DNA of 64,000 bases, from the NCBI RefSeq assembly GCF_964204865.1, contig NC_135260.1, forward strand, positions 8,804,001-8,868,000, written 5' to 3'. Position numbers and translations under genes: made by a program. Numbering within the stretch: position 1 is the first letter of the stretch; each line of letters begins with the position of its first letter. The stretch comes from Styela clava. Taxonomy: Eukaryota. The notes below the pieces were generated by a model, which saw only the letters and a program-made list of their open reading frames with translations, had not been told where the DNA came from and did no database searches. This document shows, piece by piece, positions 1 through 64,000 of this stretch.

Positions 1-588
1 TTTTGAGAAATCTCGAATCATCTCAACTCTATTTGTACCGGTTGGAACTAATGAACGTTTTCTGCCCGGATCGTCACGAAGATTCGTTTCATCGTAGTTG
101 AAGATGTTCGTTGCAGGTAAACGCATCACTATTTCTTTACTCTCGTTGAAGTAATTCACTATTTCCTCTGACCCCACGGCTGCACGTGCTCTTTTAATGT
201 TTGAGGCAACTCTTTTGGATAACCGCTGCCTTTTGCAAAAATTATCCACCCACATCGGGCCGGGTTTGTTGTTGGGGAACGTAGGAGAGCTTATTCCCAT
301 TGCATCCAAATAATTTTTGACAATGTTGCACATGTCCTCCGGTCCAATGGGATATCCCCAACGTGCAATGATTTCGAGGCTATTAGCAAATCGCTTCTCC
401 TCTTCATTGGTTAAACCAGTCGGGCGACCAATACTTTTAGTGTGAGTCTTCTTCATTTTGTCGAATAATGTCGACCTTTTCACGGCATTGCGTTTAGCTG
501 CTTTCGCATACGACATCCCTGCTCTAACATCAGCCATAGCCTTTTGCAAGTCCTCGCTATTGCAGGAGTTGTAAGTTCGCTTTGGCAT
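1..588 (-). mobile_element. pogo/Tigger-like (HTH-psq + CENP-B HTH + DDE_1) transposase, 5' part; ORF runs off the left edge
   Basis: Manual translation from ATG at 588: MPKRTYNSCNSEDLQKAMADVRAGMSYAKAAKRNAVKRSTLFDK...GRPTGLTNEEEKRF...WGYP...NNKPGPMWVDNFCKRQ...NIFNYDET. No stop within the window. Confidence 0.85.
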
Positions 589-2623
589 CGTATTGATAGA
601 TCAGATTTAATGTGTTCACAGGTAGATAGATAAAGTCAAATGACAATAAACGGATAAAAACGGCAAAAAGAAACTTCGCCACTTTTTTTCATTTTGCGCC
701 TCACCTGTATGTGGTCCAACCTCCTGCTGTGTGCATCTATGTAGAGTTCTACGCTCACCTGTTAAAGATATTATTATCATCTGCCGATCGTAAACAGACA
801 TATCTAATCATTATGATCGTATAGATACATGTTTCAGGCCTAACGTATTACCAATTGCTACGGTATCTATCGGTGTCGGAGGAAGTATGCAAAAACAAAA
901 ATCGACAAATTTCATATGCATTAAGCGTATGCATACCCATATTTTTAAATAAACAAAATATGACTGAGACGATAGTGATGTTTTTGTAGGAATTAGTGAC
1001 TAGGATCATGGATAAGCATAATTTTTAAATTTCACAAAACTGGACGCCGCGATGTCTGGCGTTCAAATGTCGCAGCGAGTAACGCACGAGCTACGCAAAG
1101 TGACGTCGGCTACGAAGAGAGAGAAAGGGATTTGCGTCGTTGACGTCACGCTGTACGTAATCATCAAAACGTCGATATTTTGATGTAATTTTTAAATCTT
1201 TTTTTTTTTTTTTTTTTTTTTTATTGCATTTCATAAAATAAAACAATATTGCAATATAATTGCAATAAACAGTATCAATCAATAAATAATACATCACAGT
1301 AATACATAACAATATCATGGCAAATCATTTAGATTTTGATAAATTATTGCAGTAAACAATATTAATAAATAAATTTTAAATCAAAATAATCGATTTCACT
1401 CGAATCTCGTACGACACCTTGTGATCACTGTATTTTTTTGTATACATTGTGTACGCTATCTAGCGCTTGGCGGTGATTTGACGAAGGTAGCGTCTGTAGA
1501 AGTCACGATTTGAGCCGCTCGAAAAAACGGTGTCATTCTTTTGGTAAAATATGATTTTTTGAATGATAAAAAATCAAATCGAGCGATTGGAGGCTACGGC
1601 AGATTCAGATATGTAAGGCCTTACTATAGAAACCGACAGAAGCGCAATACGACGAAATTTAGTTGAGATATGAATGATTGCTTGGTTGAAAAAAGTAAAT
1701 CCACACAGTAAGTTTCGATTGAATTTCTCAGTCTTAATCCGGACACAGAAATCAAAGGCTGCACACAATTTGCGGTCTCCCTAAAACCAGGCACTTGCGA
1801 ATTCAGGCACTTTTTCAGGCACCATTTCAGGCACTTTGATATTTTTTATTTTAGGGATACAGGGATAGGGATATAATTTACATATTTATCCAGGGGGAGA
1901 GGAAAGCCGATAAGACAGCTTATCCATATGGTGAACCAACCATTTTTACCGTACGTCATTGGGGTTTCCAATTTTCCTGACAAGATAATTAGATTTTAAA
2001 TAAATTTTTGCATCCCTATATTGCAGTATTGCAGTATTGCAATAAAACAATACTATTTCCGATTTATTAGGGTATAAATATTTGTATTCGCTTCAAAACC
2101 TGAAAACGGATGGCCTATCTATATTCAGATACCTATTGTAGGTAGGTACGGTACGGTACGTACTACCGGTACATACTGTACATCATCATACAGTCGTATT
2201 TATTTATTTTAGCATATGTATATGTATATGCATTTTAGCACGAGGTCACCGCCGATCTCGAATAGAATTATTTGATTAGTTTATATTCAGTAAAAAGTCT
2301 TGTTTGTAGTACCGTACGGTACAGTAGTGCCTGTGTCCCTGTTCAGATGCTTCCCGTACCGGTACCGCCGTACCGGTATTCTGGTATTCCACTTGCATGA
2401 ATGCTTTTTTCTGAAACTTCATTCTCAAAACTGTGATTACTTTTCTACCATCAGTTTTGTATAGTCTATTAAATCATATAGGCTAGTTTTTAAGAGAGCA
2501 TATGTTCTTACCGCTGTATTGGTACGGTACCGTAATAATCTAATGTTATAACGACGAGCAGAAGAGTGTGTTATACAAATTCAACTTTTCATCTTGCTGT
2601 GTTGTAACTTTTGAGCAACGAAA

Positions 2624-4979
2624 ATGGCTCTCATACCCCAAACAACTGTGCATCGTATAGTTATGCACACCATTGTAATACTTTTTGGAATTGGAGCATG
2701 GGTTGCAATAAATGGAGTGTTTGTTGAATTACCAATCCTTGTTGATAAGCTTCCTGAAGGCTGGAGTCTTCCATCATTTATGGTTTTATTGACCCAAGCT
2801 GCAAATGTTGGACCATTGGTTGTTGCTCTGATGCAGGTAATTTTGTATTGTGACATTTGTAAGACTAAATTTTGTAAATAAACTGATAGAGAAAGAGTGT
2901 CATTTGAAATCAAACTTTATTGCTTTTATGTAAACTTCATAGTAGGTCATAGTATATTTATGATGACCTATATGGTAAAATATATTGAAATTCCAATTAC
3001 TTTATCTATTTTTATTTTATCCAATTTTTCATTTCAGGCATTTGCACCAAGACATTACCATCAGAATGCTCTTATTTACATCATGCTTGTACTTGGAACA
3101 TTGTCATGCTTCCTGCTTATATTTGTATGGGACATCACCACAGTTGTGGCAGGGAACGAACATAGCATAGCCTTTTTTGCTTTGTTTCTAGTACTGGCTT
3201 TTGTTGATTGTACATCCTCAGTTACTTTTATGCCATTCATGACACGATTCCAGTCTGTTTTTCTTACAACGTACTTTATTGGTGAAGGATTAAGTGGTTT
3301 TGTACCAAGTATTTTTGCTCTCATACAAGGAGCATCAGAGGCGTACTGCAAGAATGAATCATTTGTGAATACGACTACAAATGAGACGACCTACCATATT
3401 GTTACACATTATTATGATCCTCGCTTCTCAGCAGAAGTGTTTTTTGGGTTTCTTTGTGTCATGATGATATGCTGCTCTGCTGCTTTCATTATGCTGAATC
3501 ATCTGAGAATTGCAAAATCTTTTATGCAAGAAGAAGATCAAGACTCACATGATTATGATGAGACTGATGTACACAAGTCAACTTCAACTGAATTATCAAC
3601 TTTAGATCCAGATAATGGAACAGAATTTTATACTAGAGGGAAAGAGCAGACACTAGATGATATTACAAGTCAAACATTACCTTCATCAAGAAGAAAATTG
3701 TCGTACCAACAATACGCTTATTTTTATTTGATGGTTCTATGGATCAGTGGAATCTCAAATGGTGTTATGCCTTCTGTTATATCATATTCATCTTTGCCTT
3801 ATGGTCAATTGCCATATCATTTTGCTGCCACACTTGGGGCAATGGCAAATCCAGTTGCCTGTTTCATTGCGTTATTTCTGCCGGTAACTTCAGAGTTAAT
3901 CATTGCTGTTTTTGTCACTATTACAACAGGTCAGTGGGTTTATTGTTCTGCTGTTTAAGCTGCGATTTCTTATTAAAAAGTTAGTAATTGATTAATTGTG
4001 TATTGTGTTAATATTAATATGATTTATAATTTGGAAGAATGGTGGCATTACTTGAAGATCTATAAAAATTGAATCTATAAAAAAGTCACTGTATTTCCAA
4101 TGATTCTATTTTATTTATGGATACTGATTCTTGTCCAATTTATTTAGAACTCACATTTGCTTAATAATTATATGTTTAACATAACCAATAACCATATGCT
4201 AAGTGATTAGGAAGAACTCCGTTTTACTGCGTAATCAGAAGAACTCTCATATTCTTCCCTTAATGTTCTGAAACATATTTTTCTCTTTGTTGAATTAAAT
4301 TTAAAATTTGAGTTAATTGAAGGTTTATTTCAGGTTTTGCGTCATATCTCATGTTGTTGGCAGTTGAAAGTCCATGTCCAATACTTGTTGATACCAATGG
4401 TGGTGCGATACTTATGGTGAGATATAATTATTTAAAATTTTTTGTTTCTGTAAATTTCAGTTTGAAAAAGTGTTTCTTATATATTGATGAATTGTTCCTT
4501 ACAAATTTCAATAATTTACGTCGGTTGTGAATTGTGATATCACTGATATTGACTGAAATTTCTAGGTGGTTTCGTTGAACTTTTGTTACCTCTTCCCCTC
4601 TTACATGATTTTATAAACATCAGACTGGGTGGTTATTCTTGATTTTACTGATAGATTCTTAAGATATTAATATGATAGTGTCTAGTGATCGCTAATCTAA
4701 TAGAAAAATGACATAGGCTATAATATGTTTTGTGATTCAGACATATTTGTATATATCTCTTTTCAGGTTATATCTCAAATCATGTTTGTGTTTACAACAT
4801 CTTATGCAAAAGTATCAATAGGTCAAATATTACGGGAAAGAGGACATCCAAAATCATTGGTCTGGTATGGTGCATTCACGCAACTTGGGTCATTAATTGG
4901 TGCATTGATCATGTTTCCGCTTGTCAATATCTATTATCTTTTTACACCTGGCGATCAGTGCACCACTGTTTGCGGATGA
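2624..4979 (+). CDS. SLC52A3: SLC52-family riboflavin transporter, 4 coding exons (2624-2836, 3038-3929, 4334-4416, 4767-4979), ~466 aa
   Basis: Motifs [70 protein letters not shown]; GT-AG sites with consistent phases. Paralogue number is nominal. Confidence 0.93.
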
Positions 4980-6613
4980 GAAAATTAGGATGCGATTGCT
5001 TTACTGATGACCAGCTTCAACATTCCCTTGTACATTCTTGGTTTCTATGGTTGTTAATACTGATTCTTTTCGAGTTTTGTATTATAGGAGAATTTTGCAC
5101 CATATTGTTTTTTTGTGATTACAGTACCATTCCATGGCTACTTTTTGGTTTTTATTTTTCAAAAAGATGTTTGTTTTCTGTTATAAAATCATGGCTTATT
5201 TATTTAACAGTCAAATATGAATAATACATTTTGTGAGTATAATAGGTCTTTAATATTTTGTGCCTTGGTCGTTTTATCATGTGTATGACATTCGCAACTG
5301 TGCATTTAGCAGTTATATGCTGGTAATTCTTTACAAATATATGCTGCCATTTACTGTTCATATATGAAATATCTCTTCGCTGAAAATGTCAGTCCGGTGT
5401 CTACTGTTCATTAAGGTCAGCAAGATCAGGGTTAGAAAAATTTTCACTTTTATTCTCTCCCACATTATTTGACACACGATTGACCAAGTTCAATGTTTTT
5501 ACATTTCAAAGTACTTGCCGTACATGTAGTATTCTTCAACTGTGTCTCTCATTACTATAATTCAGATATTGAAAATATATGTATAACTTAAGCGGTGAAA
5601 TATATTATTCATACAGTCATTTGTAAAAATGTTGTTTTTGTATATGTCTTATATGTCAAGTGACTTCTGTGTTATAAATGTCAGTGTTTATCCTTGATTT
5701 TCAAACTATCATTGAAGTTTATTATGTAAATGTTACCTAGCAATATGCTTCGTATTTGTGTAGGGATTAAATGTGGTCATCTGCATCAAGTTTAGCAATG
5801 TTTATGCCATCATGTTATTCCTTCATTTAAACAGAAATGCTTTGGCAGAGAAAATATATTCTAATTATCTAATACATCTTCTTCTATATTGTCTTTTGTT
5901 GTGATTATGCAGATTACACTCTTCTCTTTTTTTAGAAAACTTTCTTTTATGACATGAGGTTAAATCCTTCTTTCCAATTACAATAATATGAGATTGACCC
6001 AACTGTGACTAAAAACTGTGAAATGTTTGACCCGCTCTTTGAGGTCATCGTGCACAAGAATGCCTTGGCAAAATTGAAATAAATTAATGTGTGATAGTTT
6101 GATACCAATTTAATTGGATAATTAATTAATTATCATACATTGAGGACTTCAATTGAAGTTGAATATTTATGCAGACATTCCAATTTAGATCTCAGGTTTA
6201 CCTTCTGCTCGGGTATTGTTCAATACTCACCAATTTACTTGGCGAGTATTAAAATGGCGGTCAAACTAGGAAAATTTGTTACTTCTAAACCCAGTTGCAT
6301 ATAAGTAACCAATTTTTATAAAACTTGGTTTTGAACTAGTATGCAAAACATGATGTTTCACTTCAGTTTATGATTCTTCAATGATGATTATAATCGCTGT
6401 CGTCCGTCATTGTATGGTATCATATTTAATCATTGATACCCTATCATATTTATGTGTCAACATTGTCATAATTATAAATATTGTAGATGCCATTCTTATT
6501 TGCTGACTTTTTTTCTTTATAAATAGTTGCACTATTTGTCATTTCAGATCGGTTAAATATTGGTATTTAATGCAAGTGATTGTTGTTAAACATTGAGTGT
6601 AATAATCATCAGC

Positions 6614-9600
6614 ATGTTGAAATTTCAAGTTACTACTTTGCTCTCGGTTATCACAATCTGCTCTAGCTTGCGATATGGGTCACATTTTGATGAACCTGTT
6701 CTGCATATGGTAAAATCAGCTAGCAGTGGTGTAAAAGATCAAGAAACTACATACAAAATAAGTGACGCTGGTGGTTACGGTCGTATATTTGATGGAATTG
6801 GTGGACTCTCTGGTGGAGGTGCTACTTCTAGACTCCTAGTAAATTATCCAGAAAAATACAGGAACCAGATTTTAGATTACCTGTTCAAGCCTAACTTTGG
6901 AGCATCATTACATATACTGAAAGTTGAAATAGGTGGTGATGCTCAATCAACTGATGGATCGGAGTCATCTCACATGCATACAGAGGATGAAACACCAAAT
7001 TTTAATCGAGGGTATGTATACCAGAATTTTAAACTTTTTACTATCAAAAAAATTCTTATTGCCTTAGTTGTAGTTGATGTTGATGAAGAGATGTTAGTGA
7101 ATTGACATAAAATGATACAAGTTGCTATGCTCTTATTAAAGACTATATGTAAAACATATACTTTTATGTACAGGGTTTAAAATAGTAATTGTATTTTTGT
7201 CCAGTGTTTTCTAACTGATTTATGATGCCCCAGTTAGACAGTGGGTATAGTTCAATGGATCTCTAACATTCAATGATCCGATGCCCCCTTTCAAAGTATC
7301 TCAATACTAATGGCCACATGCTTTTCAATAGAAAAGTATGGTTTGTGATTGTTTCCAGTAGTTATTTTATCATGTTTAATAATAATAAAAACACATGTAG
7401 TTCTAAATTCCTAATGTGTGACATCCCTAGTTGAAATGAAATTTGAATATGTGCAATGAAATTGTAATCTTTTATTCATGATGTTTGTTATCAAACACTG
7501 ATAGTCAAATAGCAGGTTAGGCATTATGTGCATTCCGTTCCCATGCATGCAGTGAAATTTTATCAAGTGTTATTAAAATTTATAAATGATATCAAATAAC
7601 TTTGCACAAATGACTTGGACAGTGGTGTGGATGAGTATGCAATTTTTTGTTTGTTTGTGGATGTATATCATTATTTTTCTTTAAACTTAAAAGTTTTCTA
7701 CTTAGCCTAAGACTTTAACTCTCTGCCAATCTAACTGACAATAATATTTTTTCCCATATTATTTTATTAAAAGTTGCCTCACACCTTATCCCTAAACAAG
7801 GCTTTTTTCAAGCATTCACAGCCCGCTATGTTTTGGAAAAAGTACAATATTTGAGCGTACGGGCTAACCAATTTTAAACACCCTTGGTGGGGAAATCAAC
7901 CTGATTTGACGGTTCGCAATCATTGTTGAATTTTGTAACAAACTATCGTTTTTTGTTAGTACACTGTACGCATTATGGTATTCTGTATATCTACTGGTAT
8001 ATTATAGGTATGAATGGTGGCTGATGAAAGAAGCAAAACAAAGAAATCCTGACATCAAATTAGTGGGATTGCCGTGGGCATGGCCTGGTTGGGTAGGTCA
8101 GGGAACTGCTTGGCCATTCACAAATAACACAAAAGCAGTGGGATATATAATATCATGGATTCTTGGGGCCAAATCTGAACATGGTCTGACGATTGATTAT
8201 ATTGGAATCTGGAATGAAAGACCATATGATGCAGGATATATAAAGGTAATAAATGATTTAAAAATTATTTTTTGGAGGCTGAATTCTTGAATGCTAAATA
8301 TGTACCAAGCATAAGAACTGCAAATCAAAATCAGTTTTAATTGAAAAAAGTTTGAATAAAATAATGCATATGAAAAAGAAAGTTTTAACATTTCTAAAAT
8401 AATTTTAATGTGTTTGCATATAATCTGGTATGATTTGAATTTTAATGTCTTCCCAGGCTGGAAAATCCCATAATTGTGAAATTGTGATTGATGGCACAGA
8501 TTTGTGCCTGTAATATGAGAATTATTTTGATGCAAAATTAGTCAGCAGTGTGGTCATCTTTTACAAAGTTTTTGATTGTACCATGAATTGCAGCTTGTAA
8601 TTTATCTCTCGTATATTTGTTTTTTGTATAAACCACACACATTATGGTTTCAGTTGGCCAATTTTCTTATTGCTTCAAAAACAAGTTTCATTGAACAACT
8701 AAAATGATTATCTTATTGCAGCTTCTCAGGAAAATGCTTGACAGTCATAGTCTATCCAATGTAGCAATTATAGCTGCTGATGAATCACTTAGTTCAACAA
8801 TTGCTCAGGCGATCTTGAATGATTCTGAATTAGGTAATGCAGTTGAAATAATTGGGACACATTATCCTGGTACAATATCAACATCGAAAGCGATTCAGAC
8901 TCAAAAGAAATTGTGGGCCAGTGAAGATTACAGCACATATAATGATTATATTGGTATGTAAACAGTAAACACCCTCATGATATTTTATGTAATCATTGAA
9001 TGAATATGCTTGTTATATGATATTGATTTGAATTCACGTGTTTTATTATGCTGTACTGTTGCGGAATTATATATATGATTTAAGTTATAATATCATGGAA
9101 AATTTTATGTTGGCAATTGCCAAACTGGAAAGACACAGGCCCTACCAAATATTATTATCACTTCATATATCCATAGATATTAGTGGCTGCTTGTACAGGG
9201 CCTTGTTTGAAGCAAATAGAAAAATTAATCAATAGAAAATAAACATTGTATGAACAAACATACTTAACAAAATCAACTCTTTGAAGATGGCTTTCTTTCT
9301 TTGTAATTTCCTCCTTTTTCTCCATATTTTGTATTGTTGTTATCGTCTTCTGGCGTAATAAGCAGCTTGAATCCCACACTTTTACAGGTGCAGGTTGTTG
9401 GGCTCGTATTTTAAACCAGAATTATGTGAATGGCAACATGACTGCTACGATTTCTTGGAACTTAATCGCAAGTTATTATGACAATCTTCCCTTTAAAAGA
9501 TGTTCTCTGATGACGGCAGTTGAACCATGGAGTGGGCATTATGAAGTTCCCAGTGTTGTATGGATAACTGCACACACAACCCAATTTTCACGACCTGGCT

Positions 9601-12354
9601 GGATGTATTTAAAAACTGTAGGGCATTTGGAGAAAGGAGGCAGTTATGTGGCATTGAGCAATGGCAAAGAATTGACAATTGTAGTAGAAACTATGTCGCA
9701 TGATCATTCTAAATGTATTAGACCCCCATTACCAGGATATACTGTAGAAGCACAGAGTGTTACTTTTGAATTGGATGGATCTTTTGCGTCATCTGTCAAA
9801 AGTTTGAATATATGGACTTCAGAAATTGGAAAAGATTCCACTGATGATCAAATATTCAAGCATTCAACAGTGACAGTTTCTGACAACAAATTTACAATAA
9901 TGATGGAACCTGATAAAGTGGTGACCCTGGCAACTGTATCAACAGGTGAGTTTTAGCGTTTTTTTAATTTTGCTTTATTCCCTCATTGACTTTGAGTAAA
10001 GCTTGAAATTGTAGTCTCGCATCTTTTATTATTTTCATTGGAACAAGAAAGCAATACTCAATTAGTAGGGCGCCAAGGCGGCGTTGGTCCCACTCGCTCA
10101 AACAAGCAAAAATAGTACAGGGGATTGAGGGGAACTTATATAATACTCCATTGCCAAGTATAGGGACAAAGTAAGAGATTTCATTACTGGTTGAATATAG
10201 TCATGTATGCAAACAGTGTTTGTTCATCACATGATCTCCATTCTCCAATATCAATCATGCTGTGACATGATTTATTCAGTTGAGGTTGAAACAAATCAAC
10301 ACAGGACAAAATAAAAAAGTAGGAGCTTTCTGTAAAAATTTCAACCATTTTATTTTGTGGACCAATATAGCTTATCTTACCTATAGCTTTTGAAAATTGG
10401 AAAGCAACTGGTTTAGTAGTCAGAGAAGGGCAATGTTCGCAATAATAACAACAATTCAACAAAATGATCCAATCCATAGGTCCACTTTGTGCCTGGAAAA
10501 TGTCTCCTAAAAGATAGGTCGATTCCTAAATGATCAAGCCATATAAAATTGATATCTTAACCCACATAAGCACTCTGAACAACACAAGTTTATTAAAACA
10601 ATCCACTTGGTGTTTAATAACAGGACAACAACAACGACCACCGACAAAATAGTAATTAGGCGGGGGTTGCTTGCTTAGACCAACATTATTCAGCACTAGA
10701 CTAATGATTACATCAATTCACTGTGTATTTTCAGGTAACAAAGGTTTTTATGATGGAGTGCCTGCTTCATCACCCTTTCCATTTCCATATGAAGATAATT
10801 TTGACAACATGACACAATACACAGAAGCACATAATTTTGCTGATCAGTCTGGTACTTTTGAAATTTATGAAAACAAGACAAGTACAGATGGGCACCAGTG
10901 GACAATGAGACAGGTGCAGTAAGAGAATTATTTTTTTGCAATATACAGGATGTCACGTAATAGTACTAAAAATCTAGTTGCAAAAAAGAAAAGGCAATAG
11001 CCACATTATGCAGTACGATGGTATTTTAAGTATTGATAGAGGTATTGCGTGCTCCCAGGAAAGCAGGTATGTCAAATGACAACAGGATTTGACAAACATT
11101 GAAGATTATATTTGGCTTTGCCTGTATGAAAATGTGTGTCCGGGTCTTTCACTTTACTTTGGTGAATGGTTGGATAGAATGATCTAATGATAGCTTATTG
11201 TGTTCAATAAATATTAAATTTATGTAATTTACTAACAATTTAAGACAGCGTTGAGTGAGATTGCTTCAATTGTTTTATCTATTGATATATATTCAATAAA
11301 TGCCTTCTGTAAAAATTAAAATATACATATTATTTTATGTAGGTTGTTCCACAAAGACCTTTAACATGGTGTGATGATTCAGATTCGCCCATAACACTGA
11401 TTGGAAATCATTCCTGGACAAATATGAATGTCACTGTCGATGTCAAGTTGGAAGATTCATCCGGTGTGTTTGTAGCTGCCAGAGTTGATGCTGGAGGTTG
11501 TGATGTTCGCAATGCAAAGGGAGTATTCTTATGGCTACACAAAGATCAATCATGGACATTAACAACAACATTAGAAAGAAATAAGGTAAGTTTTGTTTGC
11601 ACCTAAGCAAAACTTTGATATTGAAGTTGAGTCCAACGTCTTTATCTTGTTTATTTAAAACAAGCATTGAATTGAATGCATTTCAATTGAGCTTGATTTA
11701 AACTCTTATGTTGAGAGTGTGAATGCACCAATCAAGATATCACTAATTGAAAATATTTTTTAAGTAAATTAAGTTCTTGTGAGGTTATGTATAATATAAT
11801 AAATATTAGCTAATAGAGTAAGCTATTATGCATATGGGAGGGATATCATGGCTCGGTAGTCGCATTGGATCTGGAAATAGATAGACATGGACTTGATTAA
11901 TTGAGAAACCCATATCTGACTATTGCCTATGTGAACCACCCTTTAGCTGCTAGTCTAGCAATGCCCTATATAAATTCATACAATTATTTCCATGTAAATT
12001 CAACATACAAAGGAATGGAAACGCAATTCCAAACAAAAGTCTTTTGACTGGATATTTGCTTAGTTATGCACTTTGAATAATGTATTCTCCTTGCTTTGTT
12101 TCTAGTATTTAGGTCGATGCTACTCTGACTGGGGATGTTGGCAAGGAATAGGCCTAAAAATGAATCAATCTGGATGGAACACAATCTCGGTTGCCATTAC
12201 CGACACTGTCGTTTACGGATACTTGAATTCTTTACAAATTTTCAAGAAATCTCTTTCTGATTTACCTGATATACCTAAAAATGGCTGGGCTGCTTTCGGC
12301 GTTCAGTCGTTTGCTTATGCACAATTTGATAATTTTGTTGTCAAAAAGGCATGA
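6614..12354 (+). CDS. GALC: Galactocerebrosidase (GH59), 7 coding exons (6614-7011, 8008-8245, 8722-8953, 9388-9945, 10735-10913, 11343-11585, 12106-12354)
   Basis: [64 protein letters not shown]; N-terminal signal-like stretch; exon phases join in frame. Confidence 0.95.
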
Positions 12355-12963
12355 TTCATTCAAATTGTAAGCAGATTTATTGCCAAATAAAATGGAATAG
12401 AAATCAAAACAGTGTACCTAGATTGCAATATTATCATTTCATTGAAATACATCATTTCCATCTCAGCTGATCGATATTGAATATAATTATGATTATGCAA
12501 TTTTTCTTTGTACTCATTAATTCTGATATTACAGTATATTTTTACAATCTTCACTATGATAACGTGCTATGCTGATGATTTATACATTGTTTCAATTACT
12601 CATATGCAGTATGGTGCCCTTCAATTGTGCTATTAATTTTTTTTAAATTAATAAAAGTGACAGAAATATTATGAAAAAATCGTGAATTATTCGTTTCTAT
12701 GGGCGGTAAAACTATTTGTAACCTTCAAAAACTGGTATGGGCAAACTACGACCCGCAGGCCAAGTCCTGCCCATTGGGTAATTCAATCTGACCCACCGGA
12801 TGCTGCCACAAACAAACCAATATCAAATTTGCTGTTCTACCTAAAAAATAACTCAGGGAATTTATTGAAATTGCGATTAAATTTAGTTTTGGCACAAATT
12901 ATTGTTTTTTGCTTTTGTAGCACTGTAAATATTGTTTCTAAAATTAACTTTTACGTACTACAT

Positions 12964-14065
12964 TAGGGGTTAACATATCTGGAAAGACAAATCCCTGACA
13001 GAATTTTAATGAGCCACATTGACCAATTTTACAACCAAAACAAATATATTGTGGTAGAAATTCACGATGTATCCAAAGACACAAGCTGTCGCCACTTTTT
13101 TTTTGGGAATAGAATAATTAAAGCAGCAAAATTATTGCCTAATCTTCAGCAATAGTGACTAAACGTTAGCACGGAATAAAGTAAGTGACAGGTAGTGCTA
13201 TAGCAACTAACCCCCAAATGTACCCCATTTCATGTTGAAATCATCATGACAAAGTTAATTTTTCCCAAAATTCGAACAAAGACTTTCGTAGGAATCAAAT
13301 TACACCAGGTTTAAGAACATAACAGGTTCCACCTAGTCATTATCAAATTAAAATTTATATTCTTAAGACCTTTGGCACTGATTGAAATAATTATATCTAA
13401 GTTCCCATCCGTACGATGTACATAATTACCCTTATTGAGATAATAGGAATTTCTGTTTATAACGTGAATCACGAGCTCACGTTTACAGCATTTAATTGGA
13501 TTTATGATCAACGTATAAATACGACTCCGATATCTTTCGAGAGGGGATAGAAGACGATGTAAACCATTCTAAGCTAGTCTGGATAAATGTTATAAGATTT
13601 ATATTCTGTGTATCGTGGAAATCTGAGAATAAAATCATATAGAGATTTTTAACGCATCTTCATTCACGTGGGCGTTGAAGCTGAAGGGTGAACGGGTGAC
13701 TTGCAAGTTCTGAGACAATCTACGAAATAGCAATATACGGTAACATCCCATTCATTTACTAATCACATATGCTATAGTGCAACCAAATTACCGAGTACAA
13801 AATGCTGGCAATTCAGGTCATATGTGACATAGTTTTCTGAATGCGATGCAATCCGTGTAGCACAAAAAAGCTTGCATGTGACATATCTCTGTAAAAATAG
13901 GACTTCGTGGATGCGCAATATATAAAAACTTGAGGATTTGTAGCAGGAATTCTCTGTATTGGAAATCCCTGACATTTGGGCACTTTTTAATATTTCTCCC
14001 TGACGCAAATTTGACCACTAAAATTCCGGACATGTCAGGGAAAAATCTGGCGTATGGCAACCCTA
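12964..14065. mobile_element. Non-autonomous hAT (Blackjack-like TAGGGTTGCCA end), nested
   Basis: Ends TAGGGGTTAACATAT...ATCCCTGACA and TGTCAGGGAAAAATCTGGCGTATGGCAACCCTA; degenerate TSD (tactacat / acttagat); absent from the paralogous site near 29990. Confidence 0.65.
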
Positions 14066-14073
14066 ACTTAGAT

Positions 14074-15091
14074 CTGGCATCACCAAACTACGGCCCGCGG
14101 CGTCCTTTCATCTGGCCCGCAATAACACGAAAAAATGGCGATTTTTTTTCAAGGGATTTCCCCCTGAGCATCGACTTCCTTGTTCATTTCGTAACATTGG
14201 CCAATCAGCAAGATGCAAGTGACGTAGCAATAGACCCCTTTGCATACGCTCAGACACTTTTGTCACTCGGACGGATTTTCAGCCGTGGTTCCAAACAATA
14301 CCTCGTTTTCGCGATTTTTAATGCTATGGACCTTTCCCCGAGCTTCGACTTTCTTCTTTACTTCGTGACATTGACCAATCAGCAAGATGCAAAAGTGACG
14401 TAACAATGCTCCTTTTTCGCATCCGCTCAGATACTTTTCTCACTCAGACAGATTTTCAAGCGCGGTCGTGAACATTACCTCGTTTTCGAACCATTCGTTA
14501 GTTTTCAGTTGTGTTTCGGAAATTTAAATATAAATCAGATAATTCAATGATCTCTCTACCTTCTTAGGAGTTTTAATTTAATTGCAGTAATAAAAAATTA
14601 GTGTAGATATAGCTGTAATAGACTGGGCTAAAATTCTTTACCGGGACTTTTAAAAAACAGAATGTGTATGCGATGAATCATAATGATGGTTTGAAACACG
14701 TACCCCATTTTACAAGCGCCAACTCACGAAATCACTCTTAAAATAAGCCCTGGAAATTTTGCAATGGTAAAGTATAAGAAGAATTTTTTCGGGGGTCAAA
14801 GGTTCATTCGTTAGTTTTTGGTCGTGATTCCAAAATTCAAGTATTATATGAATCAAATAAGTCAATCATCATTTGGACTTCTTTGGAGTTGTAGTTTAAT
14901 TGCGGGAACATAAAATTTCTAGAAATAGCTGTTAAAAAAATTCTCCACCGGTACGCAACGTTTTCTACGAAGGATGCACTCGTGGCGCGTGCTTTCGGCG
15001 AAACTGTTGCTGACAAAAATATTTGCCCGGCCCGTTTAAGCACAGTTTGAGTCATACATGGCCCGCGGCCAAAAAAGTTCGGTGACCTCTG
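14074..15091. mobile_element. Non-autonomous hAT-Charlie-like element, nested
   Basis: Ends CTGGCATCACCAAACTACGGCCCGCGG and GGCCCGCGGCCAAAAAAGTTCGGTGACCTCTG, followed by GTCTAGAT (Charlie-type NTCTAGAN target). Confidence 0.65.
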
Positions 15092-15743
15092 GTCTAGATG
15101 GGCGAAATTTCTGGCCCAGTCCAAAAACCGCGCCCACCTCTGTTCAAAAATGTGTTGTGTTTTTGGAACTACTGTTATTGTCGGTGAGTAGGGTTTTGCC
15201 GAATTATATAACTAAAATATCTAACTAAAGATAGAAATTCTATTTTAGAGTCATCAGACCACAGACCGGACGAAGTGGAAGGGCTTCTGTCCTGAAAAAT
15301 AGTTTGGAAACATTTGAAGGTGAATCACCCACGTGGTTACGATGTGAAGTGGCAAAGATGTGTAGCGATAAAGAAAACCACTCCCAGCCCTCAGGTACAG
15401 CAAATCAAGTTGACACTGTACACACATATATATATATATATAATGAAGTAATAAAGACATTTTATCGCTAGTGGTACTTGACAACGATAGTCTTCCCCTT
15501 TATCAAAAGATCAGCTTGTACATTCAAGGAAATATCTGACTTGTCAAGTGTGTCAAGTACAAATAGAGCAGAAAATAAATGTGATGAATTAGTGCGAGTT
15601 TGAAAAGATTAGTAACGGAATATCATGAATTAGTTATAATTAGAGATGAACAGCACAAAATACAACATCTTTGAATCAATACCAGTGCCGGTACTCTCCA
15701 TTGGTGGTATTAGAAATTAATAACTAGTATACTAACACAAAAG

Positions 15744-15995
15744 TTAATAATGTGCGGGTAGGCTGATCTTGTGTTGTATGAGTGTATATATATTACTTTG
15801 TTTGATAAAATAACCATCAAATGCGATATGTAGAAAATTATTGTGATGTTTGTCAATCAGCTTGCAGGCCGATAATTTATAAATATCTGCAAGCTTCAGA
15901 AAGGCGGTTTTGTTATATACTATGTTAAGATTCAAACGATCAGAGGATTTTAACAGCCCTATCCGGTAGAAATAAAATTCGGTGGAATTATTCAA
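15744..15995 (-). mobile_element. Decayed non-LTR retrotransposon (L2/CR1-like) C-terminal fragment just downstream of the HAO copy 1 stop
   Basis: LKLADIYKLSACKLIDK...FDGYF resembles the post-RT region of LINE ORF2; paralogous remnants at ~31010-31236 and ~37020-37380. Confidence 0.5.
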
Positions 15996-16033
15996 TGCCA
16001 GAAGTTATGTTGCTTCATATTAAACTCTTCATT

Positions 16034-19000
16034 CTACCTCTTCCGAAGCACAAAAGATTCATGAACGACTAAATTTGGAGTTGATTGTAGTTCTTTGATT
16101 GACGTTACACCTATTAATAAAAATATTTAGTTCCTAGCTACAATGTGACATAATATATATATATTTTTCTAGCACGGACCAATACTATCGTTCCAATATG
16201 CTGCTTTCGCCAGCCCTCCGAATATTGGAAATTATCAGTCATTGTAATATATTTGCTACAAAACGTCTGATTTTATATTATACTTCTGTGTTTTGATATA
16301 GTAGGGAGTTGGGATATACATAGCCCTTAACCATTTTTAGGCCTAATCGTGATTTTATTGTTCTAAAAATGCCTCCAATTGCCCCACATTTGTCTCTATG
16401 TGATGTGGGAAAATGGTACACTACATACGGAGCAGGCAAGTGGTATATGACATTTTTGAGACACCTTGTTATTTCACAAGACTTCTTTACGGCATATAGC
16501 ATACAGCATATCCCACCTATTCTACTTACCTAGTTGTTGCATAGTTAAAGTAAATTCATCTCTTAAAATTTCTAACACTCGTTGAGCTCCTGTCTTTCCC
16601 TGTATGTAATATATAAAATAAAAGATCTTAACATGTAATTCAGAGAAGTGATTTTTTTTTAACTTTGATGATGTTTCCGGTGAATTGGTCATTGGTATTT
16701 AAAAACCTTTCATATAAGAATTTATTCTGAATTGATAGTGCCCGAATTTGTTTGGATAATTGAATTCGTTTCACGTAGATACGGTTTAATGCAAGGTCAT
16801 GGACATTATGTATAAACCTATGGAAGAGTCAGCAGCACCACTATGGGGCCAAACGGTCCATATAATTATGTTTCCTCAAGTGAGATATACTAAATATCGG
16901 ACCTGAGAAAAGTTGCGCACTATACTCAAATGTGAATTTTTGAAATTTCCAATTAGGGCAATTTTATGTTATATACCAGCCAGGACTTAATTTGTAAACC
17001 AATAAATATATGATATCATACATCACACGCTAGTCCCCAAAGTATTGGCCTTCCTACAAAAACAGCTTTAGCACCCAGAGCAATTGCTTTTGCGACGTCT
17101 GTTCCTTTACGAATCCCACCATCCAAGTAAACATCACATCTACCATTCACTGCTTTCACTACTTCTGGTAGCGAATCAATCTTAAATAGAGTTTAAAAGT
17201 ATTTGATTCATACACGACTAGGCTGGTGGTGATTCATCCTATGACTCGAATATATATATCAACCATACCGAACGACATATTCGAAGAAAAATCATTTTAC
17301 ACAAACTGACAAACTTTATCAAGTAATGCATGCTTACTGTAGAAAAAGTACCGTCAATCTGTCTTCCCCCGTGATTTGAAACAATTATCCCGTAGACGTT
17401 GTGTTTGATTGCTTCAAGGGCCATTTCTTCTGAAGATGGACGAATATTGATAACATGTTCATAAAAACAAAAACGTCTACCACCACTTTGAGGGTATACT
17501 ACATAATCAGTTGTACGATAAAAGTATGTATATACATAATATTTTCAATAAAAACAGTTCATTTGCCGCAGTGTAAGATGATGGTTAACCTGTTAGTATT
17601 CCCTTGACGACCACCGGTAACTTTGTAATGCTGCTCAGCCAGTCCAAGGAGTCCCATTGTGCACGACCATCGAAACAGTCATCCATTGTCAGAGAATTCT
17701 GCTTCCCGATTGCCTTCCATGATTTAGCCATGTTGATAGGTCTAAGAAAAATTAATCTTAATTATTGTAAACAAACGCTCGGATTGTGTTATAATCTGGG
17801 CATAATCCCAATCCCTCGAAGGTGCATATGGCTACTTTCGTCTCTGCCTAATTATCTTATCTATCTTAAAAGTCGGTAGATGGATTTTATTTTCAAGTAA
17901 TCTCCGAGTGCCACTGACCGATACTTCACCCCAAATCTTACTGTTTTTTATTATTCACGGTTCACCTTCGTTCGACATTCGGTAACAGATTTTACATGAC
18001 ATTCGGTGGAATTCTTTTAGCATTTGGTTTATTTTGCTGACATTGCTGTGGCCTCATTATTTATCTGATCTCCATGCCTATATATTTGATCATTGCCCTC
18101 TTGTTGTCCGAGATCAAATCGACTTATACCAGCGAAGATTACACTAACATAATTTACTTTCGATGTGTCGTGTCAGCATGTTTTCCGTCCGGTGTTCTGT
18201 ATATCCTTTTTCCAAGTACTGATTGATCAATTGTCACTACGAATCCTGTGAATCCACATTTCTCAGCTCGATTGACCAAATTTTCAACCATTTCACGGTG
18301 CTTAAGGAAGGAAATAAAGTTTGGAATAATAATAAATATATATATATGTTTTGTTTTACAAATCATGTCTACATTTAATTGTTGTCGCCGCTCAGCAACA
18401 GGAGCTCTATTTGTTTCCTTGTCTTCCTATAATGCAATAATTTTATAGTTATTTTGACATTAGTTGCCAACAACTATGATTCCGAGTACTCAAAAAGGTA
18501 ATACGGAACTCTGACATCGATAAGTCAGTTATATATCAGTTGGGTGCTCATGATTAGTACTCAAGTCATCTACAGGAATTCTTCTTCCTACAGTACTTAT
18601 TTTGTCACCATTGTTCTGCTGCCTGTCTTTGTGGTTGCATTATACTTAGCAGATAATCATAAATATACTCCAGTAATTGGTCTTAACGTATAAAATAAAA
18701 TTTCAAACTTTGAAAAATTGAAGGTGGCACCATCGCAAGCATCCTGGAATTTTCCTAGAAATCTCTTCGTACGTTTTGGTGCTCCCTGCACTCTGTACAT
18801 ATCCAGTGCGAACAGCTTCGGCAGCTGAAACGAAAAAGGTAGTTGAACAATCGTTTAAAAATACATCAGATAATACTATTGTGACCTGTTATCAGAAACG
18901 CTTATATTATTTGGAGGATAGGTTTGGCTACTCTGTGTATTTTTAATAACAAGCATATTTACACATATACCAAAATTTTTATTTCAGAGAGAAATCGGGT

Positions 19001-22000
19001 ATATATGCGGTTTACGTATCGTTAGGATAACATAGTTTAACATTTCTCCTATAAAATACTGTTGTATTCTGCTGAATTCATTCTCCTCCTCGCGTTACCT
19101 TGTGCTGTAGAAATTTCTGCGTCGGCTGTTGCTAAACAATGGAGAGCTGTTGGTGCAATACAAATAGGGAAAGAAATCTCTGATCCTAATACCGTTGTTG
19201 AAGTATCAACCTCTGAAACGTCTCGTAAAAGACGAGGTCGAAATTTCCACCTGAACACACGTATTTTATAATTGGTTGTCTCTATCTTCAAAATTTCATA
19301 CGACTATTTTTTTAAATGTTGTCAGAACGCCTGCTGTGCTGATAATTACCAACTTTCATTGACCGATGCTGCCATCAACGTTTTTACTAATCTTTGAGAG
19401 GACTCTTTCAGAGTTCGCGCAGTTGCTAATCGTCCCTGCTTTGAAAAGCTCGATGTGTGCAAATTTTGCTTTAACAGTCTTTACTTATCGATCTCAAGAT
19501 CGGTATGTATGTTGATAGGTATTTGTCTGTCTGTTAGATGCACGCAATATCTCACGAAGGCGAGGTTCAATCTGCTCCAAATTTTGCATGTGCATTCATC
19601 ATAGCTCGGATCAGAAGCCTATTGATTTTGGATGGATTATGATGGATTATATAATTAGCGAGTTATTAATTAATTAGTGATGGGACACACGGTGTTACTA
19701 TGGAGTAAGACCACTGTTTTGGGGGATCCCCTAACCTTCGATCGATAAGTCTTCGGTTTCCAACCGAATTCTAGTTTTAATATTATAACATGCCGATTGC
19801 ATCTGTACCACGGTCTGTTTGCAGGCTGGCTTGAGTACGGTAGTGGTGCACCGGTACCGCCAGGTGACCGGACGGACATCGTGTCAAATTTAGTCAGCAT
19901 CTACTTTACACTGACATATTACGGCAAACGTACTCTAAGTACAGTATTGGGACTCAATGAAGCAACTATCGCTCAGAAGGCTCAAATCATCTACCGCTCA
20001 ATCACCGCGTCCCAGTGATTTCCCTACACCCCCCCTAAAATTTCGAACCCCCCCCCCCCCTATTTTTGACTTTTCATTCCTTCAATACATCATCAACAAA
20101 AGTGAGTTCTTTTGGAAATCCCAAAATTTCAGTCAATTTCATAAACACATAACCAATCTCACCAATTTATTGCTTATTTTTGGACTCTCCAGAGTGACAT
20201 CTGAATATAAAACGATGCGCGCAGTAAAAGCGACTTGTCTAAGTTGTACTATGGGTTTGCTAATATCTGAATATAGGCGAAAAATGCTACTTTATTACCA
20301 ATAATATTCTTTAGGCGGTGATTCTAAAAATGTTCGCACTATGTTTGACAATACTTGAATTTCCGAACCAGATTAATTAGGTATACATGTTTTCAGACAC
20401 GGCCCCATTATACGAGACCTGCTAGACCTCGTAGATCTGCTAGGTGCGACGTTTTTCTGATCATTTGAATTAGATGATTTAATATTTGTCAGAAAAAAAA
20501 CTTTATCATGAATTTAGAATATTAAATTGATAAAGTCGTTGTGGAATTGCGTTTTCCAGATAGCGGAAGGACACTTTTTTCTTTTGCATCTTTAGAGCCC
20601 ATTAACTTGCACATTCATTTGCGGGGCTAATGCAGAGAGCGGCAAATGTATTTTGTATTCAGCGACTAAAAAATTCCCAAGCGGCACACGTTTTACAACC
20701 AAAATGCTTCGAAAAACGTTTGTCAAGTGTCCCACTGGTTGGGCACAGTCGAACAAATCCTAATGCACAATGGGGCGTTCTATTAAATAGAATGAAATAT
20801 GTCATTAAAAATTAGCAAAGAATCAGCATCTAAAGCAACTCTGGGCATCAAATTTGGATAGATTTGGCATTGTTTCCCACAGGCATCAAACTATTTCAGA
20901 CTACCTACCCCATGTCAAATTAGGAGAGGCTCATATACTCGCCAACGTTATGAATATTTTACAGTGGGCTGCAGCAAAGAAATACCAGACATTGGTTACT
21001 AGTTTTGTCTTTGAAACTATCAATCCATCAGTGTTGGGGACACATGATTAAGGAGTGATTAATATACTTAATGCTCATCTACCTATTACACGAAAATGCA
21101 GGGAGTCAGCTTGGGACTCGAGAATACAGCGAATCGACGCAATTTTTGAAATCCGTAATTGACTCGGAAGGCACTTGATTCACTAACTCGAGATTATAAA
21201 CTAGGGAAAAATTTACACTTAACTTAGACCAGTTTAATTTCAACAATAATTCTACCTATCGGCGTAATTACATTTTTTCAGTCTCCATATTATTGTCACT
21301 AAAATTTGTTGTTGTTTGTATACTTTATCCATCCTTTTGAAATTGGACCACCATTTTCGGGAGACACAAATACCACACGATTTATGAATTTACGATCTAA
21401 TACTGTATTAGTTACACAGGTTTCTGCAATTAGGCGACCCCAAGACATTGCAAAGTTGCAAAATCTTCACCACTCCCTAAATTTGAAAACACCCCCCCCC
21501 CCCCCTTAAAATGAAAAGCCGGGGAACATACTGCGGCGCGTCCTCTCAAAGCAGCGTAAAAATGCTACTGGCAGCAACCGTTGATTCGTATGAATGTTGG
21601 TAATGACGTTGTTGCATAGCACGTGTTTTTTATTAGGACTTGAGTGTTTCAAATTAATTTGCGATTTTTGTCTTGAGCCTAAATTATTTAGGTTTTCATG
21701 ATTTTCAAAGCCTTTTTTTTGCATCAGCGTATGTTTGAAACATAACGATTCAGCATCACAATTTTACAAATATCCATTAATTATTAACTCTGTCGTGCTA
21801 AAGTGAAAGAGAAATTTAATCTCGTTAAGATATTGTTTTTGTGCATAGGATCGCTGAATATACAGCAAAAAATTGTAAAACTCCACTAACTTTTTATATG
21901 CTTCACAATTTTCCATGACTGTTTCATGTCCTACTGCACCTCCATTATAAAATGCCAAATTCTCCGGAGGAATTTTTTGGGAAGCTAATTTTGCAAAGTC

Positions 22001-22027
22001 TTCGACGCATTTCAGTTGCTCATACAT
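16034..22027 (-). CDS. FMN-dependent alpha-hydroxy-acid oxidase (HAO-like) copy 1; exons 22027-21891, 19250-19099, 18824-18709, 18300-18158, 17741-17590, 17429-17338, 17180-17022, 16599-16530, 16110-16034
   Basis: [65 protein letters not shown]; in-frame GT-AG junctions; no internal stop seen. Confidence 0.92.
19347..21602. mobile_element. ~2.25 kb TIR element in HAO copy 1 intron 1
   Basis: Imperfect ~60-bp TIRs (TACCAACTTTCAT...CTTTGAGAGGAC vs GTCCTCTCAAAG...ATGAATGTTGGTA); empty site GATAATGACG in copies 2-4. Confidence 0.65.
19481..19776 (+). mobile_element. Helentron-associated (HINE/DINE-1-like) element, copy A
   Basis: Subterminal IR ACTTATCGATC/GATCGATAAGT, (GTCT)n tract, 3' hairpin CGGTTTCCAACCG, CTAGTTTT end. 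Confidence 0.7.
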
Positions 22028-22309
22028 ACTGGGACAAATACCAAATCAGCTTCAAATTAATTACATAAAGCACACTGCAAGAACAGATTTTCAACTTTAT
22101 TCTCGTTGGATATAATGTATTGCCCACATTGCAAATTATCGTCATGCAGTCAAAGTACACAGACCTAGTATTTCGCGAGATAAGACTAGATTCACTCGCT
22201 CTTTAAAACGTAACTGAAAATTCCCCTTATTTAGCAAGTGACTACATACCGCAAAATATAACATTCCCTATAATATATAATATTATCACAGATACACAAT
22301 GGATATTTC

Positions 22310-22760
22310 TACGACCCTTGACCTCTGAAAGATTATCCCTGAACTTTATCATTGCAAAACTTACAACGCTGATTTTGGAAGCGTTTTGGAAACTTGGCTA
22401 TTACCAACTGGCTCGCATGTTCCAAACTATCATTTTTATTATAACAATGAACAACGTGCTGCTTATAAGCCTATAAATAGGCACTGATAACTAATTTTAG
22501 GCTAGTTTTAGCGTTAGCGGTATCAATTTTGGATTATTGTAACTAAAATAAAGGTCCTCAGAAGACACGATGACATTTAAATTATTTGATTTACAACTAT
22601 TTTCTGGAAACACCACTAAAAACTGAGAAATAACATGCAAAACTATCGAAAAGAGGCAATGTTTACACCACCCTTAAATACCTGTTTGAGCGAAAGAAGT
22701 GTCTGAGCGGCGGCGTAAATTCCAATTGTTACGTCATCGTTAACAAGAAAATCGATGCTC
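22310..22760 (-). repeat. Dispersed ~450-bp repeat, inverted copy
   Basis: Diverged reverse-complement match to ~14340-14800 and ~23430-23880. Confidence 0.6.
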
Positions 22761-22899
22761 GGGAGAAACATCCATTGTGATATAGCCTATGCCCTACCTA
22801 TATTATATATATATGTCATTGATTTTGACCTACTATTATATTTTGACCTACTTTTCGTTGTCGTGTAGAATGTAGATAACAACATGATCTGTAAATATT

Positions 22900-23102
22900 G
22901 GTGACCGTACATTTGAACCCATGTACATTTGAACCCATGCGTATATCCACGGGTTCAATCTATATGCGGGTGCTAAAACCCATGGGTTAGGGTTAGTATG
23001 GGTTTAACTATCAGTGAAACAAAAAAAAATCCATAGATGCAATAGCATACAGGTGCAATTGTCATGGGTTCAAATGTACGTGGGTTCAAATGTAATGGAA
23101 CC
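22900..23102. mobile_element. 203-bp MITE with 9-bp TSD (Mutator-like)
   Basis: TSD GTAAATATT at 22891-22899 and 23103-23111; ~40-bp TIRs built of TACATTTGAACCCA repeats. Confidence 0.85.
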
Positions 23103-23429
23103 GTAAATATTATATACTGGTTGCCTGCCAGTGGCATTACAATACTCTTATTTACTTTGGATACTGCAGCATAAAGGAATTTCGAAATTAACGCAGTTTT
23201 AAAATTTATTTACCAATCTGCCTGTGAGCCTTCACTCATGACAATGTCAAACAACTCGACATCACTCAATTGGGTATGCCGGCTTCCCACTTGATAAACA
23301 CCATACATAACACACATACATAAAAAAAAGGGACTATTAATCTATTTCAGTTATTTTTAAATGGAAGCGAAGATTATTAAGCACGGATTTGTCTAATTTG
23401 TACCGATAAGTTCTATATTTCGCCTTGTT

Positions 23430-23880
23430 TACTTCGTGACAGTGGCCAATCGGCAAGATGCAAAAAGTGACGTAACAATGCCCCCTTTTCGCATCCGCTC
23501 AGACACTTTTCTCACTCAGACAGATTTTCGAACGTGGTTGTAAACATTACCTCGTTTTCGCGTTTTTGAACTCTATTCGTTAGTTTTCAGTTGTGTTTCG
23601 AGAACTTAAATGTAAATCAGATAATTCAATGATCACTCTGTCTTCCTAGGAGTTTTAATTCAATTGCAGTAATAAAAAGTAGTGTAGAAATAGCTGTGAC
23701 AGACTAGCATGAAATTCTTTACCGGTACTTTTAAAAAACAGATTGTTGTGTGCGATGAATCATAATGATGGTTTGAAACGAATACCCCATTTTACAGGAG
23801 CCAATTCGGAAAAGCACTCCTAAAATAGCCCTGAAAATTTTGAAACGGTAAAGTATAGGGAGAATTTTCCGGAGTCAAAC
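23430..23880 (+). repeat. Dispersed ~450-bp repeat, direct copy of ~14340-14800
   Basis: Near-continuous match (CCAATC.GCAAGATGCAAAA..GTGACGTAACAATG...). Confidence 0.75.
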
Positions 23881-24179
23881 ATCGGGGAAAGGTCCATTCT
23901 GAATGCACTACACAGTTGTTGTTATTGAAATCTGTATAGTGAAATAGGCTTGTTAGATTAAGATCGTAGTCTGTGTAAGTTGTATTATGGGTTGCCACAG
24001 ACTTTCCATGTCATGGGGACGTTAACAAAACTTTACTTTTTCTCGCTCAATTGATTCGACGTCGTGCTTTTCACATCTCTTTCTTTCGCCTCGTACGCTT
24101 GTTGTGTACGTAGAGTTTTAATTTAGCGTCGTTTTAATTTAGTTAACAAAGGTTTGTTAACGTCTCCATAAAGAATTCT

Positions 24180-24751
24180 GCCGGCGATTTTAAAAGCTTC
24201 AAGAATCGTTCCAATTTGTTTCGTCTCATTTTTTCAGGTTACTTCAACATCAGCACAAGAGCTACAATGAGAATCGATATTCAATGTGACTATATTTCAA
24301 AAGAGAAATTCAAATCCTTGAAGCTAAATGACTTGTACGCTTATCTGAGTGATGCCAAGTTTCAAAATATTCAAAAAATGGCACAGACAATATTTGTGGC
24401 ATTTGGCTCCACATACATTTGTGAACAGACCGTCAGTCGGATGAATTTTAACAAATCTACCACAGATTTTCATTGATCTTCGATACTCATCTCAAATCTG
24501 TTTTGACAATTGCCACAACCAAGCGAAAAACAAATTTTGATGCTTTAGCTAAAAAAGGCTCAAGAAATTTGTTGATATTGTGATTAAATTTGGTTTTGGC
24601 ACTAGGCTCATTGTTTTCCACTTTTGCTTTTGTAACACCGTAAATAAAATTACGTTCATAAAATATAACTTTTTACGTCACACTTACATGGCTCTCCAGT
24701 CCAGGTGGGCAAAATGTTTGGCCCCTGACTCAAAAACCTTGCCCACCCCTG
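24180..24751 (+). mobile_element. hAT (Charlie/SPIN-type) transposase C-terminal relic with right TIR
   Basis: FGSTYICEQTVSRMNFNKS dimerisation-domain motif; ends TTGCCCACCCCTG; the last ~160 bp match the MITE at 29745-30052. Confidence 0.7.
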
Positions 24752-26099
24752 CATTAACTACTCAAGCCATATTGTACTGCAAACTGTATCAACTTGTATA
24801 CAATACTGGGAATCTGATGATACTGATGTTAGCAACTCCACGAACTAAACGACCGCATACGTGATGCAAACAAACTGAATTGTTGTCACGAGGCAGTCGT
24901 TATGTGCGAAAAAAGCAAATTGTGAAACTGTTTGAATGAATTTTCATGTGTAAATTACAAATTAAAATACGAAATAGTCGAAGCCAAATGCATTGAATAA
25001 ACACCAAAATCATTTTGTGAACTATTAAACGTATCAACCACCGATTTAATGTGGGGTTGATAATAGTTTTATGCAATAAAAATACCGCCCATTGTATATT
25101 TTTTTCACGCGCGATCTGAACAACGTCCTTCGTAAAACAAGTTCAATAACGGGTCACGCTGATTATAAAAAAAATGTGAAATAACCCAATTAAGGAACCT
25201 AATTGGTTGGGAAACACGTCGGAGTAGGTGAATTTTTGTTTCTAAATTCCGATCGAGGTGCTTTCATTGCCATATTATTCAATACTACTATATACTGTCA
25301 CCAAGCAATACGGCTGCACGTCGATAACCAGTCAAATATGTTGCACTGAGGAGACATACGACCATGAGTAACAGCGTGAGATGTATGTAAAGTGAAGAAA
25401 CGTAAAATACGCTGACGAAAAAAAAAGAATATTCGGCTCCTAAATTATTCGTAGTTAGATTAAATTGTAATATGAAGGTTCTTACATTTATAATTTGGCG
25501 AAACTATGTTACCATGGTTAAGGAACACAAGGGAGCAATGCTCAAATTTATGGACACGCAGGCCAATTCCCCAAACTCATATATATGCGGTAACCTACTA
25601 ATACCTGTATCGGGATACCGTGGTGGTACATGATCTGTCATTGTTTTTTTTTAGGTCCTGTGACAATGATCCATTTTTCTTGATTGTGTTTAAACATCAA
25701 TTGAAATATCATATGATCTGAGTCACTTGTATTACCAGATCAGGTACCGCAGTCAAACATTTCCCATGAAAACGTCCCAACATCATATGCTTTAACTTAC
25801 CAGCACCTGAATCGTGGTACAAATAACGGTACAGGGTAATGATCTATTCTTCTCCATCCAATTTCAACGTGAATTGAAATACCAAGTGATCCAAGTCATT
25901 TCTCCATTACGTTGCCAGGCAAACAAAAAAGAATTCGATTCCCCGATAATCATATGCGGTACGGTAGCGTGTCGACTAAAATCAAAAACAACGCATTGCT
26001 ACTCTCAAAGCCTAAATACACAATATTAAACCTTCTAAACATGTACAGACAGATTCACTATTCGGGAAAATATCCGTCCGATAAATAAATTTGATTACT

Positions 26100-26470
26100 T
26101 TTCTTATTCTATATCTTATTCTAAGTGAGACTTCTGCTGCTGCATTATCGCTGATAAAGATTTTGCATTGGGTCTATATTTCGTAACAAAGAAATACACG
26201 AACTATTGGTTTCATATTTCAAGCTACTCCTATTACAAAACTCATTAAAGTTCCTAACTGAGAACAGAGATTTACAAGCATATGTAGATGAAAACATGGA
26301 AAGTAATGCTGTTGCAAAGTTTTTCAGACACGAGAAATTTTCGGAAATGGCATCCCAATTACGCAATAGTTTGTTTTCTGCACTTCTCTCTCGGATTCCC
26401 TTCCCTGATCGCTTATATTTCGTCTAAATCAATTTATAAGGTAACTCTAACCATCACGAGCTGTGCAACT
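26100..26470 (-). mobile_element. hAT transposase C-terminal relic
   Basis: WDAISENFSCLKNFATALLSMFSSTYACKSLFS, degenerate hAT dimerisation motif. Confidence 0.6.
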
Positions 26471-27817
26471 TCATAAAACTACCTGAAATGAAAAAAAGCG
26501 TGGCACAGACGAACTATATTAAGAATATTCTATTCAATTGAATAGAATAGTCATATTTATTCCAGCTACAGTATCCTTGCAGTATACGCATACGGATCCA
26601 CTAGCATAAAGGCATAGAGAAAAGATAGGAAGTTAGTCTCGCGCAAGCCAACTCAAATTTATATTAAGAATGTTGCTAAATGAATGCTGCGCTTTTTTCG
26701 ACAAAGTTTTTCGATATTCTCACTCATTTGTTACGTCACAATTAGGGCTGGGAATGGTTAACCGGTTAATCCTAATTTTTCATAATCCAAGGCTTTTATC
26801 TTCAGCCATTTTTCATAGCTATACTAATGCAGTTAAACTAAGCTTTGGCCTACAATTATTGATTCAAATGTTTACAAAGGGGAATTGAGATTACAAGATC
26901 TGAAATTGGTGAGATAATCTAAATCGGCAATGATTATTAGAGATAATTTCATTCTTTCAGTTAGTTAGCCCATAGCGTAATACTAAATGATTCCTAGTGT
27001 ATAATCATTGAATCAAAGACGACGGCGTAAACAAATGGAGGCGAACGAGAACAATGAAATGTTCAAGTTAGAACAAGTAAGAAACCTAAAACCGTATTCA
27101 AATTTACGCTTTGGATATATTCCATATATACGAATTGCCCTATTCTTGCTTTTAGCTTGTGTTAGCTTTTATTCAACCCATATAGTGGGTTAGTTATAAT
27201 TAGCATCTGACCCTCTATTAGGCTCTAAGGCCTAGAAATGCCTTTGTTGCCAAATCTTTCAATCGCCATTTTAAATCAACATTCAGAATTCACGCAATCG
27301 TAAATTTGCTAGGTTTATCTATCTAATACTAAAATACCACGAACGCCGAGAACCGAGAAGCATGAGAAACTCAGTTATTATTTTAATAAATATCTGCATC
27401 TCGGTTACCGTTCACTTTAAACAGGTACGGTGATAAGGAAGATCAAATCCAAGGCAGAGGATAAAACTCAGAATAAAATTAATTTGGTTTTGAAACCAGC
27501 CCTTAATGTATTCAACAGCTGTCGCTGATGTAAACGTGAGTCGTGAGGGTATACTAGAAAAATGAAATTTTGATATCCGGTACCATCAACTTACCATCCG
27601 AATACCAACTTTAGGATATCGCCGCCGAAACGATCGCGGTGACAAAGACAATCAGCGATTATGATGGAATTAACCATTAACCAGTAATAAAACGCTTTAT
27701 TGCCGACTTTTCATTCAATGTTTCTATCAATTTACAAATGGAGTATCGACCTCCGACGTTCTGGATCCCTGTTACGTATTAAAATATATTCATTATTTGA
27801 CTATTCGGTATTCGTTA

Positions 27818-28290
27818 ACTGAGATTGTGTTCCATCCAGATTGTTTCATTTTTAGGCCTATTCCTTGCCAACATCCCCAGTCAGAGTAGTGTGACGACCC
27901 TCATTTTATCTTTTAAATGAAGTCATGTGATAATATTGCTATATTTTGTATTTTTAACATTGAAGACACTGTCGATCTGTCCTTTGGTGTCCTGTCAGCG
28001 TATGCTGTGGTTTGCAGCAGTAGTACAGTGTGGTTGTTTTTGGTTGGTTGTCTGGGTGTTTTGTGTCTGTAGGAGTGCCTCTGGTCTCCGGTGGGTAATC
28101 AGAGATGTTTGTTATGACTTAAAGTTGTTTGGAATGCATTTCCATCCCTTTGTAGGTTGAATCTACATGGGAATGATTGTATGAATATATATATATAGCT
28201 AGACTGCAGCAGCCAAAGGGTGGTTCGCATAAGTAATAGTCAGACATGGCTTTCTAAATTATTCAAGTCCACGTGCACCTATTTCATAAC
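27818..28290 (-). pseudogene. Inverted relic of the GALC last intron and start of the last exon
   Basis: rc of 27818-27889 matches 12119-12190 (CTACTCTGACTGGGGATGTTGGCAAGGAATAGGCCTAAAAATGAA...); rc of ~28125-28290 matches ~11870-12035. Confidence 0.85.
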
Positions 28291-28320
28291 CCAATCTTCA
28301 CCATCGATGTCACTGATAAC

Positions 28321-29475
28321 TAAGGATGCTAAGTATGAGTACTTACAAGTATTCGATTCTTATCCGATTCCTAAATTTTCGATTCCGATTCTCGATTACC
28401 TGACATAGCTTACCGAGAAAACATACCCACCTAAACAATACTAACAAATCAAACAAGTGAGCGATGTTCAAATATATAAACACGAAAGCATAAACTAAAT
28501 AGTATGGGTTTGAAAACCACTGAAAATTTCCTAGCAATTGGTGCAGTAGATAATGATGAAAGATATTTTTTAATACCAAAAACAAAAAAATGAATTTTAA
28601 CGAAAAATATAATAGCAAAACGATTCGAATGTCCACTTTGTGTCAAATAATTTATGTCATAGTAAAAAGTTCAATTCGTTCACATGTCTTCCTGTAAGCT
28701 CGATCGGAATTTGGATACGGAAAGCTCCTCTGATCTAAATGCTCTTTCTGATGCAGCGGATGTTGCTGGGATACAGAGGTAGTTTTGTATACAAACTGCA
28801 ATGATCGGATACGTTTTTGTTTTGTTGCCATCATTGCAACTTTTTTGTGGGTCGCAGATATGACAAGAGTTCTGTCATTCAAATATTTTGAAATCTCAGC
28901 TGAAGCCTCCACCTCTCTGGTCAATTCATCAATGTCACCGCTAATCACTTCAGAGCTACCCATACTATCACTGATCAGATTTTTAATACATGCTTAATTA
29001 TTTCTATGAAAGATTTCTTTTGCTATTTTGGTCTGTTGGACTGCAGACTGTTCCATCTCTGAGATGTAAAATTTTCTACTTCAAACTGCAACAAGTTTTT
29101 TTACTATTCTTGATGCTTCTTGCTCCAAGTAAATGGGAGTAATGAACGCAATTAATGAGAGAAAATATACGGAAATGGTCTAAATGTGGCATGTGCCCTC
29201 AACCCGCGCAAACGAGCGAAAAGGACATTGTAGAAATATAGTTAAGATTTCGGCGCAAACGAGCGAGAAGGACATTGTAGAAATATAGTTAAGATTTCGG
29301 CGCTGTAGCAATTCCACATATCAGTTTAGACATATATGTGAAGAACTTGTTACAGAACATTATACATTGTTTGCAATTCAAATTTTAACCCTAGGAATCG
29401 ATTCCAATGCACCGAAATCGATTCCACAAAGAATCGATTCTGGAATCGAATCCAAAGTCGATTCCTCCATCCCTA
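28321..29475 (-). mobile_element. Internally deleted hAT (Ac/ZBED-like) element
   Basis: 8-bp TSD CTGATAAC on both sides; TA(A/G)GGATG ends; GAATCGATTC subterminal repeats; frameshifted YLCIPATSAASERAF motif. Confidence 0.85.
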
Positions 29476-29744
29476 CTGATAACCCGACAAGAAGCCATAG
29501 CATGGCTTAATTAAACATATATTTTTACAATCTTCACTACTACAGCGTGCTATGCTGATGATTTACATTACAAGCATTGTTTTAATTATTAATATGAAGT
29601 ATGGTGCCTTTTGCAGTTCAGCATGAACCACTCTTCAATTTTGCTTTTGATTTTCTTCGAATAAAATTAATAGAAATGTTGTTCTGAATAAATCGTGAAT
29701 TATTAGTTTCTATCGGCGATAAAGCTATTTGTAACCTTCAAAAA

Positions 29745-30052
29745 CTGACATGGGCAAACTACGGCCCGCGGGCTAAATCCGGCCCGTTGGGTAATTCAAT
29801 CTGGCCCGCCTGATGCTGTCACAACCAAACCAAATTTTGATGTTTTACCTAAAATATACCTCTATTACCCTATACCTTTTTTGAAATTGCGATTAAATTT
29901 AGTTTCGGCAAGTGGCTAATTGTTTTCCAGTTTGCTTTTGTATCACTGTAAATATTGTTCCTAAAATTAAGTTTTACGTCACACTTACATGGCTCGACAG
30001 TCTAGATGAGCAAAATTTCTGACCCCCAGTCCAAAAACCACACCTACCCCTG
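29745..30052. mobile_element. hAT MITE
   Basis: TSD TTCAAAAA on both sides; GGCCCGCGGGC subterminal motif. Confidence 0.8.
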
Positions 30053-31232
30053 TTCAAAAATGTGTTGTTTTTGACTGACCATCTGCACTGAAATATACGT
30101 CACTTTCTGGATATTCAGATACAATTGTATTCAAGTTGGGAATTAAAGTGTCTCACAATTCAAAATTAGGGGAATTTAAAATGGAAGAATCACTGCAAAA
30201 GTGAAGTCTTTCCTAATTTTAATCGAGGTTGTGGGGGACCAGAGCTGGCTATCGAGCTAGGTTGTAATCGAAAAAAAAACGTAATTTTTATCTACCGAAC
30301 TACTGTTATTGTTTGTGAGTAGGGTTTTGCCGAATTATATAACTAAAATATCTAACTAGAGATAGAAATTGTATTGTAGAGCCATCCGACCACAGACGGG
30401 ACGATATGAAAGTGTCACTGTCCTGAAAAATAGTTTGGGGAAATTTGGAGGTGATTTATAGTCACACACGTGGTTACAATGTGAAGTGGCAAGAGTGTGC
30501 AGTGATAAGGAAAACCACTCTCAGGTACAGTAAATCAAGTTGACACTGTACTGTTTGTACACACACACATATATATATATTATATATAAATAATGAAAAA
30601 ATACAACGGTAGTCTATCACTTCATCAGCAAATCAGCTTCTACAATTGCAGGTTATCTAAAAAATATATATGCACAACAAGAATGTAGTACCGGAATGAA
30701 TAGACAATAAATTCACATGAAACTGATTGTTGCCTAAGCAGGTGCACAGCATATGAATGGTCATTATTCAAGAAAATATCTGACATGTCAAGAGTGTAAG
30801 TAGGCTAAAAATTAACGAGTACAAATAGAGCAGAAAATAAGTGTGACGAAATAGTGCGAGTTTGAAAAAATATGAGTATCGGAATATCATGAATTAGTTG
30901 TAATTAGAGATGAACAGCACAAAATTCAACCTCCTTGAATCAATACCGGTGCCGGTACCCTCCATTGCTAGTATATATTAGAAATTAATAACTAGTATAC
31001 TAACACAAAAGTTAATAATGTGCGGGTAGGCTGATCTTGTGTTGTATGAGTGTAAAATAACCATCAAATGCGATATGTAGACAATTATTGTGATATTTGT
31101 CAATCAGCTTGCAGGCCGATAATTTATAAATATCTGCAAGCTTCAGAATGGCGGTTTTGTTATATACTATGTTTAGATTCAAACGAGCAGAGGATTTTAA
31201 CAGCCCTTTCCGTAGAAATTCTGTGGAATCAA

Positions 31233-34200
31233 TCAATTCCAGAAGTTATGTTGCTTCAAATTAAACTCTTCATTCAACCTCTTCCGAAGCACAAAAGATT
31301 CATGAACGACTAAATTTGGAGTTGATTGTAGTTCTTTGATTGACGTTACACCTATTAATAAAAATATTTAGTTCCTACCTACAATGTGACATAATATCTA
31401 TTTCTCTAGCACGAGCCAATACTATCGTTCTAATATGCTGCTTTCGCCAGCCTTCCGAATATTGGAAATTATCAATCATTGTAATATATTTGCTACAAAA
31501 CGTCTGGTTTTATATATACTTCTGTGTTTTGATATAGTAGAAAGTTGGGATATACATAGCCCTTAACCATTTTTAGGCCTAATCGTGATTTTATTGTTCT
31601 AAAAATGCCTCCAATTGCCCCACATTTGTCTCACTTGTATGTGATGTGGGAAATGGTACACTACATACGGAGCAGGCAAGTGGTATATGACATTTTTGAG
31701 ACACCTTGTTATTTCACAAGACTTTTTTACGGCAATAGCATACGGCATATCCCACCTATTCTACTTACCTAGTTGTTGCATAGTTAAAGTAAATTCATCT
31801 CTCAAAATTTCTAACACTCGTTGAGCTCCTGTCTTTCCCTGCATGTAATATATAAAATAAAAGATCTTAACATGTAATTCAGAGAAGTGATTTTTTTTAA
31901 CTTTGATGATGTTTCCGGTGAATTGTTTATTGGTATTTAAAAACCTTTCATATAAAAAAAATTTCCAAATTGATAGTGCCGGAATTTGTTTGGATATTCG
32001 ATATACGTAGATACGGTTAATGCAAGGCTATGGACATTATGTATAAACCTATGGAAGAGTCAGCAGCACCACTATGGGGTCAAACGGTTCATATAATTAT
32101 GTTTCCTCAAGTGAGATATACTAAATATCGGACCTGAGAAAAGTTATGCACTACTCAAATGTGAATTTTTGAAATTTCCAATTAGGGTAATTTTAAGTTA
32201 TATACCATCCAGGACCTAATTTGTAAACCAATAAATAGATGATATCATACATCACACGCTAGTCCCCAAAGTATTGGCCTTCCTACAAAAACAGCTTTAG
32301 CACCCAGAGCAATTGCTTTTGCGATGTCTGTTCCTTTGCGAATCCCACCATCCAAGTAAACATCACATCTACCATTCACTGCTTTCACTACTTCTGGTAG
32401 CGAATCAATCTAAAACAGAGTTTAAAAGGTGGTGATTCATCCTATGACTGGAATGTATATATCAACCATACCGGCGAACGACACATTCGAGGAAAAACTC
32501 ATTTTACACAAACTTTATCAAGTAATGCATACTAACTGTTGAAAAAGTACCGTCAATCTGTCTTCCCCCGTGATTTGAAACAATAATCCCATAAACGTTG
32601 TGTTTGATTGCTTCAAGGGCCATTTCCTCTGAAAATGGACTGGAATTGTTAATATGTTCAAATAAAGCCACTACATAACCAGTTGTATGATGAAAGTATG
32701 TACACAGTATTTTTATAAAAAAAGTTCATTGGCTGCTGTGAAAGATGGTGGCTAACCTGTTAATATTCCTTTCACGACCACCGGTAACTTTGTAATGCTC
32801 TTCAGCCAATCCAAGGCATCCCATTGCGCACGGTCGTCGAACGATTTATCCACTATAAAAGGATCCTTTTTTCCGATTGCTTTCCATGATTCAGTCATGT
32901 TTATAGGTCTAAGAACAATTAAACTTAATTATTGAAATCCAATTCTTCGAATGTGAATATGGCTACTTTCGGCTCTGTGTTATTAATATTGGTCATCATA
33001 TTGAATCAATCAATGGCTATTCACAACTACATTTTTTAGATCGGGATTATTGTAGTTTTCGTGCAAAAAACACCTTTTTTCTCAGTTAACCAATTTATCT
33101 TAAACGTCGATAGACGGATAAAATTTTATTTTTAAGATATTTCTGGGTGCCACAAACCGATACTTCACCCCCAATTCTTGCTGGTTTTTATTATTCACGG
33201 GCTCACCTTCGCATGGCATTCGGTAACGTTATTTTTAACATTCCTTATGACATTCGGTAGAATTATTTTAGCATTTGGCTACAGTTTTACTGACATTTTT
33301 GTGGCCCTTTTATTATTCAGCTTATCCCCCAGCTTTTATAAGTGAGGAGTGCTCGCTTTTTGTCCGAATCCGAGATCAGATCGACTTATAACAGCAAAGA
33401 TTACACCAACATAATTTACTGTAGATGTGATGTGACAGCATGTCTTCCGTCCGGTGTTCTATATATTCTTTTTCCAAGTACTGATTGATCAATTGTCACT
33501 ACGAATCCTGTGAATCCACATTTCTCAGCTCGATTGACCAAGTGTTCGACCATTTCACGGTGCTTAAAAAATGAAATGAAGTTTTGAAGAAGTTGAATTA
33601 TTATATATATTATGTTCTACAAATCATGTATGTGCTGTTTAATTTTATAGTTATTACTTATCGATCTTGATCGGTAAGTATGTTGATAGGTATTTGTCTG
33701 TATGTCTGTGTGTTAGATGCACACGATATCTCACGAAAGCGAGGTTCAATCTGCTCCAAATTTTGCATGTGCATTCATCTTAGCTCGGACCTATTGATTT
33801 TGGATGGATTATGTCATATAATTAGCGAGTTATTAATTGATTAGTGATGGGACACACGGTGTCACTATGGAGTAAGACCACTGTATTGGGGGATCCCCTA
33901 GCCTTCGATCGATAAGTCTTCGGTGTCCAGCCGAATTCTAGTTTTGATATGGGTTGTCAAAAACTGGTATCAGCTGGTTACTCCTGACTGGTACTCTTCT
34001 TCTTTCACTACTTATTTCGTCACCATTGGTCTGCTTCCAGTCTTTGTGATTGCATTATACTCAGTAGAGAACCCTATACTCGTATATTCAAACAATTAGC
34101 TTAAGAGGATGAAATATAATTACAAACTTTGAAAAATTGAAGATGGCACCATCGTAAACATCCCGGAACTTTTGTAGAAATATCTTCATACGTTTTAGTG

Positions 34201-35186
34201 CTCACTGAGCTCTGTATATATCCAGTGCAAACAGCCTCGGCAGCTGAAACGGAAAAAGCAGTTGAAACATTCGTCTAGAATACACTGGATTATATTATTG
34301 TGAGTGGTTATCGCTTATCGGGAAAGTTTATATTATTCAGAGGATAAATTTGGCTACTTTGTGAATTTTTAATAACAATCATATTTAGACATAAATACAT
34401 ATCAAAATTTTTATTTCAGAGAGAAATCGGGTATGCAGTTTACGTATCGTTAGGATAACATAGTGTGACATTTCTCATATAAAATACTGTTGCATTCTGT
34501 TGAATTTATTCTTCTGCTGCTGGCGTTACCTTGTGCTGTAGATATTTCTGCGTTGGGTGTTGCTAAATAATGAAAGGCAGTTGGTGCGATGCAAATAGGG
34601 AAAGGAATCTTTGATCCTAATACCATTGTTGAAGTATCAACTTCTGAAACGTCTTTCAAAAGACGAGGTCGAAATTTCCACCTGAACACACGCATTTTAT
34701 TATTGGGTATCTTATCTTCAAAATGTCGTATGGCTCTTTTATTTTCTGAAATGTTGACAGAACGCCAGCCGTGCTGATAATGACGTTGTTGTGTATGTTA
34801 AAATATGTTTTATTTATCATAGCATACCAATTATTTTATTAAGACTTGAGTGTCCAAAACTAATTTGACATTCTTGTCTTGAACCCAAATTATCAAGGTT
34901 TTCGTGATTTTTAAAGACTTTTTGTTTTTCATTCATAAATTATTATCTCTACCGTGCTAAAGTGATACAGAAATTTTCTTTCATTACGATATTATTTGGG
35001 TGCTTAGGACCGCTAAATGTACAGTAAAAAATTGTAACACTCTACTAACTTTTTATATGCTTCACAATTTTCTTTGACTGTCTCATGTCCTACTGCACCT
35101 CCGTTATAAAATGCCAAATTGTCGGGGGGAATTTTTTGGGAAGCTAAATTTTCAAAGTCTTCTATGCATTTCAATTGCTCATACAT
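31233..35186 (-). CDS. HAO-like copy 2; exons 35186-35050, 34681-34530, 34243-34128, 33562-33420, 32908-32757, 32628-32537, 32409-32251, 31838-31769, 31351-31233
   Basis: Exons 1-8 have the same sizes as copy 1 (137/152/116/143/152/92/159/70) with intact splice sites; TTG replaces the TAG stop, extending the C-terminus. Confidence 0.9.
33654..33944 (+). mobile_element. Helentron-associated element, copy B (HAO copy 2 intron 3)
   Basis: Close match to 19481-19776 at a non-orthologous site. Confidence 0.7.
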
Positions 35187-37431
35187 ACTGCGACAAATAA
35201 CAAAATCAGTCCCAAATTAATTAAATAAAGCACACTGCAAGAACAGATTTTCAACTTTATTCTAGTTTGCTATAATGTATTTCCCACATCGTAAATTATC
35301 GCCCTCCAGTTAAAGTACACAGTAAAGTATTTTGCCAGATTAGCCTAGATTCGCTCGCTATTTAGAAAGTTTTTAGAAAATGCCCTCGTTTAGCAAATTG
35401 TACTAACTGCAACATTTTATATCGTGATATAGCCCATATTATGTATGTCAACGATTTTGGCCTACTTGTCGCGTGCATATAACAACGTGATTTGTAAATA
35501 TCATACTGCATACTTTAATTTCAGTGGCTTTTATGGATAATCTTTGTTATTTTAGTAAGAATTCACTGTTATTCTTCAAATTAATAATGTTAAACAGAGT
35601 CAAACCGGTTAATTCAGAATTTCTCGGAATTATAAATCGTCATAACTTGTTTTTTACTGGACATAATCGAATTAAATATAGCCCCAAGCCATATGACAAT
35701 GACTAATTGGTCTTAATATAATTTATCCAAGTTACACAATTGATTACATTTTCGTACATGCTAATTTACCATATAAGCCACTCATTATTCGATTAATTAT
35801 TCAATTGATCGTAACGTAATGCGGTGGTACGTCGGTAAGGTGTATGACGGGCCTGGGGGATTGGTGGCGTTTAAGCTGATACCGTAAGCTTCTGGAATTC
35901 TGGTTACATACCAGTGACAATACTATTGTTTACTTTAGATACTGAAGCATAAAATAATTTTTGAAAGCAACGCAGTTTCGAAATCATTCACCAATCTTCC
36001 TGACTGACAATATCAAACAACTGGACATCATTTAACTGGGTATGAGAGCTTCCCACTCGATAAACACAATACCTGAAACTACAAAGCACTTCTTAGTCGC
36101 TTTTGTTTATTTTAAATGGAAGCAAAGATAACCAAGCTCCAATTTGTCTAATTGTACTCATAAGTTCTATATTTCGCCTTGGTGAAACCAAGTTGCAAAT
36201 GCGGTATAGGATATATATTAGACTGGTTAGGTTATGAATTTAAAATCGATAAATAGAAGCTCACAATACTTTTTACAGTGCTGATCTTTGCTACATTTAA
36301 ACCATTGGCCGCCCAAGCCATATTTAGGTCAGGGCTACTCAACTATTTTCACCAAAGGTCCGCACACAAAATTAAAAATAAATTACTGGGGTCCGGTCAT
36401 GCCAAGAATATATTTTATACTATGCAAACGAAATTTCAAATGCATCGCTTGACAAAACACGAGAGCAATGCTCTATATCACGCTTCGGTGCCGATATGTA
36501 AATGCATTGTCTGACAAAACGCGAGAGCAATGCTCTAATGTAGGCTACTGCAAACTGTATCAGCTTGTAAACGGATAATCAATAATGCGATATTAGCAAC
36601 TTTCCGGATATTAGCAACTTATTCATCATCCGGACGAACGGCCTTTATACAAGATTTAGTATGATATTATATAGACCAGTAGACAGCAGTTTACAAATAT
36701 TTTCTGTATATAAATGATCATTATTCAATGAAATATCTGACTTGTCAAGAGTGTATGTAGGCTGAAAATTAACAAGTACGAACAGAGAAAAAAATGTAAA
36801 TAAATGTGACGAAATGTAAAAGTTTTAAAATATTAGTAACGGAGATCATCAATCAGTTATAATTGGAGATGAACAGCACAAAACACAACCTCTGTGAATC
36901 AATACCGGTACTCTCCGTTGCTAGTATTAGAAATTACTAACTAGTACTAACTCAAAAGTTGATAATGTTTCACATTCATGATCTTTGAAAAGCTTCAAGA
37001 GGGTGGTTGTGGCCGGGGTAGTCACAGAATATATTTTCATAATTTTTTTTTTATAAACTCTGCTTTGAAGGCAGCTGATGAGGCCTGCTCTTTAACGCAC
37101 TTGTCATATCGTTTCACATTTTTACTCTCTTGTATCCAAAACAAATTTGGATTGTAACAAACGTGGTAAAAAAAAAGAATGGCTGTAGGCTTATTTTGTG
37201 TTGTTCGATAAAATAACCATCAAATGCAATATGTAGACAATTATTGTCATATTTGTCCATCAGCTCACAGACCGATAATTTATAAATATCTGCAAGCTCC
37301 AGTACGATGGTTTGATATATACTATGTTAAGGTTCAAACGAGCGGAAAACCGATAAAGCATTTTAACAGCACTATTCCAGAGAAATGAAAAAATCTATGC
37401 CAGAAGTTATGTTGCTTCATATCTCTCCATT

Positions 37432-40400
37432 CTACTTGTTCCGAAGTACAAAAGACTCGTGGACGACTAAATTAGGAGTCGATTGTAGTTCTTTGATTGA
37501 CGTTACACCTATTTAATAAAAACGATTAGTTGCTAGCTATAACGTGACATTATAATATTTAATAAAGTCTTCCACATCCCAATACTATCGTTTAAATAAG
37601 CCACTTTTGTCCGCCCTCCAGTGCAACTATTGGAAATTATCGGTCACTGTAGTATATTTGCTTCAAAACGTCTGATTTTATATATATATATATATATACC
37701 TATGTGTGTCCGTCTAGTACAGGGGTGGGCAATTACTTTCATGAGTGGGCCGGATGCGGAAAATAGACTTGATTACTGGGCTGGATGATCAAAAGCCGCA
37801 TATTAGCAACTAACTAGACACGATGATTAATGGGACGGTATTACATAGGATGGCAAATTGCGGCAGCTGCACAGAAAAGGTTGATAGAAAAAGAAGCTTA
37901 AGAGCCATGCTAACGTTTATATTGAAGACAACACAACGTAACAATTGAGGTGATTATGAATGAAGTTATTCGACAAATTCAGAGGCTGTACAGCATTCAG
38001 AGAGTAAATGATACACCATTCGCATCGTTTACGAAATAGTTTACTGTAACCTGGGATTTCAAAGTAGCGAGGGGTAGGTTTGTCAAGTCATTGTGCCTCA
38101 CAGAACGCAAGTCTATGAGTCAATCGCCTTCCCGTTTCACTGATCGCGTTTCAGAGATTTGATTTGACCCCTTTTCCACCAAATATGATGTTATAAATAA
38201 AAAAAACAATCAACAGTTCTACTTCGTCAAAAATGAAAGATGACTGACTTGCGCAAACTATATTTTTTATACATTTACGGGGGAAACAGGCGTCGCGATT
38301 ACGCAATTCGTTAACGACCTTTTAAGGCGTAATGATTTTTCTGTTGCGCAAAATATCCATGTCCATGGCCGATACGAGCATTAAAATGATCTCGCCATAT
38401 TATTTTCAACGTGGATCGCCGTTGCGCCGAGTTACAATAAATGAAAGTATTACTATTCTTAAATACAACAATCTGCGTACGCAAAAATCCTCGGTATACT
38501 GCCTGATTATAATAGGAATGGATTTAAATTTGTCTTGGTTTTTAAGATATCACCGTCTGCAAAATCCCAATGTCGGCCAATAATCCTATAAAGAACATGT
38601 GTTGAGGCATTCACGTGTGCACGAAATATCAGGAGCTAGAGTTTTGGAATGACAAAAATAATTCGGATATTCTGATGATTTTGCACATTATATTCAGGTG
38701 CTTATAAAACGTGAGGAATTACGGTGTTTACTTTAGCCGACGATCTTTTATCGACATTTTCAATGGGATTCCAATTCATATCATCGTATTCATCATGTCA
38801 TCATATTTTTAGCAGAAATTTATAGTTATAAAAACTATGGTCATATTTTAACAGGCACAAGTGGGCCGGATGAAACACTGCGGTGGGCCGTAATTTGCCC
38901 ACCCCTGGTCTAGTAGGAAGTTGAGCCTTACATAGCCTGTAACCATTTTAAGTCCAACTTGTGAATTTTCACGGTCTGAAAAATCGTGTCACCCACTTGT
39001 CGCATGTTTGGTGTGTGACACATGGGACAAATTACACATGCGGGGCAGGCAAGTGATGTACAACATTTTCGAGACACATCTTGTTGTCATACCTCAAAAC
39101 TATTAACGCCATATCGCACCCTTTCTACATACCGAGTTGTTGCATAGTTGAAGTAAATTCATCTCTTAAAATTTCCAACACTCGCTGTGCTCCTGTCTTT
39201 CCCTGCATGTAATATATAAAATAAAAGATCTTTACTTGTATTTCGGAGAACTGAGTTTTCAACGTTGGAGATGCTTCCGATGAATTGTTTATTGGTATTT
39301 AAAAACCTTTTATATTGTTGATGAACATTTATTCTGAATTGATAGTGCGCGAATTTGTTTGAATAATTAAATTCGTTTTACGTAGATTATGATTATAGGT
39401 CATAGACATTATGTATAAATATATGAAAGAGTTGGCAGCACTACTAGCGCGTTAAGAGGTCCTAATAAATATGTTTTTTAAGTAAGACGATAAATATCAT
39501 TTGACCTGAAAACAGTCATGGAATAATCAAGTGTGAATTTGAATTTGGGCAATTTTAAGCTATACTACAGTCAAGACTTGATTTGTAAACCAATAAATAG
39601 ATGATATCATACATCACACGCTAGTCCCCAAATTATTGGCCTTCCTACAAAAACAGCTTTAGCACCCAAAGCAATTGCTTTTGCGACGTCTGTTCCTTTA
39701 CGAATTCCACCATCCAAGTAAACATCACATCTACCATTCACTGCTTTCACTACTTCTGGTAGCGAATCAATCTAAAACAGAGTTTAAAACAATATAATCC
39801 ATACACGACTAGGCTGGTGGGAATGCATACTATGACTCAAATATATATATCAACCATACCGGGAACGACACATTCGATGAAAAACTCATTTTTCACAAAC
39901 TGACAAACTTTATCAAGTAATGCATACTTACTGTTGAAAAAGTACTGTCTATCTGCCTTCCTCCGTGATTTGAAACAATTATTCCATGAACGTTGTGTTT
40001 GAGTGCTTCAAGGGCCATTTCCTCTGAAGATCGACGAAGATTCATAATATGTTCATGAAAAAGAACAAAAACCTCCGCCCAACACGTAACCAGTTTTACG
40101 ATAGAAGTATGTATACAATATTTTTAATAAAAAACGTTCATTGGTCGCTGTGAAATATGATGGCTAACCTGTTAATATTCCTTTGACGACCACCGGTAAC
40201 TTTGTAATGCTCTTTAGCCAGTCCAAGGAATCCCATCGCGCACTACCATTTAAACAGCCATCCATTATCAGAGGTTCCTGCCTTCCGATTGCTTTCCATG
40301 ATTCAGTCAAGTTTATAAGTCTGAGAGCAATTAATTTTAGTTTTTTATAAACAAACGCTCAAGTTGTATTATTGCTGTTGTTCCCCCCAAAAGAGAAGAA

Positions 40401-42410
40401 TCTGAGCGTAATCCCGATCCTTCAAGGGCAGTAATGACTACTTTTCAACATTTTTTTGAACATTTCACTTGACATTTGGTATAATTCATTTAATATTCGG
40501 CTTCAATTTTGTTGACATTGCTATGGCTCTACTATTCATTCGATCTTCGTGCCTATATATTTGATCATTGCCTTCTTGTTTTCCGAGATCGGCTCGACTT
40601 GTAACAGCGGAAATTACACTAACCCAATTTTGTGTAGATGTGATGTGTCAGCATGTTTTCCGTCAGGTGTTCTGTTTATCCTCTTTCCAAGTACTGGTTG
40701 ATCAATTGTTACTACGAATCCTGTGAATCCACATTTCTCAGCTCGTTTGACCAAGTGTTCGACCATTTCACGGTGCTTAAACAAAATAATGGCATAGAAA
40801 ATATTACTCATCTTTTTGTCTTTATATTAAATATAGTAGTTATAAAATTAAGAGATCTCAAATTAAGAAAGAAAATAAAGTTTTGAAGAATTTCAATTAT
40901 TATATACAGTATAATATAGCCTATATGTTTTGTTTTATCATGTCTACATATGAATTGTTGTCACCACTCAGCAACCGATGATCTTTTTGGTTCCTTGTCT
41001 ACCTACAATGCAATAATTTTATAGTTATTTTGACATTGATTATTTGCCAACATCTATGATTCAGAGTAACCCAGAGTTTACATAACTCAAAAAGGTAATA
41101 CGAAACTCTGACATCGAAGTATCAGCTAGGTGCTTCTGACTGGTATTCGAGTCAGCTACCTAAACTATTCTTCTCAGACCATTCTTGACACCATTGTTCT
41201 GCTTCAGGTCTTTGTGATTGCATTATACTCAATAGCCTATATTTCCAAAATTGGCCAAAGCGTATGAAATAAAATTACAAACCTTGAGAAATTGAAGATG
41301 GCACCATCGCAAACATCCCGGAACTTTCGTAGAAATCTCTTCATACGTTCTAGTGCTCACTAAGCTCTGTACATATCCAGTGCGAACAGCTTCGGCAGCT
41401 GGAACGGAAAAAGTATTTAAAAACGGAAAAGTAGTAAAATTCATCAGATTATGTTACTTTGAGCGGTTATCGGGAAAGCTTATGTTATTTAGAGGACAAG
41501 TTTTGCTACTTTGTGTTTTTTTCATTAACTACATAACATTACATAATATGTAAATATACTAGTGATATATAAAATTTTTATATATGTCAAAGTTTTTTTT
41601 TCAGAGATAAATCAGGTATGTGGTTTTAAATATCGTTAGGATAGCATAGTTTGACGTTTCTCCTATAAAATACTGCAGCATTCTGCTGGCGCTACCTGGC
41701 CTTCCTGGCGCTACCTTGTGCTGTAGAAATTTCTGCGTCGGCTGTTGCTAAACAATGGAAGGCTGTTGGTGCAATGCAAATAGGGGAAGGAATCTTTGAT
41801 CCTAATACCGTCGTTGAAGTATCCACTTCTGAGACGTCACGCAAAAGACGGGGTCGAAATTTCCACCTGAACACACGTATTTTACTATTGGTTTTCTTAT
41901 CCTCAAAATGTCGTATGACTCTTATTTTAAATAAAAAAATGTTGTGGGAACGCCTGCCGTGTTGATAATGACGTTATTGATTTGCTCGTTGGTATCATTT
42001 TTTTATCAAAGCAAATTATTTCATCAGGACTTGAGTGTTCTAAATTAATTCGACATTCTTGTCGTGAGCCTAAATTATTTAAGTTTTCATGATTTCAGAG
42101 ACCTATTTTTTGTATCAGCGTATTTTCCAATTTAACGATTCAGCATCATATTTTCCGAATATTCATAAATTATTATGTCCATCGTGCTAAAGTGAAATTT
42201 TCTTAGTTACAATATTATTTTTGTGCATATGGCCGCTAAATATACAGGAAAAAAATTGTAAAACTTTACTAACTTTTTATATGCTTCACAATTTTCTTTG
42301 ACTGTTTCATGTCCTACTGCACCTCCATTATAAAATGCCAAATTTTCGGGGGGAATTTTTTGGGAAGCTAACTTTGCAAAGTCTTCTACGCATTTTAATT
42401 GCTCATACAT
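37432..42410 (-). CDS. HAO-like copy 3; exons 42410-42274, 41866-41715, 41398-41283, 40775-40624, 40320-40169, 40023-39932, 39771-39613, 39202-39133, 37508-37432
   Basis: All 9 exons in frame; the exon 4 donor is shifted by 9 nt. Confidence 0.9.
37720..38907. mobile_element. Non-autonomous hAT-Charlie element in HAO copy 3 intron 8
   Basis: TIR CAGGGGTGGGCAA/TTGCCCACCCCTG; perfect TSD GTCTAGTA. Confidence 0.92.
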
Positions 42411-44408
42411 AATGTGATAAATAACAAAATTAACTGCAAATTAATGACATAAAGCACACTGCAAAAAGATTTTCAACTTTATTCTCGTTGCCTATAATAT
42501 ATATTGCCCACATCCACATTGTAAATTATCGCTCTGTAGTTTACAGTCTACAGTCCTAGTATTTGGCTGGATTAGCCTATATTCACTCGCTGTATGTCGC
42601 CATCGGGACATGAGACAAAGGAAATTAGAGTTGACGTTCTTGAAAAAGGCCCTCGTTTAACAAATTGCTGCGTTCTGCAAAATATAACAGATACACAATT
42701 GTTTATATATATAACCTATATTGACCCCCGATTTGTTTAAATTGTACTCATAAATTCTATATTTCGCCTTGACAAAACCAAGTTGCAAGTGCAGTATAGG
42801 CTATATTATACTGGTTAGGGTATATATTTTGATCAGTAAATGAAAGCTCACAATATTTTTACAGCGCTGATCTTTGCTACACCTAAACAAACCATTAACC
42901 GCTCAAGCCATATTGTACTCCAAACTGTCAGCTTGTACACGGGTTATCAATACTGTGACGTTAGCAACTTCACGAACTTGATGACGACTCAATGCGTGAC
43001 GCAGACAAAATGAATTGTTGATATATATACACTAGACTAGAGCAATCATTATGTGCAAAAAAAATTTTCATGTGTGAATATTAAAATAGTTGGAGCCAAA
43101 ATGCATTGAAAAAACACCAAAAGCATTTTGTGGACTATTGTAACAACCACCGATTTAAAGAAAGTTGATATTAGTTTAATACAATAACAATACCGTCCAT
43201 TGTAGGCCTATAATTTCTGACCCTCCGCCAAAGAATTCTTCCGCCAAATACGTTCAATCACGGGTCACGCTCAATACAAAAAATTGTGAAAGAACATAAT
43301 TGGTCGGAAAACAAGTCGAAGTAGGTGCATTTTTGTTTCGAAATTTCAATCAAGGGGCTTTCATTTCCATATTATTCAGAACTACTATATCCTGCATACG
43401 GGCAATACGGTCGCACGTCGATAACCAGTCAAAAAGGTTGCATTGCATCAGTAACAGTGTGAAGTGTATAAAGAAACGTAAAATTCACTGACGTAAAGTA
43501 GAATATTTGACTTGTAAATTATTCGCATTCAATATTACATTGTGCTTAAATCAGAGGTCACATTTATAACTTGGAAACTACAAGCTATAGTGTCATGGCT
43601 AGAACATAGGAAAATGCTTCAGAAAATGTTGTAAACACGATCGGGGTTTCAGGGTTAGGTTTCAAGCTACAAATCAGCAACAAATATTTTTTAACAAAAA
43701 TTTAAAAGTTTGTCCGATGCATGATTAAAAATTTGCAGAATGAATCTTGCATGATGCCAATGACGTTCATCTTCTTTTCAACAGTTTGTTTATTGCAGTT
43801 GTTGGTTTTACTTTTAGAACTTCAGATAGGCAGGCCAGTGGTCTAAACTTTGAGCTTTCTCGGTTTGTTCCGAAAAGTAATAGGGCTTCAATATATTCCC
43901 GTCAAAGTAGTGACTTAGGTATGTCCGATTTAACAGCTTTGTGATTGTGAACAGTTTCAACCATACTATTGAAAACTTATATATATATGGGGCGAGACGG
44001 TTACAATCAATCAATTTTCACATGATTTTGTGAACGAATAATACAACAATGCTTCGTAAATACTAAAAAGGAAATTATCTTTAACCACTCCTTGTATGAG
44101 TGGATGCAAAGACTGTCGAATTGTGGAAAATATAATAATGCTCGTGTTCTAGAATATAACGGTATTGCACATTATCGTTAAGCGACTCTGGAATTATTAT
44201 ATTGAGGGGTTCAAAACATGAATTATTTTTGTTGGTTTGAGAAGCGAGACAAAGATTCAAGTTTGACACCGAATATTTTTGTGATACTGTTCAGCCATCA
44301 GTAATGTCCTATTTTAATAAAATATATATTTATATTTTATAAAAATCTTTTGTTTCATTTTTACAGAACCAGGCTGCTGAACTAACTATATACTGTATAT
44401 TTCAAAAA

Positions 44409-46804
44409 ATGAGATCATTTATAGCTTTGTTACTCATATGCGACATAAACGCTCAGAATATGAATAACTCTGTAGTTTTCAGTACAAAATGTGAAACTTG
44501 TGAGGTATCATGCAATACAGGGGAAGAGCCGGACTTATTCGTAAATAAGAGCGTTGAAATATGTTTGGGTCCAAATGGGAAAAGGGGTCGAGAGGGACCA
44601 ATTGGAGAAGCTGGTGAACCTGGGCCTCCTGGAGAATCGTGTGGCTGCGAGAAATACGATGAATTATGGACGAAAGCTCAATTTCTGAGAAAAATGTTGT
44701 TTGGTACGTTGTGAATATTTTTACTTCGTGTTACATAAAGTGTAAAATGTACATCAATTCTACAGCAACACGTCTAAAATACGTATTACATATATCTAAT
44801 TTATATTTTAGCGACGGATTCAGTATTTGAGTTATAATGAGAATATTATTGATATACATGTAAAGTACAATATCGTCTCGCTAATACCCGAATTGCGTAA
44901 GTCATTTTTGGCGATTTTGAGTTTTTTATAAAATAGGTATTTATGTAATGCTGCGCACCTGTCTGTTAACTCAGATTTTATTTTAGGAATTCCGAAACCC
45001 ATAAAAATGGAGATTTAGTATGACATGCACATTTGTGAAATTGTTTCGTCATAATGAATTATCCTTGTTACCGCAGTACTGTTGTGACGTCACAAAGGCA
45101 AAATACCCTCTGCGAAGTATTTTCGAGTTTTTCCATCTCGGATTCTAGCTTAGCGCGTATTAATTTGAATTTTTACTACAGTATAGGAAGACGTACACTT
45201 GTGATATTCACTGTCCGAGTCAAATTTACCTTGGTTGGCTTTTATATTGGGTGCATTGCTGTTTTATTCTTTATATTTAATCTTAGACCTATTTCGGTGG
45301 GTGTGCAGAACGTGTTATATTGAGGAAATATATATTTTTAAACATAAAAAATGATGTAATTGAAACTGATTAGCTATTTTGGGGATTAGACATTGTAGAT
45401 ACTGAGAATTACATTCGTTTTTGGAATGTTTAGTTTTCAGGACTGGTGCATATAGTGAAGTTGCAAAATTGCGTATGTCACCAAGTCAAAGACACATTTC
45501 TGCCTAAGTCACAGTGCGCCATTATGACGTCACTTAACTGCGTCATACAAATTAACTTAAATCCGGCTACGATCAAAAAATTGAACCATGGCAAATTATT
45601 GACTCTCAATTGCAACACAAAATCATTAGGAAGTTTTTTACGTTTTTCTCAAAACTGCTAAAAATGACTTACGCAATTCGGTTATTAGCGTGACGATATT
45701 GTAAAATATAATACTAAAATACTTGATTGAGAGCTCTTGTGCGGTCACTGTCAGTTTGTTCCTAGAATTTTTCATGCCAAGTTTTTCCAGGTACTTATAA
45801 ATAGTATATGAAATTTCTCACCATATTCCTGATGCTATTGGCACGAACTACTTCTAATTGTGTCACCATATCCACTATTGTGCTTCCTATAGTTGGCATG
45901 TTACCAGCGATAGTTCATGACTTCCTCTGGAGTGAATTTCTATTACACAGAATGACTGTATCGATAATTTTCATATAATTCTTAGTTCCAAACAAAGACA
46001 CTCAAAGTATCTCTGGAATAGAACTAATATAATGCAAGTCAAATGATTGGTGGAATAACTGTGTTGTCAATGTGAGCTAGAATCTTTGAGTGGAAGCCCC
46101 ATAGCCATCTTCGACTAGCAAGCAATAAATTGAGTAGTTTTTTACCGCAATAAATTTAGTAATTAGCGAGTAAGGTTGACGCAGTATAGACATTTTTCAG
46201 CATTTAAAGAAAACGCCAAGTTGGATTTTCTTGTCTGGAAAAAAGCAAGCAACGGTTTGTGGTATCGTTTATTTGAAGACACCGCTACTTGGACACAAGC
46301 AAAAGCAAATTGCGAAGCACAAAATGCAAGATTACCATCATCAGGAATGAGAACAAAATCAATTAGAAAGTAATTTAATACTGATATTGCATTTCTATTG
46401 GGCCTTTTCTAATATATATATATATTCCTTCTGTGTGGAATGCGAAGAATGTTGCCAAATTCTACTCGAAGAGCAGTTAAAATGGGTTTTATATAATATT
46501 ACAACTTTATGATTAGAATATTAACAAGTTGGGTGAGTGTGAATTTAATTTCAAAATATTTTCTAATCTTAGTGAATTTGATTTGATATCTAATTGCAGT
46601 ATGCAAACATACTACCTGCATTGTGCAATCGATTAGGACAGTGCCAGATACATGTCTCGTCATGTTGCCTTTCTAAGCATACCATATATACTAAACATCA
46701 TCCTCATAGTTCTTTGTTAATTCGTGGATTTTTTCTTCCAGAGAAGTTTTTGGTGGCATTCCAAACTCGATTGGTAATCTTTGGCTCGGATATAACGATA
46801 TTGC
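44409..46804 (+). pseudogene. Collectin-like gene copy A, truncated in the CTLD exon (exons 44409-44703, 46201-46369, 46742-46804)
   Basis: Matches copy B up to ...LWLGYNDIA, then joins LTR sequence; the rest of the exon does not resume on the other side of the element. Confidence 0.88.
44873..45696. mobile_element. TA-flanked TIR MITE in collectin A intron 1
   Basis: ~50-bp TIRs TCGTCTCGCTAATACCCGAATTGCGTAAGTCATTTTT / AAAAATGACTTACGCAATTCGGTTATTAGCGTGACGA; absent from copy B (~59983). Confidence 0.85.
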
Positions 46805-47048
46805 TGGAGAAATAGTAAACCTGCACTACTAATATCATTTTACAACAAGAATTACATAGATTTACGGCATTAAAACACTATAATAATAACCTAATATACA
46901 GAGGAATATCTACACTGCCGGCAGTCTGACAAACCAGCTACAAGAGAAAGTTACACAGTTGTTCACTAGTGACTCAAGTGGTAAGAATAAATATGGGCGT
47001 ACAGAATAAAACAGAGAATAAAACAGAGTTATAGACGTGGTCGTCTCA
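46805..47048 (-). repeat. 3' LTR (244 bp present; possibly truncated)
   Basis: Apparently identical to 53329-53572; starts TGAGAC right after the PPT. Confidence 0.9.
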
Positions 47049-47064
47049 TTACTCCCCCCTTTTT
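47049..47064 (-). promoter_or_regulatory. Polypurine tract
   Basis: AAAAAGGGGGGAGTAA immediately 5' of the 3' LTR on the - strand. Confidence 0.85.
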
Positions 47065-47220
47065 CAGATGGGAAATTACAAAGAAATTTTCCATCTTCAA
47101 AATTGACAATCCATAAAAATGTGAAGAAAATGTAAAGAACTGTACACTCAAATGAAATGTATATCTAAAAACAAAACAATGAATTGTTAAAAGCATGATA
47201 GAAGCACTATCACAGTCAAA

Positions 47221-50200
47221 TCAAATGTAATCATCCAAATATCTTGGCCTTCGCCTAGTACGTTGGTTATTATCAGAGTTCGCATCAACTGTAACTTCTT
47301 CTGGTACAGTGTCTGGCCTTTTTTCAAATATATCATGAGCAATCTGCTCATCATTTTCCATAATAGGTTCCACATCAGGTAAAATGTCAAATCCGGTTAA
47401 GTCAATGTCGTTGTCTTCTTCATCTTCATGAAGGTAAGGTCTTAACTTGTCAACGTGTACAATTCGAGAACGTGTTCCCGAATTCTTCTGGATCCTATAC
47501 AAGTGATTAGGTAAACAGTCCACAATTCGATAAGGTCCAATCCAAGGAATACTCAGCTTGCGATGCTTTGGTGGATAATAATACCACACCAATTCATCTC
47601 TCTGGAAAGTAAGTGGTTTAACACCCAGATCAAAATTTCGCTTTTGTCTGGTTGCAGCAGCATTTAGATGTTGCCTAGCATGAAGAAAAGCTTTTTCAGT
47701 TGCACAGGAAAACCATTCGACAAACTCAGTGTAACAAGGATGAATAGATGACTCTGGTTTGCCAAACATAACATCAACAGGCATCTCGATTTCTCGTCCA
47801 AGCATTAACTTGTTCGGTGAATATCCTGTACTATCATGTACAGTGGAGCGATATGCCATGCAAAGATATGGGAGATGGTCGTCCCAATCATTTCGATTCT
47901 CATTTACAAAAGCTTTCAACATCTGCTGTATGGTCCTGTTGAAACGTTCAACTTGTCCATCTGAACGAGGATGATATGGAGTTGTTCGAGTCTTTTGAAT
48001 CCCGTACAATTGACACATTTCTGAAAATAATTTTGATTCAAAGTCTCTTCCTTGATCTGAGTGGAGAATTCTTGGTACCCCAAATCTCGAAAAGAATTGA
48101 GTAACCAATGCATCAGCAGTGGTGTCAGCTCGCTGATTTGGTAAAGCAAAACATTCCACCCATTTAGAGAAATAATCCGACAAAACCAAAATGTGTTCAT
48201 TTCCATTTTCAGTTACAGGCAATGGTCCAAGAAAATCAATGGTAATCCTTTCCATAGGAGCTCCAGATATAAGTTGTTTCAAATCTCCCTGTCTTCTTCC
48301 GTAAAGCATCTTTGTTGAAGCACAAGACTTGCAAAATTTGCACCATTTCAGAATGTCCCTTTTGAAACCAGGCCAATAAAATCTGCGCCTTATACTCTTG
48401 AAAGTTCGATTAGCACCAAGATGACCTGCAGTGCGCAAAGAATGTAGCTTATGGAACAAATCCTGCCTCAAATTTGATGGAACAATCAATTGGATATGCG
48501 ATTCCTCCGATTTACAATCAGGAATCCAACGACGATAGAGAAGTCCATTATCTACAAAAATCAAATCCCATTGTGACATCAAACGTTTGGTCACTGTTGA
48601 TTCAGGCATGTATTCTTGAATGTCAGGTTTCATAGCAGTAAGTTGTTTCCATTTCAAAACAGCAGAAATATCTGGATCTTCACTTTGCCAAGATTTAATT
48701 TGTTCATCTGTGTAGGTATCTAGCCAATTACAATCGGAACAGTCTGACGATGATTGACCGGGCCGTTTTGATATTGCACTTACAATAACATTGCTCACAG
48801 CCACATCACCATTGGTACCACAATCAGAACAATCTTCTCGTTTGCATTTGCGAACTTGGCGTGACAATCCATCAGCATTGCCATGTTTCACGCCCGGTCT
48901 GTGTTCAATCTTAAAGTCATAAGCACCAAGTGTTAATATCCATCTTGCTAACATTCCTTGAGGTTCACGAAAATTGATCAACCATTTCAGAGCAGCATGA
49001 TCTGTGCGAATTCTGAACGGTCTCCCGAGAAGAAAATGACTGAAGTGACGAACAGCCCACACCACAGCTAATAGTTCTCGGTGTGTAGCACAGTATCTAC
49101 GTTGAGACTTGGACATAGTCTTACTGGCATAAGAAAGTACACGTTCATTGTCGTCCTGAACTTGAGATAACACTGCACCAATCCCAAAACCACTGGCATC
49201 AGTATCCAATACAAATTCGCCGATTGTCCTCGGAAAGCTAAGAATTGGGGCAGATGTCAGACAATGCTTCAAAGTTTCAAAAGCCTTTTGACATTCAGTA
49301 CTCCATACAAAAGAAATATTCTTCCTGGTCAATCGAATAAGAGGTCCAGCAATTGTTGAATAATCTTGAACAAATTTCCGGTAGTAGTTCGCTGTGCCTA
49401 GAAAACTACGAATATCGCTGACAGAATTAGGCGTTTTCCATTCTTTGATAGCCGCAACATTTCCAGGGTCGCAACAGACACCTTCAGATGAAATAAGATA
49501 ACCAAGATAAGAGGTGCTTCGACGGAAAAGTTTACATTTCGAGGGCTTCAAGCGTAAACCGGCACGGCGAAGTCTTATAAAAACTTCCCGAAGATTTGAG
49601 AGTGCCATTGAGAAATCACTACCATGAGCCAAAACATCATCAAGAAAATTGAAACACCCGTTCCACAGAAGATCACCAAGGATATTGTCCATCATCCGTT
49701 CGAATGTTGCGGGAGCATTCGCCAAACCGAAAGGCATCACTACAAAGTGAAAATGACCACGGCCTGGGATGCTGAAGGCTGTCTTTTCACGGTCTGCAGG
49801 ATCAACCTCCACTTGCCAATATCCGCTAGCGAGATCAAGAGTTGAGAACCATTGTGCTCCGTTTAAGGACTCAATGATATCCTCAATACGCGGCAAGGGA
49901 TATGCGTCCTTGTATGTGACGTCATTAAGCAATCTAAAATCCACGCAAAATCTGGTAGAACCATCCTTTTTGGGAACTAGGACAATGGGAGAAGAATATG
50001 GGGAATCGCTGGGTTCTTTGACACCCTGAGCCAGCATATTATCAACAGCTTCTTCGGCTATCTTCCTACGCGCCCACCCCATTCGACGAGGAGCCTGCCG
50101 AATCGGCTGTGGTGTGGTTGTGATGATCCTATGCTTTGCTGCTGAAGTACGGCCTAGTTCACCATCTGGCCCTACAAATACATCATGAAATTCACAAATC

Positions 50201-51072
50201 AAATTGACCAACTGTTCACGTTGACTCGGGGTTAGATCCTCAACGGAATTGACCATGTCATGTAGATGTTCTGGTAATTCAGAAGCTATAACCCGATTAT
50301 CGAATTCGTCAACTTGAATTTGTGCTACAAGTTGAGGATGTGCAATACCAAGCAAAGATCCAGCCCTGATCTTAAGTTGTCTGCCTTTTTGGTTCACCGC
50401 TAGAACAGGAACAGTGGACTTTCCTGGATCCACAACAGAAGAGATCAGCTGAATGCCATCAGCGAGGAAAGAAGAATTCAGCGGTTCAACAAGAGCAGCA
50501 ACGTCAGACAAACTGCTTTTCGGCCAAGGACGACTAAGTTGTGCAGGGATAACAACCTTAGAATATGGCGGTATCGTAATATCTTCTCGAACAGTTACAC
50601 GACAACACGGTACAGACTTTTCAGTAAACAGTTTGATTTCATGACCCTCTATCATCATGTGTCCAGATGATAAGTAAAGAACGCAATCATGTTCTCGGAG
50701 ATAGTCCATGCCCAAAATACCATTAGACATACCTAGGTTGGCAACAACAACAGTGCGTCGCGATGCAAAAGAATCAATAGACAAATCAACTTCCAAAGTA
50801 CCCAGTGGTAATAAATCATGTCCTCCCACTGCAACAAGAGATTCTTCGAGCGGTGCTAAATGTGCTTCTTTCCCACCTATAGCCTCAAAGATGGAAATGT
50901 CGATCAGAGTAGTCATAGCACCACTATCTACAAGAAAATTGAACGGTTGATTGTTTACAAGTACCTTCGCATGCCAACTATTGTCATATTGCAAAGAACA
51001 AATATTCAGGTCTATATTCTGGTTCGTTGGTCCGTCATCAAGTAATAATTCAGCGGACACTGAGGACCTCAA
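47221..51072 (-). CDS. pol: Gypsy Pol (protease, RT, RNase H, integrase), probably expressed by -1 frameshift from gag
   Basis: LVDSGA; RFCVDFRLLN, MPFGLANAPATF, FLDD; LDTDAS; HHCC zinc finger; SDQG, GQVERFNRT. Confidence 0.96.
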   Translation of the reverse strand: MRSSVSAELLLDDGPTNQNIDLNICSLQYDNSWHAKVLVNNQPFNFLVDSGAMTTLIDISIFEAIGGKEAHLAPLEESLVAVGGHDLLPLGTLEVDLSIDSFASRRTVVVANLGMSNGILGMDYLREHDCVLYLSSGHMMIEGHEIKLFTEKSVPCCRVTVREDITIPPYSKVVIPAQLSRPWPKSSLSDVAALVEPLNSSFLADGIQLISSVVDPGKSTVPVLAVNQKGRQLKIRAGSLLGIAHPQLVAQIQVDEFDNRVIASELPEHLHDMVNSVEDLTPSQREQLVNLICEFHDVFVGPDGELGRTSAAKHRIITTTPQPIRQAPRRMGWARRKIAEEAVDNMLAQGVKEPSDSPYSSPIVLVPKKDGSTRFCVDFRLLNDVTYKDAYPLPRIEDIIESLNGAQWFSTLDLASGYWQVEVDPADREKTAFSIPGRGHFHFVVMPFGLANAPATFERMMDNILGDLLWNGCFNFLDDVLAHGSDFSMALSNLREVFIRLRRAGLRLKPSKCKLFRRSTSYLGYLISSEGVCCDPGNVAAIKEWKTPNSVSDIRSFLGTANYYRKFVQDYSTIAGPLIRLTRKNISFVWSTECQKAFETLKHCLTSAPILSFPRTIGEFVLDTDASGFGIGAVLSQVQDDNERVLSYASKTMSKSQRRYCATHRELLAVVWAVRHFSHFLLGRPFRIRTDHAALKWLINFREPQGMLARWILTLGAYDFKIEHRPGVKHGNADGLSRQVRKCKREDCSDCGTNGDVAVSNVIVSAISKRPGQSSSDCSDCNWLDTYTDEQIKSWQSEDPDISAVLKWKQLTAMKPDIQEYMPESTVTKRLMSQWDLIFVDNGLLYRRWIPDCKSEESHIQLIVPSNLRQDLFHKLHSLRTAGHLGANRTFKSIRRRFYWPGFKRDILKWCKFCKSCASTKMLYGRRQGDLKQLISGAPMERITIDFLGPLPVTENGNEHILVLSDYFSKWVECFALPNQRADTTADALVTQFFSRFGVPRILHSDQGRDFESKLFSEMCQLYGIQKTRTTPYHPRSDGQVERFNRTIQQMLKAFVNENRNDWDDHLPYLCMAYRSTVHDSTGYSPNKLMLGREIEMPVDVMFGKPESSIHPCYTEFVEWFSCATEKAFLHARQHLNAAATRQKRNFDLGVKPLTFQRDELVWYYYPPKHRKLSIPWIGPYRIVDCLPNHLYRIQKNSGTRSRIVHVDKLRPYLHEDEEDNDIDLTGFDILPDVEPIMENDEQIAHDIFEKRPDTVPEEVTVDANSDNNQRTRRRPRYLDDYI

Positions 51073-51096
51073 GCCCGCTGAGTGTCGTTTAAATTT
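51048..51096 (-). promoter_or_regulatory. -1 programmed ribosomal frameshift signal
   Basis: A AAU UUA AAC in the gag frame, a 5-nt spacer, then stem UCAGCGGGC...GUCCGCUGA; pol is in the -1 frame. Confidence 0.8.
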
Positions 51097-52646
51097 GCGG
51101 TCGAAGAGGAAGCAGCTGTTGCAGGATCAGCGAGATTCTGAAGATGTGGACAATCCCGTTTAAGATGACCAGTCTGCTTGCAATTAAAACATGCCTTGCA
51201 ATCCCTGCCCCAATGACCATGTTTACCACATCGAGGACACGGGTTGCGTGGTACACCATCAAAATTGCGATTGTTGGCACGCGGCTTAACATATCCTATA
51301 ATCTCATCCAGTTTCTGTACAAGTAACTTGATACTGTCTTCAAGAGAAAAGTCGCTTTGCTGATTAACTACATTACCAGTATTGCTCTGTTTCACTGCTG
51401 CAATGCGCGGTTTAGACATGTTCTTTCCCTCGGAGTGGTTATTATCAACAGAGTAATACAGTGTCGCAAGAGACAAAGCCTTTTCGAAAGTATCAGGCTG
51501 TTGCATGGTAACATGCTTGATCATGCTTTCATCGGTTAGACCGGCAAGAAATTGCGATTTCAAAATATCATCTTGACCAGTAATATCCAGATTTGGGTAG
51601 GCAAGAATAACAAGCTCTTTCAACTTATTACCGTAATCCCGTGGCGCTTCATTTGGCTTAATCCTACGACAGTGAAATGTAGTACGGTAGGAGCTCTCAT
51701 TTCCGGCAGGTTTGAAGAAATGATTGAAATGAGCCACAATATCACGATAGCTAGTACGTTTCATATCTGGTAAATCTTTCAACACATTTAGAGCTTGACC
51801 TGTCATGCAAGTAGCCAATTCTAATCCCGCAGTGTCGTCATCCCACTGATTATAACTGGTAACCAATTCAAAATGGCATAAATAACTGGGCCACGTCATG
51901 ACAGTGGATCCATCGAAATACATTGGCTTTTTGGCATTTCTTGCCATCATCGTAGCATTAGCTGTGCTATTGAGAACACTATGACTAACATTGGCATTTG
52001 AGACACTACTAGCGCTCACTGGAGGAGCTGATTGTGTAGCCACTGTAACCATTTTCGGCCTAGTACTAAGTTGCCTTCTGACATTTGTGCCCTCATTACC
52101 ATTATCATTCAAAAAAGGAATTGTAGGTGCAAGGTTACTCACATGACCATTCTCCAAAAATTTCACTTCTAATGTCTGTGAGAACGCGTTCCGCTTCCCT
52201 TCTGGCTGTCCATCTTCTGATCCAAAATCAGAAATTTCATCATGCTTGAGAACAGGTGCTGCTTTTGGAACAACTGTTGCTGGTGTTGAAGTGATCAGGC
52301 TGACATTTGGGTCATGTGACATGGGCTGGGTTTCCTCAGGATCAGCAATTTTTCCTTTATTAACCACGCCAGAAATATCTTGCAGAATGCTGTACATCTG
52401 CTCAAATGACGAGCCCATTTTTGTATTTTGGAATTCAACTGATTCTAGTTGACTTCCAATCTGTTGTACACAACCGTCCATCTGTTGCATGCGACTGTCT
52501 ATCAGTTGCAAACGGCTGTCAGTCTCCTCTTGCTTTTCCTCTGACTCCCTCAATTTTGCCTTCAATACCTGTATTTGCAGATGCAAAAGTTCATTCTCCT
52601 CTTTGGCTTGCTTTGGTGCCGGTACAATCTTTCTTCTCTTAACCAT
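51069..52646 (-). CDS. gag: Gypsy Gag with coiled-coil N-terminus and two CCHC zinc knuckles
   Basis: CPRCGKHGHWGRDC and CFNCKQTGHLKRDC; 525-aa ORF directly upstream of pol. Confidence 0.93.
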   Translation of the reverse strand: MVKRRKIVPAPKQAKEENELLHLQIQVLKAKLRESEEKQEETDSRLQLIDSRMQQMDGCVQQIGSQLESVEFQNTKMGSSFEQMYSILQDISGVVNKGKIADPEETQPMSHDPNVSLITSTPATVVPKAAPVLKHDEISDFGSEDGQPEGKRNAFSQTLEVKFLENGHVSNLAPTIPFLNDNGNEGTNVRRQLSTRPKMVTVATQSAPPVSASSVSNANVSHSVLNSTANATMMARNAKKPMYFDGSTVMTWPSYLCHFELVTSYNQWDDDTAGLELATCMTGQALNVLKDLPDMKRTSYRDIVAHFNHFFKPAGNESSYRTTFHCRRIKPNEAPRDYGNKLKELVILAYPNLDITGQDDILKSQFLAGLTDESMIKHVTMQQPDTFEKALSLATLYYSVDNNHSEGKNMSKPRIAAVKQSNTGNVVNQQSDFSLEDSIKLLVQKLDEIIGYVKPRANNRNFDGVPRNPCPRCGKHGHWGRDCKACFNCKQTGHLKRDCPHLQNLADPATAASSSTANLNDTQRA

Positions 52647-52783
52647 TTTTCCAAAATATCAGGCAACCGCAATTAAAAAAAAATTCGGCAACCTCAAATG
52701 TCCAATATTGTCCAAATATTATCCGTCACAGACTAGCCTACTTAATCGGCTTAGTCTTAATAGTCCCTGTGTCAAATAATATA

Positions 52784-52802
52784 TCCTGGCGTGTGCTCGC
52801 CA
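52784..52802 (-). promoter_or_regulatory. Candidate primer-binding site (tRNA-Arg-like)
   Basis: TGGCGAGCACACGCCAGGA resembles the complement of a tRNA-Arg(ACG) 3' end (recalled, not aligned). Confidence 0.5.
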
Positions 52803-53328
52803 AAAATTCGTATATGTGGCGTACCAAAATTGATATCACCACTCAGGTTCTTTCTGCCAGCTTATCGGACACTGAAGTTGCAATAGATGTCGTTCACAAA
52901 ACAATCTTCTTGCGGTTCCAATCACAGCAGAGTAACTAAGTTAACTAACTAGATTAATTATACACCTGTAAGAACTTAATACAACCAAATACTCCAATAA
53001 GAAATACAATAAACAAATAAAAACATGAAAAACACAGTACAAATACCGTAGGATACATACGTAACAAAAGATACGGAATTGGTCTATGACGTCACAGTCA
53101 TGAACTATTTACTTATAATGGGATACTAAAAACCGGGTAAAACATGCCTAGATATACATAAGAATAACTAGAATGACACTAAAGATACAACACAAATCCT
53201 ATCTTATCGACAAACACGTAATATACATGGAAATACGCATAGAAATCACACAGGAAATAAACTGCGAAAATAGACTAGTTACGGAAGTGTTAAATACAAG
53301 CTAACTAGTGAACAGAGCTATGCCAAAC

Positions 53329-53572
53329 TGGAGAAATAGTAAACCTGCACTACTAATATCATTTTACAACAAGAATTACATAGATTTACGGCATTAAAAC
53401 ACTATAATAATAACCTAATATACAGAGGAATATCTACACTGCCGGCAGTCTGACAAACCAGCTACAAGAGAAAGTTACACAGTTGTTCACTAGTGACTCA
53501 AGTGGTAAGAATAAATATGGGCGTACAGAATAAAACAGAGAATAAAACAGAGTTATAGACGTGGTCGTCTCA
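53329..53572 (-). repeat. 5' LTR (shared part; true LTR may extend to ~52815)
   Basis: Direct repeat of 46805-47048. Confidence 0.9.
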
Positions 53573-54018
53573 CATAACATTTGCTTGGGCAGCTTTTCCT
53601 CCTGGTGTAATCTAAAAATAACTTCGGTTTATTGTATCACGTATTCTACGAAATGGAAAGTGATAATTTTTGTTTTAACATTTGGTTTTAACAGTTAATT
53701 TTAAGCTAAGGCAATCGTATGAGATTAATAACTAATACCCTATTCATTTTGAACTTCATGGAAATTCTTTTGAGGAAGTTTGTTTAAAACAGTTGACCTT
53801 GTATAGAATAGAATTATCTCTTATCTATCACCATTCATTTATCGTTTGTTCACAAGATGTTGCGGTGAACGTTAATGATCCTTTACTGTATAAATATTAG
53901 ATCTGTCAATAATTGCAATACTTACTCTTGAAATAGTACAAGGTGCTCCTGCAAAAGTTCCACTTGATAGACGGAATCCCCAAGGCTGTCCGCCGGACAT
54001 TGATACCTCATAAGGCAT
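53573..54018 (-). pseudogene. PDZ-LIM family (ZASP/LDB3/PDLIM-like) fragment: first coding exon 54018-53926 and start of the next exon 53611-53573, cut by the LTR
   Basis: MPYEVSMSGGQPWGFRLSSGTFAGAPCTISR|ITPGGKAAQANVM with GTAAGT donor and TTTTAG acceptor; fits the PWGFRL...ISRITPG.KAAQ N-terminal PDZ pattern. Too short for the ORF track. Confidence 0.82.
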
Positions 54019-54724
54019 TTTGAAATTTTTTTTTTAATAAATTATATTTTAAAATCTGCAAAATACATTGCATAGTATGGTGTGTTCATACCTTGCTAAA
54101 CATAACAAGTTTGCCACGTTGCTGCTTCAATACACCTTCTACCATGTTATTTTCATAAACTAACAACCTAAATATTTTGTCTAATTAACATGCAAACTTG
54201 AGACCAACATATATGGAAAATTTATATTTGATATGTTTGAGCTATATTGACAAAAACATAAAATATCTGAAAAGCGTTGAGAGTCAAAATCCATTCTAAC
54301 ATCTTGTAATAAATCCCCCTTTGGTGCCGTTCAGTAATATGTGTGATTCTGCATAACCGTTTTGATTACTCAACATGCTGTGCTATATGCTCAAACCTAG
54401 CCATATATCTTTAAAAACCTTTTATATTGTTGATGAACATTTATTCTGAACTGATAGTGCGCGAATTTGTTTGAATAATTAAATTCGTTTTACGTAGATT
54501 ATGATTATAGGTCATAGACATTATGTATAAATATATGAAAGAGTTGGCAGCACTACTAGCGCGTTAAGAGGTCCTAATAAATATGTTTTTTAAGTAAGAC
54601 GATAAATATCACTTGACCTGAAAACAGTCATGGAATAATCAAGTGTGAATTTGAATTTGGGCAATTTTAAGCTATACTACAGTCAAGACTTGATTTGTAA
54701 ACCAATAAATAGATGATATCATAC

Positions 54725-57529
54725 ATCACACGCTAGTCCCCAAATTATTGGCCTTCCTACAAAAACAGCTTTAGCACCCAAAGCAATTGCTTTTGCGACG
54801 TCTGTTCCTTTACGAATTCCACCATCCAAGTAAACATCACATCTACCATTCACTGCTTTCACTACTTCTGGTAGCGAATCAATCTAAAACAGAGTTTAAA
54901 ACGATATAATCCATACACGACTAGGCTGGTGGGAATGCATACTATGACTCAAATATATATATCAACCATAACGGGAACGACACATTCGAGGAAAAACTGA
55001 TTTTTCACAAACTGAGAAAATTTATCAAGTAATGCATACTTACTGTTGAAAAAGTACTGTCTATCTGCCTTCCTCCGTGATTTGAAACAATTATTCCATG
55101 AACGTTGTGTTTGAGTGCTTCAAGGGCCATTTCCTCTGAAGATCGACGAAGATTCATAATATGTTCATGAAAAAGAACAAGAACCTCCGCCCAACACGTA
55201 ACCAGTTTTACGATAGAAGTATGTATACAATATTTTTAATAAAAAACGTTCATTGGTCGCTGTGAAATATGGTGGCTAACCTGTTAATATTCCTTTGACG
55301 ACCACCGGTAACTTTGTAATGCTCTTTAGCCAGTCCAAGGAATCCCATCGCGCACTACCATTTAAACACTCATCCATTATCAGAGGTTCCTGCCTTCCGA
55401 TTGCTTTCCATGATTCAGTCAAGTTTATAAGTCTGAGAGCAATTAATTTTAGTTTTTTATAAACAAACGCTCAGGTTGTATTATTGCTGTTGTTCCCCCC
55501 AAAAGAGAAGAATCTGAGCGTAATCCCGATCCTTCAAGGGCAGTAATGACTACTTTTCAACATTTTTTTGAACATTTCACTTGACATTTGGTATAATTCA
55601 TTTAATATTCGGCTTCAATTTTGTTGACATTGCTATGGCTCTACTATTCATTTGATCTTCGTGCCTATATATTTGATCATTGCCTTCTTGTTTTCCGAGT
55701 CCGAGATCGGCTCGACTTGTAACAGCGGAAATTACACTAACCCAATTTCGTGTACATGTGACGTGTCAGCATGTTTTCCGTCAGGTGTTCTGTTTATCCT
55801 CTTTCCAAGTACTGGTTGATCAATTGTTACTACGAATCCTGTGAATCCACATTTCTCAGCTCGTTTGACCAAGTGTTCGACCATTTCACGGTGCTTAAAC
55901 AAAATAATGGCATAAAAAATATTACTCATCTTTTTGTCTTTATATTAAATATAGTAGTTATAAAATTAAGAAATCTCAAATTAAGAAAGAAAATAAAGTT
56001 TTGAAGAATTTTAATTATTATATACAGTATAATATAGCCTATATGTTTTGTTTTATCATGTCTACATATGAATTGTTGTCACCACTCAGCAACCGATGCT
56101 CTTTTTGGTTCCTTGTCTACCTACAATGCAATAATTTTATAGTTATTTTGACATTGATTATTTGCCAACATCTATGATTCAGAGTAACCCAGAGTTTACA
56201 TAACTCAAAAAGGTAATACGAAACTCTGACATCGAAGTATCAGCTGGGTGCTTCTGACTGGTACTCGAGTCAGCTACCGAAACTATTCTTCTCATACCAT
56301 TCTTGACACCATTGTTCTGCTTCCAGTCTTTGTGATTGCATTATACTCAATAGCCTATATTTCCAAAATTGGCCAAAGCGTATGAAATAAAATTACAAAC
56401 CTTGAGAAATTGAAGATGGCACCATCGCAAACATCCCGGAACTTTCGTAGAAATCTCTTCATACGTCCTAGTGCTCACTAAGCTCTGTACATATCCAGTG
56501 CGAACAGCTTCGGCAGCTGGAACGGAAAAAGTATTTAAAAACGGAAAAGTAGTAAAATTCATCAGATTATGTTACTTTGAGCGGTTATCGGGAAAGCTTA
56601 TGTTATTTAGAGGACAAGTTTTGCTACTTTGTGTTTTTTTCATTAACTACATAACATTACATAATATGTAAATATACTAGTGATATATAAAATTTTTATA
56701 TATATCAAAGTTTTTTTTTTCAGAGATAAATCAGGTATGTGGTTTTAAATATCGTTAGGATAGCATAGTTTGACGTTTCTCCTATAAAATACTGCAGCAT
56801 TCTGCTGGCGCTACCTGGCCTTCCTGGCGCTACCTTGTGCTGTAGAAATTTCTGCGTCGGCTGTTGCTAAACAATGGAAGGCTGTTGGTGCAATGCAAAT
56901 AGGGAAAGGAATCTTTGATCCTAATACCGTCGTTGAAGTATCAACTTCTGAGACGTCACGCAAAAGACGGGGTCGAAATTTCCACCTGAACACACGTATT
57001 TTACTATTGGTTTTCTTATCCTCAAAATGTCGTATGACTCTTATTTTAAATAAAAAAATGTTGTGGGAACGCCTGCCGTGTTGATAATGACGTTATTGAT
57101 TTGCTCGTTGGTATCATTTTTTTATCAAAGCAAATTATTTCATCAGGACTTGAGTGTTCTAAATTAATTCGAGATTCTTGTCGTGAGCCTAAATTATTTA
57201 GGTTTTCATGATTTCAGAGACCTATTTTTTGTATCAGCGTATTTTCCAATTTAACGATTCAGCATCATATTTTCCGAATATTCATAAATTATTATGTCCA
57301 TCGTGCTAAAGTGAAATTTTCTTAGTTACAATATTATTTTTGTGCATAGGGCCGCTAAATATACAGGAAAAAAATTGTAAAACTTTACTAACTTTTTATA
57401 TGCTTTACAATTTTCTTTGACTGTTTCATGTCCTACTGCACCTCCATTATAAAATGCCAAATTTTCGGGGGGAATTTTTTGGGAAGCTAACTTTGCAAAG
57501 TCTTCTACGCATTTTAATTGCTCATACAT
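54725..57529 (-). pseudogene. HAO-like copy 4, exons 1-7 only (3'-truncated by the duplication breakpoint at ~54410)
   Basis: Near-identical to copy 3; identity stops inside intron 7; no exon 8 or 9 sequence follows. Confidence 0.85.
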
Positions 57530-59525
57530 AATGTGATAAATAACAAAATTAACTGCAAATTAATGACATAAAGCACACTGCAAAAATATTTTCAACTTTA
57601 TTCTCGTTGCCTATAATATATATTGCCCACATCCACATTGTAAATTATCGCTCTGTAGTTTACAGTCTACAGTCCTAGTATTTGGCTGGATTAGCCTATA
57701 TTCACTCGCTGTATGTCGCCATCGGGACATGAGACAAAGGAAATTAGAGTTGACGTTCTTGAAAAAGGCCCTCGTTTAACAAATTGCTGCGTTCTGCAAA
57801 ATATAACAGATACACAATTGTTTATATATATAACCTATATTGACCCCCGATTTGTTTAAATTGTACTCATAAATTCTATATTTCGCCTTGACAAAACCAA
57901 GTTGCAAGTGCAGTATAGGCTATATTATACTGGTTAGGGTATATATTTTGATCAGTAAATGAAAGCTCACAATATTTTTACAGCGCTGATCTTTGCTACA
58001 CCTAAACAAACCATTAACCGCTCAAGCCATATTGTACTCCAAACTGTCAGCTTGTACACGGGTTATCAATACTGTGACGTTAGCAACTTCACGAACTTGA
58101 TGACGACTCAATGCGTGACGCAGACAAAATGAATTGTTGATATATATACACTAGACTAGAGCAATCATTATGTGCAAAAAAAATTTTCATGTGTGAATAT
58201 TAAAATAGTTGGAGCCAAAATGCATTGAAAAAACACCAAAAGCATTTTGTGGACTATTGTAACAACCACCGATTTAAAGAAAGTTGATATTAGTTTAATA
58301 CAATAATAATACCGTCCATTGTAGGCCTATAATTTCTGACCCTCCGCCAAAGAATTCTTCCGCCAAATACGTTCAATCACGGGTCACGCTCAATACAAAT
58401 ATTGTGAAAGAACATAATTGGCCGGAAAACAAGTCGAAGTAGGTGCATTTTTGTTTCGAAATTTCAATCAAGGGGCTTTCATTTCCATATTATTCAGAAC
58501 TACTATATCCTGCATACGGGCAATACGGTCGCACGTCGATAACCAGTCAAAAAGGTTGCATTGCATCAGTAACAGTGTGAAGTGTATAAAGAAACGTAAA
58601 ATTCACTGACGTAAAGTAGAATATTTGACTTGTAAATTATTCGCATTCAATATTACATTGTGCTTAAATCAGAGGTCACATTTATAACTTGGAAACTACA
58701 AGCTATAGTGTCATGGCTAGAACATAGGAAAATGCTTCAGAAAATGTTGTAAACACGATCGGGGTTTCAGGGTTAGGTTTCAAGCTACAAATTAGCAACA
58801 TATATTTTTTAACAAAAATTTAAAAGTTTGTCCGATGCATGATTAAAAATTTGCAGAATGAATCTTGCATGATGCCAATGACGTTCATCTTCTTTTCAAC
58901 AGTTTGTTTATTGCAGTTGTTGGTTTTACTTTTAGACCTTCAGATAGGCAGGCCAGTGGTCTAAACTTTGAGCTTTCTCGGTTTGTTCCGAAAAGTAATA
59001 GGGCTCCAATATATTCCCGTCAAAGTAGTGACTTAGGTATGTCCGATTTAACAGCTTTGTGATTGTGAACAGTTTCAACCATACTATTGAAAACTTATAT
59101 ATATGGGGCCAGACGGTTACAATCAATCAATTTTCACATGATTTTGTGAACGAAAATACAATAATGCTTCGTAAATACTAAAAAGGAAATTATCTTTAAC
59201 CACTCCTTGTATGAGTGGATGCAAAGACTGTCGAATTGTGGAAAAAATAATAATGCTCGTGTTCTAGAATATAACGGTATTGCACATTATCGTTAAGCGA
59301 CTCTGGAATTATTATATTGAGGGGTTCAAAACATGAATTATTTTTGTTGGTTTGAGAAGCGAGACAAAGATTCAAGTTTGACACCGAATATTTTTTGTGA
59401 TACTGTTCAGCCATCAGTAATGTCCTATTTTAATAAAATATATATTTATATTTTATAAAAATATTTTGTTTCATTTTTACAGAACCAGGCTGCTGAACTA
59501 ACTATATACTGTATATTTCAAAAAA

Positions 59526-60709
59526 ATGAGATCATTTATAGCTTTGTTACTCATATGCAACATAAACGCTCAGAGTATGAATACCTCTGTAGTTTCCAGT
59601 ACAAAATGTGAAACTTGTGAGGTATCATGCAATACAGGGGAAGAGCCGGACTTATTCGTAAATAAGAGCGTTGAAATATGTTTGGGTCCAAATGGGAAAA
59701 GGGGTCGAGAGGGACCAATTGGAGAAGCTGGTGAACCTGGGCCTCCCGGAGAATCGTGTGGCTGCGAGAAATACGATGAATTATGGACGAAAGCACAATT
59801 TCTGAGGAAAATGTTGTTTGGTACGTTGTGAATATTTTTACTTCGTGTTACATAAAGTGTAAAATGTAGATCAAATTCTACAGCAACACGTTTTAAACAC
59901 GTATATATCCAATTTATTTTTTAGCGACGGATTCAGTATTTGAGTTATGATGACATTATTATTGATATACATGTAAAGTACAATGTTGTAAAATATAATA
60001 CCAAAATACTTGATTGAGAGCTCTTGTGCGGTCACTGTCAGTCTGTTCCTAGAAATTTTTATGCCAAGTTTTTCCAGGTACTTATAAATAGTATATGAAA
60101 TTTCTCACCATAATCTTGATGCTATTGGCACGAACTACTTCTAATTGTGTCCCCATATCCACTTTTATGTAATCTATAGTTGGCATCTTCCCAGCGATAG
60201 TTCGTGAATTCCTCTGGAGTGAATTTCTTTTACACATAAATGACTGTATCGATAATTTTCATATAATTCTTAGTTCCAAACAAAGACAATCAAAGTATCT
60301 ACCTCGTTGTACTTTCACAATGCATTGTTCTACATGTCCAGAGCCCCTGGAATAGAACTAATATAATGCAAGTCAAATGGTTGGTGTACTGTGTTGTCAA
60401 CGTAGGCTAGAATCTTGGAGTGGAAGCCCCATGTCCTTCTTCGACTAGCAAGCAATAAATTGAGTAATTAGCGAGTAATGTTGACGCTGTATGGACGTTT
60501 TTCAGCATTCAAAGAAAACGCCAAGTTGGATTTTCTTGTCTGGAAAAAAGCAAGCAACGGTTTGTGGTATCGTTTATTTGAAGACACCGCTACTTGGACA
60601 CAAGCAAAAGCAAATTGCGAAGCACAAAATGCGAGATTACCATCATCAGGAATGAGAACAAAATCAATAAGAAAGTAATTTGATACTGATATTGCATTTC
60701 TATTGGGCC

Positions 60710-60740
<31 letters not shown>

Positions 60741-61323
60741 CTTCTGTGTGGAATGCGAAGAATGTTGCCAAATTATACTCGAAGAGCAGTTAAAATGGGT
60801 TTTATATAATATTACAACCGTATGATTAGAATATTAACAAGTTGGGTCAGTGTGAATTTAATTTCAAAATATTTTCTAATCTTAGTGAATTTGATTTGAT
60901 ATCTAATTGCAGTATGCAAACATACTACCTGCATTGTGCAATCGATTAGGACAATGCCAGATACATGTCTCGTCATGTTGCCCTTCTAAGCATACCATAT
61001 TTACTAAATATCATCCTCAAAGTTATTTGTTAATTCGTGGATTTTTTTCTTCCAGAGAAGTTTTTGGTGGCATTCCAAACTCGATTGGTAATCTTTGGCT
61101 CGGATATAACGATATTGCTCGAGAAGGTAGATGGATTTGGTCAGACAACATTGTATTCCATAATTTCCATTGGCGTCGTGGAGAACCAAATAACGTTTGG
61201 GGGATGGAAGATTGCGCTCTTATGACTATAGAATCTCATGTTCGAGGAGAAATATCCTTAAATGATGTTCTCTGTACTAGTGAAGATTTGGTTTCTCGGT
61301 ACATCTGTGAGTATGTGCCATGA
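59526..61323 (+). CDS. Collectin-like secreted lectin copy B (signal peptide, Cys-rich region, 8 Gly-X-Y triplets, CTLD); exons 59526-59820, 60506-60674, 61056-61323; 243 aa
   Basis: GPNGKRGREGPIGEAGEPGPPGES; TWTQAKANC, LWLGYND...EG.W.WSD, WRRGEPNN, EDC, LNDV.C, YICE; exon lengths sum to 732 nt. Confidence 0.92.
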
Positions 61324-62162
61324 GGTTACTGCAGAATCATAACAGAATGATTTGATTTTTCGCAACATTACGTTCATTTTTCTTTTCATGTGTCGTGACA
61401 ATTGACAAATCTCCAATGCTATGACGTAGGGTTGGTAATTTCTTTTATAATTCAAGACTTGTCTAGCTCAAAACGTCAGACCTTAGCCATTACTTTTGTA
61501 GGGATCAGATATGTCTACATACAATTTGTTGACGTTACTATACTGGTATTTCTTTTTAATTCGACTGTTCATTCAAGGTTTATTCAATGTCGATTATAGG
61601 CCCTTCATTTCATTGTACATAGTTAATCATGACGGATTAGTGGTGATATTTTAACACACCAAATAAACCTAATGTGATTTATCGGCCCATTCATATTTGA
61701 ATTTAAGATGTAGATGCAATATAAGGATTTACTTAAATATTCGAATGCAGTGATTGATTTGTAATATTCTTAGGTTATGTATATTCCTGATTTTCTTAAA
61801 CTTGCCTTGATTTTAACATGAATAACACATTTTCTCAAAATCATCATGTTCATTTAATTTACATTCTAATAATTAGACAATGCTATATGAACTATAAGTG
61901 ACGGATACTTTATATATATAGGCTTTATGAGATACCTGCAATGTATAGCGCTAAGCATTACTATGAGCGACAACTAATTTCAATAAATTCGTACTAGTAT
62001 AGATTGTAATACATTATACTTACGGCTACGATTATTGTTTTGCAACTGTATGCTGTCCGATTATATACAACGTAATTTAATTAAACAAAGCTGTTATGAC
62101 GTAACAAGATTTGAATACACAAGCAGACGCATTGTTGCTTGGATTGTATGATTTCAGTGGTT

Positions 62163-63623
62163 TTATACAATTAACAAGACAGCCAACCCTAATAAAATCA
62201 AAAACATATCCGTCAGGTTTGCACTAGTTGCTGAAGATCCCCAGTTGTCTTGACAACTTTTGTATGCGTCAAAATCTACTTCCGTCATGGCGCATAATTG
62301 ATATTTTTGACATGTTTCATCACACTTTTTAAGGTTATAGGAAACTGAATTGTATAAGAAGTACTTGTTGAAAACTTCTGGACATGATGTTTTAATAGAT
62401 TCGCATCCTGAGCGCATGTTCAATGCTAAGTTTCCCCAAGAAACAGTAGATATATCGGGGATGTTAAAGGCTTCTGTCGCTGTGTATTCGAGTTCCCACA
62501 TGTCAGCTGCTTCGGATTGCGAGTCATTATTTGCCTTCGCTAAATCCAAGTAGTATTGTTGGTAATCCTGAGAAGGAGGCATATAATTATATTGTTTCAG
62601 ATCATTGGCTCTGACTAGGGCTGGGCATTTCAAATCAAATATTCGAATCGAATAGTAAATTATTCGAATCGATTTAGAGCAAAATTTCGAATCGCCGCCA
62701 TCTTGTTTTTTTCTTTTCTGCCAATTGTCGAGGTAAATTTCTCAATTCTTTTTATTGAAGCCATATTTTTTTAACACAATTCTGACATATGACTCTTTTC
62801 TGTAGTGATTTATTGATGAAAACAAGTATTTTATTGTGCGTGAACGCTCAGCAATCTGTCCAAGTGATGTATTTTACTTTTCCAGTAATTTATGTGTCTG
62901 GAGAACCCAATACAAGAAGAAAGTTACATACAATTATATATCTCCCAAGTATTCGAGATTCGATTCGAAAAAATTACTCGATTTGATTCTAAAATCATCA
63001 GGTATTCGAAAATGCCCAGCCCTAGCTCTGACACAAAGAGTGCCAACTGACACAATGAGTGTCAATAGTCAAAACATAATGGTAAAGTGGAGATTTACCA
63101 AGCATGCGGGCGAATTAAGCCATGGCCATGGTTATAGCCATGATGTTATAGCCATGTAGATTACTTCAGACGTCAGAGCTTACAGTTTTAACGAATTAAA
63201 CCATTAGCGCAAACAGAGGCTTGAAGCATCGTGCTCGAAGGTAAATATAATTCAATGATATGAATATAGTAAAACATTAGAAAAATTGTTAAAATGCGCA
63301 TAGAAATGATATTCATACATATGGTTTTCTTTGTTTACAAATTTCTTTTGCCTCCGCTTTGAAATTCAAAACACTAAATCGTCATTAAACGACGTAATAA
63401 CTTAGAAATCGAAAAAGAATCAGTCGGATATATTCATATTTAGGCCATGAAAATAAATAATATATTAGATATAATAAATATCAAACGAATTTAGAACCTT
63501 GAGATGCAGAGAATCTCTGTCGTACTCTATTAATCGAATTCCAGGATTGTTTGCACCGTCGTCAACTCCAGGCAGTGTTGTCATCCATGGAGTAATTCCA
63601 GGCGTCAGTAATACCGACGATAT
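62163..63623 (-). CDS. SMPDL3B: Acid sphingomyelinase-like phosphodiesterase, last two exons (63623-63498, 62567-62163); rest lies beyond the window
   Basis: TPGITPWMTTLPGVDDGANNPGIRLIEYDR|DYQQYYLDLAKAN...WELEY...CDETC...QLCA; hydrophobic GPI-signal-like C-terminus. Confidence 0.85.
62616..63024. mobile_element. hAT (Ac-type) MITE in the last SMPDL3B intron
   Basis: TIR TAGGGCTGGGCATTT/AAATGCCCAGCCCTA; perfect TSD GCTCTGAC; TTCGAATC subterminal repeats. Confidence 0.92.
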
Positions 63624-64000
63624 CTACAGTGGAAAAAATATACTTTCATCAAGTAAGTTGACATAAGCAGGAGTCTGTCAAAGCAGAACTAAAGAAGATA
63701 TTGTCTACTTTAAAATGTTAAAATTTAACTAAATACAAACACTCAGCCATAACCGCATCCAAGTGTTATACAAGCCAATTCGCAGTATTGATAAAAACTT
63801 TGATTGATAAACATTTGTTTCTTCATGATTGCAATGCAAATTAAACCTGTTATCGATGTGCTAATCAAATACTGTTGGATTGCTCAATTTTCACGATTAA
63901 ATAAATATGTGTCACGGGAGGGATCTAGTCATGGTGAACTACATTTATCCATTATGCTTTTAAAATATAAATGAGATTTACAAATTTAGCAGTACTGTAT

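What the first reader, a model, noticed from the sequence alone, without database searches (positions are those of the whole stretch)
16034..57529. Tandem array of alpha-hydroxy-acid-oxidase paralogues with a rewired substrate pocket
Seen: every copy keeps the FMN and catalytic scaffold (VTID Asp, GKR Arg, VKG Lys, SNHGGRQ His/Arg, DGGIR, GRP). Against recalled human HAO1, WLQLY becomes WCHLQ (Gln130->His, Tyr132->Gln), Tyr26 becomes Phe, and Trp110 becomes Gly (copy 1) or Val (copies 2-4). Known: in glycolate oxidase, lactate oxidase and flavocytochrome b2 this Tyr binds the substrate 2-OH and is highly conserved; Tyr26 and Trp110 shape the carboxylate and side-chain pocket. The same substitutions in three intact diverged copies argue against decay. 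Inference: an amplified flavoenzyme subfamily acting on a different, bulkier or non-2-hydroxy-acid substrate.
Basis: partly seen in the sequence, partly recalled or inferred. Interest (0 to 1): 0.8.

Follow-up and report, generated by a model that had tools for sequence, protein, structure and literature searches.

The report
Tyrosine-less hydroxyacid oxidase gene array
A sea squirt (Styela clava) carries a tandem row of glycolate-oxidase-like flavoenzyme genes that are expressed and kept by selection although a normally conserved catalytic tyrosine is replaced by glutamine, so they probably do a different job from ordinary glycolate oxidase.

Summary
The window is Styela clava DNA. It carries four minus-strand HAO/glycolate-oxidase-like genes with canonical splice sites. 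Copies 1-3 are intact with nine exons. Copy 4 is a 98.5% identical recent duplicate that lacks exons 8-9.

All four copies keep Asp160, Arg167, Lys236, His260, Arg263 and the FMN motifs. All read W-C-H-L-Q where HAO1 has W-L-Q-L-Y (Tyr132 to Gln), Phe at 26, and Gly or Val at 110.

Evidence against decay:
- Spliced contigs from four RNA-type runs (three studies) confirm every intron of copy 2.
- dN/dS among copies 1-3 is 0.19-0.27.

The array is part of something larger. In this genome, 20 of 24 exon-3-like places carry W-C-[HQ]-x-Q. These proteins form one well-supported clade, sister to the canonical intronless Styela HAO genes. Protein searches found the clade in no other species.

The window genes are its most derived branch: Phe26, a small residue at 110, and no peroxisomal signal.

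RefSeq already annotates them as "hydroxyacid oxidase 1-like". I found no paper on them.

The retained carboxylate and base residues point to a 2-hydroxy-acid substrate, not a non-hydroxy-acid one. Substrate and chemistry remain untested.

The parts
16034..22027 (-). Copy 1, intact 9-exon HAO-like gene (RefSeq XP_039273041.2, 365 aa). Exons (high..low): 22027-21891, 19250-19099, 18824-18709, 18300-18158, 17741-17590, 17429-17338, 17180-17022, 16599-16530, 16110-16034 (includes the stop).
   Evidence: Exon mapping and AG/GT sites. The protein matches P0342 exon by exon. C-terminus ...FVLRKR*.
31233..35186 (-). Copy 2, intact 9-exon gene and transcribed. Exons: 35186-35050, 34681-34530, 34243-34128, 33562-33420, 32908-32757, 32628-32537, 32409-32251, 31838-31769, 31351-31233 (includes the stop). 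It has a 14-residue C-terminal extension compared with copies 1 and 3.
   Evidence: All eight introns are seen as CT..AC joints (GT..AG on the minus strand) in contigs of 2 to 4 of the 4 runs laid. Translations.
37432..42410 (-). Copy 3, intact 9-exon gene. Exons: 42410-42274, 41866-41715, 41398-41283, 40775-40624, 40320-40169, 40023-39932, 39771-39613, 39202-39133, 37508-37432 (includes the stop). Exon 4 is 9 nt longer than in copies 1 and 2 because the donor site is shifted.
   Evidence: Pfam FMN_dh matches exon by exon.
54725..57529 (-). Copy 4, exons 1-7 only (57529-57393, 56985-56834, 56516-56401, 55893-55742, 55432-55281, 55135-55044, 54883-54725). No exon 8 or 9 is present. The frame stops one codon into intron 7. 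RefSeq models it as a 321-aa protein (XP_077974151.1).
   Evidence: Exon 8 was found 3 times, none in copy 4. No exon 9 near it. Stop. P0344 mapping.
18718..18732 (-). Codons for W128-C129-H130-L131-Q132 in copy 1. The same five codons lie at 34137-34151 (copy 2), 41292-41306 (copy 3) and 56410-56424 (copy 4). Gln132 is CAA in all four.
18784..18786 (-). Codon 110. It is Gly in copy 1 and Val in copies 2-4 (34203-34205, 41358-41360, 56476-56478). Codon 26 is Phe in all four copies (21950-21952, 35109-35111, 42333-42335, 57452-57454).
39298..44871 (.). Recent segmental duplication. This stretch is 98.5% identical over 5584 aligned positions to 54410-59984. Its lower boundary lies inside intron 7, which is why copy 4 lacks exons 8-9.
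   Evidence: Exon 7/8 coordinates.
47221..52646 (-). Gypsy-type LTR retrotransposon coding region between copies 3 and 4, next to the duplication junction. It has two long open frames of 525 and 1283 aa. It is not part of the enzyme genes.
Evidence: ORFs. Zinc knuckle, protease, RT, RNase H and integrase domains.

Best explanation
The four genes belong to a clade of FMN-dependent 2-hydroxy-acid oxidase-like enzymes that, as far as the databases show, is specific to Styela clava. The clade arose from the tunicate HAO gene and was then amplified to about 20 genes in several tandem arrays.

Shown:
- The clade fixed Tyr132 to Gln (with Cys129, and His or Gln at 130) before it expanded.
- It kept every other catalytic and FMN-binding residue.
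- Members in this window are intact, spliced, transcribed (copy 2) and under purifying selection.
- Canonical HAO genes with WFQLY and a PTS1-type end exist elsewhere in the genome as intronless genes.

Inferred:
- The proteins still bind FMN and still oxidise an L-2-hydroxy acid. Arg167 and Arg256 (=263) hold the carboxylate, His253 (=260) takes the hydroxyl proton, and a hydride goes to flavin N5.
- The Gln132 amide takes over, less effectively or differently, the hydrogen bond that the Tyr hydroxyl normally gives to the substrate 2-OH or product keto group.
- The window array is the most derived branch. It has Phe26, Gly/Val110 and Phe/Leu134 in place of the Trp110-Tyr134-Tyr208 gating network, and -RKR/-RNK in place of -SKL. 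So it most likely acts outside peroxisomes, on a larger or more hydrophobic 2-hydroxy acid than glycolate.
- Copy 4 is a truncated by-product of a recent duplication.
For: Family and fold:
- PF01070 matches 6 of 8 exons of copy 3, in collinear profile order.
- P0159 hits human HAO1 at E = 1.3e-91.
- The model has pTM 0.80, with best folds glycolate oxidase and HAO1 at TM 0.81-0.87.

Residues:
- Position 132 is Q in 12 of 12 Styela WC[HQ]xQ proteins, while D160, R167 and K236 are kept in all 12. H260 and R263 are kept in the 11 full-length ones and are deleted in the shortened isoform P0158.
- In an unbiased scan, only 7 positions conserved at 85% or more in 161 other HAO-family proteins are lost in the clade. 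Tyr132 (93% in the others, Gln in 11 of 11) is the only active-site one among them.

Selection: dN/dS is 0.23, 0.19 and 0.27 for copy pairs 1-2, 1-3 and 2-3.

Expression: all 8 introns of copy 2 appear as joints in contigs of 4 runs from 3 studies.

Clade:
- 11 of 11 rows form one clade (SH-aLRT 100). It is sister (99) to the canonical Styela HAO rows. The window pair sits on the first, long branch.
- 20 of 24 exon-3-like places in the genome carry the motif.
- In the profile search the top 12 hits are all Styela clava (553-717 bits), followed by a drop to 501 bits for a canonical protein.

C-termini: -RKR, -RNK and an extension in the window, against -AKL, -SKL, -LKL and -SKF in 8 of the 9 other aligned clade proteins. 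The ninth, P0157, ends -ISP.

Precedent that the Tyr is dispensable for turnover: Hmo Y128F stays active (PMC6677016 passages).
Against: - No activity, cofactor or localisation datum exists for any clade member.
- Transcription was shown only for copy 2. It rests on runs whose RNA nature is a guess by the tool, though spliced contigs are hard to get from DNA.
- The contigs differ from the window by up to about 5% per exon, so they are alleles from other animals.
- The AlphaFold model has low confidence exactly at 162-167 and 254-262, the loops that carry Arg167 and His253/Arg256. It cannot say how Gln132 sits.
- 11 of the 20 clade genes keep Trp110, and most aligned members keep Tyr26. The clade as a whole need not have a bulky substrate, so Tyr132 to Gln could be a nearly neutral change in an ordinary short-chain hydroxy-acid oxidase.
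- 'Styela-specific' rests on protein databases that hold few other stolidobranch proteomes. The exon-fragment search was blank and had no positive control.
Confidence: 0.7

Rival explanations
1. These are ordinary short-chain hydroxy-acid (glycolate/lactate) oxidases. The Tyr-to-Gln change is a tolerated, nearly neutral substitution, and the copies are simply dosage duplicates.
For: All other catalytic residues are invariant. Gln can donate a hydrogen bond as Tyr does. 11 of 20 clade genes keep Trp110. Tyr-to-Phe mutants of related enzymes keep activity (PMC6677016 passages).
Against: The genome has at least five separate full-length canonical HAO open frames. Three of these were read. Two have WFQLY and all three have PTS1-type ends. 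The window copies have also lost Tyr26, Trp110, Tyr134, Tyr208 and the PTS1. Position 110 varies across the clade (W, Y, F, L, V, G) while the catalytic core is fixed, which looks like diversification of specificity. Tyr132 is present in 145 of the 165 proteins where the motif could be read.
Confidence: 0.15
2. The chemistry has changed. Without the Tyr hydroxyl, the clade carries out a lactate-monooxygenase-like four-electron oxidative decarboxylation (2-hydroxy acid to the acid one carbon shorter) and releases little H2O2. That would make cytosolic, PTS1-less copies tolerable.
For: In Hmo the single change Y128F turns the oxidase into an LMO-like oxidative decarboxylase, with H2O2 inversely related to product (PMC6677016 passages). 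The window proteins lack a PTS1.
Against: This is pure analogy. Gln is not Phe and can still hydrogen-bond. Natural lactate monooxygenases keep the Tyr (recalled, not tested here). 8 of the 9 other aligned clade proteins keep a PTS1-type end, as expected for H2O2 producers.
Confidence: 0.1
3. These are decaying or non-catalytic duplicates (pseudoenzymes) left over from tandem amplification.
For: Copy 4 is truncated after exon 7. A conserved catalytic residue is missing. A retrotransposon and recent duplications show that the region is unstable.
Against: Copies 1-3 have open frames through nine exons with AG/GT at every junction. dN/dS is 0.19-0.27. Copy 2 is spliced as modelled. About 95 columns are invariant across 11 clade proteins that share as little as 53% identity with the first row, and these include every FMN and catalytic motif.
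Confidence: 0.05

Closest known systems
Human/vertebrate HAO1 (glycolate oxidase; PDB 2RDU, 6GMB)
   Same: Same Pfam family and the same (beta/alpha)8 fold (TM 0.81-0.84, 39-42% identity; E = 1.3e-91). Residue numbering is identical up to 167. Asp160, Arg167, Lys236, His260, Arg263 and the FMN-phosphate motifs are kept.
   Different: Tyr132 is Gln, Leu129 is Cys, Gln130 is His, Tyr26 is Phe, Trp110 is Gly/Val, Tyr134 is Phe/Leu, and the Tyr208 and Leu205 positions are not conserved. There is no -SKI/-SKL type end. It is not an orthologue on the tree.
Canonical Styela clava HAO genes (P0163, P0164; intronless open frames on C18, C9 and C16)
   Same: Sister group on the tree (SH-aLRT 99). About 50% identity.
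   Different: The canonical genes read WFQLY (one reads WFQLH), keep Trp110, end in -SRL/-AQL, and have no intron where the clade has one after exon 3.
HAO2 / long-chain hydroxy-acid oxidase (rat LCHAO, PDB 3SGZ, 1TB3)
   Same: Phe at 26, a non-Trp residue at 110 and a different gating loop, all features tied to larger substrates (PMC9114433 passage). Fold TM is about 0.81.
   Different: HAO2 keeps Tyr132 and a PTS1. The Styela clade does not group with HAO2.
p-Hydroxymandelate oxidase Y128F mutant (PDB 5ZZX, 6A0V and others)
   Same: An enzyme of the same family without the hydroxyl of the equivalent Tyr. It has Phe at the position of Tyr26 (Phe24). It is still active and is a structural match at TM about 0.77.
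   Different: It is a laboratory mutant of a bacterial enzyme, 32-33% identical, with Phe rather than Gln. That Hmo Tyr128 equals HAO1 Tyr132 follows from the family-wide 'Tyr/His dyad' statement in the paper. I did not make a residue-level alignment.

Membership tests
FMN-dependent alpha-hydroxy-acid oxidase/dehydrogenase family (Pfam PF01070, FMN_dh) | Profile match along the whole domain | tested here: met
   Exons 2, 4, 5, 6, 7 and 8 of copy 3 match PF01070 at profile positions 33-82, 122-159, 195-228, 232-259, 260-311 and 313-335 (E from 4e-23 to 0.0056). Exons 1 and 3 alone give no match at E <= 0.01. The RefSeq proteins carry PF01070.
FMN-dependent alpha-hydroxy-acid oxidase/dehydrogenase family (Pfam PF01070, FMN_dh) | (beta/alpha)8 barrel like glycolate oxidase | tested here: met
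   AlphaFold2 model of P0159: pLDDT 75, pTM 0.80. Best PDB folds are glycolate oxidase 5ZBM at TM 0.87 and HAO1 at 0.81-0.84.
FMN-dependent alpha-hydroxy-acid oxidase/dehydrogenase family (Pfam PF01070, FMN_dh) | Catalytic base His260 with Asp160; Lys236 at the flavin | tested here: met
   SNHGGRQ, VVTID and VVVKG are present in 4 of 4 copies. The positions are invariant in 11 of 11 aligned clade proteins. Residue roles come from PMC9114433 passages.
FMN-dependent alpha-hydroxy-acid oxidase/dehydrogenase family (Pfam PF01070, FMN_dh) | Carboxylate-binding Arg167 and Arg263 | tested here: met
   LGKR and GGRQ are present in 4 of 4 copies. R167 and R256 are invariant in the clade.
FMN-dependent alpha-hydroxy-acid oxidase/dehydrogenase family (Pfam PF01070, FMN_dh) | Active-site Tyr (HAO1 Tyr132 = GOX Tyr129 = Hmo Tyr128) paired with the His | tested here: not met
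   Gln in 4 of 4 copies and in 12 of 12 clade proteins. Tyr is found in 93% of 161 other family members.
FMN-dependent alpha-hydroxy-acid oxidase/dehydrogenase family (Pfam PF01070, FMN_dh) | Binds FMN and oxidises an L-2-hydroxy acid | not testable with these tools
   The DGGIRKGTD and GRP motifs are present. Their role in phosphate binding is recalled.
Glycolate oxidase proper (HAO1 orthologue) | Trp110 and the Trp110-Tyr134-Leu191-Tyr208 gating network | tested here: not met
   Position 110 is Gly/Val, 134 is Phe/Leu, and 208 is Thr/Ile in P0159/P0160. The feature definition comes from PMC9114433 passages.
Glycolate oxidase proper (HAO1 orthologue) | Tyr26 on the substrate carboxylate | tested here: not met
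   Phe in 4 of 4 copies.
Glycolate oxidase proper (HAO1 orthologue) | C-terminal PTS1 tripeptide | tested here: not met
   The ends are -RKR (copy 1), -RNK (copy 3) and -FWN after an extension (copy 2). The PTS1 consensus itself is recalled.
Glycolate oxidase proper (HAO1 orthologue) | Groups with HAO1 on a tree | tested here: not met
   It is a separate clade inside the tunicate sequences, sister to the canonical Styela genes (quick search, SH-aLRT only).
HAO2 / long-chain hydroxy-acid oxidase | Groups with HAO2; keeps Tyr132 | tested here: not met
   The HAO2 rows form their own clade elsewhere on the tree, and all keep Tyr at 132.

The most novel reading that the evidence does not exclude
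The Styela W-C-[HQ]-x-Q clade is a natural 'tyrosine-less' branch of the alpha-hydroxy-acid oxidases whose chemistry has shifted, not only its substrate. One possibility is lactate-monooxygenase-like oxidative decarboxylation with little free H2O2. About 20 paralogues would then have diversified at position 110 and in the gating loop into a battery of enzymes for different 2-hydroxy acids. The window array would be the cytosolic members of that battery, taking bulky substrates.
Probability: 0.12. Interest if true: 0.75.

Novelty: new variant of a known kind. Interest (0 to 1): 0.5.

Why it matters
The Tyr/His pair is treated as a hallmark of this flavoenzyme family, and its role has been argued over for decades using laboratory mutants. 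Here nature has made the experiment. A clade of about 20 genes replaced the Tyr by Gln, kept everything else, stayed under selection and diversified its pocket.

Comparing these proteins with the canonical Styela HAO genes in the same genome would give a direct, natural test of what the Tyr contributes: rate, product release, or control of the oxidation level. It could also uncover new 2-hydroxy-acid metabolism in tunicates.

The find is still modest. The genes are already annotated as HAO1-like, the fold and family are ordinary, and other invertebrate paralogues have also lost this Tyr.

Tried and rejected
- **Exon 3 alone against PDB sequences.** 0 matches even at E <= 10. Exons 1 and 3 alone gave no Pfam match. 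The residue mapping for 110 and 132 therefore rests on full-length RefSeq proteins of the same genes, not on the exon by itself.
- **Representative search with exon 2.** 1255 proteins at E <= 0.001. Of the best 150, only P0002 showed a WC..Q motif. Most of the best hits were short fragments.
- **Exon-3 open-frame profile A2 against the 5.8-billion set.** This aimed to catch exon-sized fragments from unannotated genomes. 842 candidates were found and none scored E <= 0.001. The genome's own fragments did not appear either, so the blank says nothing about other species.
- **Paper searches with no hit.** 'Styela clava' + 'hydroxyacid oxidase'; 'hydroxyacid oxidase' + 'ascidian'; 'Y129F' + 'glycolate oxidase'.
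- **The Styela clava genome paper PMC7540406.** I used find mode only. It has 0 occurrences of hydroxyacid, glycolate, peroxisom, oxidase or glyoxylate. Its list of 78 expanded families is in Table S8, a supplement I could not open, and that table may name this family.
- **Rfam and tRNA scans of the very deeply covered stretch in intron 3 of copy 2.** Nothing was found. It is an interspersed repeat.
- **The structure model.** It could not be used to place Gln132 against FMN. No coordinates or cofactor are available, and confidence is low at the catalytic loops.
- **The search of earlier findings by words.** No result.
- **Rejected: copy 1 or 2 broken by an in-frame TAA at the end of exon 4.** The upstream GTAAAT donor removes the stop. 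The contigs use that donor in copy 2 (joint 32908 to 33420), and RefSeq does the same in copy 1.

Full report
**What is in the window**

Six-frame reading and a self-comparison show four homologous multi-exon genes on the minus strand. I defined the exons of copy 3 by eye from the three-frame translation, fixed their ends, and mapped them onto the other copies.
- Exons 1-7 occur four times each. Exon 8 occurs three times, and exon 9 three times.
- Every junction listed has AG/GT.
- Copies 1 and 2 use a donor 9 nt upstream of the one in copies 3 and 4 at the end of exon 4. With the copy 3 donor they would contain an in-frame TAA.
- Copies 3 and 4 sit in a duplication that is 98.5% identical over 5584 aligned positions (39298-44871 against 54410-59984).
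- The lower edge of that duplication falls inside intron 7, so copy 4 has no exon 8 or 9. Its frame ends one codon after exon 7.
- A Gypsy-type element with two long open frames lies between copies 3 and 4.

**Whose genes they are**

I searched exon by exon and left the joined (spliced) step out throughout.
- Exon 2 of copy 3, searched against 1.84 billion representatives, gave 1255 proteins at E <= 0.001. Among the best 150, one full-length protein carried the same odd motif: P0002, from Styela clava.
- A word search with P0002 returned twelve further Styela clava 'hydroxyacid oxidase 1-like' proteins ahead of everything else.
- P0342 (XP_039273041.2, 365 aa) matches copy 1, including Gly110.
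- P0344 (XP_077974151.1, 321 aa) is copy 4, ending after exon 7.
- P0343 (XP_077974148.1, 772 aa) is a read-through model of copy 3 plus copy 2.

The window is therefore Styela clava, and RefSeq already annotates the genes.

**Check of the observation**

All four copies keep [35 protein letters not shown] and VGRPI. In all four, residue 26 is Phe and residues 128-132 read WCHLQ. Residue 110 is Gly in copy 1 and Val in copies 2-4.

The equivalence with HAO1 numbering was tested three ways:
- Exon 1 aligns without gaps to human HAO1 residues 3-44, though the E-value is weak at about 1. The best hit there is a flavocytochrome b2 chain that itself reads AFY at this place. I recall that chain as the Y143F mutant.
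- In an alignment of 128 full-length proteins with a primate HAO1 as ruler, the twelve Styela proteins have Q at 132, C at 129 and H or Q at 130. D160, R167 and K236 are kept in all twelve; H260 and R263 are kept in all but the shortened isoform P0158, where they are deleted.
- HMMER aligns rWCHLQ of P0159 with rWFQIY of L-lactate oxidase.

Exon 3 alone finds nothing in PDB or Pfam, so it is a divergent stretch.

**Not decay**

Pairwise dN/dS was computed by Nei-Gojobori, with counts summed exon by exon and split codons left out:

| Pair | dN/dS | Note |
|---|---|---|
| Copies 1-2 | 0.23 | dS 0.22-0.27 across these three pairs |
| Copies 1-3 | 0.19 | |
| Copies 2-3 | 0.27 | |
| Copies 3-4 | 0.38 | only about 8 differences; uninformative |

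Contigs of four runs from three studies were laid on 31100-37099. They show joints with CT..AC ends at every predicted intron of copy 2:
- Introns 8, 6, 5 and 4 appear in 4 of 4 runs.
- Introns 7, 3 and 2 appear in 3 of 4 runs.
- Intron 1 appears in 2 of 4 runs.
- The exon 3|4 junction and the short exon 4 are among those confirmed.

Caveats:
- The tool only guesses that these runs are RNA.
- They are contigs, so they show presence and not level.
- They differ from the window by up to about 5% per exon, which fits alleles from other animals. The genome paper gives 1.72% heterozygosity.

**The wider picture in this genome**

PF01070 searched over the whole assembly gives 79 exon-level matches. 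Five of these are full-length matches without stops in single open frames (C18 three times, C16, C9).

Searching with the exon-3 peptide finds 24 places. Read in frame:
- 20 of the 24 carry W-C-[HQ]-x-Q followed by a GT donor.
  - Four are in the window and one is 9 kb beyond it.
  - Two more are on C14, nine on C4, two on C10, one on C13 and one on C16.
- The other four read WFQLY (three) or WFQLH (one) and run on without an intron.
- Position 110 in the 20 genes is W in 11, V in 3, Y in 2, F in 2, L in 1 and G in 1.

Three of the canonical intronless genes were read, and they end in -SRL, -SRL and -AQL.

**Phylogeny and spread**

I built a quick IQ-TREE tree of 52 rows, with SH-aLRT support only.
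- The 11 clade proteins form one group (support 100, stem length 0.44).
- That group is sister (99) to the canonical Styela genes plus one unnamed Logan transcript.
- Both lie inside a tunicate group that includes Ciona and Phallusia.
- The window proteins (P0159/P0160) form the first and longest branch inside the clade (0.42).
- Rows left out: I chose 49 of the 333 stored proteins by hand to represent taxa, plus three open frames from loci.

A profile of the 11 clade proteins, searched against 5.8 billion proteins, lists 12 Styela clava proteins first (553-717 bits). The score then drops to 501 bits for a canonical Styela protein. No other species appears in between.

Among the 184 proteins from the two full-length searches, the motif could be read in 165:
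- 145 have Tyr at the fifth place.
- 12 are the Styela clade.
- 8 others lack Tyr: two WMQIQ, WLQML and WMQIT in an unnamed ENA group that sits next to Phallusia; WFQLN, WFQLI and WFQIH in the brittle star Amphiura; and WFQLS in one rodent HAO2.

Loss of this Tyr has therefore happened several times in invertebrate paralogues. Only Styela shows a large expansion after it.

**What exactly is rewired**

I ran an unbiased scan for positions conserved at 85% or more in 161 other family members but nearly absent in the clade. It found seven: 132 (Y to Q, 11 of 11), 177, 178, 221, 243 (D to M, 11 of 11), 287 (E to D, 11 of 11) and 349. Only 132 is an active-site residue as listed in PMC9114433 (passages).

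That paper names:
- Tyr26, Trp110, Tyr132, Arg167 and Arg263 as lining the pocket.
- Asp160, Lys236 and His260 as the turnover residues.
- Trp110, Tyr134, Leu191 and Tyr208 as the gating network.
- Trp110 plus the gating loop as what separates HAO1 from HAO2.

The window proteins have changed Tyr26, Trp110, Tyr132 and Tyr134, and the Tyr208 position is not conserved. Their C-termini read -RKR, -RNK or run on. 8 of the 9 other aligned clade proteins end in -AKL, -SKL, -LKL or -SKF; the ninth, P0157, ends -ISP.

**How it most likely works**

Shown: the family, the fold, the retained residues, selection and transcription.

Inferred: the proteins bind FMN and oxidise an L-2-hydroxy acid by the usual route, with Gln132 taking the place of the Tyr hydroxyl.

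PMC6677016 (passages) gives the precedent:
- The equivalent Tyr128 of Hmo sits 2.5 Å from the substrate 2-OH and is 'highly conserved'.
- Y128F stays active and becomes an oxidative decarboxylase that releases little H2O2.
- Hmo has Phe at the Tyr26 position.

This shows that the Tyr is not needed for turnover and that its absence can change the outcome of the reaction. It does not show what Gln does.

The model of P0159 (pLDDT 75, pTM 0.80) matches glycolate oxidase and HAO1 at TM 0.81-0.87. It is unreliable at the catalytic loops and carries no cofactor.

**Comparison and novelty**

The genes are members of the FMN_dh family by homology. They are not glycolate oxidase orthologues and not HAO2.

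The genes are annotated, but I found no paper on them. Three searches returned nothing, and the genome paper's main text does not mention the family.

I rate this a new variant of a known kind, with interest about 0.5. It is a real, sizeable and testable natural experiment on a hallmark residue. It sits in an ordinary fold, has no functional data, and has smaller parallels elsewhere.

The scan had two earlier notes nearby. s1-816077 describes the neighbouring paralogue. s1-812156 describes the Gypsy element at the duplication junction. Both agree with what I saw.

Noticed in passing
window 47221-52646 (-), element noted by another reader as 46790-54420: A Gypsy-type LTR retrotransposon with two long open frames. 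The 525-aa frame has a zinc knuckle. The 1283-aa frame has protease, RT, RNase H and integrase domains. It lies between copies 3 and 4, at the edge of the duplication that truncates copy 4.
   Followed up: partly
window 39298-44871 and 54410-59984; also 46013-46811 and 60347-61125: A recent segmental duplication (98.5% over 5584 aligned positions; the second pair is 91.7% over about 800 bases). It copies HAO exons 1-7 together with the upstream plus-strand gene.
   Followed up: partly
window 44409-46373 (+), duplicate near 59.5-61.1 kb: A plus-strand gene with a signal-like start and a short collagen repeat (Pfam Collagen, E = 6e-4, below the cut-off). A later exon looks like a C-type lectin by eye only; Pfam found nothing in that exon. 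It may be one of the collectin/MBL genes that the genome paper reports as expanded.
   Followed up: partly
window about 33650-33900 (intron 3 of copy 2): An interspersed repeat of about 250 bases. There were 3449 first-look candidates in the genome, of which 40 were scored. 45 matches were listed, one being the query itself, and the other 44 are 86-94% identical, including a tandem run on C8. Contig depth in all four runs is in the thousands. No Rfam or tRNA match.
   Followed up: partly
G000 C18:3990590-3991627, C18:4007191-4008216, C18:4022499-4023500, C16:13391291-13392310, C9:16383710-16384711: The canonical HAO genes of this genome are intronless single open frames, while the derived Tyr-less clade keeps introns. 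Three were read: two have WFQLY, and they end in -SRL, -SRL and -AQL. The C16 gene reads WFQLH, with His at 132. His is the one-step codon intermediate between Tyr (TAY) and Gln (CAA).
   Followed up: partly
window 31233-42410; RefSeq XP_077974148.1 (P0343): A 772-aa RefSeq model joins copy 3 to copy 2 as one read-through protein. I did not test whether such a transcript exists.
   Followed up: no
proteins P0167, P0273 (WMQIQ), P0271 (WLQML), P0280 (WMQIT); P0170, P0172, P0303 (Amphiura): Independent losses of the same Tyr. One is in an unnamed group from ENA assemblies, with several genes on the same 127-kb contig, that sits beside Phallusia on the tree. The other is in brittle-star paralogues.
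   Followed up: partly
window 34243 to 35050 and 32908 to 33295: Minor alternative joints in copy 2 contigs, each seen in one run at low depth. One skips exon 2. The other uses another acceptor inside intron 4.
   Followed up: no
window 31233-31277: Copy 2 has lost the stop codon used by copies 1 and 3. It runs on for 14 more residues (…[17 protein letters not shown]).
   Followed up: yes
G000 C14:8876785-8879647 (+), 9 kb beyond the window: A fifth, plus-strand paralogue (WCHIQ, Phe110, corresponding to P0156 with Phe26 and -AKL). It belongs to another branch of the clade, so the local cluster mixes old and young copies.
   Followed up: partly

What the first reader, a model, noticed from the sequence alone, without database searches (positions are those of the whole stretch)
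46790..54420. Gypsy element with no TSD bridges exons of two different genes at a duplication junction
Seen: the left flank is the collectin CTLD exon (...GATATTGC) and the right flank is a PDZ-LIM exon (CATAACAT...); there is no shared 4-6 bp TSD and the collectin exon does not resume. The left junction has microhomology (intact collectin CTCGAGAA vs element CTGGAGAA). At ~54410 the PDZ fragment joins HAO intron 7. Inference: a large tandem duplication (HAO intron 7 through collectin, SMPDL3B and on to the PDZ-LIM 5' region), then Gypsy insertion into the duplicated PDZ exon, then a microhomology-mediated deletion from collectin to the 3' LTR. This predicts an intact minus-strand PDZ-LIM gene to the right of this window.
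Basis: partly seen in the sequence, partly recalled or inferred. Interest (0 to 1): 0.7.

Follow-up and report, generated by a model that had tools for sequence, protein, structure and literature searches.

The report
Retrotransposon-anchored deletion inside a tandem duplication
In a sea-squirt genome assembly a young retrotransposon joins broken exons of two genes that otherwise lie 55 kb apart, likely because a 62.5-kb stretch was duplicated and one copy then lost its middle up to the retrotransposon's end, which is a known kind of rearrangement.

Summary
In Styela clava, a young Gypsy element (46804-53572) joins a cut collectin exon to a cut PDZ exon without a TSD; 24 of 24 sibling insertions checked have one. 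The reason is plain: the 3' LTR keeps only 245 of 758 bp and meets collectin at a 7-of-8 microhomology. Both LTRs share a marker found nowhere else, so this is one insertion, not inter-element recombination. The predicted parent lies 62.5 kb to the right, co-oriented. The geometry is a 62.5-kb tandem duplication (TTTAA junction at 54410) with a nested 55-kb deletion anchored on the element.

Corrections: the parent has PDZ and DUF4749 but no LIM domain. The copies differ unevenly (HAO 1%, collectin and PDZ about 5%, mostly silent changes), so they likely come from two haplotypes. The order of events is inferred; one integration-triggered event is a live rival. Both copy types are in sequencing runs, but no listed contig bridged a junction. 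Known kind; modest interest.

The parts
39298..44869 (.). Left copy of the duplicated block: HAO paralogue 3 (intron 7 up to exon 1, minus strand), spacer, collectin exon 1 (plus strand)
   Evidence: 98.9% identical to 54410-59982
44866..45699 (.). Non-autonomous DNA transposon with inverted ends in collectin intron 1 of the left copy only
   Evidence: Inverted repeat I3; other copies in the region; absent from the right copy
44409..46805 (+). Truncated collectin: exons 44409-44703, 46201-46369, 46742-46805; read-through into the LTR stops after 8 codons
   Evidence: Collagen and Lectin_C matches
46804..46811 (.). Left (deletion) junction: 2 bp exact, 7-of-8 imperfect microhomology between collectin and the LTR interior
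46804..47048 (-). 3' LTR cut to 245 of 758 bp; identical to 53328-53572
47049..47065 (-). Polypurine tract
47221..51126 (-). pol ORF, 1301 aa without a stop: protease, RT, RNase H, integrase (Gypsy order)
51069..52658 (-). gag ORF, 529 aa, CCHC zinc knuckle, overlapping pol in another frame
52815..53572 (-). Complete 5' LTR, 758 bp, TG...CA, with a clean outer end
53573..53576 (+). CATA: the one surviving copy of the expected 4-bp TSD (inferred from the family rule)
53573..54414 (-). PDZ/DUF4749 gene fragment: coding exon 1 at 53926-54018, part of exon 2 at 53573-53611; the frame meets TGA at the LTR's first bases (44 aa)
   Evidence: parent at G000:C14:8920107-8920937
54410..54414 (.). Duplication junction, TTTAA microhomology (PDZ 5' region to HAO intron 7)
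54410..57529 (-). HAO paralogue 4: exons 1-7 (320 codons, open), lacking the last two exons
59526..61323 (+). Intact collectin of the right copy
62166..62741 (-). Acid-sphingomyelinase-like (SMPDL3-type) exon; first gene of the 55 kb that is present only in the right copy
   Evidence: ASMase_C match; single copy

Best explanation
This is a 62.5-kb tandem duplication with a nested 55-kb deletion whose right edge is a Gypsy insertion, and it likely formed in steps. (1) Inferred: a microhomology-mediated (TTTAA) template switch or unequal exchange joined the PDZ 5' region to HAO intron 7, most likely between two divergent homologues, or within one haplotype followed by an ordinary crossover near collectin exon 1. 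(2) Shown by anatomy: one Gypsy copy integrated with a clean 5'-LTR end in exon 2 of the left PDZ copy; that the copy was already redundant is inferred. (3) Inferred: microhomology-mediated repair joined the interior of its 3' LTR to collectin exon 3, after or during integration, removing 513 bp of LTR, the left TSD copy and 55 kb of redundant genes. Net result (shown): one intact set of genes plus three gene fragments and the element.
For: Linked, co-oriented parent; duplication unit 62,528 bp and missing host DNA 54,987 bp. Microhomology at both host junctions beyond chance. Both LTRs share a 35-nt marker that occurs twice in 377 Mb, both times here, and differ at 0 of 245 bases. Siblings have TSDs, 24 of 24. 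A sibling at G000:C8:21897183-21903862 shows the same one-sided LTR loss with a small host deletion, so that step happens by itself in this family. The copy differences are mostly silent (5 N, 10 S, dN/dS 0.14, P = 2e-4), as expected of alleles that were functional until recently; published heterozygosity is about 1.72% (PMC7540406). Left-copy sequence with 0 differences is present in runs X1-X3. Depth beyond the collectin break matches the right copy alone (8.8 against 20.1; 16 against 27). The window has no N.
Against: The order is barely timed: the chance of 0/245 LTR differences if the element were as old as the HAO divergence is 0.09, and that divergence may be allelic. The insertion lies 837 bp from the duplication junction, in the last 1.3% of the unit, which is a coincidence under independent steps. 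None of the fragments shows decay. No listed contig bridges any junction; most pieces were not shown (1850, 161). Read depth does not separate 2 from 3 HAO copies (likelihood ratio about 1.8 in X2; X1 leans to 2). No third allele type was seen, and the left-copy haplotype was not seen as an intact allele in X5 or X16.
Confidence: 0.55

Rival explanations
1. One event: a one-ended Gypsy integration, or a fork stalled at the fresh insertion, set off two template switches in one cell cycle (collectin to LTR interior, then PDZ to HAO intron 7 on the homologue).
For: One clean end plus one truncated, microhomology-joined end on nearby DNA of the same chromosome matches aberrant retroviral integration (PMC5041404). 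The insertion is only 837 bp from the second junction. Both junctions have similar microhomology. No fragment has decayed. Duplications with nested deletions were proposed to arise in one cell cycle (PMC6258378).
Against: In the retroviral model as read, the extra sequences are appended at the aberrant end; a second junction beyond the integrase-made end is not part of it. The C8 sibling shows that LTR-end loss occurs as a small local deletion. Selection or ascertainment may favour deletions that start near the end of a duplication (inference).
Confidence: 0.28
2. Assembly artefact: the animal is heterozygous for a Gypsy-anchored 55-kb deletion, and the two haplotypes were falsely joined at 54410, or one of the junctions comes from a chimeric read.
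For: The copies differ like alleles. The two types are near 1:1 in X1 and X2, and no third type was listed. HAO depth in X1 is about 1.8 times single-type depth. No bridging contig was listed.
Against: No gap in the window. The 5-bp microhomology has a chance rate of 0.7%, and overlap assemblers do not join on 5 bp (own knowledge). X3 shows the right-copy type at up to about 2:1 (1.6 and 2.4 at two sites), and X2 HAO depth (20-24) exceeds the 2-copy expectation (16-17).
Confidence: 0.09
3. Deletion first: a Gypsy knockout of the single-copy PDZ gene and the 55-kb deletion arose on one haplotype, and an unequal exchange with an intact homologue later restored the genes.
For: It gives the same final structure and explains the two haplotypes.
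Against: It needs an allele lacking about ten genes to persist, and then a rare exchange that covers the deletion (inference).
Confidence: 0.06
4. Recombination between two separate Gypsy insertions, one in collectin and one in PDZ, deleted the DNA between them.
For: This is the standard account of TSD-less elements (PMC4668562). The family has 165 exact LTR-end matches in the genome.
Against: It would leave two full LTRs, but the left one lacks 513 bp. Both LTRs carry a marker unique to this site. The 12 sibling LTRs compared differ from this one by 8-31 substitutions.
Confidence: 0.02

Closest known systems
Tandem duplication with a nested deletion (human clustered CNVs; PMC6258378, passages read)
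   Same: Duplication junction with short microhomology, a deletion inside one copy, and fragments left at both ends.
   Different: One deletion edge here is a young LTR retrotransposon, the copies come from haplotypes about 5% apart, and it is in an ascidian genome.
Aberrant one-ended retroviral integration (ASLV, HIV; PMC5041404, passages and Discussion read)
   Same: One clean integrase-type end; the other end truncated and joined by short homology to nearby DNA on the same chromosome; large host deletion; no TSD.
   Different: A natural Gypsy element without drug or mutant integrase; simultaneity cannot be shown; there is an extra junction 837 bp beyond the clean end.
TSD-less and truncated LTR elements in plants (PMC4668562, passages read: 8.0% of elements were intact without TSD)
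   Same: Loss of the TSD together with flanking host DNA.
   Different: Those are ascribed to recombination between two elements and keep full LTRs; here there is one element with a cut LTR.
PDLIM3/ALP-like protein (P0241, named 'PDZ and LIM domain protein 3-like')
   Same: N-terminal PDZ and DUF4749 region.
   Different: No LIM domain in this protein or in three ascidian relatives.

Membership tests
Ty3/Gypsy LTR retrotransposon | pol order protease-RT-RNase H-integrase | tested here: met
Ty3/Gypsy LTR retrotransposon | gag upstream of pol | tested here: met
   529-aa ORF with zf-CCHC
Ty3/Gypsy LTR retrotransposon | Two direct LTRs, TG...CA | tested here: met
   5' LTR complete (758 bp), 3' LTR cut to 245 bp
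Ty3/Gypsy LTR retrotransposon | Polypurine tract and primer-binding site | tested here: inconclusive
   PPT present; a TGG-starting motif lies 12 nt inside the 5' LTR boundary, not matched to a tRNA
Ty3/Gypsy LTR retrotransposon | 4-6 bp TSD | tested here: not met
   Absent here because the left end is missing; present in 24 of 24 siblings, so family membership stands and this copy is a rearranged one
Ty3/Gypsy LTR retrotransposon | Placement in a named Gypsy clade | not tested
   One search gave only unclassified Gypsy-type pol proteins; no tree was built
Tandem duplication with nested deletion | Parent linked, co-oriented and downstream of a head-to-tail junction | tested here: met
Tandem duplication with nested deletion | Interval missing from one copy and single-copy in the genome | tested here: met
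   Two probes at the two ends of the interval each gave one full match
Tandem duplication with nested deletion | Junctions present in single molecules | tested here: inconclusive
   Only contigs and sparse Hi-C reads; no bridging piece listed
Aberrant one-ended integration | One clean end and one truncated end with short homology to nearby host DNA | tested here: met
Aberrant one-ended integration | Deletion made at the time of integration | not testable with these tools
   Needs intermediate alleles from a population
Inter-element recombination product | Two full LTRs from different insertions | tested here: not met
PDZ-LIM (PDLIM) proteins | PDZ domain and DUF4749 region | tested here: met
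PDZ-LIM (PDLIM) proteins | C-terminal LIM domain | tested here: not met
   None in P0241-P0244 at E up to 0.1; none of 41 genomic LIM matches lies near the gene

The most novel reading that the evidence does not exclude
A single one-ended integration of a natural Gypsy retrotransposon set off an inter-homologue, multi-switch rearrangement in the germ line of a wild animal, duplicating 7.5 kb and carrying a distant PDZ fragment in with the element. This would be a natural counterpart of drug-induced aberrant retroviral integration. The C8 sibling hints that such one-sided ends recur in this active family.
Probability: 0.25. Interest if true: 0.55.

Novelty: new member of a known kind. Interest (0 to 1): 0.27.

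Why it matters
As it stands it is a well-resolved example of how an active LTR family and microhomology repair reshape a fast-changing HAO/collectin gene cluster: a large duplication is cut back almost to its ends, leaving three gene fragments and an unchanged dose of about ten genes. It is also a caution for annotation: the extra HAO, collectin and PDZ pieces are not new genes, and a missing TSD need not mean recombination between elements. If population data show no intermediate alleles, it would become evidence that a retrotransposon integration error alone can build a complex germ-line rearrangement.

Tried and rejected
Inter-element recombination: rejected. Templated insertion from an unlinked site: rejected. 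One old duplication decaying neutrally: rejected by the divergence step (52/5376 against 61/1268, Fisher P = 7e-17 at the best-fitting change point) and by dN/dS 0.14.

Dating by dead-copy decay led nowhere: both HAO copies carry amino-acid changes when polarised by eye against paralogues 1 and 2 (about 3 N in copy 4, 2 N in copy 3, 1 unclear).

A functional HAO-PDZ fusion protein is unlikely: the inferred PDZ acceptor at 54055 lies 37 nt before the ATG, out of frame, and stops after 15 residues; PDZ exon 2 stops at the LTR. No RNA holder was listed. In X5 (kind only guessed as RNA) no such joint was listed, which says nothing on expression.

Zygosity and copy number from contig depth stayed undecided. 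X16 covered single-copy DNA too thinly. Contig breaks at 53583 and 54452 fit real junctions but are weak evidence. No tRNA gene in the window. Two look-ups of earlier findings returned nothing. Paper searches listed no paper on this locus, but none was aimed at it by gene name. No supplements were read.
Full report
Setting. A riboflavin-transporter ORF in the window is 99% identical to a Styela clava protein, and the next hit is 56%. The window is G000:C14:8804001-8868000 and has no N. Positions above 64000 below are window-equivalent, from ten adjacent stretches. The window holds four minus-strand hydroxyacid-oxidase (HAO) copies; a fifth, inverted, lies near 75.5 kb.

The element. ORFs of 529 aa (zf-CCHC) and 1301 aa (protease, RT, RNase H, integrase) lie on the minus strand without stops. 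Comparison with sibling copies puts the full LTR at 52815-53572, 758 bp, TG...CA. The left LTR is only 46804-47048 and is identical to the last 245 bp of the right one. A 35-nt stretch that includes a 12-bp duplication occurs exactly twice in 377 Mb, once in each LTR, so both come from one insertion. The top 40 LTR hits (of 215 candidates) belong to this element and 24 others; all 24 have a 4-bp TSD (12, 8, 2, 2). These are the most similar copies, not a random sample. The missing TSD here follows from the missing 513 bp; CATA at 53573 is the expected surviving copy (inferred).

Junctions. Left: collectin exon 3 meets the LTR interior with 2 bp exact and 7-of-8 imperfect microhomology; 100,000 random host-LTR joins give 7 of 8 in 0.35% and 2 bp or more in 18%. 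Middle: a clean LTR end in PDZ exon 2. Right: the PDZ 5' region meets HAO intron 7 at TTTAA (chance 0.7%).

53573-54409 has 2 matches in the genome: itself, and 116107-116937 on the same strand at 93%. That gene is intact on the minus strand. It encodes a 370-aa protein named 'PDZ and LIM domain protein 3-like' with PDZ and DUF4749 but no LIM, like three ascidian relatives; none of 41 LIM matches is nearby. The duplicated unit is 62,528 bp and the left copy lacks 54,987 bp. Pfam scans of 188 of 218 ORFs of 62 aa or more from L003-L009 (21 in L009 and 9 short ones left out) put in that interval an ASMase-like gene, four further collagen plus C-type-lectin genes, one more lectin exon, the inverted HAO, an RGS-domain gene, a weak FAM92 match, hAT remnants and the PDZ 3' part. 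Probes at both ends of the interval are single-copy.

The copies differ unevenly: HAO block 1.13%, collectin 3' part 4.6%, PDZ 5.5%, with a step near 44.7 kb (52/5376 against 61/1268). Coding differences are 1 N and 4 S in PDZ and 4 N and 6 S in collectin (dN/dS 0.14, P = 2e-4), so these sequences diverged while functional. HAO differs by 6 N and 3 S at 0.9%, on both lineages. The simplest reading (inferred) is two haplotypes: an exchange between homologues, or a duplication followed by a crossover near collectin exon 1. Genome-wide heterozygosity of about 1.72% is published for the species (PMC7540406, passages), so 5% is in the tail. An old duplication with later conversion of HAO is not excluded. 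Where covered, X5 and X16 carry right-copy alleles and X5 has an intact PDZ exon 2; a second public version of the protein also has the parent's residue 19. The left-copy haplotype was therefore not seen as an intact allele.

Reads. Four runs of one study hold 74-85% of the words of 53450-54800 and may be the assembly's own source, so they are not independent. In X1-X3, contigs with 0 differences to the left copy lie beside right-copy contigs. Depth just beyond the last diagnostic collectin site is 8.8 (X2) and 16 (X3), against sums of 20.1 and 27, as expected if the left copy does not run on (derived from bin means). No listed piece bridges a junction, and most pieces were not shown. Depth does not settle copy number: X2's HAO depth and X3's collectin ratio lean to three copies, while X1 and X2's 1:1 ratios lean to two or to homozygosity. 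The 54410 junction is the least supported by reads.

How often. Of 99 LTR-end matches listed on contigs C1-C10 (first 100 of 165, one C13 row dropped), 19 lacked the other end by exact pattern. On inspection 7 were full length; 7 were interrupted, internally deleted or rearranged; 4 are short remnants that I did not follow; and 1 (C8:21897183-21903862) is a near-complete element with a clean 5' end and a 3' LTR cut to about 135 bp. It sits in one copy of a local duplication, has lost about 13 bp of host DNA, and has a short inverted copy of the flank at the join, which I read as polymerase-theta-type repair (label recalled). One-sided LTR loss thus recurs in the family; the 55-kb reach is what is unusual here.

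Mechanism. Best (0.55): duplication, then insertion into the redundant PDZ exon, then a microhomology join to collectin after or during integration. Redundancy explains why an exon knockout and the loss of about ten genes are tolerated (inference). Rival (0.28): one cell-cycle event seeded by a one-ended integration. It is favoured by the 837-bp distance to the second junction (1.3% of the unit), the lack of decay, and the match to aberrant retroviral ends (PMC5041404, passages and Discussion). Duplications with nested deletions are described in humans and were proposed to form in one cell cycle (PMC6258378, passages). Artefact 0.09, deletion first 0.06, inter-element recombination 0.02 (the usual account of TSD-less elements; PMC4668562, passages).

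Products (predicted, untested). Collectin copy 1 ends 8 codons into the LTR. HAO copy 4 spliced to the inferred PDZ acceptor would be out of frame. The PDZ fragment stops at codon 44. No new functional gene is expected.

Verdict. The feature is present in the assembly and probably in the animal. It is a new instance of known kinds of rearrangement. Interest 0.27.

Noticed in passing
G000:C8:21897183-21903862 (L079-L081): Second young family member with a clean 5' end, a 3' LTR cut to about 135 bp, about 13 bp of host DNA lost and a short inverted copy of the flank at the join; it sits in one copy of a local duplication whose other copy shows the empty site.
   Followed up: partly
window 44866-45699 versus 59978-59990: The right collectin copy has TA + 8 nt resembling both transposon ends + TA where the left copy has the whole transposon. 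This looks like an excision footprint, so the element may be ancestral to both copies, not a later insertion.
   Followed up: no
window 15500-44000 and L003-L005: Five HAO paralogues (one inverted) and at least five intact-looking collectin-like genes within about 80 kb: a cluster in turnover. HAO copies 3 and 4 differ at near-neutral N/S.
   Followed up: partly
L007:8745 to L008:2544 (minus strand): Ascidian PDLIM3-like protein without a LIM domain, conserved in Clavelina and Ciona savignyi. It has a splice acceptor just before the ATG; a 5' UTR intron or trans-splicing was not tested.
   Followed up: partly
L075-L077 (G000:C10:23.05-23.16 Mb): Three near-identical rearranged LTR-derived pieces within about 110 kb, with the same flanks; possibly a local segmental amplification.
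   Followed up: no
LTR family, genome-wide: Very active family: 165 exact LTR-end matches; 9 of 12 LTR pairs have no substitution; two insertions on different contigs (L020, L023) have identical LTRs.
   Followed up: partly
window 2882-9956: A long riboflavin-transporter (SLC52A3-like) ORF, followed by exons that read like a galactocerebrosidase (label recalled from the translation, not tested).
   Followed up: no
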